NCBI RefSeq assembly: GCF_963921235.1
Contig: NC_086107.1
Span: 106,270,001 to 106,334,000 of the forward strand
Length of the DNA stretch: 64,000 nt
Direction: 5' to 3'
From: Mobula hypostoma
Taxonomy: Eukaryota
Positions 1 through 64,000 of the stretch are shown here, one piece after another (position 1 is the stretch's first letter; every line of letters starts with the position of its first letter). The notes under the pieces are model-generated. The model was not told where the DNA came from and searched no databases. It saw nothing but the letters and a program-made list of their open reading frames with translations. Position numbers and translations under genes: made by a program.

Positions 1-394
1 TAAGTCGCCACCTCAAACTTTCTTCCCAAAGAAATGGAACCCAGGTTCACGCAACTTTAACCACAAATCAACCCTTTAGAATGTAGAACTCGGACCAGGA
101 CGAAACAGGGAAAGGCCCTTCCCCCCATGATGATGTGCCAATCTAATTTAATTGGTATTCAAATGCCTAACTAATCCACTCATATCTGCTTACGCAATGT
201 TCATATCTTCTCATTTCCTGCACATACTGTACCTAAGAGCCTCTTGAACACCTCTATGATACTGACACCCTAGGCAGCATATTCTAGGCACTAACTGCTC
301 ACAGTATAACACAACCTCCCCCACAGATCTCCTGTGAACTGGACCCCATTCACCTTCAATGCATGCTGTCTGGTTTTAGACATTTAGAACATAG

Positions 395-1203
395 TGTAGC
401 CTGAGTTATAAAGGGAAAAAATAGTATGACTTTATTCCTTAGAACATTGAAGATTGAGGGGAGATTTGATACAGGAAATCAAAATGATGAGCGGTATAGA
501 CAGGGTAAATGGAAGTAGGCTTTTTCCACTGAGGTTGGGTGGGACTACAAACAGAGGTCATGGGTTTTAAGGGTGAAAGGTGAGAAGTTTAAGGGGAACA
601 TGAGGGAAAACTTCTTCACATGTGGTTGTGAAAGTGTGGAACGAACTGCCAGCACAATTGGTGCACGCGAGCTCGATTTCGATGTTTAAGAGAAGTTTGG
701 ATAGGTACACGGATGGTAGGGGTATGGAGGGCTGTGTTGATGGGAATAGGCAGTTTAAGAGGTTTTGGCATGGACTAGATGGGCCAAAGAACCTGTTTCT
801 GTGTACTTCTCTTTGACAAAGGAACAGTCCATTTTGGCCCACAATATTGTGGATAAATAATTGAACTAGTTATTAAATGGATTAGTTATCCAAAATGAGG
901 GGCCACAGTTTGAGGATAGAGGGGAAGCCTTTTAGGACCAAGATTAGGAAAAACTTCTTCACACAGAGAGTGGTGAATCTGTGGAATTCTCTGCCACAGG
1001 AAACAGTTGAGGTCAGTTCATTGGCTATATTTAAGAGGGAGTTAGATATGGCCCTTGTGGCTACGGGGGTCAGGGGGTATGGAGGGAAGGCTGGGGCGGG
1101 GTTCTGAGTTGGATGATCAGCCATGATCATAATAAATGGCGGTGCAGGCTCGAAGGGCCGAATGGCCTACTCCTGCACCTATTTTCTATGTTTCTATGTT
1201 TCT
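395..1203 (+). mobile_element. Two 5'-truncated CR1 3' ends (about 395-810 and 885-1203)
   Basis: RGHSL...NFFTQRVVNLWNSLP motif; (TTTCTATG)n tail near 1183-1203. Confidence 0.85.
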
Positions 1204-1247
1204 AAATGCCAAACTAAACTACACCCTTCTGCCCAGTCAGAGTCCAA

Positions 1248-1795
1248 ATTCAAAGATTCAAAGATTCAAAAAACTTTATTGTCATTCTAACTGTACATCA
1301 GCTCTGCAGGGCAGAATGAGACAGCATTTCTCAGGAGCAGTGCAATCATAACATAACAAATGCAACACTAAATAATAAACATAACAATAAATAGTAAAAC
1401 ACAACAGCCACATGTCAGTTAAAATCAGTTATAAGTGTCCAGTGCAAGTTAAAAGTGTCCAAAAGCAGAGTCAGGTGGAGCAGCTATTTAGCAGTCTGAC
1501 TGCCTGTGGGAGGAAGCTGTTTAGTAGCCTTGTGGTTTTAGTTTTGATGCTCCTGTAATGTTTGCCTGATGGCAGAAGAACAAACAGTTCATGGAGAGGG
1601 TGTGAGGGGTCTTTAATGATGTACCGTGTCTTCTGGAGGCATCGACTCTGAAAGAGGTCTTGGACAGAAGGTAGGGAGACCCCAGTAACCTTCTCTGCTC
1701 CCCTAACCACCCTCTGCAAGGCTTTTTTGTCGACAGCACTGCAGCTGGAGTACCAGGTTGTGATGCAAAAGGTCAGCACACTCTCAACCACGCCT
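1248..1795 (-). mobile_element. Rex1/Babar-type LINE 3' fragment
   Basis: VESVLTFCITTWY...DPSHPLHELF..LPSG...SFLPQAVRLLN; AATAAA plus (TGAATCTT)n tail. Confidence 0.8.
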
Positions 1796-1859
1796 CCATT
1801 CTCTGCCCATCCATGCCCACCCACCCTAAAATGCCTCTATCATATTTACTTACACTATG

Positions 1860-4645
1860 GGATGGAGGGACAGATATTGTTAAGACCTCAGACAAAGCCA
1901 GGAATCAAAAGGTTGAGCATGGTGCCACTAACATCCTAAGCTGCGAGTATTTCAATGCAAGAAGTATTGTAAGAAAGCCAGATGAGCTCAGGGCATGAAT
2001 CAACATGTAGAATTATGACATTGTAGCTGTTAGTGAGACCTGGTTGCAGGAGGGGCAGGACTGGCAGCTCAATATTCTGGGGTTCTGTTGTTTTAGACGC
2101 GACAGAGTGGGAAGGATTAAAGGAGGTGGGGTGGCTTTACCGGTCAGGGAAAATGTCACAGCAATGCTCAGTCAGGATGGACTGGAGAACATTTTAGTGA
2201 GATATTATGGGGGGAATCTGAGGAATAAGAAAGGAATGGGGCTATATTACAGACCACCCAACAATCCGCCAAATTCAGAGGAACAAATTTGTTAAGAGTT
2301 CACAGACTGTTGCAAGAAACATAAAGTTGTTATAGTAGGTGATCTTAACTTTCCACATATTGACCAGGACTCCCATACTGTAAAAGGACTAGATGGGATA
2401 AGAGCTTGTCAAATGCGCTCAGGAAAGTTTCCTTAATCAGTATATAGAAGTCCCAACAGGAGAATGTGTGATACTTGATCTGCAATTAGGGAATAAGACA
2501 GGGCAGGTGACAGAAGTTTGTGTAGGAGATCACTTTGCATCTAGTGATCACAACACCATTAGTTTCAAAGTAAATATGCAAAAAGATGGGTCTGGTGTGT
2601 GTGTTGAGATTCTAAATTGGAAAAAGGCCAATTTTGATGGTATCAGAAAGGATCTGGCAAGCGTAGATTGGGACGAGCGCTTTTTGGCAAAGATGTACTT
2701 GGTAAGTAGGAGACCTTCAAAAGTGAAATACTTGAGAGTACAAAGTTTGTATGTACCTGTCAGAATAAAAGGTAAGGATAGCAGGTTTAGGAAACCTTGA
2801 TTTTCAAGAGATATTGAGGCCCAGATTAGGCATGTAGGAACAAATGAGAACATTTAAGAAAGAAATCAGGAAGGCTAAAAGAAGGCGCGAGGAGAATCTT
2901 GAGGGATTCTAAAGATATGTTAAAAGCAAAAGGATCGCAAAGGACAAAATTAATCCTCAGCAAGATCTGAATGGCAATCTATGTGTGGAGCCAAAAGAGA
3001 TGAGAGAGATCTAGGTGTTTTGCATCTGTATTTACTCATGAGACAGACAGAGGGTCTACAAAAGTGAAGAGAAAACAGCATCAACTTCATGGACCCAATA
3101 CAGGTTATGAAGGAGGAGGTGTTTTTCTGTCTAGAGGCAAATCAGAATGGGTAAATCCCCAGAGCTTGACAAGGTGTTCCCTTGGACCCTGTGGGAGGCA
3201 AGTGCAGAAATGGGAGTGGCCCCAGCAGAGATATTTAAATCATGCTTAGCGACAGGTGAGATACCAGAGGATTGGAAGATAGCTAATGTTGTTCTACTGT
3301 TTAAGAAAGGCTCTAAAAGTAAACCAGGAAATTATAGGCCAGTGACATCAGTAGTGGGAAAGTTTTTGGAAAATATTCTAAGGGACTGGATATATGAGTA
3401 TCTGGATAGGCATGCACTGAGTAGGGATAGTCAGCATGGCTTTGTGCATGATAGATCATGTCTATCCTATCTCATAGAGTTTTTCGAGGAAGTTATTAGG
3501 AAAGTTGATGAAGGCAAGACAGTGGATGTTGTCTACATGGATGTTAGCAAGACATTTGACAAGGTTCGACATGGGAGGTTGGTCAAGAAGTTACTGTCGC
3601 TCGGCATTCCAGATGGGGTAGTAAATTGGATTAGACATTGGGTTTGTGGGAGAAACCAGAGAATGGTGGTAAATGGTTGTGTCTCTGACTGGAGGCCTGT
3701 GACTAGTGGAGTACCACAAGGATCCATTGTTATTTGTCATCTGTATCAATGATCTGGATGATAATGTGGTTAGCTGGATCAGCAAATTTGTGGTAACACC
3801 AAGACTGGGGATGTAGTGGACAGCAAGGAAGACTGAGATCTGGGCCAGCTGGAAAAATGGCAGAAAGAATTTAATGCAGACAAGTGTGAAGTGTTGCACT
3901 TCAGTAGGTCCAACCAGGATACGTCTTACACAGTGAGCGATAGGGCACTGAAAGTGTGCTAGAATAAAGGGATCTGGGAATACAGATTCATAAATTCATT
4001 GCAAGTGGCAGCCCAGGTAGATAGGGTTGTAAAGAAAGCTTTTGGCACATTGGCCCTTATAAATAAAAGTATTAAATACAAGGGTTGGGATATTTTGTTG
4101 AAGTTGTATAAGACGTTGGTGAGGCCTAATTTGGAGTATTGTGTGCAGTTTTGGTCACCTACCTACAGGGAAAATGTAAATAAGGTTGAAAGAGTACAGA
4201 GAAAATTTACAAGGGACTGGACGACCTGAGTTTTAAAGAAAGATTGAATAGGTTAGGACTTTATTCCTTAGAACGTAGAAGATTGAGGGGAAATTTAGAG
4301 GAGGTGTACAAAATTATGAAGGATATAGAGAGGGTGAATGCAAGCAGGCTTTTTCCACTGAGGTTGGGTGAGACTACAACTAGTGGTCATGGGTTAAGGG
4401 TGTAAAGAGAAAAGTTTAAGGGAAACATGAGGGAAACCTCTTCATTCAGAGGGCTGCGACAATGTGGGACAAGCTGCCAGAGCAAGTGGTGCATGCAAGC
4501 TCAATCTCAACTTTAAGAGAAGTTTGGAAGGTAGGGGTATGGATGACTATGGTCCCAGTGCAGGTTGATGGGAGTAGGCGGGTTAAATACTTTGGCACAG
4601 TCTAGATGGGCTGAAGGGCCTGTTTCTGTGTTGTATTTTTCCATG
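1860..4645 (+). mobile_element. Degenerate CR1-clade (HER1-like) LINE, most of ORF2 plus 3' end
   Basis: APE motifs (YFNARSI, GGGVAL, YYRPP, SDH) and RT motifs (PEDWKIANV, GNYRPV, QHGF, SGVPQGS, LYKTLVRPNLEYCVQFWSP), with many stops and frameshifts. Confidence 0.92.
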
Positions 4646-4649
4646 ACTG

Positions 4650-5095
4650 TTCAACCCCTGGCAGTGCTTCAACCTTGTCTACCCTATCTATGCCTCTCAT
4701 AATCTTATAAACCTCTATCACATCTCCCCTCAGTCTCTGATGCTCCAGAGAAAATGACCAAAATTTGTCCAACCTCTCCTCGTTGCACATGCCCTGTAAA
4801 CCAGGCAGCATCCTGGTGAACCTCTTCTGCACCCCTTCCAAAGCCTCCCCATCCTTCCTATGATGAGGAGACCAAAACTGAACCGAATATCTCCAGATGC
4901 AGCTTAACATCCCAAATCTTGAACTCAATTCCTGGACCAATAAAGACAAGCATGCATATATGCCTTCTCCACCACCCTATCAATCCATGCAGCCATTTAC
5001 ATGGAGATGTGGATGTGGACCCTAAGATCCCTCCACACATCAACAGTTTTAAGGGTCTTGCCAGTAACTGTGTGCTACCTCTTTACAGTTGATCT
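4650..5095 (-). mobile_element. CR1 LINE fragment
   Basis: VQFWSPHHRKD..LEGVQKRFTRMLPGL motif. Confidence 0.8.
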
Positions 5096-5103
5096 CCCAT
5101 GGT

Positions 5104-5415
5104 GTTTATAGACATCCATTAGTCTCATGAGACCATGGATTTGCGCCTTGGAAGGTTTCCAGGGCGCAGGCCTGGGCAAGGTTGTATGGAAGACCAGCAG
5201 TTGCCCATGCTGCAAATCTCCCCTCTCCACGCCACCGATGTTGTCCAAGGGAAGGGCATTAGGACCCAAACAGCTTGGCACCGGTGTCATCATAGAGCAA
5301 TATGTGGTTAAGTACCTTGCTGAAGGGCACAACACGTTGCCTCAGCCAAGTCTCGAACTAGCGATCTTCAAGTCACTAGACGAACGCCTTAACCACTTGG
5401 CCACGCGCCATGCAC
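5104..5415 (-). mobile_element. tRNA-derived SINE with CORE-like segment and 8-bp TSD
   Basis: A box TGGCCAAGTGG and B box-like AGTTCGAGAC; GTGCCCTTCAGCAAGGTACTTAACC is CORE-like; flanked by CCCATGGT at 5096 and 5416. Confidence 0.7.
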
Positions 5416-5619
5416 CCATGGTATAACACTTCACATAAACTCCATCTACTATTTCTCTACCACATCTGCGATGGGCTGAATGGCCAAATCCTGCTCCCAT
5501 GTGTTATGGTCTATATTCCACTGTGCCAGTCTTCTGTGCTCTCCACAATTCAACCAATCTTCGTCTCATCTGCGAATTTACTAACCCACCCATCTACGTT
5601 CTCAGCCAGGTCATTTGTA

Positions 5620-5890
5620 TGGTGCCACAGCAGCGTAGCAGTTAGCGTGATGCTATCACAGCTCAGATTTTCAAATTTAATTCCGATGCTGCCCGTAAGG
5701 GGTTCGCACGTTCCTCCCCGTGAACGCGTGGGTTTCCTCCGTGTGCTCCGATTTCCTCCCGCATTCTAAAGGTGTACCAGTTAGTTGGCTAATTAGCCGT
5801 TGTGAATTGTGCTGTGGTCAGGCCGGGGTTAAATCGGTGGGTCGCTGGGTGGCATGGCATGTTGGGCCAGAGGGGCCTGCTCTACACTCT
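5620..5890 (+). mobile_element. V-SINE (HE1-like); other copies near 15730+, 21560-, 24720-, 36255-, 40720+, 41520-, 46762+, 48175+, 49225-, 53725-, 59885+
   Basis: tRNA-like head followed by the V-domain GGGTTTCCTCCGGGTGCTCC(A/G)GTTTCCTCCCAC, recurring through the window. Confidence 0.75.
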
Positions 5891-6829
5891 ATCTCTGAAT
5901 CCGGTACTGTACAAAAGTCTTAAGTGCCCTCAACTTTTTTTTTTGTGTGTTTTCAGATGGTATGATCTTCACAGAGCCCAGATCTCAACATCACTGAGGC
6001 TTTCTGGGGTCACCTGGAGAGATAGACGCAAGCAAGACAGCCAAGGTCTACAGAAGGACTCTGGCAAGATTTTGAAGATGCTTGGAACAACCTACCAGAT
6101 GATTTTCTTTTTTAAAAAACTGCACAGCAGTGTACCTAAGAGAATTCATGGTTTTAAAGGCAAAGAGTGGTCACACCAAATATTGATTTGATTTTTTTTA
6201 CTGTTTACTGTTTTTTATAGTCTTTTTTTTTGCAATTTACAAACTTCTCATTTCATTACTTTTGAAGGCATCTTCACTTTACAGAATTTTTTTTATATGT
6301 GTGTCAAGACTTTTGCATGGTGTAGTGGCAACAGCACTGGACTTCAAGTTGAATGGTTCCAAGTTCGAATCCGGCCGGCTCCCCGCACGTTTTCCATCCA
6401 TGCTGGGTTGATTGTTGAGCTAACAACCTAACCTCGTTAAAAAAGAAAGGACAAATGCTATGGAAATGGTAAAAATGTTGCCCGATGTGCCAGAAGGAAC
6501 AACAGCAACAAGGCTTTTGCATAGTAGGGTAAATAAATAAAATCACAGACAGCAGAGAGGCCCCAGTACAGATCCCCGCGGAACAGTCACAGACCTCCTG
6601 CCTTTAAACTCTAGTAGTCTTTTGGTTAACCCGCATGCATTTGAAAGACCAACAACTCCCGCACGCTATTGCCCCAAGGCACCCTCCAGCCTAAATATAG
6701 TTTTCTCTCATTAGTATTCCAGTAAGATTGAGATGAAAGGCCATTAGTTTGTCTTTGCTCTGTGTCAGTGCAGCCAGGTTGTTAAAGTAACATCCCACTG
6801 CAGTGTGTGATCCCCCTACTTAGAAGTCC

Positions 6830-7500
6830 ATAAGACCATAAGATGTAGGAGCAGAATTAGGCCATTCGGCCCATCGAGTCTGCCCTGTCATTTCATCATG
6901 GCTGACCCGTTCTCCCTCTCAGCCCCAATCTCCTGCCTTCTCCCCGTATCTCTTCATGCGCTGACCAATCAACTTCTGCCTTAAATATCTACTTCCACAG
7001 ATTTCCACAGATCCACCACTCCCTGGCTAAAGAAATTCCTCCTCATCTCCGTTCTAAAAGGATAACTCTCTATTCTGAGGCCTGTGTCCTCTGGTCCTAG
7101 ACTCTCTCACCACATCCTCTCCACAGCCACTCTATCAAGGCCTTTTAACATACGATAGGTTTCAATGAGGTCAACCCTCATTCTTCTGAGTTCCCGTGAG
7201 TAGAGGTCCAGAGCTGTCAAAATGCCTTTCATAAGACAACCCATTCAATCCTGGAATGGAATAACTTTCGTGAAGCTCCTTTGAGTCCTCTGCAGTGTCA
7301 GCACATCCTTTCTAAGATAAGGGGCCCAAAACTGCTTGCAATACTCCAGGCGAGGCCTCACCAGTGCTTTATAAAGCCTCAGCATTCCACCCTTGCTTTC
7401 AGATTCCAGTCCTCTCGAAATGAATGCTAACATCGCATTTGCCTTCCTCACCACAGACTCAACCTGCAAAGTCACCTTTAGAGAATCCTGCACAAAGACA
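6830..7500 (-). mobile_element. CR1 LINE 3' fragment
   Basis: KANAMLAFISRG...LYKALVRPRLEYC.QFWAPYLRKD; CR1-type 3' tail. Confidence 0.85.
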
Positions 7501-9846
7501 CACAGTCCTGGGAGTGTGTGATTCCCCCCGACATGTTTACACGGGCAGTTCCCAATACAGGTTTGAATATGGACAGAGCAACTCATAAGGAAGAACTCAG
7601 ACTTTCAGATATGTTCATTGTACAGTCAAAAGTCTTCAGAATGAATTTCTTGGGAGAAAGTAATTTTAAGGACTACATTCAGAATAAAGTTCTGTAACAG
7701 TCTTTGTCTGTGGTGTTTTTACATACATGTTAAGTATATACATCTACAAAACATTGTGTGAAAGACTGTGATGACCTCCAGCAATTTGTAACCCGTTCCA
7801 GGAATCCACCTTCCCCCTCGTCCGGCTTCACCTATCATCTGCTGGCATGTATTCCTTCCCCTCCTCCCACTTTCTTATCCTGGCTTCTTCCCCCTTCCTT
7901 TCAGTCTTGATGAAGGGTCTCGGCCCAAAACTCTGACTGCTTATTCCTCTCCATAGACGCTACCTGACGCTGTATCCAGTATTCATTCAGTATTCTTTGT
8001 TTGCTGTAAGCATGGAGGAAGATAAGAGCCGTGTTCAAAAGGGAATTAAATGGGCATTTGAGTGGAATTAATTTGCAGGGCTACTCGGGGTTGGGGAGGG
8101 AAGAAAGAGAATAATTTAGTAGCTGGCACGGTTTAAATGGGCCAAATAGCCTCCTCTGTGCTATTACGGTTCTATGATTCTGCTTTGTTTTTTAACAGTC
8201 TTCTTCAACATACAAATGCCCTGCATTATGTCTGTTACTGGTTGAGAGATTGCCACATGTATCAGTTGTATTCTCTATAATTATTGCGCTCTCTAGTGAA
8301 ACAAGACCCAATGACCTTCCCTTTTGTGGTTCACTTTTCAGTTAAGTGCCTCTCCACTTGATCCCATCCCTCTCCATTTCTTTCCTATAACCTCCATCAT
8401 GGCCCGATGTGGCATCGCCCTGTGAGCTGACGGCCCCCATTCTGCTGGTGTTGGAGAAGGAACTGTCATGCCTGCTGATCAGCACCATGGGCCTGGGTGA
8501 CTCGCCTACTGGGTCTGCGAAGTTCCAGAGCAACTTGACTCATCTACTGCCCGTTATGCTGGCATTTCGAGCAGCAATGAAGGTCCTCCATCTCTGGCGG
8601 GGTTCAGGGCTTCCTTCATCGTGCCAGTAGCTTCCCCTCGGTTTTCATGACTGCCAGTCACACAAGTCCTGAGTGCAGAGTCAGAAATACCGTCGCACTC
8701 AGATGTAAAGGGATTCCTCATTGCTGCTTCCATCACAATTTTGTTTCACCAGTCCGGGTTGTTAGCCCTGAGATGAACCCCAGAACCTGAAGGACCAGTG
8801 GCCCACTCTTGGTCTGTCCTCTACCCTTTGACCTGTTTGACATGGGTGACCCTACCGAGAGCCACAGCATAAAGCCCTGACTCCAGCCACATCGCTCTCT
8901 GGGTCACTGAGGCACGCGAGTCTCCAAACTTTACGACAAGGCGGTGGTCCTCCTGGAAGAAAACAACTCAACCCCAACACTTTATCTCATCCTCGTCAGG
9001 CAGACCAACAAGATCCCACCATCGCAAATGTTTGGGGAGTTTCAGCCAGACATTTACATAAGGGAACTTGCTGTTTTAACCGCGGCATGTTAACATATCT
9101 GACATAATATATAAAATATTTTTTGTATATAATACAGGACTTAACATATATAGATATGCTCTACATAAAACCTGTACAACATTGATTTACAAATTAATGT
9201 GGAAAGACTGCGTGACAGCCTCCTGAAATTTGTGATGATCCATTCCAGGAATCCTAAATGAATGTGGGACAGGTGGCAGAGAAGGAGTGCCAGGAATGGG
9301 GAGTGGCACTGATGCTGGCACACCCAACCGTTAGATATCAGGCAAAGTCATTTGATTCAAAACAATTGGTTTATTGATCATTACAGAATGTCTCTCTGGT
9401 GCTCCCTCTCCCCCTTCCCACTCTCAGTCCACAACAGAGACCCATATCAGAATCAGGTTTATCATCACTCACATATGTCATGAATTTTTTTTGTTGCGGT
9501 AGCAGTACAGGGCAATATATAAAATTACTGCAGTACTGTGCAAAAGTCTTAGGCACCCTAGCCTTTTATATTCGCCTTAGACTTTTACCCAGTTCTGTAC
9601 ATAATAATTGATTTCTGGGAGGGCTACTGTGTTTTACCTTACATGGAGAGTGCTAGATATCCGAAATGTGCTGCCTGAGTGGTTTTGGCGGCAAATACAA
9701 TAACGGTTTTAAAAGATAGACAGTAATGTGTGGAGCATATGCCATAAGACATAAGAGGAGAATTAGACCATTTGACCTATTGAAGTCTGCCTTGCCATAT
9801 CCCAGAGAATGGAGGAATATGGACATTGTGTTGGCAGATGGGATAA

Positions 9847-10744
9847 TACTGGTCAACAACTTTTTTCAAAAGAGTTTTTTTTGTTTATGATAGACTTCTT
9901 GAAGCTGAACACAAATATAATTTCAGACTCACAAAACAGAGGAACTCAGCAGGCCAGGCAGCATCCATGGAAAAGAGCACAGTTGACATTTCAGGCCAAA
10001 ACGTCGACTGTACTCTCTTTCATAGATGCTGTCCGACCTGCTGATCTCCTCCAGCATTCTGAGTGTGTGTGTTGCTCAGGTTTCCAGCATCTGCAGATTT
10101 TCTCTTGTTTATAACTTCAGACTACTTGTATCACGTAAGAATTTGGAGAAGCATGAAATTAACTTCTATTGAATATAATGTGTTTAATTGCATTACAGTG
10201 CTGACGCTTTGCAATAGTTCAACTAAGCCAAAAATGTTTTGTTGATGATTTTCATTTGTACTCGATATCTGAGGCTTTGTGCTTAAGTGTCCAACAATAA
10301 TCGGCCAGCGTTGACGGATTCCAGTTGCCCTGATACCGTTTCTCCATGACCGCAATGTCCTGGTGAAACCTTTCACCATGCTCGTCACTGACAGCACCAA
10401 GATTTGTAGGGGACGAAGTCCAAATGGGAGGCAGAAAATTAATCTTTAGCGACATGGTTTTGTGTGCTTGGAGCATGTTGTCAACCAGCTGCACGTAGTT
10501 TGGTGCTCTGTAGTTGGCAAGAAAAATTTCAACAACATCCTTAAGTGCCTTCCATGCAATTTTCTCCGGTCCCACTAGAAGTTCTTTGCATTTTCTGTCA
10601 TTGATGATTGAAATAACAAATATAGGCAATTTTTTAAACTGGTAAGTGATAGGGAAATTTCATGGTAGTTTTCATGATCGGCAGCCCAAAATCCATAATA
10701 TATACCCAAAAGTATTCAGGAAGCAAAATCTTTGTTGTCCAGTG
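9847..10744 (-). mobile_element. Chapaev3-like (CMC) DNA transposon deletion derivative
   Basis: Transposase C-terminus (AWKA.KDVV..FL.NY...NLGAVSDEHGERFHQDI..MEKRYQG.WN...LADYCW); imperfect TIRs CACTGGACAACAA / TACTGGTCAACAA; interrupted by a hairpin element at 9930-10109. Confidence 0.7.
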
Positions 10745-12314
10745 CTATTTTAGTTGAGCATTTAATTACTAGTGTAATTAGATTATGAAGACACATAGTC
10801 CCCTTTTATTGTCATTTAGTAATGCATGTATTCAGAAATGATACATTATTTCCTCCGGTGTGATATCACAAAAAACACAGGACAGACCAAGACTGAAAAA
10901 ACTGACAAAACCACATAATTATAACATATAGTTACAACAGTGCAACAATACCATAACTTGATGAAGAAGTCCGTGAGCACAGTAAAGTTCAAAGTTTCTC
11001 AGATGTCCCACATCTCACGCAGACGGGAGAGGGAAGAAAAACTCTCCCTGCCATGCCGACCACAATCCGATTCTGAGTCACCCAAAAACTTCGAGCTCTG
11101 ATCAGCTCTCCGACACCGAGTACTGAGCGCCATCTCTGTCCGAACGATTTGACCTCCTTCTCTGTCGCCAAAAGCAGGCAAGGCTGGGGATTTTGAGGCC
11201 TACCCTCCGAAAGATTCCCGACCACACAGTAACGACAGCAGCGGATGGGCGTTTCAGAAATTTCTCCAGATGTTCCTCTGTGCTTTCACCACTATCTCAA
11301 TAAAATATTGTGGGTCGAAGAGCCTGGTCCTCTTTGTACTATTGAGTCCTAAGCGTGGAAACAGTCCATCCAGCCTACACTGGCCATTAAACACCCATTT
11401 ACACAAACCCTCCAGCAGCCTAGGAAGGGTGTGTGTTGATGCAAGTCCTTCCATATGACCGGAACATGGGTGTTCAGTTCAAAGTTCAAAGTGCAAAGTG
11501 TGTATACTACATACAAATATGAGACTCATCTCCTTGCAGGCAGCCACAAAGCAAAGAAACACAATAGTATTGACTAAAAAATAACACCACACCACGGACA
11601 AACATCCAATGTGCGAGAAAGAAAGAACAGGTCGTTCAAACAATTTACAGAGCATGAACCGCGGGGTCCCAGGAAGTCCACAGCCACATCACCAGTTCAG
11701 TGCCGCAGCCGGTCCAGGAGCCCAATGGCTACAGGCCTTCGGCCGCCGGCCCAGGTTCGGTGCTGAGCCGAGAGCCGGTGGCTGCAGAGTCAGTTCGATG
11801 CTGAGTAAAGTCTCACGGAGCAGTGAGCTGACCATCGGCTCGTCCATCGTCCTCAGCCTCAACACCACAGCACTGCTGATCTTCTGGACAGTCGATCCCT
11901 CGGGCTTCATCCTGGGTTTTCTTGGGGATTGGCGTGAGTGTTAGCTACTTTGCTGTATACAGTTATGTCAGCTCTTCACATCAAAGTCAAAACCGATTGT
12001 GACTAGTGGAGTCCTGCAGGGACCACGCTGCGACCTCTGCTCTTTGGGATATATAAGACCTGGATGAAAACGTGGATGGGTGGGTTGGTAAGTTTGCAAA
12101 CGATACAGAGATTGATGGTGTTGTGGACAACACAGCCGGACATAGATCCGTTGCAAACGTGGGCAAAGAAATGGCAAACGGAGTTTAACCTACCCAAATC
12201 AAAGACAAATGCACAAGTGCATGTGTGCACAGGTGAACTTCTGAACAAGTGCAAAGAAAAACTGACTTGCAGCAGCATTCATAAATATAAATTACCCGTA
12301 AATTGTGCAAATTT

Positions 12315-12670
12315 CGAGAAGATCGCAAGTGGTGACACTATTGGTTTTATCTGAGGTATCGTAATAGCCCTTTCTTTTCCTTTTCCTTTTCCTCTTCCTT
12401 AGTTTTCTTTTAGTTTAGGTAGATTAGTTTTTTTTCTAATGGGATTTTTTTTCTTTTTCTGTTTTTAATGATATTTTTGTATTTTATGTATATTTTCTAC
12501 ATATTCTATTGCTAATTTGTGAGATTTTGGGAGGTTTACCAACTATGTGTTACTTGACTATATACTTGTATAAAATAATTATCAATTAATACAACCCCAA
12601 TCGCTCTGCACTTATTTTTTGTAATGTGTATGATGTTGAAATTAACAAAAAGATTGAAAAAGAAAGAAAG
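12315..12670 (+). mobile_element. 5'-truncated L1/Tx1-like 3' end with 15-bp TSD
   Basis: T-rich body with A-rich tail, flanked by AAATTGTGCAAATTT at 12300-12314 and 12671-12685. Confidence 0.7.
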
Positions 12671-12987
12671 AAATTGTGCAAATTTTTACAAGAATGAACA
12701 CAATTCAAACAGAAAAACTCCCCCGGTTAATCTACAACCCAAAGGCATGAACAATGAATTTCTCAATTTCAGATAACGCTCCCCCTCTGTCCCTTCTCTT
12801 CCTCCTCCTGATATGCCCAGTTCCTCCTACAGCCACCCCACCCCATCACCTGCTTCCTTCACCCACACCATCTGCCCATCACACACATACACTCCTCCCT
12901 CTGGAACTCCCCACCCATCTGCTCGCCCCACCTCCCTCATTTGGTTCCATGGCCCACCTTCTTTCCCTGTCAGATTCCACCATCTGT

Positions 12988-14076
12988 CACTCTGAAGCTG
13001 ACAGCGATGCAGGTGGATGCTTTCCTGGTGTCATGGATTCTTGATTACCTGACTGGCAGACCACAGTACGTGTGCTTGCAACACTGTGTGTCCGACAGAG
13101 TGATCAGCAGCACTGGGGCTCCACAGGGGACTGTCTTGTCTCCCTTCCTCTTCACCATTTACACCTCGGACTTCAACTACTGCACAGAGTCTTGTCATCT
13201 TCAGAAGTTTTCTGATGGCTCTGCCATAGTTGGATGCATCAGCAAGGGAGATGAGGCTGAGTACAGGGCTATGGTAGGAAACTTTGTCACATGGTGTGAG
13301 CAGAATTATCTGCAGCTTGATGTGAAAAAGACTAAGGAGCTGATGGTAGACCTGAGGAGAGCTAAGGTACCAGTGACCCCTGTTTCCATCCAGGGTATCA
13401 GTGTGGACATGGTGGAGGATTACAAATACCCGGGGATACAAATTGATAATAAACTGGACTAGTCAAAGAACACTGAGGCTGTCTACAAGAAGGGTCAGAG
13501 CCATCTCTATTTCACGAGGAGACTGAGGTTCTTTAACATCTGCCGGACGATGCTGAGGAGGTTCTACGAGTCTGCGGTGGCCAGTGCTATCATGTTTGCT
13601 GTTGTGTGCTGGGGCAGCAGGCTGAGGGTAGCAGACACCAACAGAATCAACAAACTCATTCGTAAGGCCAGTGATGTTGTGGGGATGGAACTGGACTCTC
13701 TCACGGTGGTGTCTGAAAAGAGGATGCTGTCCAAGTTGCATGCTATCTTGGGCAATGTCTCCCATCCACTACATAATGTACTGGTTGGGCACAGGAGTAC
13801 ATTCAGCCAGAGACTCATTCCACCGAGATGCAGCACAGAGCGTCATAGGAAGTCATTCCTGCCTGTGGCCATCAAACTTTACAACTCCTCCCTTGGAGGG
13901 TCAGACATCCTGAGCCAATAGGCTGGTCCTGGACTTATTTCCTGGCATAATTTACATATTACTATTTAACTATTTATGGTTTTATTACTACTTAATTATT
14001 TATGGTGCAACTGTAACAAAAACCAATTTCCCCCAGGATCAATAAAGTATGACTATGACTATGACTATGACTACTA
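12988..14076 (+). mobile_element. Rex1-type LINE, RT C-terminal half plus 3' UTR, well preserved
   Basis: GAPQGTVLSPFLFTIYTSD, QKFSDG(D)SAIVG, SFLPVAIKLYN; (TATGAC)n tail. Confidence 0.88.
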
Positions 14077-14714
14077 TGTCTTCCCTCCTCACCTGGATCC
14101 AACTATCACATGTCAGCTCCAACTTCATCCCTTCCACTCACCTTTTTTATCCTGGCTATCTCTGCTTTAGCTTCCAGTCCAGATATAGGGTCCCAGGCTG
14201 AAATGTCAGCTGCCCTTTCCCCCTCTACCGATACCACCTGACCTGCTGAATTCAACCAGCTACTTAAGGCACACAAAATTCCGGAGAAACTCAGCAGGTC
14301 AAGTAGCATCTATAAAGATTTTGGACTGAGAACCTTCATCAATCTTCCTCTCCTAACAGATTTCAACCTCTGCTGCCCTTGGTTGACTCCACCCATCACC
14401 TCCCAACCTCTGAGCTCTTCCCGCCTCCACTTGGATCCAACTAAAACATTCCAGCTCTAATTCCATTCCTTCCTCTCACCTCTTCCTCCTGGATACCTCC
14501 CCTCAAGCTTCCAGTCCTGATGAAGGGTCTTGGCCTGAAACATCAACCCTTTACTCCTCTCAATAGACGCTGCCCGACCTGCTGAGTTCTTCCAGCATTT
14601 TGTGTGTGTGTGTTACTCTGGATTTCCAGCATCTGCAGAATTGTGTGTGTTTATCATCCAGCTGTTTGCTTGGATCTTTTTTTGCTCCAGTGTCCAGCAT
14701 TAGCAGCCTCTTGT

Positions 14715-15552
14715 GGGGTCTACAATTACATCCAATCTATGCAATAACAACCTCTTAATCAATATCAGCCAGACCAAGGAGCCAAGTATTGACTTCAGGA
14801 GGAAAGCGGAGGTCTATGAGCCAGTCCTCCTCAGAGTATCAGAGGTGGAGAGGATCAGTTCTATTTCAGAGGACCTGATCTGGGCCCAGCATATAAGACC
14901 ATTTACAAAGAAAGCACACCAGTATCTCTACCTCCTTAGAAGATTGCGAAGATTTGGCATGATATCTAAAACTTCGACAAACCTCTATAGATGCGTAGTG
15001 GAGAGTATATTGACTGGCTGCATCACAGCCTGGAATGGAAACACCAATGCCCTTGGTCTGACAAAAGGTAGTGGATATGGCCCAATCCATCACGGGTAAA
15101 GCCCTCTCCACCGTTGAGTACATCAACACAAAGCAGTATTGCAGGAAAGCAACATCCATCAGCGGGGACCCCCACCACCCCCAGGTCATGCTCTCTTCTC
15201 ACTGCTGCCATCAGGAAGAAGGTACAAGAGCTTCAGGACTCACAGTACCAGGTTCAGGAACAGTTATTTCCCCTCAACCAACAAACTCTTGAACCAAAGG
15301 TGCTAACTTCACTCACCTGGCTCATTGAAATGTTCCCACAAACTATGGACTCGTTTTCAAGGACTCTTCATCTCATGTTCTCGCTATTTATTGCTTATTT
15401 ATTTGCCCAGTTTGTTGCCTTTTGCACACTGGTGGAATGCCCAGGTTGGTAGGTCTTCCATTGATTCTATTATGTTTATTAATCTATTATGGGTTTACTG
15501 GGTATGCCCGCAAGAAAATGAATCTCAGGGTTATTTATGGTGAACTTTGAAA
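14715..15552 (+). mobile_element. Older Rex/Babar-type LINE fragment (related piece at about 16470-16915)
   Basis: KKAHQYLYLLRRLRRFGM...YRCVVESILTGCITAW motif; TGAACTTTGAA tail. Confidence 0.75.
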
Positions 15553-18500
15553 AGCACAGGTTATTCCATCCAACTAATCCCAGGCTGCTCTCCCCCCACT
15601 CCACCACTCGTTCATATTTTTATTGTGTACTTGTGGAGAATGAGGTTTAGAGAGGAAAACAGATGACCAGCCATGGAGCTGATTGAGGGCTGGTCCCACC
15701 TAGCTCCCATGAGAACAATTCCTACTTCCACGGTGCCACAGCAGTGTAGGGGTTAGCGTAACGTGATTATAGCGCCAGAGAGCCCAGCTCAGTTCCACTG
15801 CCTAAGGAGTTTGTATGTTCTCCCCGTACCGGCGTGGGTCCCCCTCACATCCCAAAGACCTGCTGTCTAGGGTTAGGGAGTTGGTGCTAGGAGCGTGGCG
15901 ACACTTGCGGGCTGCCCCCATCCTCGGTCAGTGGCGCTTGTCGATGCAAACGACGCATTTCGTTATGTTTCCACGTACATGTGAAAAATACTGTTTAAAT
16001 CTTTAACCTTTCCTCCAAACCCTGTGTGACACTCATCAAAGTTGCTGGTGAACGCAGCAGGCTAGGCAGCATCTCTAGGAAGAGGTACAGTTGACATTTC
16101 TTCGTCTGACGAAGGGTCTTGACCTGAAATGTCGACTGTATCTCTTCCCAGAGATGCTGCCTGGCCTGCTGTGTTCACCAGCAACTTTGATGTGTGTTGC
16201 TTGAGTTTCCAGCATCTGCAGAATTCCTGTTGTCCTGTGTGACACTGCCACCTCCTGGACGCCGGAGTCAGTGCAACCTTACCGCTTCGAAATCAACCGG
16301 GTGCCCTAATTGACTAACGCCGGTTTGGATTGACCCGTTCCATTTTATTCCAGATTTTATTCGTGTGTAACATCAGAAATCTCTGCTTAACCCATGGCCT
16401 TTTGCGGAGAGGGCTTGCAGATTACCACCACAGCATTAGAGTTCAACTGGAGCTATACAGGTGTCAGAAAAGGGAACACACCCCGGTCATCATAGAGGGA
16501 TCAGAAGTGAAGAGAGTGAGCATTTTCACGTTCTTGGGTGTCAATATGGCCAATGATCTGAGGATCTCTGAGTGATCCAACCTATCGATGCAGAGTTAAA
16601 GAAGGCAAGACAACGACTATATTTCATTAGGCGTTTGAGGAGATTTGGTTTGTCAGCAGAAACATTCGCAAACTTCTGCAGATGTACCGTGGAGAGCATT
16701 CTGACTGACCGCTAATGGGGAGAGGGGAGAGCTACTGCACAGGATCAAAATAAACTGCAGAGAGTTATAAAATTAGTCAGCTCCATCCTGGGCACGCGGT
16801 ACCCAGGCCATCTTCAAGGAGCGATGCCTCAAAAAGGCGTCATTCATCCTTAAGGACCCCCATCACCCAGGACGCGCCCTGTTCTCATTGCTACCATCGG
16901 GAAGGAGGCACAGTCCTGATTTGTGGGCTGTTTTTTTTAGCTGTAGGCGCCTGAAATGCACTGCAGGGGACGCTGTGGAAGTAGATCCAATAGACACATT
17001 GAGAGGCTTTTAGACAGACACGTGAACGAGCGGAGAATGGAGAACTGTAGTCCCTGTGCGTGTAGTTAGGAATAGTTTAGATTGGCATGGAGGTTGGCAC
17101 ATGGGGCGACTGCTTGCATTTTTGTCTGCCACGGCGATTCAAACGCATAAGACAACGCAGTGTTGCAGACTCGGCCCAATACATCGCGGGCACATCCCTC
17201 CCCACCATCGAGGCCCTACTTCACAGCGGGTGACACCAATTCCCAAAGATTGCCACCATCCCGGCCAGGCCATCTTCCCGCAGCTACCATCGGGCAGGAG
17301 GTGAGGTGGAGGAGGCTAAGGTGCAGATGAACCACAGCGGATAGCGCAGTACTGGTCAGGGTTTGTCGAATCCTGCTGGCCAATGCATTGCACATTTCTC
17401 CCTGTAATTGTTCTCCTAAGATCAACAATTTATACAGATGTCTTACACGCTAATCATGAGAGATCCTGAAGATTGGTCTGTTATAGTACTGTCATGACGT
17501 GTTACAGTACAGTACCGTGCCGTGACGTGTTGAGTTAGAAAATAAAATGTAAATTTGTAATTGTATCTTGCTTTATTGCTCTCCAAGGAAATGTGCTATT
17601 TAATATGTAGCCATGTTATTTTTAGGGTGTTTTCTGGAACTAGGGCATAGAGCAAATATTAATCTCAACTGCAACCAGTCTTCAGATCTGAACGTGGGTT
17701 TGTATATTAAATTTTAAATGCAGCTCGGAACAGGAAACATCCAGTTGATTTGAGATGTCCGCATTTGTATGAATGCAATCAACACCCCATCGCGTGTACG
17801 CAGAGACCACAGTAATTAACACTCGTTTTAGGTGCGTTGGTAGGAAGGTAACAAACACTTTATTGATCCCAAGGGGGAAATTCTTTCATTCCTGATCCAG
17901 GCATTCAAAAAAAATTACACGCAACTCAGAAAGAAGCATTATGAGGGCATTGTAACTATAGAAATTGTCCTGTTACCATTGTTCTTTAAAATATAAAAAT
18001 GTGTTGTAATGTTGGGTCGGGGAGTCTCTCTCATGCCTCCAAAAGTTACCAGCATGTGGGTGCCCCAAATAAAGACTTTTATAGTTACCAGCTGCATCTC
18101 TCCAGTGATTTTGTTCAGCATTACAACCCTATGTTGGCACTGGAATGTGGGGCGATGGTCGCAGGCTGCCTCCAGCACATCATTAGGTTGTGTAAGCTGT
18201 TATCGCAAATGGCACATTTCACGAACTGTTTCAATGTACTTGCTAAATAAAGGAATCTAAAGAGTTAATTGCTTTCAACCATTCAGTTCTGGAACCAAAC
18301 GGGAAACAACCCCCAGCACTACCGGAGTAGTGCTGTAGTGTATAACACTGGTGTACAGTGAGCAGTGTACAGTGTGGTTTGCTCCTCTGGCGTTCTTTCT
18401 TGTAATTAATTATGTGTAACTTACGGGTTGGGCCTCTGATGCTGCTGGCTGCTGCAAGTTTTTCATTGCACCTGCAGATAACAATAAACTCCACTGCCCC

Positions 18501-18775
18501 TGCGCTGTCCTATTCGAGAGAGTCTAATTATAAACCAGAAAAAAATCTGCAGATGCTGGAAATCCAAGCAACACACAGACAAAAAGCTGGAGGAACTCAG
18601 CAGGCCAGGAAAAGAGTACAGTCAACGTTTCGGGTCCTGCTGAAGGGTCTCGGCGCAAAACGTCGACTGGTTACTTTTCCATAGATGCAGCCTGGCCTGC
18701 TGAGTTCCTCCAGCATGTTGTGCGTGTTGCTAAGAGTCTCCACTCTTCGTACCCTGACTTACAATCTCAAACGTA

Positions 18776-19323
18776 CACTCAGCGCCCACTTTGCGGGGTG
18801 GAGACGTGGAAACCAGTGTGTGGTCTGCTGCAGTAGCCCGTCCACATCAAAGTTCGATGTGTGGTCAGAGATGTTCGGCTGCACGCCACTGTCGTAATGC
18901 ACGGTTGAGTTACTGTTGCCCTCCCGTCAGCTTGAAGCAGTCTGGCCGTTCTCCTCTGACCCCTCTCATTACAAGGTGTTTTCACTCACAGGAACTTTTC
19001 CCCCCACTATTCTCTGTAAATTCTAATGCAGGGGTTCCCAACCTTTTTTATGCCATGGGCCAATCCCATCAAGCAAGAGGTCCAGGACCCCAAGATGGGA
19101 ACCCCTGATGTGCCCGAAAATCCCAGGAGACCAGTGGTTTCTCACTCAAACCACCCTGTCTGGCGCCAACAAGAGTTCCGCAAAGTCACTGATCACGTTT
19201 CTTTCCCATTCTGAAACTCTTGACCATGCCCACGTGCTTTTATATATTGAGGTGATTGGTTGATTACATACTCGCATTAATGAGCAGCTGTAGATGTCTA
19301 CCTAACAAAGTGGCCACTGAGTA
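18776..19323 (-). mobile_element. Tc1/mariner non-autonomous element with nested CAGGGGTTCCCA-TIR hAT MITE (19029-19107)
   Basis: TA-flanked degenerate TIRs of type CACTCAGTGGCCACTTT; inverted homologue of 30251-30752. Confidence 0.7.
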
Positions 19324-19613
19324 TTTAGTTTGCTGGTTAATGAACTCACCGACTCCTCTACCCCTCTCCTCTCCCACCGCTTGCTCATGAAATTTCTTTG
19401 CTCCAGAATTAAACGTGGAACATGGAGGCCGCAGTGAAATCTCAGTCAACCCCTACACTGGGCCCCAAAAGTCGAGAACTGTGTCGGCTGCTTCTGGCAT
19501 CTAAAGTTTCTCCAGGTAACCGTGGTGTCGTTTCCCACACTTCCAGTTTCAACTGCAAACCTTCGTGCCTTTACAGACAAGAACCTCTCACACCTTTCTT
19601 TAGGAATGTGACA

Positions 19614-19623
19614 TTTATTTATT
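19614..19623 (-). terminator. Candidate distal poly(A) signal (overlapping AATAAATAAA)
   Basis: Ends a U-rich, 3'UTR-like minus-strand block; GU-rich sequence follows downstream. Confidence 0.45.
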
Positions 19624-22600
19624 TTGTACTTCCAAAGCGCGACACAAGTGCCAAGTGCTGCCTATGTTAATGCAAAGATTTTTTAAAAAAACAGCAAACA
19701 CATTATTGACAGACATTTCCCGATTGTTAATCGTCCTTACAAAAAAAAGTACTTACAAAACAAATATTGGGGAATGGGGGAAGGGGGAGGGGTGGGGAAA
19801 ATCGTCTGTTCAGAGGTGATTTTTCATTGGGTGGACGGGATCCAGAAACGGGACAGATGAGAGATTATTTTCAGTATAACTCTCGCACACAGACTAATCC
19901 TATACTGTCCACAGTTGTACAGGTAACAGTCACCAAACACACCCTTTACAGAGTTCATCTCAAGACTCTGGGGGCAGTATTAGCAAGCCGGTCTTAACTA
20001 GTGCAAGCAACTACAATACCCCCCCCCCAGCACACAGTCGTGGGAGGGGTTGGGTGGGTGGGTGGGGAGGGGGGGGGTCCCCAGATAGCACTGGAGTCAC
20101 AAGTGTTGTGACTCACCATCACCACAAACGCAGCCTCCTTCCAAAATTCACTTCCCCTCCCCTTCCAATCCCGTCGGCAGCAACCTTGGCTCGAGTCAGG
20201 CAAGAGAACCACACACACATCCGCACTAACTCCAGAGAACGGGAATTCCCCTCTCCCTGGGAATAAGTCGATGGATAACCGCATCGCCAAAAATGGCTGC
20301 CTGTGTAACACTCTCAAGACATCAAAGACCGTGCCTCCATCACCAGACAACACCCCCCACCGCCGGTTCCACGTCCTTCGCTGCATCTCTGTCGGCCGTG
20401 CGGAACAGCCACATCACTGACCTACCACGAGGTACACCGCGGTCATCGCTTGACACTTCCTCTGGTAGGGAAGGTTGGGATCGTCATCATAACTCACCCC
20501 CACACACTTAATTTAACCCACTGTTACATTACGCTTCCGTCCCACTACCAGGGGTTCCCAACCCCGGGTCCATGGATTCCTTTGGTTAACGGTAGAGCGC
20601 CATGCTGTAAAAACAAAGTTGGGAAACCCCTGCCTGCCCATTTTCACAACCCCCCACCTCCAGAGGATCCCTCCTCCACCTCATTCCCCCCCCCCTTTAA
20701 TGTTGGGTGGGAAGGAAAAACCAATTAAAAATGGGAGGGGGATGAAAGAAAAACATCAATTCCAAAGGTGGGGGGAGGAAAACGATGACGGTGGCCGCTC
20801 CCAAAGGAAGTCATTACTATACAAGGTCACATCAACGGCAAAGTAATAAAAGATTATTACAGAAACTATTTGGAGCTCTCCAACGCTACCTTGACCAGTG
20901 TATCCTCCCCCCGACTTCCCCCAACACTCCCCGCACTATAGCGGGGGAATCCCAACTTCTAATCAAATCCCCCAACATTCAGCATCAAGTTGAAGGCTTG
21001 GAGTCCAGCCGAGGTCGGTCCCGTGGCGACATCACCCTGCGTAACCCTCGCCACCCCCTGCCCCACCCCACCCGCCGTTTTCCCCAATCCCGAAAGATCG
21101 CTTGGCCATTCACAACACCAAGTGCCCACAGACACACTCGCCCTTGCCCACCACGATCAGAGGGCACCCACACTGAGGTTTCACTGAATCCTCAACCCCA
21201 GCAAGGTGGGGGGGGGGGGAATTCTACGGTACAATTAACAGAAGGCTTCCAGGAATCTCCATGTCACATCTAGTCCCCTTCAAGTGGTTCTATTGGCAGC
21301 AGATCCCAACAGGCCAAAAAGGCTCTTAGAGTAACCACAGTGGGGTTTTTTGTCCACCTCGGCCATGACCACAATTTAAAGACTCAATAGTCAGGGAGGT
21401 AACCTTCCTTAGATAGACACCAGCAGCGACCAATAGGCTACAGTCAAGATTCTGGAGTGGGTCTCGAACCTACAACCTTCTGACTCAAAGAGGACAAAAG
21501 GTGTCAGCCCTCAGCCAAAGCTCACACTCCTAAAGTACAAGCCAATCTTTTTGTTCTGTATTTAGTGATACAGGTAACAAGCCCTTCCAGCCCAACCAGT
21601 CCGCACGACCCAACTACACCCACGTGGCCAACCAACCGGTACGTCTTTGGACTGTGGGAGGAAACCAGAGCACCCGGAGGAAACTCACGCGGTCGCGGGA
21701 AGCACGCACAAACTCCCTACGAGGCAGCGGCAGGAACCGAACCCAGGTCACTGGCGCCGTAATGGCGTGACAGTAACGGCCCCCCTACGGTGCTGTCCCC
21801 TAGACTGAGTCAACGGGGAAGAGCTACCGCAATCATCCAGCGAGGGTGATGGATAACCACACTGAGCAACAGGTCGGGGGACAAGGCCCACGGGTTTGAT
21901 TGCTTAATTGATTAAAACCGAGAGCTATGCCATCCAACCCCCATCCCAGTCTAACCGCTCACGAGGGCTAAAAAGAAATGCTCAGTGGGCCGGGCAGCCT
22001 CTGTGGAGACGTAAGTGTTTCAGGTTTTGAAACAATAATTGCTTCCCTCTTCACACATGCTGTGTGACCCTCCGAGTGTTCCAGGTAACTTCCTTTCATT
22101 TCCAGCACCCACAAGTTCTGTTTTGGAGGGTTTTATTTCTGCCCAGATTCTCATCCGTGTGTAATTATTTATTGAGAGATGCGGTGCGTACAAGGCCCTC
22201 CCGGCCCAACAAGCCGCAGCACCCAGCACCCCAGCTATTCAACACTAGCCCAATCACGCGTGTCTGTAACTTGGGAGCTGCTCACCGGGGCCAGACGCCG
22301 TCCCACCTCACCGTGAGACGTCAAGCAGACATCGCCTATTTCCACAAACGCCAGAAGATCTGCAGATGCTGGAAACCCAAAGCAACGCGCACAGAATGCT
22401 GGAGGGACTCAGTAGCATCTATGGAAAAGAGTAAACAGTTGGCGTTTCGGGATTCATGATGAGCGTAACCTTCAGCCTTGATGAAATCAAGAAAACGTCC
22501 CAGCTGCAGCCACTATTTTAGTATAGGCTTCCCCCACAGGGGGGGTCTCATGGCCACCCTACAGATAGCGTAGCTGTCCGTAGGGTTTTCATGACAAGAT

Positions 22601-25600
22601 ACAGAAGTAAATACTGCTGCTGCCCAAGTTGGGACCTGGCCGGATTCGAACTCAGAACCCTCCGCCTCGAAGTCCAGTGCTGATGCCACTACACCACTGG
22701 CTGGCCCACAGGTGCAGTGCATGTGGGAGTAATAATCAGATCTACTGCTTATAGGTCTGGGGGCTCCAGGAACCTGAGATTTTCAGAAAAATGTAATGGA
22801 TTTTTTTTTTTAACGTCTGCCCTTTTGCGCAGACGGGGCCTCAGTTTAACGTCTCTCCCCCCCCTTAAGAAGACGGTGCATCTGACAACGCAGCACTCCC
22901 TCAGCACAATAGAGGGTCAGCCTATAATTCCTTACTGAAGTCTCTGGAGCGAGACTCAACAGCAAGAGAATCACCCACTATACATCAGGACAGATCGAGA
23001 GACGTGGGCAACGTGCGGGGGGGATAAAGAAATTACGCCATTTCAACAGAAGCAGCGATTTAAATACATAACTAAAGGTGTGGTTAATATAAAAATCTAT
23101 ACAAACTGCTTAAAGCACAAAGCTTTTCCAGGTATTGGACCGTAATATATGAAATCACCTGAAAATATAGTGCAGGTTACTTTGGTTGATTTAATCAAAG
23201 TGCTTCCATTTACAACAGAGCCTCCAGGGTAAGCCTGGCTGTTGGCACCTTGTCTGGCCAGTAGAGGGCAGAGTGGAGCACCCGGCCGAGGGCCCGGAGA
23301 ATGAGATGGAGTCGAGGGGGCTTGTTCCCGAGGTACGCATACATGGAAAATGTTGTCAATCAACACATGGGAATACTCGGCGCCTCTTGCATTCAGGGAG
23401 GAGCCAAGAAACGGCTGCCTGGGACACTTGGCGCATCTCCCCTGAGTCAGGGTTTGTTCCAGCATCAATCCCCTGATCCTTTCAGTATCTGGAAATCTAT
23501 GGACCGTTATTCCAAATGCAATTTTCAAACCTCCACATCCCTCTGGTAAGAATTCCAAAGATTAACCGCCCTCACAGTAAAGTCAGGTCTTATCCCAGTC
23601 CTAAATAGACCTCAGCTTATCTTGACACTAGTTCCCAGCCCGGAGACAGAGAACTTCCTGCGGCCTGAGCCAAATCACAACTCAGGGTTCTGTCACTACC
23701 CCACCTTACTAGCTGAAGGGCTGAGGTGTCAAGCAGCCCACGCTTGACGCATTAGATGGAATTTGACCGAGCATCAACCAGCCCCCACTCAGGACCCCGA
23801 CCTCCCAAAGCCTCAGGGCCACCTTGAACCCCCGAGGGGTGGCCAATTTGTGGGACTTGTTGCCACAGGGAGCGATGGAGGCCAAGTCAGTGAGTGTACT
23901 TAAGGCAGAGACTGACTGGTAAACAGGTTAAAGCAGGAGGAATAGGGTTTTTTAAAAAAAAATTAGCCGTGACTGAACAGTGGAGCAGACTCGATGGCCA
24001 AACGGCCGAATTCTGCTCCTGCATCTTCTGGTGAGAACTGTCGCCACCTTCCCGTAAACGCAGGCCCCATAAACCCTGGGGCGGGATTAGCTGCCAGGCA
24101 CGCAGAGTTAACAGAGGCACAGCTACTTGGCATCTCAACCCTGCTTCAAGTGCAGAGTCCCTGAATGGGATATATCGGGGACACTGGACCAAAATGGCTT
24201 CTCTCCCCGCCCAAGGCCCATCACCAAGGTGTTCCACTCAGGATGGATACATACACACACACACACCACCCCCCCCCCGCCAAATTAATGCTTAAGTGCT
24301 TAAAAGTAATTCACACGAGGACAGGGTCCAGAGGAAAACACAAACGCAACCTCTCCGTTAATAGTAGCTTAGTAGCTCCACACAACTAGTCACTTGTGTT
24401 AGTGTTACAGCCCGTTTGTGAGCATACCACAAACTTTTTTTTTAAATATACTGTAGTGTCCAGATACTGGGGTGAACTCCTCTCCCTGCGTTAACCGTGG
24501 GATGGGTTTTGTTCTTCTCCACCTCAGCCACGACCACAATTTAAAGACTGAATAGTCAGGGAGGTAACCTTCCTCAGATAGACACCAGCACTGACCAATA
24601 GGCTACAGTCAAGATTCGGGGGGTTCTTGAACCTACAACCTTCTGACTCAAGAGAAAAAGGTGTCAGCCCTCAGCCAAAGCTCACACTCCTAAAGTACAA
24701 GCCAATCTTTTTGTTCGGTATTTAGCGATACAGGTAACAAGCCCTTTCAGCCCAACTACACCCACGTGGACAACCAACCTACTAACCTGTGCATCTCTGA
24801 AAACTGGGAGGAAACCGGAGCACCCGGAGGAAACCCGAGTGGTCAAGGGGAGAACGTACAAACTCCTTACAGACGGCAGCAGGAACTGGCGCTGTAACAG
24901 CTACGCTACAGGGCCGCTCCTTAAACCGAATCAGTGGGATAGAGTTAATGCCATCAGCGAGGGTCTTGGATAACCACACTGAAAATAGAACAGCTCGATT
25001 TATTTCCTGATTTATTAGTGTTTCCCAAAGGAATACAGAGATGCAGCTAAAGCTCTGTACACCCAACCTTCAACAATGCATTAATTCCTCACCCCCCTCC
25101 AAAAAAAAATTCTGGCTCCAAAACACAGCCCCAAACTGCTCTGATTTTCTCACCACTGGAAGGGTAACATCATCACCAGGAGAAACCACTTCCGGTGGAC
25201 AAGCACACACAGAAATGGCCCTGTACCACTTGCCAGAAACTCAGAGCACAGTCCCACTCATGAACCCACCACTGACTCCTGGCTTCCACCTAATTCACTG
25301 CCTTATTCCTCCCAAGCACGGTCACACCAGGTCTTGAATCAGTCACACCAATGAGGACGTCGGTTTCAGGGGCCCAATGGGCTTCCGCCATTCAAATTCC
25401 TTAAAGAACCACCGGCCACAGGCTCCCCTTTGAGCTGCATACCTCCCGGCCCTGGGCGCTCGGGAGCTTCCTGCACTGGAAATCTTCAGGGATATTTTCA
25501 CCAAACAGGAGGCAGAGCTCAAAGCAGCAGCTCACCTACTCAAGGGCAAATAAGTACTGCCCGTGGTCAATAATGCCCCGTCTCACCAAGGTGCAGCCCT

Positions 25601-27814
25601 TCAGAATTCACCATCACGACGTTCCAAGAGTGTTACGGCCACAGAAGTACTATGAAGGACACTTAAATGATGCTTAGATAGGAAAAATGGAGGGCTATGC
25701 GAGAGGGAAGGGTTAGATTGATTTTGGAGTGTAGGTCAAAGGGCTAGCACAACATTGCGGGCCGAAGGTTCTGACCTGGAGAGGCGTGAGATCTTGGGAG
25801 TGATGCCATCTCGAGTTTGGCTCCTTGTAGGGTCACTGATGGTACAGTCAAGGGAAGAAGCTCCAGATGTAGAATGATCCAACGGTAGAGCTGGTGGAAG
25901 AAGATGTCCCACGGCAATGGCAATGAAGGTGGGGGAAGGCTGCCGCAGTGAAGGGAGATCAGTCGTCTTCTACTCTGTGCCAGTGGACCCCGACCCGTCA
26001 CAGACTACCTCTGCATGGCCTCCCCACGTTAAACAACGCCCTGCACAGGCGTGCTCCACAAAGGGAATCCCAGTTCGGCCGCTACGGCCACTAGACGACA
26101 ACCCCTTAGGAGGACATCACACTGGAGTGACCGCACTATGACTAGTGCAACGTACTTTTCTCAGTTCTACATTCTAACTGTGGGCAATACGGCAGCCCGT
26201 TTGCACCCAGCAAGCTCCAACAGACCGGAAAGTGATAATGACAATTTTTTAAAAAACAGCACCTTCTTCAAAATAGTGCTGTGGGATGTTTTGTGGGAAG
26301 AGCCGCTTCAGAAAGAGGTCACCGTTAACTCTGTCAGTGCTGCCCACCGGACAGCCCCAGGGTAAGGTGAAGCCTTGGAGCACAATCTTCAGCTCAAGAT
26401 CGCCAGCGCTGGGGCGAGTCCAAGATCCGTGACAGCTCAAGTGCAGCTTACGCGAGGGGTCAGTGACGGAAGTTCACACAGAGGTTCCACCTTCCCAAAA
26501 AGTGGGAAGTGGAGAAGGGAGATGGGACAAGAGAGGCTTAGCTTCATTGATTCTTATTCACCAACCGCCTGCTTACTAACACCATCGCCTGAAAGCCTCG
26601 TCACGGTCTTGGTCCGAACACGGGGACACTGCAGAAACGCAGGTACGGCACCCTGAAGCGGGTGAAGTTCGGCCATCGCCGGAAAAGAGAACGCCGACTG
26701 ACGCAACGAGCCCGATTAAAGCGTCGAGGCCCGAGAGCAGGTAACAAACCGGTGTTCAGTCCCACTGTTCCAGGCCAGGCCAGGCCCGTCCCACCCCATC
26801 AGCACGCGCTTGATCCCCTTTCTCCTCATTACTCCATTGGGCGAGAGGTGCAGGAGTCTTGGTTCAGGACCAGTAGCTGCTCTATATCCACCGGGGCCCT
26901 GGACCAGCGTGGACAGCTTCACTCGCCTCAGCCATACCTGCATAATAAGCGTACTTCCAACGTTGAAATTCCAGAGAGAAATGACTGCCTTGACATCATA
27001 GGAGCACCTGACTGAATACTGCGTCTAAGGAAGGCAGGGAGGGTTGTAGGCAAGGGGCTCCGAGGGGGCAGGAGTCACAGAGGATATTAATTCACGAAGC
27101 TCCTCAAGGCAGGATCCATCCCACACCAAACTATCTCCAATCACTTCGCCAACGACCCTTCCACTGTAAGCAGGATGACCACCGGCGATCACACTGTGCT
27201 CAATTCCCTTCACAGACTCCTCAGCAAAAACGAAGCAGACCACGCCCGCACGCGGCGAGGCCAGGACGTCGCGCAGGGGTAGAGTCGGTGAGCCGCGAGC
27301 GCTAACATTCACACTCTGAATGCGCCAAGCCAAGGACCGTCGCCGAACAAGTGAGTCTGCCTTCCGATGCCATTGCCGTCACGGAGTTTACCCACCGCCG
27401 ATACTCCCGGGAGTTACCAGCGACCCAGAAACTCAACTCCACCAGCCACAAGTAGACCGCGGCGAAGAGAACCGGTTCGAAGCCAGCCGACCCACTTCCT
27501 GTCGATTCGAACCCCTCCGCCATCTGCAAATACACCGGAGCGAAGGAACGCTGCCCACTCGCCTGGACAAACACAGCTCCAAACGTCAAGGGAACCAACA
27601 CCACCCGGGACAAAGTAGCCTGCTTGACTGGGCCCCATGCACTCCGCCAAACACTCCCTCCATCCGCCACTCAACACACTATCTTTGACACTACCTCCTA
27701 CCACTGGGGACACTGAGAAGCTTGCCAAGGTGGACACCATCGCCCGCAGGCTTCCCGCCCAGTCATGCATCCCGCCCCCCCGATTTTGGAAATACATCAC
27801 TGTTCCTCCATCAC

Positions 27815-28298
27815 TTCTCCAAGGGGACCACAACCTTGTCATAGGGTTTGGAGGCTTGGTATGCCTCAAAGACCTGGAGAACTATGCCGGCTGGAGTCAG
27901 GGCCTCGTGGTTTGACTCTTGATAGGGTCAGCCATGCCAAACAGGTCAAACAGTAGAGGCCAGACTAAGAGTGGTCCGCCAGGTTTGGTGGTCCAGCACA
28001 GGACTAATAACCCTGACTGGTCAAAACGAAATGTTACGGACACGGCGATGGAAAATCCTGTATCTGCGTGCGATGGTATCCCTGAGGCTCTGCCCGGGAT
28101 TTGCACGGGCGACAGCAGTAAAACCCTTAAGAGGAAGTCACTGGCACGACGAAGGACCAAAGGCAACCTGATGCCGTACAGCAGAGGCAAAAACGAGGAC
28201 CCCGAACCGCACCTGGGGCACAGTAGAGAAGACAGCCAAAGACAGGCCAAGATGGAGGACGGACATTGCTGCCCTGAGCAGCAGCAGCGTACGAGGCA
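27815..28298 (+). mobile_element. Bipartite RTE-derived non-autonomous retroelement (relatives at 8545-8960 minus, 53417-53720, 58295-58620)
   Basis: RTE/BovB-like 5' UTR (GGACCACAACCTTGTC...TAGGGTCA.CCATG...CAGACTAAGAGTGGTCC) fused to an RTE ORF C-terminus (NRTWGTVEKTAKDRPRWRTDIAAL). Confidence 0.7.
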
Positions 28299-30250
28299 TG
28301 GGATGAACCCTCTGTCATTAACCCCTGCAGCTCTCCAATGACCGTCAGAGTACTGACCTGTACCGGATCAATTACAAGAAGGTAGCAAGTGCGCATTCAA
28401 CCGACTGATCAATCGACTGGGCCTCCTACGCACGGGAGATACTCTTTTCATCTGCACGGGCTTTCAAGGGCGCAAGTTTTTTTTTGGCCTCTGTGGGCTC
28501 TGAGGGTCCTCACATGAGTTACCCAGCATGCACCGCAGCTAATAGGACTCAGTAAAAAACAATTAAACCTACAACTCTGCTGTGGACCTTGCTCTGCGCA
28601 TAAATAACAAATACCTACACTAGGAAGACAGTAGCTCCCCTTGCTCTCTCAAAACCGAGCACCTCCCTTGATAGTTACAAGCTCAGCACCCTCCACCTCA
28701 CAGACAGGTTAGATATATACAGGCAGGAAGATAGCTCTGCTACATAATCACATCTTTGTAAAATGCAATTATTATAGACGAGGAACTGCCCAAATGGAAC
28801 ATTATTAGTCAAAGATAGAGTCAGATTGTTCTTTGAACAAATGATTATACATATAACTAGATAGTATTTACAACCAGCTATTTAGATAGACAGGAAATCT
28901 CTGCTGCTCTTTATAATAATTAATATTGCGGATTCTGCCCGACGGCATGTTTAATTAGTGTTTACATACGGAGTTTTGTTACATCCGGAATTCCCACTTT
29001 TCTGACAGCTCCCTGCTTCCAGTCGAATCCAGCCAGCGACACGCGCGGAGGCCGCCAGTCTTCCGATTCCGTTCCAACAGGCTGCGTCCAGCAGCGGTGT
29101 CGGGGCTCGCTCCAAACCCGACGACACCCCTGGAGACGGAGAACCGAAGCAACGCGCCACAGACAACACTCCGCCTTCCGAACTGCTCAACACAGAAAAA
29201 AAAAAGGTTCTCGGTGCTGAGAGTCGCCCTAGACACACACACACACGCAAACAGGAGCAGAAACAAAACTTAACTCTCTCTCACCAAACATGTCACGATA
29301 TATACATATATAATTATTTTAAAATCTGTTGCAAAAATTAACTATTCACACCAACAACTCACTAAAAAAAATGCTGTCGCATCCAACTGCATCTCTTCAA
29401 ATTTCAGACTGAAAAAACTTGATCTACCAGTCATATTTACCAATCTTACACCAATACACTTCCAGGGTAGGGAAAGGAGGGGAATGTCATGATTAGGAGT
29501 GGGTCCGACCCACTGGGAGGATTCCATTATCACAACAGCAGCAGCGTGATTGCTCCCGTACCTGAACTCGACCAGAAACTAGAGTCTTTGAACAGCAAGT
29601 GCGTTTCACCTCAAGGAGAAAGATGGGGCAAAAGTTAGACTCCACTGATCCATCCCTTGTATAACACTAATCCTCAAAGAAAAATTAATTATTTAATGCA
29701 GGAAATAGTGACGATACTCAGCAAGGCGGGCAGCATCCGTGCAGAGAGGACACAGGAACCAACACTGGGGTACGGATGAGAGGCCATCGCCCCGGAACGT
29801 TACCGCTTCCCAGCCTTGCCTGCTGAGTAGCGCCACCATTTGCGTTATCACAGCGTTGCATGTGCCCTATTTTCACACCCCCCGCCCCCAAACTCCGCTC
29901 CAATGCAGTGACAGTTTTTACGTCAATACTTCAGCATGGCAGGAAGCAGCAAGGGACCCAGTCACACGAACACGCACGTACACTCGCTCACACGGGGGAT
30001 GCTCGAGGACCGGGCGAGCCAAAACTATCTCAAGCGTCAGCAAACAACTGCCCTCCAATCGTCAAAGAGTATTATCACTTCTCTCACAGATCAACCAATC
30101 CAAAGAGACCTTAGAGAGAATCCAAAGCCCAATGCAGCACTCCAATCCCAGGTAAAGAGCACAATGAGTCCAATCAGGCACCCCGAGACATATTAATCCA
30201 GCAAGTCCCCTGCCCGCATTTAAAAATTTAATCTTCATCACAGAAAGCTA

Positions 30251-30752
30251 CACTCAGTGGCCATTTTATTAGGTACACCGGCTCGTTAATGCAAATATCT
30301 AATCAGCCAATCATGTGGCAGCAGCTCAATGCATAAAAGCATGCAGACACGGTCAACAGGTTCAGTTGTTATTCAGGTCAAACATCAGAATGGGGGAAGA
30401 AATGGGATCCAAGTGGCTTTGACCGTGGAATAGTTGCTGGCGCCAGACAGGGAGGTTTGAGGTGATCAGGAACTGCTGATCCCCTGGGGTTTTCATACAC
30501 ACAACAGTCTCTAGTTTATAGAGAATGGTGCGAAAAACAAAATTTAAAAATCCAGCCAGCGAAGACGTCTTGTTAACGAGAAAGGTCGGCAATCGCCCAG
30601 GCTGGTTCAAGCTGACAGGAGCTCAAATAACCACACATTACAACAGAAGAGCGTCCCTGAACGCATAATATGCCAGGCCTTGAAGGGGGTGGGCTACGGC
30701 AGCAGGTGTTTGCGTGCCTACTGGGTGTGCCTAGGAAAGTGGCCTCTAAGCG
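30251..30752 (+). mobile_element. Tc1/mariner non-autonomous element
   Basis: TA|CACTCAGTGGCCATTTTATTAGGTACAC ... GTGTGCCTAGGAAAGTGGCCTCTAAGCG|TA. Confidence 0.75.
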
Positions 30753-33399
30753 TAGGTTTTCCACTCACATCCCAAGCAATCAGACTCGGCACAGAACTGA
30801 GAGAATGGAGGAACGGACATCCTGATAATTCCTTCTCCAAGCTTCTCGTACACCGCCATCCGTAACATCCCAGGCCAACTTCTGAATCATACATCCACCA
30901 CCCCCTCCCCCACAGTACCTGCGCCAGCCAGTTAAACAGACCATCTAATACATCTCAAAATTTGTCACTGATCATAGTACCTTCCAAATTCAAAGGACCA
31001 ACAATTCCATACCACGACCAACAGCTCCCACTACCCTTAGTAGCCAGCCCCCCTCCGGGATATGAGATGGTTCCACTTGCAGACCATCCTCATGGTCTTG
31101 CAGGCAGGGACAGATGGGAAAATAAGCCAAATTCGTGGAGCAGACTTGATGGGACTGAATGGCCTCACTCTGCCCCTTTGTCTTCTGGTCTAAAATAAAC
31201 TGCTGGGGGAGCTCAGCAGGTCGAGCAGCATCCGGGGGTGGGGGTGGGGGGGGGAGGAATGAGTCTTGCCTCGGGTCGAGACACTCAATCTGAAACAGCG
31301 ACAATTCCACTCCCCTCTCCACGCCGGCTGCCTGGCCTGCTGAGATTCCCTTCCACGGTCTGTGCTCATCGCCCCAGAGTCCACCATCTGCAGCCCTTCG
31401 TCTCCCAGGAAGCTCCTCGGACTGTCCCCGGAGGCAGACTGCCTCACCTGCCCACCACACCTGGCCCAACGCAAACTTGCCGATAAAGCCCCACAAAATG
31501 GTGTCTCCCTTCTGTACTACAGTAACTGCCCCCCCCCCCCGAAGCATCTACAGGAGCCAGAAGCCACTGCTCCGCACTCCATCCATTCCACAAAGGGCCA
31601 TCACCTCACCCCCATCCTTCAGCCTCACTGACTGCTGGGCCAAATGGAGAAGGGAATACGCTTGCGGGCGTCAGAATTACTTCATTCGGTGTCTCCGGCC
31701 CAGGCTGGGCTTCAGACTGGCTGGGGCAGGAATTGATGTTCTTGGGTGGGAGATTGGATCAGAGTGCTCAAGACCTTTGGAGTAAATAGTGACAGAGTGC
31801 TCTTAATTAGCATCAGCATACGAGACTGAGGGGTACACAAATTTTGGACGCAAAAGTGAGGATTTTGTTTTTAATAGACAATAACGTCATTATGGTCTGG
31901 AATTCACCAAATTAAGAAGATCTGTGCCAAAAGGAGATTTGGAAATTCTGGGAAAAGTGGCAGGCGGTCCTAATGGGTTTGCTGGACTAGAACAGGCCCA
32001 ATGGGCCACAAGTACCTTTTACGACGTTATTTTGTAACATCAAACAGAATCCAAGAACCCCACCCCACCCCCATCACCACCACTTGAACCCCCACTGCCT
32101 ACCTCCCTTTTGCTTCTGCCTCTAACACGCATCCAGAAATTAAGCAGCAGCCGGCGGACAGCCTCGCGCCCTGTCAGAGTAGGCCCGACTCCTGCAACAC
32201 GAGCCCCAATCACCTGACCACAGTAACTAAAAGCAGTGGGTGCCCGGAGATCGTGCGAGCCGGTGATCGCAGCAGTCTTAAGACAACAGGGCCTACAGGA
32301 ACCTTGGGACAACTTCCTTCCTTCCCTCCCTCCCTCCCACACCACACCCACCCCCCACCCCCAAAAACACTTCAGAACGGGCAGAGGATCAAAATGCCTG
32401 AAGGTATTGCGCAGTTTCTCACCACCAGACTTTGGAATTCTAAGGACATTGCGGGAAGGCGGGAATGCTTAAAAGGCTCCCTCAGATATCCACGGCACAC
32501 AATCTCCCACAAAGAGGCTGCGGTGACAGCAGCTAACACACATCAGTCAAGGAGGCCGGGAGGGGACAGCGGACGATGATTCCGACCATCACCCTGCCAA
32601 CCCAGCCGCACCCTCTCCTTCTCTCCCTTGTCTCCCTCCCTCCCTTTTCTCACCAAAACCCCTTCCCAATCAACTCCACACCGATTGCTTTCCAAGCCCA
32701 TTACACCCTTCCCCGTGCTAACAGAGTTCTAACTAGTGCTTTTTGCTTTTCCTTATAATAAAATTATTTGCAAAGTTAAGAAAAAAAAAATTAAATGCCA
32801 TTTTTTTTTTAAAAAAGGGCTTTGGAAAGATTTTTAGCCAGCCTGAGGTGCTGGTGCTCAGAGATAAAAGGTAGATTCGTTCCATCTTTTAAAGTGGCTG
32901 TTGTACGCTTTATATTACTAATAAAAACGGTGGCAAAAATTAAAGAGGCCTCACAAAGTTGTCAAAACAGGCAGGGCTGAAATGGCAGCTCAGCATTCCC
33001 AGGAATTCCCATCACTGCTTCCCAGTTCCTGCAACGGCAGAGTCCAGAGCTCTAACACTACGAGGTGCGGAAAGAGAAGCCAGTACCTAGAATGCGGGTG
33101 AGAGCTCGGAGGGAACGTCAAGGGAGGGGAGAGGGTCCGGTTCCGGCACTGCCGCTGGCCAGCGAACCCAGAGACAGGGGCAGTGAAGGTGGACCAGAGA
33201 GAGACCAGGAGGGCAGGGAATGGGAGGTGGGGTAACTGGGGAGGTCACAAGACCCACAGAGAATGGGCCTCCAGCGTAGGGGGAGCGGTGAGGGAAGGAA
33301 AAAGCAGACGGGATGGAGTATGTGAAAGGCGGAGGGGTCCAAGGGGAATGGATGAGGTTGTGAGACAAATAGTGAGTGGGATGCGGGATAAAGTGGGAA

Positions 33400-34150
33400 A
33401 CATGGGAGGAGAGGGTAGAGACAGATGGAGAGGTAGAGAAAAGGGGTGAGAGAAAAATGCAGAGACAGGACAGAGAGAGGCAAAGGCAGAGAGAGATTAA
33501 CAAGACAGAAAGAGATGGGGGGAGAGAGATGGCTAGAGCAAAGGTGAATAAATAATGGGGGGGGAGGAGGGAGAGAGACAGACACAGGTAAAGAGAAAGA
33601 GAAGCACAAGGTTGTGACAGAGAAAGATAGGGAGTGGAATATCGGAAACATGGGGAGGAGGGAAGAGACTGGCAGAGGAGCAGAGAACAAGAGGGAGGGA
33701 CGGACGGACGGACGGGGGGAAGAGAGAGCGAGCGAGCGAGAGAGAGAGAGGGGGAGAGAGAGGGAGAGAGAGAGGGAGGGAGAGAGAGAGAGGGAGGGAG
33801 GAAGAGAGAGAGAGGGAGGAAGAGAGAGAGAGGGAGGAAGAGAGAGAGAGGGAGGAAGAGAGAGAGAGGGAGGATGAGAGAGAGAGGGAGGATGAGAGAG
33901 AGAGGGAGGATGAGAGAGAGAGGGAGGGAGGGAAGGAGGGAGGGGAGAGACACACACAAACACAAGGAGGAGGGAGAAAAATAGAGATAGACAGAAACAG
34001 GCAAGGAACCATGCCAACCAACAAACAGAAAATGGGAGGCAGAGGCAAGGAAAAAGAGAGAGGTTGTGAGGGAGAGAGGAAGTGGGATGGAATGAGGAGG
34101 GACAGAGAGAAACAGAGAGGCAGACGCAGAGAGAGGGAAGGGGAAAGAAA
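33400..34150 (+). repeat. Polypurine compound (GA) repeat with an 18-bp unit array (GGAGGA[A/T]GAGAGAGAGAG) at about 33795-33925
   Basis: Directly visible; lies just 3' of the CBX6 stop and is CU-rich in the mRNA sense. Confidence 0.9.
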
Positions 34151-34315
34151 ATGTCAAGGAATGATACTGGACAACATTTCAATGGGAAGCGACCTCTCGC
34201 CCAGATGCGGGGGAGGATTGTGTGAGACAGGAGTGCTGGGCCATTTGGGAGGACAGTGTGATGAGGATTCCTGGGAGGGGGAGTGACAGGGTGAGGACAG
34301 GGTCGGGGGGGGGGG

Positions 34316-35185
34316 TTACTTATTTACAGCAGGGGCCTTGACGAAGTTGTCAGCGCTGCAGAACTCTTTGATGGTGACGGTGAGCAGGTTGGTGGTGACA
34401 TCTGTCACCACCACGTTGGAGCAGGGCGACATCTGGGGCCTCCAGCCCGACACCTCGGGCTCAGCGGGGGGTGTTGGTGGCGGGGGTGGGGGCCGACGGG
34501 CAGCGGCGGCCGACTCTGGGGGCAGGGAGAGGTCCAGCGCCTCGGCCTCCCGCCAGTCGGGCACAGCTGGGCTGGGGGTCTCGGCGGGTGCCTTGGCCCC
34601 GCCGCCGCCCCTCTCCCCCCCAGGGCCCGGCCACTCCAAGCCCGGTCGGGGGCCGGGGTCGCCAGGGTAACGGGGGGCAGAGGCCGGGGGCGAGGGCGGC
34701 TCGGCGCGGGAGGTGCCGGGGTCCCCCTCAGCCACCCTGCCGCGGCCGGGGATGGGCGCGTGGAAGGACTTGTCGTAGACGGAGAAGCTGTTGAACTTGA
34801 GGTGGCGGATCTGCGTGCGGAGGACGCTCTCGCTGAACTTCTTGCTCTTGCCGATGACCCGATTGCGCGAGGGGACCTTGGCCTTGCCCAGGGCCTTGCT
34901 GCCTTTGTCAATGACCTTCAGGTTGAGGATGATGCGCCCCCGCTTTCGCCGACGAGGGTCCACCTTGCGGTTGACGATCCGCACACTCTCTGGCAGCGGC
35001 AGCGGGGGCCGCGTCTGCCCGCTCAGGCCCGCCGGCTGGGTCTCGGCCCGGCCCAGGCCTCGCTTGGACGGCGGCCGGTAGCAGCGGCGGATGTTCTTTT
35101 TCAGCTTGTAGGCTGCGCTGCCAGGGCCCGGCTTCACCGAGAAGTGCATCTCTCCGATCCTCAGAGCTTCAGCTTGTGCGCGGGC
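34316..35185 (-). CDS. CBX6: CBX6 terminal coding exon 5 with C-terminal Pc/CBX box
   Basis: CCAG acceptor, then [19 protein letters not shown]...[14 protein letters not shown]...[25 protein letters not shown]...[29 protein letters not shown]...TAA. Joined CDS is 1116 nt = 371 aa plus stop. Confidence 0.96.
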
Positions 35186-35756
35186 CTGGTAGGGAGACGA
35201 GGGACAGCGGTTACAGACGGACAGCCCCAGCCCATTTCCCAAATCCCTCCCCCACCAAATCTCCACCATTCACTTCCTCTCGGGCAGGGACGATTTCGTG
35301 GCAAACACGTGGCACATGTGGGCCAGAGGTCAGGGCCATCTGTGACAGGAAAGAGCTGGTAATGTGCCGAGCTCTAGGAGAATCTTTGGGTCGGGGGTGG
35401 CGAACCGATGGCACATGTGTCAAATAAAGGCAAACAGTAAAAATTTGTTGGCATGCCGCATGCAGTGCTGTCCCTCGATTCATTAAACACCACCCATGAA
35501 AAGAAAGATACATAATGATCATCTTTACTGCCAAATGAAGAACCAAATACACTCCATGAAAAGTTGATAAAACTAGAACTATGAACGATAAAATTAATGA
35601 TGTGTATCGCTCGCAAAACAACCTCATACAAGGCAGATATATTTGTCATTGATAGTGCAGCAGCAAAAACCTCAGAATAATGTGTTTTTTTTCTTTCCTT
35701 GATCTTTTATGAATATGCCTCACCATCATCATATTGTGCTGTGTCTTATGACACTG

Positions 35757-36065
35757 ACAATCACGGTCTTGACCACGACTGCACTTTACAAATTTTTCTA
35801 CAGAAGTGGTTTGCCATTGTCATCTTCTGGGCAGTGTCCTTACAAGACGGGTGACCCCAGCCATTATCAATACTCTACAGAGACTGTCTGCCTGGTGTCG
35901 GTGGTCGCATAACCAGGACTTGTGACACGCACCCGCTGCTTCATGTGACCCTGATCGGGGTGCTAAGCGGGTGCTACACCTTGCCCGAGGGTGACCTGCA
36001 GGCTGGCAGACAGAAGTACCTTACACCTCCTTTGGTAGAGACGTATCTCCACCCTGCCACCCCTA
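35757..36065 (-). mobile_element. Probable RTE-mobilised SINE
   Basis: Contains CAATGGCAAACCACTTCTGTAG, resembling the BovB-type UTR segment. Confidence 0.45.
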
Positions 36066-36827
36066 CGCACCAAATATGCACATGAATATGCACCTAAGTT
36101 TATAATTTGACATTCACATTTCTTATATAGTAACAATACTACTTAAATATCACAAATACTAAAGTATGCAGCTGGAAATTCAAAGCAACACACACAAAAT
36201 GCTAGAGGAACGTCTTTGGGAGCTGCTGAGTTGCTCTAGCATTTTGTGTGCAATACTTTATTTTTATTGACATACAGCATGAGGCAGGCCCTTGCAATCC
36301 CAGCCTAATCACAGAACAATTCACAATGACTAAAGTACCTACCAACCGGTACATCTTTGGACTGTGGGAGGAAACCGGAGCACCCGGAGGAAACCCATGC
36401 GGTCACGGGGAGAACTCACAAATTCCTTACAGAATCGAACCCAGGTCGCTGGTACCGTAAACCATTGTGCCAACCACTACACTACCCTGCTGCCCCATAG
36501 ATATGGCATTACTTTATCAACTGTCTTTTTAAAAGATTAATATTAATAATTTTTGAACAGATTTTCTAAAATGCCTCATTTATTCCAATTTGTCTTTGTA
36601 ATACTCTTATACTTTTCTGGGAATAATGAAGAGACTAAAATAAGCATCCTTTTTCCTTAAGAAAAGCCCGGAATCAGATTTGTTATCACTGGCATATGTT
36701 GTCGAGTGTGTTGTTTTGCAGCAGCTGTATTTTGCAATACATATTTTTATTACAGTAATAATATATAAAATTTCAATTAAATAAGTAGTGCAAAACAAGA
36801 GGGAAAAAAGGAAAACAGATCTTGAGG

Positions 36828-37032
36828 AATTGTTGCAACACACACAAAAAATGCTGGTGAACGCAGCAGGCCAGGCAGCATCTACAGGAAGAGGTACAGT
36901 CGACGTTTTGGGCCGAGACCCCGCGTCACGTCGACTGTACCTCTTCCTATAGATGGCCGCCTGGCCTGCTGCGTTCACCAGCATTTTTTGTGTGTGTTGC
37001 TTGAGTTTCCAGCATCTGCAGAATTCCTCGTG
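36828..37032 (+). mobile_element. Penelope-derived palindromic short element (family also at about 7780-7990, 9930-10109, 14080-14650, 16034-16233, 18530-18732, 38430-38650, 39535-39815, 47665-47790, 58975-59105, 59720-59847)
   Basis: About 72-bp inverted arms (36835-36906 / 36928-37000); CTTGAGG repeated on both sides; shared TTTCCAGCATCTGCAGA terminal motif. Confidence 0.75.
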
Positions 37033-37369
37033 CTTGAGGTAGTGTTCATGGGTTTACTGTCCATTCAGGAATCTGATGGCAGAGGGGAAGAAGCTGTTCC
37101 TGGAATCGTTGAGTGTGTGCCTTCAGGCTCCTGTAGCTCCTCCCTGATGAGAAGGGGACATGACCTGGGTGATGGGGGTCCTTAATGACAGATGCCTCCT
37201 CTTTTTTGAGGCATTGCCGTTTGAAGCATAATTATTACTACTAATTCACTAATCAATGACGATCACTGGTCAAAATTACCATGGCATGCTAGAGAATGTT
37301 TCGGAAGATTAGTATGGGTGGACGCTCTCAAAAAGGCTCACCCCTCCCAAGCTAGACTGTCACTTAAAG

Positions 37370-38120
37370 CAGCGGTCCCCAACCACCGGGCCGCAGACCG
37401 GTACCAGGCTGTAAAGGAAGTGCTACCAGGCCGCGAGGAAACGATATGAGTCAGCTGCACCTTTCCTCATGCCCTGTCACGCACTGTTGAACTTGGTTGC
37501 CAACTGTCCCGTATTTGCCAGGACATCCCATATATTGGGTTAAATTGGTTTGTCCTGTACGGGCCGGCCCTTGTCCCGTATTTCCCCCGCTAAGGTAGAG
37601 CATTCCGATGAAACCTTTCGTGCCAAAATGGGTGAAGTGAAGAAGCAATTACGATTAATTTATATGGGTAAAATTTTTGAGCGTACCCAGACTCAAAAAA
37701 TAACCTAACAAATCATACCAAATAACACATAAAACCAAAAATAAGTAACACTAACATATAATGAAAGCAGGAATATGATAAACACACAGCCTATATAAAG
37801 TAGAAATAATGTATGTATAGTCCGGAAAATAAGGCAAAACCGATTTGTGGGGGGAGGGGAAATCAGCACGTACGCGCATGCGCACACAGGTGCCCGCGCA
37901 AGGCTTCATGGTCATGGTAGTCTTTCCTGGGGTAAAGTGTCCCGGGATTTGACTGCTACTTTTGTCCCTTATTTGGGAGTGAGAAAGTTGGCAACCCTAA
38001 CTGTAAACGACATGTTGAGGTGAGTTTAACCCCACTTGAACACCCCCCCGGTCAGCCGGTCCGCAAGAATATTATCAATATTAAACTGGTCCGCGATGCA
38101 AAAAAGGTTGGGGACCCCTG
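37370..38120. mobile_element. Non-autonomous hAT element, 751 bp, perfect 8-bp TSD
   Basis: TIRs CAGCGGTCCCCAACC / GGTTGGGGACCCCTG; ACTTAAAG on both sides; internal GGTTGCCAAC...GTTGGCAACC second TIR pair. Confidence 0.88.
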
Positions 38121-39575
38121 ACTTAAAGACATGCCAGCTCTGTTCCAACATCCAAAGGCCTACGGTAAAGCTCTGGAGACAATCCCAACCCCAGCAGGGG
38201 TTAACTTATAAGGAGAGGCTGGAATGATTTCCCTGGAGGAATGTTTATAGAAATTGTGAGATACGTGGATAAGGCAGACGTTTGCAACCTTTTCCCCAAG
38301 GCAGACGAGTTGAAAGCTAGAGGACACTGATTTAAGGGGGTTGGGGGTGGGGGGGGAGATTTAAAGTGCCCCTGAAAAGCAAATTTTTCCTGGGAGGGGA
38401 GGAGAATGAAGTAATAGATTTGGGCATACGACCTGACGAAGGGCCTCGGCCCAAAGCACCGACTGCTTATTCCTCTCCACAGATGCTGGGTTCCTCCAGC
38501 ATTTCGTGTGTGTCGCTCTGGTCTTCCAGAACCTGCGGAATCTCGCGTACAAGACTTTGGATCGGGGCAATAAACAATCTGCTGAACTCGGCGGGTCAAC
38601 CAGCAGCTGCAGGGGGAGAGGAACTGTCGGCATTTTGGGCCGGGGCCCTGCGTCTAAAATGAAATATGGATAGGAAAAGTTTAGGAGGGGTGTAGTCTAA
38701 ACACAGGCGAATAGGAAAGGCTCAAATAGGCATCTTACTTGGCATGGAGGGGCCTGTTTCTAGAACACAGAACTGTACAGGCCCTTCGGCCTACCTTTTA
38801 ACCTACTCCAAGATCAATCTAACCCTTCTCTCTCACTTCTTCTTACAGAAACATCTGCATGAATCTTCTTCTTACATCCACATGCTGTTTAAAAATCAAT
38901 AGGTGGTCGGAAATTTAACTTGGTTTAATGTCCGAGTAGAAAGGCAAACCAATTTTATTGGCAGTGATCACTTAATGGAGGAAACACTGACTCACAAATA
39001 TCCTTTAGGAATCTCCTTGCCCAATCTACCCAGTACATGACACTAGCCCTATTATGATTTTCCCAACAGGATGGCCAAATCAAGTGCGGGGGGGCAATAA
39101 TATCCAAAATACATCCCAATCCAACAACAGAAAGTTTCTTCTAATAAAATCTCAATTTCTTGGTACCATTTCTAACCATGAAAGCAAGGAGTTCTGCAGA
39201 TGCTGGAAATCTTGAACAACACGCACAAGATTTTGTGTGTGGCTCAAAAAGACGACACCCATCATTAAGGAACCCCATAACCCAGGTCACACCCTCTTCT
39301 CATTGCTATCATCCGGATGAGGTACAGGAGCCTGAAGACACACACTCAAAGTTTCTTTCCCTCTGCCATCAGATTTCTGAATGGACATTGAACCTATGAA
39401 CACCTCCTCACTATTTTCCCTCATTTTGCACTACGAATTTAACGTTATAATTTACAGTATTATGTTTTGCAATGTACCGCTGTCGCATAACAGATTTCAC
39501 GATATACGCCAGTGATAACAAACCTGACTCTGAAGTGCTGGGTGAACTCAGCAGCCTCTATGGAGAGGAATAAAC

Positions 39576-39612
39576 AGTCGACGTTTGGGGCCGAGACCCT
39601 TCATCAGGACTG
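39576..39612 (-). ncRNA. Minimal hammerhead motif with G12>C substitution, sense to CBX6 in intron 4
   Basis: CAGTC-CTGATGA-A-GGGTCTCGGCCC-CAAA-CG-TC-GACTG; perfect 5-bp stem I; probably inactive. Confidence 0.5.
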
Positions 39613-41402
39613 GAAGGGAAGGCAGCAGAAGCCAGAAGATGGAGAAGGGGAGACGGGGAAGGAGTACCAGCAAATAGCAGACAGGGTAAACCAGCGTCTT
39701 CCCTTTCCCTTCCAGTCCCGATGAAGGGTCTCGACCCGAAACACTGGTATTTGCTGCCCTCTGTAAAGACCGCCTGACCTGCTGATCTCCTCCAGCATTT
39801 TGCATACATTGCTTCTAACCATGATTTCTTCTGTAATCTGTCTCCTAACTGGGCAGCTACGTCAGCTGGGAGTAAACAAGTCAGTGAGGGAGCCAGCAGT
39901 AAAAACACGATAACTTTATCATAGATCTCCATCATCAGTAAATAACACCTTCCCCCTCCCACCCCACCGCCCGGAAAAAAAAAATCAAGCGCTGTCAACC
40001 ATCCCCTATAAAAAGCACCAACGCCCCCAGGCAGCTAGAATAAACATTTGCACAGCCACAATTCCAGCCTTCGCAACGTGTGCAGCCTTGTGAAATCCCT
40101 TTTTTTTACTGAACGAGGGTGGGTGAAGATTAACCACGAGAAGCTGAGGTGGGGATTGCAGGGGGGAGGGGGGTTGTTCAAGAATAGAGAAGGCCCGAGT
40201 TCTCCCCCAGTGAGTAGCGAGTACCACAAGGCATAGGAGAACCAGGCCATTCAGCCCATCGAGTTTGCTCCACCGTTTCTTTGTGGCTGATCCATTTTCC
40301 TCTTCAGCCCCAATCTCCTGCCTTCTCCCCGTATCCCTTCACATCCTGACTAATCCAGAATCTACCAACTTCTGCCTTAAGAATACATAAAGGCTTAGTC
40401 TCCACAGCTGCCTATGGCAACGAATTCCACAGATTCACCACTCTCTGGCTGAAGATTAAATGCCTCATTTCCATTCCAAAAAGAACCCCGCCCCCCCCGC
40501 CCGCCCCATTCTGAGGCTGTGCCCTCTGGTCTTCAGCCCCCCCCCCACCAGAGGAAACGTCCACTCTACCGAGGCCTTTCAGCATTCGATAGGTTTCAAT
40601 GCGGCCACCCCTCGTTCTTCTGAATTCCAGGCACTTCAGTGGAGCAAGGTGTCAGAGGAAAGTGGCGGTGGTGGGCACGATTAGCGTTCCGAGGACGTTT
40701 AGACAAGGAATGGGCTAGTGCAATGCTACGACAGCTCGGGGATGTTCCGGAGTTCAGAGTTCAATCCCAGCGTCCTCTGTAAGGAATCTGTACGTCCTCC
40801 CCATGGAATGTGTGGGATTTTCCACCCGGGCGCTCCAGTTTCCTCCCTCAGTCCGGAGAGGTACTGGGTGGCTTAACTGGTCACTGTAAGTTATCCCGTG
40901 ATTAGGGAGGGTTAAAACGGGGTCGTTGGGCGGTGCAGCTCGAAGGACCGATTGGGCTGACTCCACGCAGTATCTCTGAATTAACTGATTGACTAGATTG
41001 GAACAGTTTAGGGGGACGTGGGCCAAAGGGAGTCAGGTGGACAACTTGGCCGGAATGGACAGGACGGGCCAAAAGGGCCCGGATCTGTACTGTAGGACTC
41101 CGACCGGGAGCTTCCTGACATTGTGGCTCCCAGCCAGCAGGGAGTCCCAACACTGAAGGCAGTCGGGACTCTGGGGGAGGATTCTATTACATCAGAATGG
41201 CTGGAGGAGCGAGCCAGTCACGCAAAGCGTCAGCGCACAGAGCAGTCCCCCCCTCCCCCAGCTGGTCAACTCTCCAGGTCATCCTCGCCTTACTGAAACC
41301 TTCCATCCGCTTTCCCTCGCGGAGTTGCACTGGCCTCCGTGCCAGCTCTGTTAAAGCTCCTCCCGAGCCCCCCTCACTCCATTAACCCTTCACAGACAAC
41401 TC

Positions 41403-41431
<29 letters not shown>
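41403..41431 (+). repeat. (CA)n microsatellite
   Basis: Directly visible. Confidence 0.95.
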
Positions 41432-41434
<3 letters not shown>

Positions 41435-42369
41435 TCTTGTGGTTTGCAGCCAACGTGCGAGCTTGCACATGATAAAGGGCTGACAGTACCTTGCTGGTCG
41501 CAGTTTCAATTACTCTAGATGTAACAGGCCCTTCCCGCCGCACTAGCCAGTTACACCCATGTGACCAATTAACCCACTAACCCCCAATTCTTTGGACTGT
41601 GGGAGGAAATCGCAGCACCCGGAGGAAACCCAAGCGGTCACAGGGAGAACGTACAGACTCCTTACAGGCAGTGGCGGGAATCGAACCAGGGTCACTGGCT
41701 CCGTAGCCGCGTTACACTACCATGCCACCCCGGAAATCTTCCAACAGTATTATTCCTGAGAGGGAATTAAACAATTGAATACCAGATAGCAGCTGAACGG
41801 GGTCTTGAACCCAGGACTCTCAGGCTGACAGTGTAAAATGGTCTGCCAACGGAGCTACCCTGGTTGCAGGACAAATGCTGGCACTGGCTCACTGCCCTCT
41901 TTCACATCCAGCAGTCAGGGTTTTCAGTTTCATATCTCAGGGGTGCTGCATTAACAGTCCCACGTTGCTAAGCCTGGTAGACCCGTGTGCTGAGAGTCCC
42001 TCCTCCCAGGACAAGCCTACACCAGGGTCTGATCACTCTTCCCTACCAATTTCCCAGCTCTCAGGAGACTGAGAAGGGAACTGCAAAAGCAATAGACAAG
42101 GCTGGGATGCAAAACAAGAGTGCATTAACTTCTGTACTTACAGCTAGGAATTCCGCAAAATGACAAGAATCCAATTTACTAACTACTAAATGCAAAGCTG
42201 TTGCCAGAAGTCATTCATTACAGATTTTCGTCAATATGAACGAGTCATTGCTTTAAAAAAAACCCCTGCAAGGTGTATTGCTTGATTATTAAAAAGGCGC
42301 CTTCCTGCGCCACTTTGTCCTGATATATTTTGCTTTTTGTTGCAATTTTTAAAAATGTATTAGACTCAC

Positions 42370-42436
42370 TTTTAACAAGAAGGTTTTGGGCTTGGGGCCT
42401 CGTTTCTTCGGTCCATACAACTCCCGCTCCCTCTCT
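42370..42436 (-). CDS. CBX6: CBX6 coding exon 4 ([22 protein letters not shown]), AT-hook-like motif
   Basis: GCAG acceptor, GTGAGT donor; 67 nt; KKRGPKPK motif. Confidence 0.97.
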
Positions 42437-42586
42437 CTGCAAGACATGCAAAAACAAAAGAACAAACGCTCGTTTTGCAGTATGTGGGGCAGCAGGAACA
42501 TATATTTTTTTTAATATATAAATATAAATAAATCCAAAATGGACTCGATTCGGGAAAGAATCAGATTCTTCCGCTTCTCTGTGTAC

Positions 42587-42652
42587 CTTTGCTCGAACGC
42601 CGCGATTAAACGGGCATCCAAGATATTCTCCTCTGGCTCCCAAGTACTGTAC
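42587..42652 (-). CDS. CBX6: CBX6 coding exon 3 ([21 protein letters not shown])
   Basis: TTTTTAG acceptor, GT donor; 66 nt; TWEPEENI chromodomain motif; phase consistent with neighbours. Confidence 0.97.
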
Positions 42653-42734
42653 CTAAAAAGAGAAAGCAGTTGAGCATATGCAAAAATGCATATGTATATG
42701 TGATTGTGCCTTTTTAATTTGGACCGACACTTAC

Positions 42735-42778
42735 TTGATAGCCCATCCTTTCCATTTCACCAGATACTCAATGCGGCC
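42735..42778 (-). CDS. CBX6: CBX6 coding exon 2 ([14 protein letters not shown])
   Basis: AG acceptor and GTAAGT donor; 44 nt; contains the aromatic-cage tryptophans (KWKGW); KGWAIK is CBX6-like. Confidence 0.97.
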
Positions 42779-42789
42779 CTGTCAGAAAT

Positions 42790-43260
42790 GCAAAAGAGAA
42801 AGATTACTCGGGGCGGAGGCTCCGTGCAAGTGCGGTGGTTTTCTGCATTGGTGGCGGCGCGTCCCTCCCGCCAGCGCCGCCTCCTACCTTCCGCACCCGC
42901 CGCTTGATGATCGATTCCGCCGCGAACACTCGCTCGCCCACCGCCGAAAGCTCCATCTTGGCTCCAGCCCTGGCGCGCGCAGCCGCCGAGGTCCTCGCAC
43001 GTGACCGCACCGTTGCCAGGGACCCGGCCCTTCCCCCGGCGGCGGTTGCCAGGGACCCAGCCTCCGCCTCCGGCGGTGGTTGCCTCGGGAAGCGGATGAG
43101 TGACAGCCGGCGGGCGCAGCGGGACCGATGTGCGGGAACGCGGGAGGGGATTCCTCGGGCCGTGACGGGGGGATCACCAGTGACCATCGGAACGGTCTCG
43201 GCTGCACTCGGATCAAAATCCACTCCGCAGGATGAAATAAGCTATTCAATGCAACTACGC
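42790..43260 (-). promoter_or_regulatory. CpG-island promoter/5' UTR of CBX6
   Basis: GC/CpG-rich over exon 1; E-box GTCACGTG around 42998-43005; two RFX-type CCCTGGCAAC motifs (43012-43021, 43045-43054). Confidence 0.75.
42888..42956 (-). CDS. CBX6: CBX6 coding exon 1 (MELSAVGERVFAAESIIKRRVRK), chromodomain start
   Basis: Strong Kozak GCCAAGATGG; 69 nt; GT donor at 42887; peptide matches the Polycomb-class CBX N-terminus. Confidence 0.97.
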
Positions 43261-44113
43261 TCCAGGCTTTTGGCAAAATTAGCGTCCACCGTAACTTTTA
43301 ACTCAAAAGAGTCTGCGATTAAGAATCCACTCGAAAGAGCATTTACAAGACGAGGTGGTTCTCCCAGATGCTTACTTGCCTCCACAATACGTGTCCTTTT
43401 ACGTGAACCTTGGATCGCAAGTACTTGTATTCGTGACCCCTAACCCTATGGCCACCTGCACTGTCCGTCCATAGGAGTTGATGGGCGACTCAACGACAAC
43501 TTTCGGCATCCCCTCACCCTTTATCCTAGCATTGTCTGATCCTCCGCATTCTTCAGTATAAAGATCGATTCTCCCGCATTCTCTCATATTCCACTCATTC
43601 CCCGCTGCCTTCAATACCGTCCAACAGTCCACCCGTTATGATCAGTCTCCCCAACCTTTAACTTCCTAAGAACATTTAGGAGAAGTCGGCCGTCTGGGTC
43701 ATCGACCCTGCTCCGCCATTCGATAAGATCATGGCTGATCTGACCACAGACTCATCTCCACCTACCTGCCTTTTCCCCATAACCCGTTATTCCCCCACTA
43801 TGCAAAAATCTATCCAACCTTGTCTTAATATATTTACTGAGGTAGCCCCCACTGCTTCATTGGGCAGAGAATTCCACAGATTCACCACTCTCTGGGAAAA
43901 GCAGTTCCTCCTCATCTCCGTCCTAAAGCTACTCCCCCGAATCTTGAGGCTATGTCCCCAGTTTTAGTCTCACCTACCAGTGGAAACAGCTTTGCTGCCT
44001 CTATCTAACCTGTCCCTTTCATAATTTTATACGTTTCTGTAAGATCTCCTCTCACTCTTCTGAATTCCAGTGAGTACAGTCCCAGGCGACTCAATCTCTC
44101 CTCATTGTCTAAC

Positions 44114-44477
44114 AGTGATGTTGTGGGGATGGAACTGGACTCTCTGACGGTGGTGTCTGAAAAGAGGATGCTGTCCAAGTTGCATGCCATCTTGGACAAT
44201 GTCTCCCATCCACTACATAATGTACTGGCTGGGCACAGGAGTACATTCAGCCAGAGACTCATTCCACCAAGATGCAACACAGAGCGTCATAGGAAGTCAT
44301 TCCTGCCTGTGGCCATCAAACTTTACAACTCCTCCCTTGGAGGGTCAGACACCCTGAGCCAATAGGCTGGTCCTGGACTTATTTCCTGGCATAATTTACA
44401 TATTACTATTTAATTATTTATGGTGCAACCGTAACGAAAATCAGTTTCCCCCAGGATTAATAAAGTATGACTATGAC
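44114..44477 (+). mobile_element. Near-identical 5'-truncated Rex1 copy nested in a minus-strand CR1 (about 43670-44525)
   Basis: Closely matches 13670-14060; the CR1 sequence resumes after the TATGAC tail; CTAAC is repeated at both junctions. Confidence 0.88.
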
Positions 44478-46092
44478 TAACCCCCTCATCTCTGGGATCA
44501 ACCTGGTGAACCTCCTCTGCACCGATCTTTCATTTTTCCTTCCAAAGTTTTTCCCAAATTTTCCTCGCATTTATCAACATTGTACTCCATCTGCCAGACC
44601 CTTGCCCACTTACTTAACCTATCTATATCTCTCTGCAGACTCTCCTGCACAATGTGCTTTTCCACTCAATTTAGTGTCATCAGCAAACTTACATACAGTA
44701 CACTTGGTCCCCCCCCTTCCAGATTGTTAATGTACATTATATCCTGCCGAACATAATGCTACTCTCCCCTCACCTCCACACACTTAAAATCAACGTTCAA
44801 AGTAAATGATTTATCAATGTACAAGTCACCATATCACTGCTCCTGCAGATTTTCTCGTGATTACTACGCCAAGATTCATTTTCTTGCAGGCATTCACAGT
44901 AGTGTTAAAAAAAAACAATAGAATCACTGTAAAACCAAAGACCGACAAACAACGAATGTGCAAAATAGATTAAAACTGAGAACCTGAGTTTGAGAGTCCT
45001 TGAAAGTGAGTCCATAGGTTGTGGAATCAATTCAGTGAGTGAAGTTATCCACACTGTTTCAGGAGTCGACTGAACGAAGGCTCTTGGACCTCCTTCCCCA
45101 CGGCAGCAGCGAGAAGAGAAAATGTCACTTCTCCAATTCAACTCCCATCACAAGCTGCTGAACAGGTCGAGTCTGTAATCTTTGGAGTCTGGAGTCATAG
45201 GGAAGTACAACACAGAAACAGGCCCTTTGGCGCATTTCAGCTGTGCCAAACCACTTAAACTGCTGACTGTGATTGACCTGTGCCAGGACCATAGCCCTCC
45301 AAGTTTGTACCAATCCAAACTTCTCATGAACTTTGAAATCGAGCTTGCATGCACCACTTGTGCTGGCAGCTCGTTCCACACTCTCACAACCCTCTGAGTG
45401 AATAAGTTACCCCCTCATGTTCCCCTTAAACTTTTCATCTTTCACCCTTAACCCATGACCTCTGGTTGTAACCCCACACACAAGCTGAGGGGGAGAAAGC
45501 CCACTTGCATTTACCCTATCCTTACCCCTTATAATTTCGTACACATCTATCAAATTCCCTCCCAATTTTCTACCTTTAAAGTCCTAACCTATTCAACCTT
45601 TCATACCAACTCAGGTCCTCCAGATCCAGCAACATCCTTGTAAATTTTCTCTGTACTCGTTCAACCTTATTTAGGAATGAGGGGTGATTTTGATTTTTGA
45701 AATTTCTAAGAGGTCACCACAGGGTCAAAGTCAAATTCTCTATGGGAGTTTCTCAAATGAAGAGTAATAGTTTCAAGATAAGCTGATCATTTAACAACGC
45801 CAACCACCATGTCTACCTACACTAACCCCATTTAAAACAGTAAGACATGGGAGCAGAATCAGGCCATTCAGCCCAAGTCTTTTCTGCCATTCCATCATGG
45901 CTGATTTATTATCCTTTTCAACCCCATTCTCACAACTTCTCTCTGTACCTTTTGACACCCTAATCAAGAAGCTATCAACCTCTGCTTTAGATATACCCAA
46001 TGACTTGGCCTCCACAGCGGTCTGTGGCAATGAATCCCACAGATTCACCACCCTCTGGCTACAGAAATTCCTCCTCATCTCTGTTCTAAAGG

Positions 46093-46316
46093 CCGGCTGG
46101 TGGCGTAGTGGCATCAGCACCGAACTTTCGAGTGAAGGCTCCCGAGTTCGAACCCAGCCGGCTCCCGTACACGCTTTCCATCCGTGCTGGGTTGAGCGTC
46201 AAGCTAGCAACTCAACCTCGTAAAAAAGAAATTGCCTGCTACAGAAACAGCAACAGCAAAAAGTTGATGGCCTACGCTCTCTCGTGAGTTGAAAGGCAAT
46301 TTTCTCTTCTTCTTTT
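46093..46316 (+). mobile_element. tRNA-derived SINE inserted in a CR1 relic, 15-bp TSD (relatives near 6316+ and 22515-)
   Basis: A box TGGCGTAGTGG, B box AGTTCGAACC; TCTCTGTTCTAAAGG at 46078-46092 and 46317-46331; TTC-rich tail. Confidence 0.8.
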
Positions 46317-46984
46317 TCTCTGTTCTAAAGGGATGTCCTTGTATTGTAAGGGTGTGCCCTCGAGTCCTAGACACCCCCACTACGCCCTGCTCATTCAAAT
46401 ACCTATTAAATGCTGTTACTATTCCAAGCCCCACCACCTCTTCTGGCAGCTCATTCCGTACACCAACAACTTGGGGGGGGGGGGAACATCCCCGACAGAT
46501 TCCCATTAAACCTCTCGCCTTAAAGCTACACCCTCAAGTTTTAGACACCCTTCCCAAAGGAACGAGACTTTGGCTGCCTACCCTTTCATAATCTTATATC
46601 ATCCTGTCACCCCTCCACCTCTTTTGATTCAGGGAAACCAGTCCCAGTTTATCAAATCTCTCTTTACACCCCAAGCCCTAATTCAGGCAACATCCTTGTG
46701 GATCGTTTCCAAACCCTCTCCATCTTAACCACAAGTAAATGCATGATCTAAGTACACAGCAGGGTACCGTGGTAGCGTAGCGGTCAGCGCAACGCTATTA
46801 CAGCTCGGGGCGTCGGAGTTTGGAGTTCAATCCCAGCATCCTGCGTCAGGAGTCTCCGTACGTCCTCCCCGTGGAGTGTGTGGGGTTTCTCCCGGTCGCT
46901 CCAGTTTCCTCCCACAGTCCAAAGATGTTTCAGGTAGGTTAACTGGTCATCGTGAATTTTCCCAGTGGGGTTACATTGGAGTTG

Positions 46985-47470
46985 TCGGAGGGGAGGAGGA
47001 GGGAAGGGGAGGGAAGGAGGGAGTGGAGTGGAGGGGTAAGAAGGGAGTGCAGAGGGGGAGAGAGGTGGGCTGAGAGAGGTGAGAGGGAGGGAGACAGAGT
47101 GAGGGAGAGAGGGTGGGGGAGAGAAAGAGGGAGGGAGAGGGGTGAAAGTGGTGGGAGGGGAGAAAGTGGGGGAGAGGGGAGAAAGTGGAGGAGGGGAGAA
47201 AGTGGGGGGAAGGAGAGAAAGTGGGAGGGAGAAAGTGGGGGGAAGGGGAGAAAGTGGAAGGGGAGAAAATGGGGGAAGGGGAGAAAGTGGGGGGAAGGGG
47301 AGGGAGAGAGAGAGTGGGGGAGAGGGGAGAAAGTGGGGGGAGAGGGAGAAAGTGGGGAGGGGAGAAAGTGGGGGGAAGGGGAGAAAGTGGGGGGAAGGGG
47401 AGGGAGAGAGAGAGTGGGGGGAGAGAGGGAGAAAGTGGGGGAGGGGAGAAAGTGGGGGGGAGAGGGAGAG
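46985..47470 (+). repeat. G-rich minisatellite, unit approximately GGGGAGAAAGTGGGGGGAA
   Basis: Many degenerate tandem copies, almost purely purine. Confidence 0.9.
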
Positions 47471-49698
47471 GATCAAACCCCAGTTTTCAATACTAATAAA
47501 CAGGAGACATGAAGAACATTCTGGAAGATACATGGTCCTTCCTGTTGAGAATATGGAATGAAACAGAAACCACAGGTTGGGAATTTTCCATGAGAAATTC
47601 AAGAAACCAGAACATTACATCAACCCAGTTTTACTGTGGCGAACATGAAATATTCTGCAGATCACAAACAAGAGAAAATCTGCAGATGCTGGAAATCCGA
47701 GCAACACACACAAAATGCTGGAGGAACTCAGCAGGCCAGGCAGCATCTATGGAAAAGAGTAAACAGTCGACGTTTTGGGCTGAGACCCTTTCTGTAGATG
47801 CTGGAGAACCAGAGTTGATCTCTGACGTACTCACATTCCTTGTGCCCCCGTCCCACCCCCCCACCACTGATGTGCCTGTGATAATCTACCCCGAGTACAA
47901 AGACCCAATCAGAATAATCAGTTTAACGTGCGATTGGATAATTCCTTCCAAGACTAGAGGGTACTCCAAAGTGGAACACAGTCAACAAAGAACTCCTTGA
48001 CATCTTGCTGGACTGTGTCATACGGTGAGGTCCGACAGGATTTATTCCTTAGAAGGCTGGAGACTAAAGGATGATCGTATAGAAGTATGTAAAGTCATGA
48101 GGGGTATAGGCAGGGTGAATGTGCTCAGTCCTTTCCCCCGCTGCCCCCCCCCCAGAGTCGGGGTATGAAGAAGCGCGGTACGATAGCGTGGTGGTTAGCT
48201 CCACGTTTCCCAGTCCCGGCAACCCGGGTTCAATTCCCATCCCAGCCTGCAAGGAGTTTGTACGGTCTCCGCGTGACCATGTGGGTTTCCTCCGGGTGCT
48301 CCAGTTTCCTCCCACAGCTCAAAGACCTACCAGTCGGGAGGTTAATTGGTCACTGTAAATTATCCTGTGATTAGGCTGGGGTTAAGTTGGGGGTTGCCGG
48401 GCGGCTGCAGCTCAGAGAACCGCAAGGGTCTACTCCGTGCTGTCTCTCAACAAATGAATAAACAAGCAAACTAGAGGACGAAGGTCTAAGGTAAGAGGGA
48501 AAAGATTTAAGGGACAACTTCCTTTTGCACAAACGAGGGATGAGCTGCCAGAGTGTTTGAGGCAGGGGCAATGAGACAGTTGGACAAGAACAGGGATTGA
48601 AAAGGTTAAGGTCATGGCAAGTGGCACCAGAGTGGACAGGCATCTGGGCTGGCATGGACCAGTTGGGCCGAAGGGCCCGTTTCCACACTGTTTGACCCCA
48701 CAGTCACTGAGGGAGAAGCAAGCAGAAAACCCTAACTCAGAATCCAAAGATCACCGACAAAGGTTAGAATAAGTAAATTCTCTTGCACTACGATCTACAT
48801 AGAGCCACCATTCAATGAAAGTCAATGCAACCAGCAAATGTATAATAGATAGAGATATTTATTTATATATCCAAAAAAAAAAGATACATTGAAGCATAAT
48901 TTGTTGAGGACGATAAGCTCAGAACTCATTCTCACGCACGGTTTGACAGACACAGTACAGTACACACCAAGGAAGCACTGGTTCCTGCTCGGATTATCAA
49001 TGGACATCAAAACCTTAAAAATATGGGACACGTTCTTATGAAAAGGGGCTGGAAATGTTTAAGAGACTTTGAACTCCTCGAAGTGACAAGCATCAGCACG
49101 TAATCAACCCGTAGGAAGCCCAGATACCGAATAAACTTCATACCGCTTTCTGTTTCTATAGTCACCTGACTCAAAAACACGGTCTGTACCAACCATTCCC
49201 TAACCCTCGAATTCCCATCAGTTCCGGCCAGATTCTCCCCTACACTCCAAAGAACAGTCTACAGTGGCCATTTAACCTACTGACCTGCACGTCTTTGGGA
49301 TGAGGGAGGAAACCGGCGCACCTGGGGAAACCCACGCGGTCATAGGGAGAACATGCAAACTCCACCAAGACAGCACCTGAGGTCAGGATCGAACCGGGTT
49401 CGCTGCAGCCGTCAGGCAGCAGTCTCTACTCGCCGTGCCTCTATGCCACACTGCTAACGTAAGCAAGTCCCGGTTGCGGTGGGCTGCACTGATGGGGTCA
49501 GAGGTATCACTAAGTCCCTGTGAAGACGTGGACCAGCAACTTGTCATGCACTGATCCCGCCCACCCTTCTTATCCCCATCCTTCCCCACCATTCCCTCTC
49601 CGGCATCCCCACACCAAGGACAACGAAGTCACACTATACACAGTAGACTGCACATTGAATACCTGTTTCATTTGCTTTAAAAAAAAAACTGCCTTGAA

Positions 49699-50129
49699 CA
49701 GGTTGAACACCCCTTATCCGAAAATCTGAAAAGCTCCAGAATCTAAAATGCTTTCAGGGTGCCTACACGACACCACAAGTGGAAAACAAACTCCACTAGG
49801 CACTGGGAAGGTTCCCAGGCAATGCGCTGGTCTCTGTACGTCACAGACAGTTCTGAAATGTGACCTCAGATACCTTGAGCGGGGCTCTCGGCACCAGTCA
49901 CGATAACCAGACCTTCCCGATGGTTCAATTATTGGTTCGTGCACAAAAATATTATACAAAAAAAAACCACCTTCAGTGTATGTGTGTAAGCTGTATAAGT
50001 AATGTAAACAGATTTTGTGTTTAGACTTGGGTCCCATCCCCATGATGTCTTGTTATATAGATGTAAATATTCCAAAATCCAAACCACTTTCAGCTCCAAG
50101 CATGTCAGCTAAGGGGGGTGCTCAACCCG
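49699..50129 (+). mobile_element. pogo/Tigger-type MITE resembling Tigger4/MER46
   Basis: TIRs CAGGTTGAACACCCCTTATCCG / CTAAGGGGGGTGCTCAACCCG|TA; internal GTGTTTAGACTTGGGTCCCATCCCCA and AAATATTCCAAAATCC blocks. Confidence 0.75.
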
Positions 50130-52069
50130 TACAACTAAGACAAGATGGTGCATTATAAAGCTCTGCACACCCTGAGACATGTACGACACTGGGGTAGTAA
50201 GAGGAAATATGGCAGCCAGATTGTGTAGAGGAAGATCCTGCAAAGCGCAGGAATGGTCATGGCATCTGCGGTTGGCCAAGGACAGATCTTCAACAGGGAT
50301 TGCAACTGATCGTCAACAGGGATTGTGGCATTTTCCCCATCCCACAGGACGACAGGACCTCATCTGACTCTGCAGCTCCCCCTCACCACTGCTTCCCCTT
50401 TCCAGGAGCTGGGTAAGGAGCGCAAGAAGCTAGGTTGGCGAGGGGTTGGGGGAACATCTCCTCACAGTTAGGAAGTTCCAGGCAAAAGCTACACAATATG
50501 GTGCATTTTCATTAGCTTCAAATATATGACACACTTCGCTTCCAAGGCATCAGTCAAAGTGAAACACAAAGGCACACCCCACTATGCTGAAGCCATGCAG
50601 TAATTCCAAACCAGTGCTTGGCTTCTATTTCCGTGGCCCATTGAGGGAGGACTGATCAACTAAACAGGAATTCAGGAGCTCCAATCTTCCCACGTCATTG
50701 GGACCAGAGACCAACACCAAAGGTGCATGCAAGGTCAGAAAACTAAAAGGCTAAAACTATGGCAACATATGGGATCTGAGCGAGAGGGCACTTCTCCCTC
50801 CGATCGTCATTTCAAGTGGCCTGGTACGAGGGTGCTGGCGAACAGGTTTCTCTGGAGGGGTGACGCCTGGGTAATGAGGCCAAAGGAACTTCTGTGTGAC
50901 TACAATCTCCCTGCCATGTGCTACTGGATTGATGTCTGACAGAAATCACTTCTCTTCTGCTTGCAAGTTTGGCCACAAGACAAAGGAGCATAACCTGACC
51001 ATTCAACCCATTGAGGCTGCACTCATGGCTGATTTATTATCCCTCTCAACCCCATTCTCCAGCCTTCTCCGTGTAACCTTTGTCACCATTTCTAATCAAG
51101 AACTTATCAACCTCCATTTTACATATACTCAACGACTCAGGTGAATTTATGGTCACCCAAGGCAGTAAATTCCACAGGTTCACCACTCTCTGGCTATAAA
51201 AATTCCTCTTTCTGTTCCAAGTTAAAAGTTAACCACACAACCCCCTTAAACCAGCAGAGGTGGAAGTCGTTACAACCAGCCCACAGAAAGGTTTGAGTGG
51301 TAGGGCAAGGTAAGAAGATTGTTATCTTGGGATCCTTTGTCGACAGACAAGCAGAGTACAATAACAAGGAGGTAATGTTAACTCTTCATCAACAACTTGT
51401 TAACCCTCGGTTTGGAGTACTCTGACCGCCTCGGGGTCCTGTAGGACGTCTGACCCTTGACATGGGTGTAGAGGAGGAGGAGGAGGAGGGATTTACCTTC
51501 CTTCATTTGGCTTTCATCAACCGTGGGATTGAGTTCAAGAGCCGTGAGGTAATGTTACAGTTATACAAAACCTTCACTTGGAGTAGTGTGTTCAGTTCTG
51601 GTCACCTCACTGCAGGAAGGATGTGGGTACTATAGGGAGAGTGCCGAGGAGATTTACAAGGATGTTGCCTGGATTGGGGAGCATGCCTTATGAGAATAGG
51701 CTGAGTGAACTTGGCCTTTCCTCCTCGGAGCAACAGAGGATGAGAAGTGACCTGATACTGATGTATAAGATGATCATGGGCATTGATCGTATGGATAGCC
51801 AGAGGCTTCCCCCCACCCCCCAGGCTGAAATGGCAAACACGAGGGGGCATAGTGTTAAGGTTCTGGAGTAGATTACACGGTTGGCACAACATTGTGGGCC
51901 GAAGGGCCTGTAATGTGCTGTAGATTTCTATGTTCTTCTACCTCATCCCGAATACAAGGATGCTCCTTCAGCCTCAGGAAACAAGGAAATTCCTTTAGAG
52001 TAGAGATGAGTAAATTTCTTCAGCCAGAGGGTAGTGAATCTGTGGAATCCATTGCCATGGAAGGAGGAA

Positions 52070-52582
52070 TCTGATAGGAGAGAAGAGAGAATCATACGAG
52101 AAAGGGAAGGGGGGGACCCACGGAGAGGTGATAGGCAAATGAGAAGAGATAAGGGGGGCAGAGTGGGGAATAGAAGAGGGAAGGGAGAGGATATTCTTTA
52201 CCGGAAGGAGAAATCGATTTTCACGCCATCAGGTTGGAGGCTACCTAGACAGATTGAGGATGGCCTCATCGTGGCACAAGAGGAGGCCATGGGCCGACAG
52301 GTCAGAACGGGAATGGGAACCGGAATTAAAATGTTTGGCCACTGGGAAGTTTTGCTTTTGGCGAATGGAGAGGAGGTGCTCAACGAAGCAGCCCCACAAC
52401 TTACAACGAATCTCACCGATGTAGAGGAGGCCGCATTGGGAGCACCCAACACAACCGACGACCGCAGCAGATTCGCAGATGAGGTGTTGCCTCAGCTGGA
52501 AGAACTGTTTAGGTCCCTGAATGGGAGGAGGAGGTGAATGGGCAGGTGTAGCACTTTGGCCACTTGCAAGGATAAGTGCCAG
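52070..52582 (-). mobile_element. Penelope-like element fragment encoding a degenerate GIY-YIG endonuclease
   Basis: IQGPKQFFQLRQHLICES..V.C..CSQCGLLYIGE.R..L..F.EHL.SI...PVAKHFNS..H, then LGSLQPDG..IDFS and a pyrimidine-rich 3' UTR. Confidence 0.88.
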
Positions 52583-54989
52583 GAAGGAATTAGTGGGGTT
52601 CCATAAACTGGGAGGTTTGAATTCCATAAGACATAGGAGTGGAATTAGATCATTCAATTCACTGACTCCACTCGCTCAAAAAGGCAGAGAGACTGACAGA
52701 GGAGTGGGGTATCTGGAGGTTGGATACAGCTATTCAGAGACAGGGAGGATAGATGAGGGAGTGATAAGAGGGAAAAAATGTTCTCACTGGGAACCAGAAA
52801 ACGCAGATCGAAGAGTTAAAGATAGCAGGGGGAAACAAGATTGGTGTTACTCTGGGGATTACCGTGATCAGAAAGGTGATGTGTGAGGGGGAGTGGGAAA
52901 AAAAAATCAAAGGGGACTATTCCAGTGGAACTAGTACATGCCCAGAAGGCTGAATGACATTCACGTACTTTTACGATCTTTTCTTGGCATCTTGCACATT
53001 TTCCCCAAATTTGGAAACATTCCTTCCTGGTTTAATGCATCAGCTCTCTGGCAGGGCTCCGTTCCCCTTCCCTGGGCCCCAGCAGCCTCATCTGGGTTTG
53101 TCAGAAGAGACAGCCAACTCTCAGAGGCACATCTCCTGAGAAGGGTCAACTGCACCAACCGAGAATAATGTCACTCACTGCAAGCATGTTTTCCACTGAG
53201 TCTTTCACAGCACACGGGCAGGAGTAGCAGCTCTTGGCCAGCTGTGCTTGCTCATGTCTTCAGAGCAGGGTAGTTGCTCAGAATCTGGAGTTACCTTCAG
53301 GCCAGAGAGGGGCAGGGGCACCAGGTTTACGTTTCCTCCCCTGAAGGACATTAAGGAACCCAGTGGATATTTAGGACCACTGGGTAGTTTTCATTATTTT
53401 TAATATTTAGAAATATCACAACCTTGTTGTAGGGTTTAGAGTCTTGCGTGCCTCAATGACCCGGAGAGCGATGTTGGCTGGAGTCAGGGCTTTGTGCTTT
53501 GGCTCTTGGTAGGGTCACCCATGCCAAACAAGTTGTAGGGTAGAAACCAGACTAAGTGGTCCACCAATCCTCTAGGTTCAGGGGTTCAGCTCAGGGCTAA
53601 CTACCCTGGCTGGTTAAAACAAAACTGTTATGGAGACAGCAATGAAGAATCCTTCTATACAGAGATGGAGGACCTTCATTGCTGCCTTAAACGCCAGCGG
53701 CTTAACAGGCAGTGAATAAGGGTTACAATATGGTACAGGATATGCTGGCCCAATGAGTCCGCTCCACCTATGTACCACCAAACAACTTAATCGCTCTTTG
53801 GAACGTGGGATGAAACCAGAGCACCTGGAGGAAACCCAAGTGGTCATGGAGAGAATGTACAAACTCCAGATGACAGCGGGAATTAAACCCGGGTCGCTGG
53901 CACTGGAATAGCGTTACTCTAACCGCTACGGTACAGTGCTGCCCCCAACACCACGCCTTTGCATCAGCTTGTTAATTCCAGGATTGTACAGTTAAATTTA
54001 GATTCCCCAATTGCTGTGACGGGATTTTAACTTGCACATTCAGGTCTGAGAGCCCAGTTTCAGCAGGGCTCCGGGTCAGGGCTACCCAGGAAGGCTTCTG
54101 GGTTACTAATGTTAGGATACAAGTCTACTGTCATGGATGGATCTGGAGGTGGGGGGGGGGGGTGGTCAAGACTCCAGCCTGGAATTTCAGCCAACCCTGT
54201 AGCAAGTCCATGAGCAGGTGCAGTTCCCAACATTGCACTGACCTTCAATTCTCCTCCTTCATAGATCTCTACAGTACAGCCCATGATGCTGTGCTGACCT
54301 TTTAGCCTACTCCAAGATCAATCTGACCTAGTCCTCCATTTTCCCTTCATCCATGTGCCTAAGAGTCTCTTAAATCTACCTACTGTATGTGTCTACCATC
54401 CCTAGCAGTGTGTTCAAATCCAAGAGCAGGGCCGTGAGCAAGAAGTCAAATCCGCCAACTTTGTTCCATGATTATTATTTGCCACGTACAATTCCCATCG
54501 GAATATTCCTCTTTTGGAGTGTCCACTTTGTGTCTGTTTCCATTATTCTCTCGCTGACCCTTCCAGATCATGGTAATAAGACCCTCGATCTTCCCCCAAT
54601 TCCTTTACTTCAATCCGTGTCTCCGGCTGGACGGTGGCAATCCCTAGAAATCTTCCCCCGAAGAAACAAGGATCAAAGGGAATTTGAGATTGCAAAGCTT
54701 CTGAGAGAGTGAACTGGGGGCCATGGGACAGAGTAGTCACAACCTGACTGAATCGCAGAGATGAATTCAGTGGCAGCACGGCCTGCTGTACAGCAAGGTC
54801 CTGTGAATCGCGTCAGGATGACCTGATGAGATGGGGTGTTGGACACAGTGTGGGCGTAGGCCGAAGCACCACAGAAATCCCATGTCCTAGCTCCACCTTC
54901 AACCTAACTTTCTAGTCTTTATCTTTACCCTCCAACACCCAAAATAATTCTGCAAATGATGGGGACCCCAGAGGCACAAGGGTATCGTG

Positions 54990-55505
54990 AGCAAATTTTC
55001 AGCCCCTTATCTAAGAAAGGACGTGCTGGCATTGGACAGCGCCCAGGGGAGGGTCACGAGAATGATCCTGGGAAGGAAAGGGTTAACGTATGAGGAACAA
55101 TTGATGGCTCTGGGCCTGTACTCGCTGGAGTTTGGGGTGTGGGGGGGGGGGAATCTCACCAAAACCTGTTGAATATTGAAATGATAAGAGCGAATGTGGA
55201 GAGGATGTCTCCTATAGTGGGTGAGTTCAGAACCAGAGGGCACAGCCTCAGAATACAAGGACGTCCCTTTAGAACAGAGATAAGGAAGAACTTCCGTAGC
55301 CAGGGGGTGGTGAATCTGTGGAATTCATTGCCACAAATGGCCTTGGAGGCCAAGTCATTGGGTATATTTAAAGCAGAGGTTGATAGGTTCTTGATTAGTC
55401 AGGGTGTCAAAGGTTATATAGGGAGAAGGCAGGAGAACGGGGTTGAGAGGGATAGGAAGTCAGTAGAGCAGACTCAACTGGCTGAACCCTGTTCCTATGT
55501 CTTAT
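54990..55505 (+). mobile_element. CR1 3' fragment (others at about 45185-45670 minus, 45840-46380 minus, 51500-51940 plus)
   Basis: APYLRKDVLAL...RTRGHSLRIQGRPFRTE.RKNF..Q.VVNLWNSLP. Confidence 0.82.
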
Positions 55506-55838
55506 GGGTGGGGTTGGGCAATGTGCCAGTATAACAGGACTTTGGAGTAGAGATGAGGGGGCAAGGAAGTCCTGATGGGAGGATGGAGCGAAGCAGCCGT
55601 GGGGCTGGAAGTCGAGGGGGCACCAAGAGCGAAATGGAAAGCCCGATGGATACCAAGTGAGGAAGAGGCATCCAGGTGTTTCATGACCTTACGCACACGC
55701 TTGCAGCAGCTAATGGCGGGAGAGGAATACTGCTCCCTCCGTGCAAAGTCTGTCTGGAGTACGCGGAACCTCAAAGCCCTGGCAGCCTGTGAACAGGCCA
55801 CCGGCCAGATGTGCCAGGCAACACCCAGGCATTTACCT

Positions 55839-55844
55839 TTTATT
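55839..55844 (-). terminator. Candidate CBX7 polyadenylation signal AATAAA
   Basis: Minus strand GTGTAAATACTTTGTAAATAAAAGG, with upstream TGTA motifs, ~1.9 kb past the CBX7 stop. Confidence 0.6.
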
Positions 55845-57740
55845 TACAAAGTATTTACACTGCAGTGCTACAAAAATATACCATTGGCGGTCCGAAATCC
55901 AAACCGAACCACATTCAGCGTCTTCATACAACTCTGTGCAAAAGTTCCAGACAATCTCAAGTGCAAATAATCTTCAGGCAGGAAGGACAGGGAGCATGAG
56001 GGGTGGGGGGGGGGGTCAAAGCCAGTGCCTGAAGCAGAGGATTGAGTTTTAATGCTGGATCAGTGACGGGAGTCTATCCCTGGGGAGCATGTAACCCAAG
56101 GATGTGGTTGGAACCTACGGACATAAGACACCGGCAAAACTCTACAGCAAAGGACCTATACAACAGGTTTCCCTAAAACCACACGGTACGCACCAGGGTG
56201 GTTAGGATGTCTGAACCCCTTCCTCAGTCCTGGCCATCCCAGAGCAGCTTCCCACCGTCCCCTCTCCTGCCCAATGCACAATCGCTCCACAATTTCCTTT
56301 TGCGAAGACAACACAAAGGGAAGTCATTTTTAAAACTCAAGTGAAAGAGGAGTCTCACCTAAAGACACTCATCCCTCCTCTTCTCGCACTCGTCAAAACC
56401 CAACTCCTGCCACCCCCCTTCCCCCACAGATTTGACCTTAAACTCTAGTCCTGCATTTCCCCTGCCCACCCTAATCCCAACCCCAAACCTCCTGCCTCAC
56501 CCTTAAGACTACACACTTCACCCTTAACTTTTATTTTAACCCCCTGGCCCCATTCTCTGCCCCCACCTCAGCTCCCACCACCTTCCCACCCCCGACCCTT
56601 CCACCTCACTTTGTCCCACCCCCCCCACTTCATTCCCTGACCCTCTCACCCCTACTTAGGCCCCCAACCCTCACTTCATCCCCTGAACCTGATCCCCACT
56701 CCAGCCCCCAACCCTGGCCCCACCCCCCACTTCAGGGCCTGACCCCCCCCCCCAAGCTCTTCCTTTATCCCTATCCAAGCCCACACTTCCCTACTTTAAC
56801 CCCAGGCTAACACTCTCCACTCTAGCTCACCTTGGCAGTCAAATGCAGATGATTAAAAAACCCAGAGATATTTCAGAAATCAACAACCAACAGTTCACTC
56901 CAACACCAACATCCTGGGAGGTCTCTGTCCAGGGGTCGTGAGGTGACCCCTTCACCCTTCCCCTTCTGTTGCCATGGCGTTACAGGAAGGGACAAAAGGA
57001 CAGCAGGGAAGCGCTGGTTGCGGACTCCGAGCTAAGAGAGCCCACGCCTTCCCGCGCAGACCAGTCTCTCTGGAAGACATTGGCCAAGGTTCAGGCGTTG
57101 AGCAGCCCAGTCTGGTACTGAGGCTCACAGCCGGCCAATGGACCTGAAATCACCCCTTGGCGAACAGCCGGCCACATGGACAGCTGCAATCTCCAGTTGC
57201 TGACATGATGGGGTCAAGGATGGGCTTTATTGACCGCAAATTCATGACATCCGCCAGAAAGAACTGGCTCCCAAAACTGTCAACAAAGTTTCATGGCCAA
57301 CATGGGTCTCCTGACCTCTCTGTTCTCCAGGAGTCCAACATAGAGGGTGGGGTGCGCACACGTACATCCTGGGACCTTGCTGCGCCTCCCAAGCCACCAC
57401 GTACCACACGAACACCATCCGTTCTGCGCAAGTTCAGAAGTCTCCTTGCAAGAAGCTCAGTTCATTAGAACTCCTCTCAAAACTCCCGAGACGCCCGGTC
57501 GGAGAGCCGGAAGACAACACGTGATCGGATGCTCCGCGCCGAGGTGGGACGGGACCGGCACCCGCCAGTTGTGGACGTTAACCACGCGATTGCCACACAC
57601 ATTAAAACCACGGGGTTCATACAAATGGAACCTTCACTGTGAGGAAAATGGACGAAGTGTTTCACAGGACGGACAAAAGGCCTGGTGTTGGGTCGGGGGC
57701 GGGGAGGGGGGGTGGGGATCTCTTTTTGTTGTTGTTGAGG

Positions 57741-57910
57741 TTAGCAACTTAAGCTGCGATCCCTGAAAAATCCTTCTGCCACCAACGCTTCCCGGAAGGT
57801 CACTGTCAGGGAATTCGCTGTGACATCCGTCACCGTGACGTCACCCAACGGGATGGAGGGATGCCAGCCAGCGGGAATGGCTGAGGGGTTCCTGATGGGA
57901 GAGGCAGCCC
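57741..57910 (-). CDS. CBX7: CBX7 terminal coding exon with Pc/CBX box (not in the ORF track in this frame)
   Basis: Polypyrimidine tract and TGCAG acceptor; translates as GAASPIRNPSAIPAGWHPSIPLGDVTVTDVTANSLTVTFREALVAEGFFRDRSLSC*; the VTFREA..AEGFFRDRS ending is CBX7-type. Confidence 0.95.
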
Positions 57911-59810
57911 CTGCAGACGAAATGGAAAAGAGAAAGAGTGGGTAACCCTGTCCGCTGGGCAGAAGGACACCTCACCATTGGTACGTCCTCCTGTAGCACC
58001 ACTCCCACCATCTTCCCTTTCCCAACCACCCTCCATTCCTCATAGATCAACGAGCCCCACTCACCCCAATGACCAGACCTCCCCTGCCCCAGATTTCACA
58101 GTCACAAAGAGATATTGCACCAAAATAGGCCATTCAGCCCATCGAGTCCATGCCAACCACCGTTGAGCCTCTATTAATTCCATTTCATTTTCCTTTCAGT
58201 TTCATTGGCCACTGCTCTCTGTTGTCACTCACCCACAATCTGCCACCCACCCACACACAAGGGCCAATTTACTGTGATCAATTAACACACCCTGCAAGGA
58301 CGACCACACAATTCTGTCACAGGGTTTGAAGGCTTGCGGGCCTCAATGACCCAGACAGCCATGTTGGCTGGAGTCAGGGCTTTGTGCTTTGACTCTTGGT
58401 AGGGTCACCCATGATAAACAGGTCAAAGAGTAGAGGCCAGACTAAGAGTGGTCTACCGGTCCTCTAGGCTCAGGGGCTAACAACCCTGACTGGTCAAAAC
58501 ACAATTGTTACGGAAACAGCAATGATGAATTCTACATCTGAGTCCAACGGTGTGTCCAAGGACAGAGATGGAGGACCTTCATTGCTGCCCTAAATGCTAG
58601 TGACGTAACGGGTAGTAAGTAATTAACCTACCAACCAACTCATCTTTGGGACAGAACATAGAACATTATAGCACAGTCCAGGCCCTTCGGTCCACATTGT
58701 TGTGCTAACCTCTCAACCTAACCCTTCCCTCCGGCATAGCCTGTCCTGGCCCAAAACATTCACTGTTGATTCTCATCCATAAATGCTGTCTGATCTGCTC
58801 TGCTCCTCCGGCACATTCCTCCATTTTCCTATCATCCATGTGCCTGTCTGAGAGTTTCATGTATCTACCTTCACCATCACCCCCCGCAGCCCCCTAAACC
58901 TTACCTCAGACACCGGCCCCTCCTGCTATACTTTATCCCAATCACCTCAGAAATAAGGTGCAGATTTTACTTAATATAATTTCTGGTATCTTCTCCCTTC
59001 CTTTCCAGTCCTGAAGAAGGGTCTTGGCCCAAAACGTTGGCTGTTTATTCATTTCCATAGATGCTGCCTAGTCTGCTGAGTTCCTCCAGCATTTTGCGTG
59101 TGTCACTTTACAAATAAGCTCTCTTGTATTGGCCAGTTCTGCTCTGAGAAAACATCTCTGGCTATGCTTCATCTTGCATGCCTTGGTCACGTCACCTCTC
59201 ATTCTCCTTTCCAAAGCCTAAAGCTCCAGCTCCCTCAACCTTTCCCTGTAAGACGTACTCTCTAATCCAGGCGGCATCCTGGTAAACCTCCTCCTCACCC
59301 TCACCCCAAGGCCACACCACTAACCAGATCTCCCCTACCCCCGATTCCACAGTCATACGGAGATACAGTATAGAACTAGACCCTTCTGTTTACATGGAAA
59401 CCCAGTAGCAGGGTGGACATGCGAACATCCATGCTAACCCGAGGTCAGGATCGAACCCAGGTCTCTGCTGCTATGGGGCAATGCCTACCAGCCGTGCCAC
59501 CCACTCACCCACCCACGTGCTATCTCGGATCCACCCGTTCTCTTCTGATGTGGTCGCACCAGGAATGGGAAAGGGAAGGGCAGCGGGAGATCCACTGGGA
59601 AAAATGGGGGGATTACGCCAAGAACAAACGCGAAAAACTGCAAGAAGGGGCAGGTGAAGTGGTGTCAGGGGGACAAATACCAAAGAAGATGTTCATTGGG
59701 CCAACCGTAGAACCTTAATCACAAAATACTCCGCAGATGCTGGGGTCAAAGCAACACGCACAAGCACGCTGGAGGAACTCAGCAGGTTGGGCAGCATCCG
59801 TGGAAACAAA

Positions 59811-59847
59811 CAGTCAAAGTTTCGGGCCGAGACCCTTCGTCAGGACC
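59811..59847 (-). ncRNA. Minimal type I hammerhead ribozyme motif (best-preserved core), sense to CBX7 in its last intron
   Basis: Minus strand GGTC-CTGACGA-A-GGG(TCTCGG)CCC-GAAA-CT-TT-GACTG; both core boxes intact, but the ACGU palindrome is changed to ACUU. Confidence 0.55.
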
Positions 59848-60552
59848 TATTTTGGGAGCCGGGGCATTGGAAATTGAGGCATGGGATGGTGATTAGTGTA
59901 GTGTTTAGCATGATGCTTTAAAGAGCCAGCAACCTGGATCCAATTGCTGCCTCTCTCTGTTAGGAGATCGTACATTCTCCCCATGACTGTGCGGGGGATT
60001 CCTTCAGGCACGCCCAAATTCCAAAAAAAACGATGGATTAGGGTTAGTAAATTGTGGGCATGCTACACTGGTACCAGAAACATGCCAACGCTCGCAGGCT
60101 GCCCTCTGCACACCCTCGGATTGTGTTGGTCATTGATGCAAAGCAACATAGTTCACTGTATGTTTCGATGAACATATGACAAGCAAGACTAATTTTTTTT
60201 TTTAAGTTCCTGGGTTGAAAGGGTTGTCCTATTAGAGAAGTTGGAGCATTTGGGTTTGTATTCTTTAGATCTTAGAACAGGGGTTCCCAACCTTGGTAAG
60301 GGTCCAGAGCATTAAAGAAAGGTGGGAACCCCTAGTTCAGAAGAATGAGGGGTGGCCTTATTCAACCATACACGATCCTGAAGGGACTGCACAGGGTTGA
60401 CATCGAGATGTTTCCACTAGTGGGAAGAGTCACAAACAAGGAGACCTGGCTACAAATCAAAGGGGTGGCCATTTAAACTGAGGTGCCTGAATATTTCTCT
60501 CATTGGATGCAGACTCTCTGGAATTCTCTGCCCCTGAGGAATTTTTTTCTAA

Positions 60553-61545
60553 GTGACTGGGACGAGGAAGAGGAAGGGTGGGTTAGCAAGTTTGCAGATG
60601 ACGTGAAGGTTGGAGGAGCTGTGGATGGCGTAGAAGGCTGCCGTAGATTACAACGGGATGCAGAGCTGGGCTGAGAAGTGGAAGATGGACTTCATCCTGG
60701 AGAAGTGTGAAATGATTCACTTTGGAAGGTCGAATATGAAGGCAGAATACAGGGTTAATGGAAGGATTCTTATCAGTGTGGAGGAACAGAGGGATCCTGG
60801 AGTCCATGTTCACGTCAAAGTTGCTAGACAAGTTGACAGGGCAGTTAAGAACGTTTTTGGCGTGTTGTCTTTCGCTAGTTGGGGGTTTGAGTTCAAGAGC
60901 CATGAGGTAATGTTGCAGCTCTATAAAACCCTGGTTAGACCACACTTGGAGCATTGTGTTCAGTTCTGGTCACCTCATTACAGGAACTTTAGAGAGGCTG
61001 CAGAGGAGATTTACCAGGATCCTGCCAAGATTAAAGAGCATGTCTTATGAAGATAGGTTGAGTGAATTAGGGCTTTTCTCTTTGGAGTGAAGGAGGAGGA
61101 GAGGTGAATTGATAGAGGTAACATAACAAGAGGCTTGGGTCCAATGGATAGTCAAGAGACTTTTTCCCAGGGCATAAATGGCTAATACCAGGGGAAAAAT
61201 TTTTACCATGAGTGGAGGAAAGTATAGGGGTAATGCTAGAAGCAAGCTTTTGTTTTCACACAGAGCGCGGTGTGTGCGTGGTGTTCCCTGCCAGGAGTGG
61301 CGGTAGAGGCAGATACATCAGGGGCATTTGAGAAACTCTTATACGGGCACATGAATGATAGAAAGATGGAGGGCTATGTAGGAGGGAAGGTTAGATTGAT
61401 CTGAAGGACAAGTTAAAAGGTCAAAGTTCAAAGTACATTTATTATCGAAGTATGCATATTATATACAACCTTGAGATTTGTCTCCTTCACATAAGGTCAG
61501 CACAACATTGTGGGCCAAAGGGCCTGCGCTGTTTTGTAGTGTTCT
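60553..61545 (+). mobile_element. CR1 RT C-terminal fragment in the CBX7 intron
   Basis: VSKFADD.K, WAEKWKM.F..EKC, LYKTLVRPHLEHCVQFWSPHY. Confidence 0.85.
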
Positions 61546-62061
61546 AGCTTCTACGAGGATGGTGGATGTTAGATCATTGGATATAGTTAATGTGGTGATC
61601 AATAAATCTTTGAAAGATGGTTGAACTAAGGGTTCTGGGAGAACTGGCACAGAAGAGGAGCTGAGTCCAGCATAGATCGGCCAATGGTTTTAGGAGCTGA
61701 ATGGTCTACTCCTATATCTTTGTATTCTTTAACAGGACTCAATGCTATGGGGGGGGGGCTGTGGTGGGGTTTGTAAGGGTCATTCAACTACGATCAGGGC
61801 AAAGGGGAGTCTGCCAAGGTCTGTGCCACCAAGGTGAAGGGGCACGAAGATTCCATGGGCAAGGTGGAGCATGGGGGTGACTGAGGGACTTGCAGGGAGC
61901 TTTGAGATGGTCTCTCTCATTCCCTGGAACAGACGCTCTGAGAAAACCTCAGTTATATTGCAAGTGTGTTCCTTAGGGGCAATCAATCCCTGACAGCTAG
62001 AAGGAACTGGATAGACAGTACGAGTGGTAGGTGGAGGTGGCCTCACGGTACTCTCTCCCAC

Positions 62062-62398
62062 CTTCTGTTCTCTCCGGAATGCTTTGGGCATCCTCGTCCT
62101 CAAACTCCGAGTCCGGGAACTTGCTCCGCCCGTCCCGACCGGCGTCCTCCTCCGAGCGCTCCCTGGCGCCGTGGCTCTTGGCCAGGCTGACGGCCCGCGC
62201 CGCGCACTTGCTCTTGGCCACCTTGAAGAACTTGTGCTTCCGCGCCAGCGGGAACGGGATCCGCTTCCCGTTCTCGCCGAGCTCCAGCTGGGCCGGGCCG
62301 GACACCGAGGTGCCGTCAAAGCGCCGGGACAACGAGAGGCGAACCTTCCCCTTCTCCTTGAGCTTGCTGGCGCTCCGCAAGTCCATGCCATAGATCCG
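62062..62398 (-). CDS. CBX7: CBX7 penultimate coding exon (RIYGMDLRSASKLKEKGKVRLSLSRRF...PERTE)
   Basis: CCAG acceptor; RIYGMDLRS resembles mammalian CBX7 RLYSMDLRS; PFPLARKHKF motif; AAG|GTGGGA donor is phase 1 and joins the next exon in frame. Confidence 0.9.
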
Positions 62399-62826
62399 CT
62401 GGTGGGGGGGGGGGGACACAACGCAGGTGAGACAACACCATAGCAATCTACACCCCTCCCCAACTAACACCAAGGTAGCAGGTGAGCTATACTATTTAAA
62501 GTCCTCACCTCAAACCCTCAGGATCCCCCAAAACATCATCCCAACAATCCAATTGGAATACTGATCCCTGCGGCAGCATAGGAAATGCAGCAACCAATCA
62601 CAGAAAACCTCAACAAGCACCAGTAAGGTGCAAAGCTGCTTCTTCCAGCACCTCACTACCGCGCCCAGTGCCGACATCCGCGTGGGAACGGGTGGCTGTC
62701 AGAAAGCACGTGGCTGGGCGGGCAAGTGCTGGAAGATCAGCCAGGAACATCCAGGGTAGGAGAGGGCCAAGCAGTAGTGCACCTAGACTACACTGAGCAT
62801 GACGACGTCCGGAAGGGTGTTTGGGA

Positions 62827-63326
62827 CAGGCATGGCGAACCTATGGCACACGTGCTCAAGATGGCCATGCGCAAAAATTTTATTGACACGCGGTTCCCCC
62901 CAATTCTTTAAACCCCTCCCATAATAAAAGGATAGATAACGGTAATCTTTATTGCCAAGTAGAGAATGATTCTTTTTTTACAACCCAAGAGCAGTGGGGT
63001 CCTTTCACATTAAACGTCTTGCGCCAGCTTGGCGCCAACTCGACAGTTGCAAGAACAAGTGACATTGGATAGTTTTCGCAAACTGTCTGCACAATCAATA
63101 TTTAGATAGTAAATGTTTACAATAACAAAGCTATTTAGAAATGATGTTAATTTTCAACTGCCTTTTTAAAAGATTAATATTACTATCATTTCAACAGGTT
63201 TTCTAAAATGCTTCATTTATTTTAATCTGCTATAACTTTATTAATAGTAAAACAATGCAACTGAACTCATTCTCTTTCCTTAAAATAGTCCATAATTATT
63301 GTTACTAATTCATTAATCAATGATAA
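62827..63326 (+). mobile_element. Old hAT-like relic; homologous pieces at about 35391-35700, 36500-36620 and 37222-37345
   Basis: Terminus CAGGCATGGCGAACCTATGGCAC; shared AT-rich blocks (CAACTG.CTTTTTAAAAGATTAATATTA; CATAATTATT..TACTAATTCA.TAATCAATGA). Confidence 0.6.
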
Positions 63327-64000
63327 CACTAGACAACAAAGATTTTGCTTCCTGAATACTTCTGGTGTATTTTATGGATTTTCGGCTGCTGTTATAAAAA
63401 TCACCATGAAATTTCCCTATCACACACCATTTTTTGGAAATCACCTATATTCATAATTCACAATTCAAGTCAGAGTAACTGATGCCAAGGTTAAGGAAGG
63501 CATTTTTGCTGGTCCACAAATCAAACAGGTCATCAATGACAGACAATTTGAAGAACTTCTAGTGGGACTGGAGAAAATCACATGGAAGGCATTCAAAGAT
63601 GTTACTAAAAGTTTTCTTGGCAATTACAGAGCACCAATCTATATGCAGCTGGTGAACAACATGCTTCAAGCATACAAAACCATGAAGTGCAACATTGTCA
63701 CTGAAGATTCATTCCCATTTAGATTCTCTTCTGCATTCCCATTTAGACTTCATCCCTGCAAATCCTGGCGCTGTCAGTGACGAGCATGGGGAAAGGTTTC
63801 ACCAGAACATTGCAGTCATGGAGAAATGGTATCAGGGCAACTGGAACCCATCAATACTGGCTGATTATTGTTGGACACTTAAGCCAGAAGCCTCAGACAC
63901 TGAGTACAAATGAAAATCACCAAAAAAAACATTTTTAGCTTAGTTGAACAATTGCGAAATGTCAGCACTGTTACACCATTAAAAGCATTATATTCAATAA
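63327..64000 (+). mobile_element. Second Chapaev3-like copy, runs off the window end
   Basis: Starts CACTAGACAACAAAGATTTTGCTTCCTGAATAC, matching the 10744 terminus; same transposase motifs (SLKIH..HSHLDF.P.N.GAVSDEHGERFHQ). Confidence 0.7.

What the first reader, a model, noticed from the sequence alone, without database searches (positions are those of the whole stretch)
7901..59847. Dispersed family of minimal hammerhead ribozyme motifs in Penelope-derived repeats
Seen: repeated variants of CAGTC-CTGA(T/C)GA-A-GGG-TCTCGG-CCC-GAAA-CG-TC-GACTG at about 7902+, 14512+, 16106+, 18635+, 38432+, 39576-, 39713+, 59006+ and 59811-. The consensus gives both hammerhead core boxes (CUGANGA, GAAA), a GGG/CCC stem II, a CAGUC/GACUG stem I, a GUC cleavage triplet and an ACGU palindrome in place of stem III. 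Established: Penelope-like elements carry minimal type I hammerheads thought to cleave as dimers, and a PLE GIY-YIG relic lies at 52070-52582. Inference: the ancestral element was self-cleaving. Every copy here has at least one lesion, mostly at CpGs.
Basis: partly seen in the sequence, partly recalled or inferred. Interest (0 to 1): 0.8.

Follow-up and report, generated by a model that had tools for sequence, protein, structure and literature searches.

The report
Dead Penelope-element hammerhead ribozyme motifs
The repeated motif is the already-described minimal hammerhead ribozyme motif carried by Penelope-like jumping genes, present here as decayed copies of a family with tens of thousands of members, so the catch is right but ordinary, and whether the intact form would cut RNA is untested.

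Summary
Observation confirmed. All nine listed sites hold decayed copies of one ~38-nt motif, and the window has 20 solid hits to the surrounding repeat.

- **Genome-wide counts:** A variant with C at N7 and U at 11.1 occurs 39,061 times. There are 86,468 copies differing only by CpG-type transitions or the N7 base.
- **Location:** the motif lies in the pseudo-LTR of a Penelope-like element (PLE). In a partial tandem (L105) it recurs every 3,516 nt, about 300 nt after the stop of a 1,043-codon RT/GIY-YIG frame and 53 nt before the next frame.
- **Fit to the known kind:** it shows the published marks of metazoan PLE minimal hammerheads (PMC4209133): both core boxes, an extra base after A9, a short helix I, no helix III, a palindromic ACGU and a GUC site.
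- **State of the window copies:** none passes a min-HHR descriptor.
- **Not shown:** self-cleavage is untested. Rfam models miss the motif. Predicted folding favours a rod that hides the core. I saw no compensatory stem changes.

The kind is known, and this scan had already found it several times in this genome. Low interest.

The parts
7902..7939 (+). Hammerhead-motif relic (C3 to U, G12 to A, indel near the cut site) inside a PLE 3'-end copy at 7901-7975
14175..14212 (+). Weak, heavily decayed motif relic in a PLE tail copy (14174-14265), followed by an inverted tail at 14270-14341
14512..14547 (+). Motif relic with four CpG transitions; both core boxes kept, the ACGU palindrome and helix I broken; PLE tail 14511-14654
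16025..16232 (.). Head-to-head two-armed PLE insertion. The right arm carries a motif relic at 16106-16138(+). The left arm is cut short inside the motif. Arms 72 nt, 92% complementary
18536..18741 (.). Head-to-head two-armed PLE insertion. Motif relic at 18634-18669(+) with A6 to C, a stem II change and G12 to A
36821..37039 (.). Head-to-head two-armed PLE insertion. Motif relic on the minus arm at 36897-36937. Arms 96-98% complementary
38427..38654 (.). Head-to-head pair of decayed PLE tails with motif relics at 38430-38465(+) and 38624-38654(-)
39532..39805 (.). Head-to-head pair with a full motif on both arms: 39575-39612(-), the best copy in the window with a single G12 to C change, and 39713-39742(+). 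About 100 nt lie between the two motifs
47658..47790 (-). PLE tail copy that starts inside the motif, leaving only its 3' two thirds (47764-47790)
9928..10115 (.). Head-to-head PLE insertion whose two arms both begin inside helix II of the motif, so there is no CUGANGA box
59006..59120 (+). PLE tail copy with a motif relic at 59006-59043 (G12 to A, C17 to U and others)
59713..59852 (-). PLE tail copy with a motif relic at 59811-59846. Both core boxes are intact; the ACGUC stretch is changed at two places, including C17
52241..52675 (-). Old relic of a PLE GIY-YIG endonuclease domain. Its 3' UTR is cut off near 52060 by another repeat, so its own motif is gone
   Evidence: no Pfam GIY-YIG match at E <= 0.1

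Best explanation
These are decayed copies of the minimal type I hammerhead motif that sits in the pseudo-LTR of a Penelope-like retrotransposon. In intact elements the motif would cut the multi-unit transcript after GUC, likely only as a dimer or with help from the element's own protein.

**Shown here**
- The motif is part of the element's repeated 3'/5' untranslated region. It lies about 300 nt after the RT/GIY-YIG frame and about 53 nt before the next frame.
- New copies end 70-110 nt downstream of the motif, in two classes that differ by an optional tail of about 40 nt.
- Copies are 5'-truncated at variable points.
- An inverted 5'-truncated partner often lies head to head within one target-site duplication. 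This creates the 200-250 nt hairpin-like units seen in the window.

**Inferred from published work on other PLEs**
- The 3' ends reflect internal initiation of reverse transcription.
- The two-armed units come from priming on both cleaved DNA strands.
- The RNA motif self-cleaves weakly, as a dimer or when protein-assisted.

The window copies themselves are dead passengers.
For: **Presence and non-randomness:**

**Genome counts:** 39,061 of the C7/U11.1 variant. 86,468 under a pattern that allows only CpG-type transitions and either pyrimidine at N7. The reversed-pattern control gave 0 in each search.

**PLE context**
- A GIY-YIG frame lies upstream of the motif in L032 (Pfam GIY-YIG 23.2 bits against a cut-off of 22.6).
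- L105 has the motif at 2483-2515 and 5999-6031 around a 1,043-codon open frame with RVT_1 and GIY-YIG matches.
- 30 of 30 protein-selected loci carry the motif about 300 nt after the frame: 26 by pattern and 4 with other lesions.

**Insertion structure**
- 5' truncation is variable.
- Target-site duplications flank single and two-armed units in L036, L051 and L058.
- Window arms are 89-98% complementary.

**Motif features.** My script version of the published min-HHR descriptor finds 62 hits in 261,982 nt of window plus loci and 0 in the reversed control. All 62 belong to this family.

**Literature**
- PMC4209133 (parts 1-2 read) lists the same features and also describes opposite-strand motif pairs 100-700 bp apart.
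- PMC11167929 (Main text read) reports internal RT initiation, a 30-40 bp tail, cleavage and extension of both DNA strands, and a protein-assisted hammerhead.
- PMC8557442 (passages) describes the adjacent inverted 5'-truncated copy as typical of PLEs.
Against: - No Rfam hammerhead family matches, even on a perfect copy at E <= 10. This is expected for a motif without helix III, but it means no curated model vouches for it.
- The monomer's predicted fold is not a hammerhead (z -0.26).
A dimer in which CUGAYGA pairs with ACGUC is predicted at -31.7 kcal/mol.
- I found no two-sided compensatory change. The three families in hand differ only by one-sided changes: C-G to U-G at the outer helix I pair, and C11.1 to U.
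- The most prolific lineage lacks the G10.1-C11.1 pair that PMC4209133 calls highly conserved.
- Among 66 repeat copies not chosen for their motif, only 1 starts next to the predicted cut site.
- PMC11167929 reports that hammerhead mutants do not affect insertion in vitro, and that no RNA-seq reads end at the site in Anolis.
Confidence: 0.88

Rival explanations
1. The motif descends from a hammerhead, but in this lineage it no longer works as a ribozyme. It is kept as a structured RNA module of the pseudo-LTR, for example a rod-like hairpin near the transcript's 5' end or a protein-binding site, and the element spreads without self-cleavage.
For: - The dominant lineage (39,061 identical copies) has U at 11.1.
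- The predicted minimum-energy fold is a rod that pairs the CUGAYGA box with ACGUC.
- Short copies start 1-11 nt upstream of the motif in 13 of 66 unselected tails, against 1 of 66 at the cut site.
- PMC11167929 (Main text read): hammerhead mutants do not change insertion in vitro.
- PMC8557442 (passages): Naiad PLEs proliferate without canonical hammerheads.
Against: - All 13 core positions are kept in both high-copy variants.
- The GUC site and the ACGU palindrome are kept, and across three families the motif is the longest block without a difference beyond N7 and 11.1. A plain hairpin would not need this.
- Energy models ignore tertiary contacts and protein help.
- Some of the -4 starts are alignment artefacts of family C.
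Confidence: 0.2
2. The copies are non-LTR retrozymes: short non-autonomous tandem repeats, each with a hammerhead, that spread through small circular RNAs.
For: A 2026 preprint (10.64898/2026.07.22.740005; abstract and four passages seen) derives animal retrozymes from PLE pseudo-LTRs and reports them in one cartilaginous fish.
Against: - No tandem array in the window contains the motif.
- Window copies are single or head to head, not head to tail.
- Copies continue upstream into the GIY-YIG frame with variable 5' truncation.
- Contigs of four runs gave no back-joined form. Contigs are a weak test for this.
Confidence: 0.03
3. The hairpin-shaped 200-250 nt units are fold-back DNA transposons (MITEs) or microRNA-type hairpin genes, and the hammerhead likeness is incidental.
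For: - Long inverted arms, 89-98% complementary.
- A sub-threshold Rfam match to a microRNA hairpin model at 39591-39734: 40.6 bits against a gathering score of 78.
Against: - Each arm is a 5'-truncated PLE 3' end with its outer end at the element's normal 3' terminus.
- Junction points differ from unit to unit: L001, L019, L022, L029, L030 and L033, L034, L049, L051, L056, L060. The units therefore arose anew at each insertion and were not copied from a master.
- The same sequence continues into an RT/GIY-YIG frame in longer copies.
Confidence: 0.02

Closest known systems
Minimal hammerheads (min-HHR) in the pseudo-LTRs of metazoan Penelope-like elements (Cervera and De la Pena 2014, PMC4209133)
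   Same: - Type I topology, with CUGANGA and GAAA boxes.
- One unpaired base between A9 and 10.1.
- Helix I of 5 bp.
- No helix III, and palindromic 15.2-16.2 (ACGU with 15.1 and 16.1).
- GUC site.
- Location in the PLE repeat.
- Thousands of mostly solitary copies.
- Opposite-strand pairs about 100 bp apart.
   Different: - Helix II is only 4 bp (GGGU/GCCC, including a G-U) against the 6-8 bp described there.
- The dominant lineage has U at 11.1, not the G10.1-C11.1 pair.
- The motif is nearly invariant across three families, where that paper stresses high variability within a genome.
- The copy number is very large (86,468 near-intact).
Hammerhead of PAc, the Poseidon PLE of Anolis carolinensis (Frangieh et al. 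2024, PMC11167929)
   Same: - The motif lies at the pseudo-LTR/ORF junction.
- Insertions end roughly 100 nt downstream of it, with an optional tail of 30-40 bp.
- There are two-armed insertions, consistent with extension from both DNA strands.
   Different: - In PAc the ORF starts at helix II. Here the long open frame starts 53 nt after the motif.
- Cleavage, protein assistance and reverse-transcription start sites were measured for PAc. Nothing was measured here.
- The linker before GIY-YIG has a CX4CX2C motif (seen by eye). PMC8557442 ties this to the Neptune/Nematis clades rather than Poseidon.
Animal non-LTR retrozymes (Cervera and De la Pena 2020, PMC7229834, seen in a search listing only; Li et al. 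2026 preprint, abstract and passages)
   Same: Type I hammerheads of likely PLE origin in short non-coding repeats.
   Different: Retrozymes are head-to-tail arrays that give circular RNAs. The window copies are solitary or head to head and are plain truncated PLE ends.
Canonical type I hammerheads of Rfam (hammerhead families)
   Same: The same 13-nt core and the same order of helices.
   Different: No helix III and no loop-loop contacts. No Rfam hammerhead model reports the motif at E <= 10, even on a perfect copy.

Membership tests
PLE minimal hammerhead (min-HHR) | CUGANGA and GAAA core boxes at hammerhead spacing | tested here: met
   Both high-copy genome variants keep both boxes. In the window, by my reading, 6 of the 9 reader sites keep CUGANGA and 4 of 9 keep GAAA.
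PLE minimal hammerhead (min-HHR) | One unpaired nucleotide between A9 and 10.1 | tested here: met
   An A follows CUGAYGA before GGGU in all 62 descriptor hits. The feature is listed in PMC4209133.
PLE minimal hammerhead (min-HHR) | G10.1-C11.1 pair closing helix II | tested here: inconclusive
Replaced by G-U, or by an A-U pair in a shifted register, in the dominant variant (39,061 copies).
PLE minimal hammerhead (min-HHR) | No helix III; palindromic 15.2-16.2, so that two copies can form a shared helix III | tested here: met
   GAAA-CG-UC gives the ACGU palindrome in all 62 descriptor hits. The dimer pairing can be drawn without knots, but it is not the predicted minimum.
PLE minimal hammerhead (min-HHR) | Short helix I (4-5 bp) and a cleavable UH site | tested here: met
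   UAGUC/GACUG or CAGUC/GACUG, 5 bp, with a GUC site.
PLE minimal hammerhead (min-HHR) | Compensatory changes in the stems among families | tested here: not met
   Only one-sided changes among the three families sampled. The sample is one closely related group, so this is a weak test.
PLE minimal hammerhead (min-HHR) | Site-specific self-cleavage | not testable with these tools
   Only assembled contigs of runs were on hand, and none is on record as RNA.
Canonical endonuclease-bearing Penelope-like element | [quoted passage not shown] | tested here: met
   L105 2568-5699: a 1,043-codon open frame with RVT_1 at 23.9 bits (cut-off 29.6) and GIY-YIG at 19.7 bits (cut-off 22.6), both under Pfam's cut-off. 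GIY-YIG passes the cut-off in L032.
Canonical endonuclease-bearing Penelope-like element | Partial tandem giving pseudo-LTRs, with the hammerhead inside them | tested here: met
   L105: a truncated upstream copy ending in GIY-YIG, the motif at 2483, the full frame, and the motif again at 5999.
Canonical endonuclease-bearing Penelope-like element | Adjacent inverted 5'-truncated copy and an optional 30-40 bp tail | tested here: met
   Inverted arms in the window and in loci, within one target-site duplication. There are two classes of 3' end, about 40 nt apart.
Rfam hammerhead families | Score at or above the family's gathering threshold | tested here: not met
   No hammerhead match at gathering score or at E <= 10 on the window, or on a perfect copy in L007.
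Non-LTR retrozyme | Head-to-tail arrays of short units, each with a hammerhead | tested here: not met
   None of the 9 rows from Tandem Repeats Finder overlaps a motif.

The most novel reading that the evidence does not exclude
In this lineage the hammerhead motif has been uncoupled from catalysis. The most successful sub-family, about 39,000 identical copies, spread with a weakened 10.1-11.1 pair. The RNA favours a rod that buries the core. Mini-insertions begin at the motif's outer edge, not at its cut site. On this reading the motif serves as the structured 5' end of the element's template RNA, and PLE proliferation does not need self-cleavage.
Probability: 0.2. Interest if true: 0.5.

Novelty: new member of a known kind. 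Interest (0 to 1): 0.2.

Why it matters
It matters little beyond annotation. The finding shows that a tool-free reader can recognise a minimal hammerhead that Rfam models miss. It also adds a very large vertebrate PLE family (86,468 near-intact motifs) to a known class.

The family could be useful material for the open question of what PLE hammerheads are for. Two natural variants, C11.1 and U11.1, both amplified to high copy number. Frames of up to 1,043 codons are still open. So cleavage activity and proliferation could be compared within one genome.

Tried and rejected
- My first core pattern had 14 N between the boxes where the family has 13. Its single hit (44659-44683-) is unrelated and says nothing.
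- **Rfam.** No hammerhead family was reported at gathering score, at E <= 10, or on a perfect copy.
- **Sequencing runs.** No RNA holder is listed. All 24 runs are kept as contigs.
- **Laying contigs.** Contigs of four runs (X1, X5, X9, X11) showed the repeat in all four, at 80% likeness or more. They cannot show RNA starts, ends or strand, and no pile-up of ends was reported.
- **Typed consensus comparison.** I compared real loci by reference instead. The segment identities are biased, because the loci had been chosen for an intact motif.
- **Independent hammerhead lineage.** Searching the genome with the window's old GIY-YIG relic gave no close relatives (best 64% identity). It returned the same families, so no independent lineage was available for a covariation test.
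- **Effect of G-U at 10.1-11.1.** A literature search (passages of PMC544870 and PMC2837043) gave no activity data.
- **Cartilaginous-fish reports.** A search for hammerhead ribozyme + Penelope + shark found only a review, PMC6155905, which uses 'shark' for the shape of the motif.
- **tRNA genes.** None in the window.
- **Not done.** I did not run a pair-count on decayed copies. Shared descent would dominate it.
Full report
**1. The observation**

In RNA terms it reads: helix I strand CAGUC, CUGAUGA, an extra A, GGGU-CUCG-GCCC, GAAA, CG, UC, then GACUG.
- The best copy, 39575-39612(-), differs from the consensus at one base, G12 to C.
- The 33-nt consensus with up to 3 mismatches is found 3 times, against none in 100 shuffles.
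- The 9-mer GAAGGGTCT is found 9 times, against a mean of 0.78.
- An HMM of the surrounding repeat finds 26 hits in the window, 20 of them at E <= 2e-7.
- No window copy passes a script version of the published min-HHR descriptor, even with stems relaxed to 2 bp.
- Many of the changes are CpG transitions. In 14512+ it is 4 of 4; elsewhere, by my reading, about half.

**2. What carries the motif**

The window is G000:C45:106270001-106334000, in a 3.48-Gb genome.

*Copy structure.* Thirty genomic copies with the exact consensus share about 100-145 nt downstream of the motif and then stop. Upstream they are truncated at variable points.

*Coding context.*
- About 300 nt upstream of the motif lies the end of a frame with a GIY-YIG domain (L032; Pfam 23.2 bits against a cut-off of 22.6).
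- A search with that domain returned 150 scored matches out of 176,435 first-look candidates, some inside open frames of up to 1,043 codons.
- One of these, L105, shows the full anatomy. A truncated upstream copy ends in GIY-YIG. The motif follows at 2483-2515. An open frame runs from 2568 to 5699 with RVT_1 and GIY-YIG matches, both under Pfam's cut-off. The motif appears again at 5999-6031. The unit is thus 3,516 nt long, and the motif lies in the repeated part, which is a pseudo-LTR.
- The linker before GIY-YIG holds a CX4CX2C motif. PMC8557442 (passages) ties this to the Neptune and Nematis clades. That assignment is an inference.
- In 30 of 30 loci chosen by protein alone, the motif lies about 300 nt after the frame. 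26 fit a CpG-tolerant pattern and 4 have other lesions.

*The window's own relic.* The GIY-YIG relic at 52241-52675(-) is 62% identical to the young domain. It has lost its 3' end to another repeat.

**3. The hairpin-shaped units**

Many copies in the window are head-to-head pairs: 9928-10115, 16025-16232, 18536-18741, 36821-37039, 38427-38654 and 39532-39805.
- For the four units where the repeat finder reported arms, the arms are 89-98% complementary.
- In genomic loci such pairs lie within one target-site duplication, for example L051. Their inner junctions differ from unit to unit. Each pair is therefore one insertion event and not a copy of a hairpin master.
- This is the known PLE structure. 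PMC8557442 describes an inverted 5'-truncated copy next to the 5' end, and an optional tail of 30-40 bp.
- PMC11167929 (Main text read) shows for an Anolis PLE that the protein cleaves and extends both DNA strands. It also shows that reverse transcription starts inside the RNA, about 111-118 nt into the ORF.
- The two classes of 3' end seen here, about 70 and about 110 nt after the motif, fit that picture. The fit is by analogy; no measurement was made here.

**4. Is it a hammerhead?**

*Features that fit.* The motif has every sequence feature that PMC4209133 (parts 1-2 read) lists for metazoan PLE minimal hammerheads:
- both core boxes;
- an unpaired base between A9 and 10.1;
- a short helix I;
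- no helix III;
- palindromic 15.2-16.2;
- location in the PLE repeat;
- opposite-strand pairs about 100 bp apart.

My descriptor finds 62 hits in 261,982 nt of window plus loci and none in the reversed control. All 62 are from this family.

*Results against or neutral.*
- No Rfam hammerhead family reports the motif, even on a perfect copy. This is expected without helix III.
- The monomer's predicted fold is not a hammerhead (z -0.26).
A dimer in which CUGAYGA pairs with ACGUC is predicted at -31.7 kcal/mol.
- I found no two-sided compensatory change.

*Families compared.* The three families in hand share the motif almost unchanged, while their immediate flanks are hard to align. This suggests constraint on the block. 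The loci of two families had been picked for an intact motif, so the figures are biased.

**5. The genome-wide consensus**

The dominant form has C at N7, which the core allows, and U at 11.1. It has 39,061 exact copies. A pattern that allows only CpG-type transitions and either pyrimidine at N7 finds 86,468.

U at 11.1 turns the G10.1-C11.1 pair into G-U. Alternatively, it lets the extra A pair with it in a shifted register. I found no activity data for this change.

**6. Traces of cleavage**

Only assembled contigs of runs were on hand, none on record as RNA. RNA ends could therefore not be read.

As a proxy I mapped the 5' ends of 66 repeat copies that had not been chosen for their motif:
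- 33 run on upstream;
- 13 start 1-11 nt before the motif;
- 12 start inside it;
- 1 starts next to the cut site;
- 4 start between +44 and +58;
- 3 start beyond the +59 limit of the listing.

Some of the -4 starts are artefacts of aligning family C to a family B model. In this small sample the cut site is not over-used.

**7. Comparison and verdict**

This is a new, very large member of a known kind: the minimal hammerhead of Penelope-like elements. A review states that all available PLE sequences carry such motifs (PMC6155905, passage).

Earlier notes of this scan describe the same family at least eight times on other pieces of this genome. They call the host a cartilaginous fish, which I did not test.

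The claim that the ancestor self-cleaved is plausible by homology but not shown. Interest is low.

Noticed in passing
It has C at N7 and U at 11.1 and occurs 39,061 times exactly, against 1,105. The canonical G10.1-C11.1 pair is therefore missing in the most prolific lineage.
   Followed up: partly
window plus loci (66 unselected repeat copies): The 5' ends of short copies gather 1-11 nt upstream of the motif (13 of 66) and at +5/+6 (4 of 66). Only 1 of 66 lies next to the predicted cut site. Some -4 starts are alignment artefacts.
   Followed up: partly
L105 2568-5699 (G000:C5:53876000-53883500): A 1,043-codon frame of this PLE is still open, and one search lists other copies with open frames of 800 codons or more. 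The family may therefore have been active recently.
   Followed up: partly
window 39591-39734, both strands: Sub-threshold Rfam match to a microRNA hairpin model: mir-3718, 40.6 bits against a gathering score of 78. It only reflects the two inverted PLE arms.
   Followed up: yes
window 34319-35269 (-): Open frame with a CBX-family C-terminal motif (Pfam CBX7_C, E 1.3e-15). This is probably the last coding exon of a chromobox gene, so the repeats lie around a host gene.
   Followed up: no
window 3135-3749 (+), 12812-13918 (+), 14704-15096 (+): Fragments of other retroelements: RVT_1 matches, and matches to the Pfam family ALKBH8_N.
   Followed up: no
window 47055-47469: Purine-rich tandem array with periods of 19, 33, 100 and 185 nt, next to a PLE tail copy at 47658-47790(-). 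Its origin was not examined.
   Followed up: no
L006:1000-1700 laid with runs X1, X5, X9, X11: Contigs of runs labelled as four different organisms hold this repeat at 80% likeness or more: 39 to 8,360 contigs per run. The family is therefore shared by several species.
   Followed up: no

Follow-up and report, generated by a model that had tools for sequence, protein, structure and literature searches.

Short fold-back PLE termini in a 64-kb window of Mobula hypostoma are probably by-products of PLE integration

Known PLE insertions and how the locus compares

The closest described counterparts of the repeats analysed here are insertions of EN+ PLEs, whose canonical form is an inverted 5'-truncated copy with a tail of 30-40 bp at one end (Craig et al. 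2021, PMC8557442, Fig. 2 legend). Rotifer Pen2a_Av and its relatives have an inverted pLTR, a 31-bp tail on one side and a TSD of 9-10 bp (Arkhipova et al. 2013, PMC3846280), and how the inverted pLTR and one-sided tail of PLEs form is still described as undefined (PMC8557442). In vitro, cleavage and extension of both strands of the target have been shown for the protein of PAc (Poseidon of Anolis carolinensis), RT starts at two sites within the RNA, one on either side of the tail, the enzyme is predicted to be a dimer and the ribozyme is dispensable for insertion (Frangieh et al. 2024, PMC11167929); the main text of that paper gives no explanation of inverted copies. Pairs of minimal hammerheads on opposite strands, 100-700 bp apart, have been ascribed to truncated PLEs, and the portions of Cervera and De la Pena (2014, PMC4209133) on which we draw describe these inverted pairs without TSDs, tails or junctions.

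The window, by which we mean the whole 64,000-nt stretch of DNA analysed, holds nine fold-backs of about 90-390 bp. They match the published PLE insertion because an inverted 5'-truncated copy adjoins a direct one (nine divergent arm pairs in the window), because the tail is one-sided and because the TSD is variable, as it is in canonical EN+ PLE insertions (8-10 bp there, 6-14 bp here); also alike is an empty site with a single TSD copy. Unlike in the canonical form, about 30-300 nt remains of each copy, so that no ORF is left and the product is a bare hairpin, and nine copies in 64 kb contrast with the very few copies of the rotifer families.

Other systems resemble the fold-backs in part. 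During L1 twin priming, cDNA synthesis starts from two 3' ends of the target, which leaves a 5' inversion within one TSD and microhomology at the junction, but each of the two cDNAs copies its own, adjacent part of a single RNA, whereas both arms here copy the same stretch and therefore two templates or strand displacement would be needed. Retrozymes, which are head-to-tail monomers bounded by the ribozyme cut site, are alike in small size and in having a hammerhead motif, but there are no head-to-tail monomers here. MITEs, in which terminal inverted repeats and TSD length are fixed, share the hairpin shape and the TSD, whereas here neither the ends nor the TSD length is fixed. A literature search, with Repbase, Dfam and most subscription papers outside its scope, returned no paper devoted to cartilaginous-fish PLE stubs of this ORF-less fold-back kind.

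Fold-backs and TSDs in the window

A sequence-only reading of this DNA had described four fold-backs with flanking repeats of 7-14 bp at 9916-37039, and all four were found as placed; these short hairpin repeats are real insertions. The fold-backs as wholes carry no strand, and the strands below are those of their arms. In E1 (9916..10123), a 14-nt TSD with one mismatch (9916-9929/10110-10123) encloses 180 bp, within which the short arm (9930-9997, minus strand) and the tailed arm (9994-10109, plus strand) have a palindromic GGCC in common; they meet about 12-13 nt before the predicted ribozyme cut, and both therefore lack the CUGAUGA core. E1 is an old copy, its arms differing at 17 of 65 columns. 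E2 (16021..16246; 200 bp inside) is bounded by an exact 13-nt TSD (16021-16033/16234-16246) that has only two occurrences in the 64,000-nt window; its short arm (16034-16106, minus) has a 12-nt gap over hammerhead helix II, its tailed arm spans 16106-16233 (plus), and it belongs to a young subfamily, with 5 of 73 columns differing between arms. E3 (18519..18739; 207 bp inside) has a 7-nt TSD (18519-18525/18733-18739), a tailed arm at 18526-18634 (minus) and a short arm at 18634-18732 (plus), with 1 nt common to both. E4 (36821..37039; 205 bp inside), also with a 7-nt TSD (36821-36827/37033-37039), has a tailed arm at 36928-37032 (plus) and a short arm at 36835-36928 (minus) that 7 extra nt separate from the left TSD; it is of the same subfamily as E2 (tree support 81/87), and only 2 of 66 columns differ between its arms. 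All four have a one-sided extension, on the right arm in E1, E2 and E4 and on the left arm in E3, and their hairpin z-scores against 100 dinucleotide shuffles are -5.4, -18.8, -10.1 and -17.2 for E1 to E4, respectively. E2 gave a sub-threshold miRNA match in Rfam.

The earlier count of four copies of about 200 bp nonetheless has to be widened, since the window total is nine and the size is not fixed near 200 bp: the inner lengths of the TSD-bounded copies are 91, 180, 200, 205, 207, 210, ~330 and 392 bp. The longest, U14 (14252..14663), has a 10-nt TSD with one mismatch, a short arm at 14262-14341 (minus) and a long tailed arm at 14342-14653 (plus); it sits within an older copy of the same terminus, and its junction is also spanned by a contig of organism E (record 18). 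U31 (31174..31403) is an old fold-back of 210 bp, with a 10-nt TSD (one mismatch) and a decayed tail on the right arm, and U36 (36155..36257) is a 91-bp fold-back with a 6-nt TSD and a 10-nt filler at its junction. U39 (39170..39824; ~330 bp) is bounded by an exact 12-nt TSD (39170-39181/39813-39824) that occurs just twice in the window, and its tailed left arm is interrupted by a piece of another repeat (~39230-39532). U29 (29695..29852) is a very decayed divergent arm pair (E 0.03-0.05), and a TSD looked for at its edges was not found. The previous account also needs correcting in that the same terminus occurs as non-inverted copies: S47 (47653..47799, minus strand) is 5'-truncated and tailed, has a 10-nt TSD with one mismatch and sits in the tail of an older copy, and 58975-59108 is a non-inverted copy without a tail. 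A profile of the terminus has 32 matches in the window, 27 of them at E<0.01, versus one endonuclease (EN) remnant as the only ORF piece.

TSDs of varying length, 6-14 bp, flank eight of the nine fold-backs. The sequence-only reading had itself raised the objection that such repeats might be no more frequent than chance. A score of at least 7 was reached by seven of the nine fold-backs but by none of 72 swapped flank pairs and by 3.3% of 1500 random pairs, in a test that reached 12 nt outward and 3 nt inward of edges set after the repeats had been seen. A single 7-mer TSD is weak taken alone, with a chance frequency of 1% at tight slack and 9% at loose slack (400 random pairs each). The same reading had asked whether empty orthologous sites hold a single copy of the TSD, and at E2 one does: in the related organism E, a contig (run X18, record 23) carries a single 13-bp copy, its letters 20-160 corresponding to 15880-16020 and its letters 161-300 to 16234-16364, so that it skips 213 bases, the 200-bp E2 plus one TSD copy. 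The E2 repeat is therefore a true TSD, as judged from this one contig of one run, which is ~88-90% identical to the flanks. Among the pieces listed for runs X16, X6 and X1, none crosses E2, which is uninformative about that site.

Hammerhead motif, junctions and origin of the fold-backs

The view that the arms derive from a PLE terminus with a hammerhead motif fits the consensus of the window's arms, which satisfies the full minimal-hammerhead descriptor and is thus a predicted ribozyme. The best-preserved minimal type-I motif in the window (39570..39612, minus strand) comprises a 5-bp helix I, CUGAUGA, a bulged A, helix II and CGUC, with one change in GAAA, and near-complete predicted copies lie at 39607, 59011 and 59843. 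As far as the consulted portions of PMC4209133 describe them, the metazoan PLE hammerheads of Cervera and De la Pena (2014) are alike in their CUGANGA core, in the unpaired base before helix II, in the G10.1-C11.1 pair and in a palindromic 15.2-16.2 without helix III, whereas helix II is 7-8 bp in the Schistosoma families and 4-5 bp in the window's motifs. Rfam gave no match at the gathering score in the whole window and four sub-threshold matches in 14300-19000, none of them a hammerhead, and isolated hammerhead segments fold no better than shuffles (z -0.5 to +0.3).

The 3' ends of the arms fall into two clusters, at about +58 to +70 and about +90 to +109, with one of each in all eight readable fold-backs, and an extension of 35-45 bp is accordingly carried by exactly one arm in the same eight (U29 is unreadable). 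We had considered that both RT starts keep a constant spacing from the repeated TCCAGCAT motif (+47, +76), and dropped the idea on finding distances of ~4-16 versus 17-26 nt. The 5' ends cluster within ~30 nt before the predicted cut. Relative to that cut, the junctions lie at ~-13/-12 in E1, ~-28/-28 in E2, -11/-31 in E3, -27/-5 in E4, -27/beyond -200 in U14, +41/+34 in U36, where both arms start 3' of the ribozyme, and ~-110/-41 to -56 in U39. All seven mapped in the window thus differ, even those of E2 and E4 within one young subfamily; 1-nt microhomologies at junctions are no better than chance. In an arm tree that omitted both U36 arms (<45 nt) and three fragments, and whose bootstrap had not settled, the arms of two young copies were mutual nearest neighbours, with 12 and 7 non-consensus positions in common. 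This was so in only two of the nine copies; in the remaining ones, decay obscures how the arms are related or the arms may have had separate templates. A two-base variant occurs in one arm of E1 and in one arm of U39 but in neither partner arm, which is weak evidence and may be homoplasy. We considered that the arms within E1 and within U39 come from different subfamilies, but the two E1 arms are about equally far (0.12, 0.14) from a near-consensus copy, a pattern that simple decay would explain.

On the strength of nine fold-backs from one 64-kb window, we think it probable that fold-backs are a by-product of PLE integration and not a self-copying unit. What they show is insertion with a TSD of 6-14 bp, a pair of 3' ends that face outward, exactly one tailed arm and a junction that differs in every copy mapped, and they look like the shortest form of the known PLE insertion pattern, made afresh at each jump. 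Each would then be one insertion by an autonomous PLE in which both cDNA copies stop after ~30-300 nt. A staggered double cut would provide two 3'-OH primers, one starting at an outer RNA site to give the tailed arm and the other at an inner site to give the short arm; both cDNAs would head for the structured hammerhead region and often halt there, would be joined head to head by a short filler or by microhomology of 1-4 nt, and gap repair would produce the TSD. The stub would be dead once inserted, and its arms would decay independently. On the two-primer, two-start-site course in particular our judgement is evenly balanced. The two RT start sites of PAc fit the two 3'-end clusters, but PAc belongs to the Penelope/Poseidon clade, whereas the EN remnant here has a Neptune/Nematis linker, and PAc is likened by description, not by sequence.

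One could instead suppose that a single cDNA folds near the hammerhead and extends on its own strand, or that the RT jumps from its RNA template to the cDNA, with the second arm stopping at the inner site before being joined to the other target strand. The near-symmetric turns of E1 (GGCC in both arms) and E2 (a short inverted repeat at its centre) and the near identity of arms in young copies speak for such a snap-back, but the arms of E3, E4, U14 and U39 reach very different points, U36 has filler at its turn, and folding alone leaves unexplained why the short arm ends at +58 to +70, as the tail-less non-inverted copy at 58975-59108 does; the one-arm variant of E1 and U39 counts weakly against it too. 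We regard this origin as possible but rather doubtful. Unlikely, in our judgement, is that RNA copies of some stubs serve the PLE enzyme in trans as complete templates for new insertions, giving subfamilies with shared junctions. Rotifer pLTRs suffice in cis to mobilise DNA between them (PMC3846280), putative non-autonomous PLEs are known in Chlamydomonas (PMC8557442), the terminus is far commoner in the window than ORF pieces, and five of the eight TSD-bounded copies measure 180-210 bp, a clustering also expected of a preferred unit. Yet the seven mapped junctions differ, the E2/E4 subfamily included; in run X1, the contigs sum to a depth of 112 at 14366, which lies 25 nt inward of the U14 junction, versus 1.5 million in the bin over the 3' arm, and the U14 junction is therefore not amplified; no dominant fold-back junction appears among the best 15 of 7741 joints, a result confounded by several arms in the stretch; and a long hairpin RNA would be difficult for an RT to copy.

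That a hammerhead cuts a precursor and a released or circular RNA defines the element is very improbable. Although the family consensus satisfies the hammerhead descriptor and 5' ends cluster shortly before the cut, none of the 14 measured fold-back arms starts at the cut, E1-E4 all fail both the strict and the relaxed descriptor, the copies are inverted rather than head-to-tail, and PAc ribozyme mutants leave in vitro insertion unaffected (PMC11167929); this retrozyme-like reading is largely refuted. The sequence-only proposal of ~200-bp hairpins mobilising alone as a ribozyme-associated non-autonomous element is not supported in this window, given lengths of 91-392 bp, differing junctions and arms that do not start at the cut; its second option, an inversion made at each PLE integration, is the one that the seven differing junctions support. 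Its preference for retrotransposition over MITE cut-and-paste also holds, on the variable TSDs and the one empty site. Long inverted arms are superficially like terminal inverted repeats, but TSDs range over 6-14 bp, the two ends are variable and, with a tail on one side, unlike each other, a single TSD encloses the arm pair and the empty site lacks both arms together. For E2, that empty site refutes both a MITE mobilised by a DNA transposase and a pair of unrelated insertions lying head to head, and for the fold-backs in general we give these readings almost no credence.

As an element, the fold-back is nothing unusual, being a described PLE insertion in its shortest form, and its value is as data: a stub packs the junction, the TSD and the two ends into ~200 bp, and nine lie in 64 kb. 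A stub census could test whether each insertion uses an outer and an inner RT start, whether the arms come from one RNA and how the cuts are staggered. The rule of exactly one tail per fold-back may, with about equal chances of being right or wrong, be a trace left in the genome by a dimeric PLE enzyme that primes on both strands of the target and uses its two RT starts; if so, it would explain the origin of inverted pLTRs. It is improbable, by comparison, that some stubs became masters, a 'retro-MITE' of two PLE ends whose junctions would be shared between loci elsewhere in the genome. Annotation could also mistake stubs for MITEs or microRNA hairpins.

A candidate relative of the autonomous partner

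Terminus motifs had no occurrence in public metagenome contigs or viral contigs. A 17-mer matched at least 117 metagenome loci and a 20-mer six prokaryote loci, none above 16.4 bits against the arm profile, and we set these aside as looking like chance.

The EN remnant (52200..52570, minus strand) is the broken C-terminal GIY-YIG endonuclease of a PLE with a CX3CxxC linker of Neptune/Nematis type, and is a candidate relative of the fold-backs' autonomous partner. Its 3' UTR overlaps the terminus at 18 of 19 nt, which is not significant against shuffles (P=0.70), nor are the overlaps with four long arms (P 0.12-0.91). By itself the remnant has no GIY-YIG Pfam match, and a word search among longer proteins gave none. 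Both the CX2-5CxxC linker before GIY-YIG and the CCHH motif are visible in it, across frameshifts, and phmmer recognises it with 798 matches at E<=0.001; in the atlas it falls with GIY-YIG clusters at 0.95, the family being assigned on 20-35% of members. Among ten homologues scanned, RVT_1 precedes GIY-YIG in three, the latter at 750-890 aa, and in a fourth, with GIY-YIG at 590 aa.

Insertions, flanking repeats and an empty site

Re-reading of the window bore out the four fold-back copies that the sequence-only reading had flagged: E1 (9916/10110) lies between 14-nt direct repeats with 1 mismatch, E2 (16021/16234) between exact 13-nt repeats, and E3 (18519/18733) and E4 (36821/37033) between 7-nt repeats. 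All four inserts have a long hairpin fold, with z from -5.4 to -18.8 relative to 100 shuffles. A search profile built from 14 arms of the window, an arm being one of the two inverted copies of a Penelope-like element (PLE) terminus in a fold-back, gave 32 matches there, 27 with E<0.01, and these include nine divergent arm pairs, E1-E4 among them. The others are U14 (392 bp, 10-nt target-site duplication, TSD), U31 (210 bp, 10-nt TSD), U36 (91 bp, 6-nt TSD), U39 (about 330 bp without an internal piece of another repeat, exact 12-nt TSD unique to this site) and the decayed U29, at which a TSD was looked for and not found. Copies of the terminus without inversion are also present, one with a 10-nt TSD (47653/47790), so E1-E4 represent the middle of a size range.

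The proposal that flanking repeats exceed chance held: when repeats were sought up to 12 nt outside and 3 nt inside the edges, 7/9 fold-backs scored at least 7, while of 72 pairs with swapped flanks none did and of 1500 random pairs 3.3% did. The test is slightly generous because edges were chosen once repeats had been seen. The 7-mers of E3 and E4 are weak, each by itself. The first 5 nt of the E1 right TSD (10110-10114) resemble the family tail end (compare E3), which suggests that priming microhomology may form part of this boundary.

Over positions 14050-19000, contigs from four public runs, of organisms A, B, C and E, were compared with the window. One 454-nt contig of organism E (run X18, depth 8.6) spans 15880-16020 and then directly 16234-16364, gapless; the 213 bases missing at the E2 site equal the 200-bp insert plus one 13-mer copy. 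By a test set beforehand, the E2 TSD is single at this empty site, as shown by one contig about 88-90% identical to the flanks. With a neighbouring LINE bin as reference, the depth of the E2 bin is 4.8 in A, 5.2 in B, 1.1 in C and 0.16 in E, and that of the U14 and E3 bins 1.4-2.1 in all four, ratios in which contig depth does not equal copy number; the contrast fits an expansion of the E2 subfamily after divergence from organism E. Another junction, the older one at U14, is spanned by an organism E contig (record 18).

Arms, tails and junctions

Every arm is the outward-pointing 3' end of one family, whose consensus carries a type-I minimal hammerhead (5-bp helix I, CUGAUGA, unpaired A, helix II, GAAA) that ends in palindromic ACGU without helix III, in agreement with the PLE motif traits listed in the available portion of PMC4209133. 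By descriptor, 0/4 of E1-E4 keep a complete ribozyme. Counted in nucleotides from the predicted cut, 3' ends group at about +58 to +70 and at about +90 to +109, and all eight readable fold-backs have one end in each group. Extension of one arm per copy, as first proposed, is thus general among these, with one arm tailed (by 35-45 bp) and one short in 8/8, odds of 1 in 256 if arms were tailed independently with even odds. Paralogous contigs run beyond the E3 short-arm end into tail sequence, and the short arm is therefore a tail-less form of this terminus. This one-tail rule is the testable point of interest.

The 5' ends mostly lie within 30 nt before the predicted cut, with 0/14 exactly at it, and they are distinct in 7/7 mapped copies, as expected from the suggestion of a different junction per copy: about -13/-12 in E1, about -28/-28 in E2, -11/-31 in E3, -27/-5 in E4, -27/beyond -200 in U14, +41/+34 in U36 and about -110/-41 to -56 in U39 (decay prevented mapping in U29 and U31). 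The E1 arms join via a 4-nt palindrome, those of E2, E3 and E4 overlap by 1 base each, and those of U36 meet through a 10-nt filler (36212-36221). This filler is similar to a word found in the D7 family of repeats, perhaps through a template switch to RNA of another retroelement. E2 and E4 form one subfamily, yet their junctions are unlike; the arms of E2 (5/73 differences) and of E4 (2/66) are mutual nearest neighbours, and in the other seven fold-backs arms are 9-45% apart and mutual nearest neighbours in none.

Relation to known elements and possible origin

The idea that these hairpins of about 200 bp mobilise alone found no support: we see no sign of self-propagation, and a master copy with a shared junction does not account for the window, where all seven mapped junctions differ. 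Nor do the stubs, as we call the fold-backs, class with MITEs, or with retrozymes, given that no arm begins at the cut and that E1-E4 lack a complete ribozyme. They are real insertions of an already known pattern. In PMC3846280, PLE inserts carry an inverted terminal repeat (pLTR) and a one-sided tail of 31 bp, their TSDs measure 8-10 bp, and an allelic empty site is described; PMC4209133 has truncated PLEs with minimal hammerheads on opposite strands 100-700 bp apart, and PMC8969392 names inverted pLTRs and short extensions among known PLE quirks. The stubs resemble these in how they work. They share 4/5 features of PLE insertions and perhaps the fifth, a terminus-ORF link. At 52200-52570 (-) lies a broken C-terminal GIY-YIG remnant, a candidate relative of the autonomous partner, with 798 homologues at E<=0.001, of which 4/10 scanned have RVT_1 then GIY-YIG; upstream of its GIY-YIG lies a CX3CxxC linker, a type given as a Neptune/Nematis trait in the available text of PMC8557442. 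Its 3' UTR is interrupted by another repeat and has no significant overlap with the longest arm, so the putative assignment of the terminus to a PLE rests on structure and ribozyme, not on an ORF join.

How might such structures arise? Their origin is still undefined according to the same text of PMC8557442. For a lizard PLE, the portion of PMC11167929 available to us reports that both strands are cut and extended, that reverse transcription begins at two internal sites, one either side of the tail, that the ribozyme is dispensable and that the protein is a predicted dimer; inverted copies are not treated in that portion of its main text. We infer that a staggered cut of 6-14 nt would yield two primers, of which one would serve the outer start site and the other the inner, that both cDNAs would end early, often close to the hammerhead, and that the truncated products would be joined head to head. 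Such a scheme would account for a single TSD enclosing two arms and a single tail, as well as for unique junctions with matching subfamily markers. Snap-back of a single cDNA is a fair rival for symmetric cases. E4 offers one case in which, within 36824-36834, the final 4 nt of the left TSD and the 4 nt after them together form an exact reverse complement of 8 nt of its own tail, from near the tail end. The sequence then jumps to the inner end, as though the second primer had paired with the tail before passing it over.

Neighbouring features

U14 (within 14103-14715) and the non-inverted copy at 47663-47789 (within 47640-47815) are each inserted into an older copy of the same terminus, one point adjoining a CCAGC motif and the other in the tail palindrome, which may reflect homing to the element's own end. 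A non-inverted copy without tail at 58951-59118 is bounded by 7-nt repeats; about 25 nt that look like a tail end come before it, and it may be a partial tandem. At 38430-38670 two arms lie tail to tail, the reverse of the fold-back layout; a TSD was looked for there and not found. Exons of CBX-family Polycomb genes occur at 34316-35269 (-), 42804-43241 (-) and 61997-62491 (-), including a CBX7_C motif (Pfam E 1e-15) and what we take to be a chromodomain-like start; E4, U36 and U39 sit between the first two pieces and are probably intronic. Another repeat has two inverted copies, about 81% alike, at 10167-10748 and 63323-63999, possibly relics of a DNA transposon; its 135-aa frame has no Pfam match. 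Judged by its repeat content, the host is probably a cartilaginous fish. Decayed LINE reverse transcriptase frames (RVT_1) lie at 3135-3752 and 12812-13921, and LINE fragments occupy much of the window.
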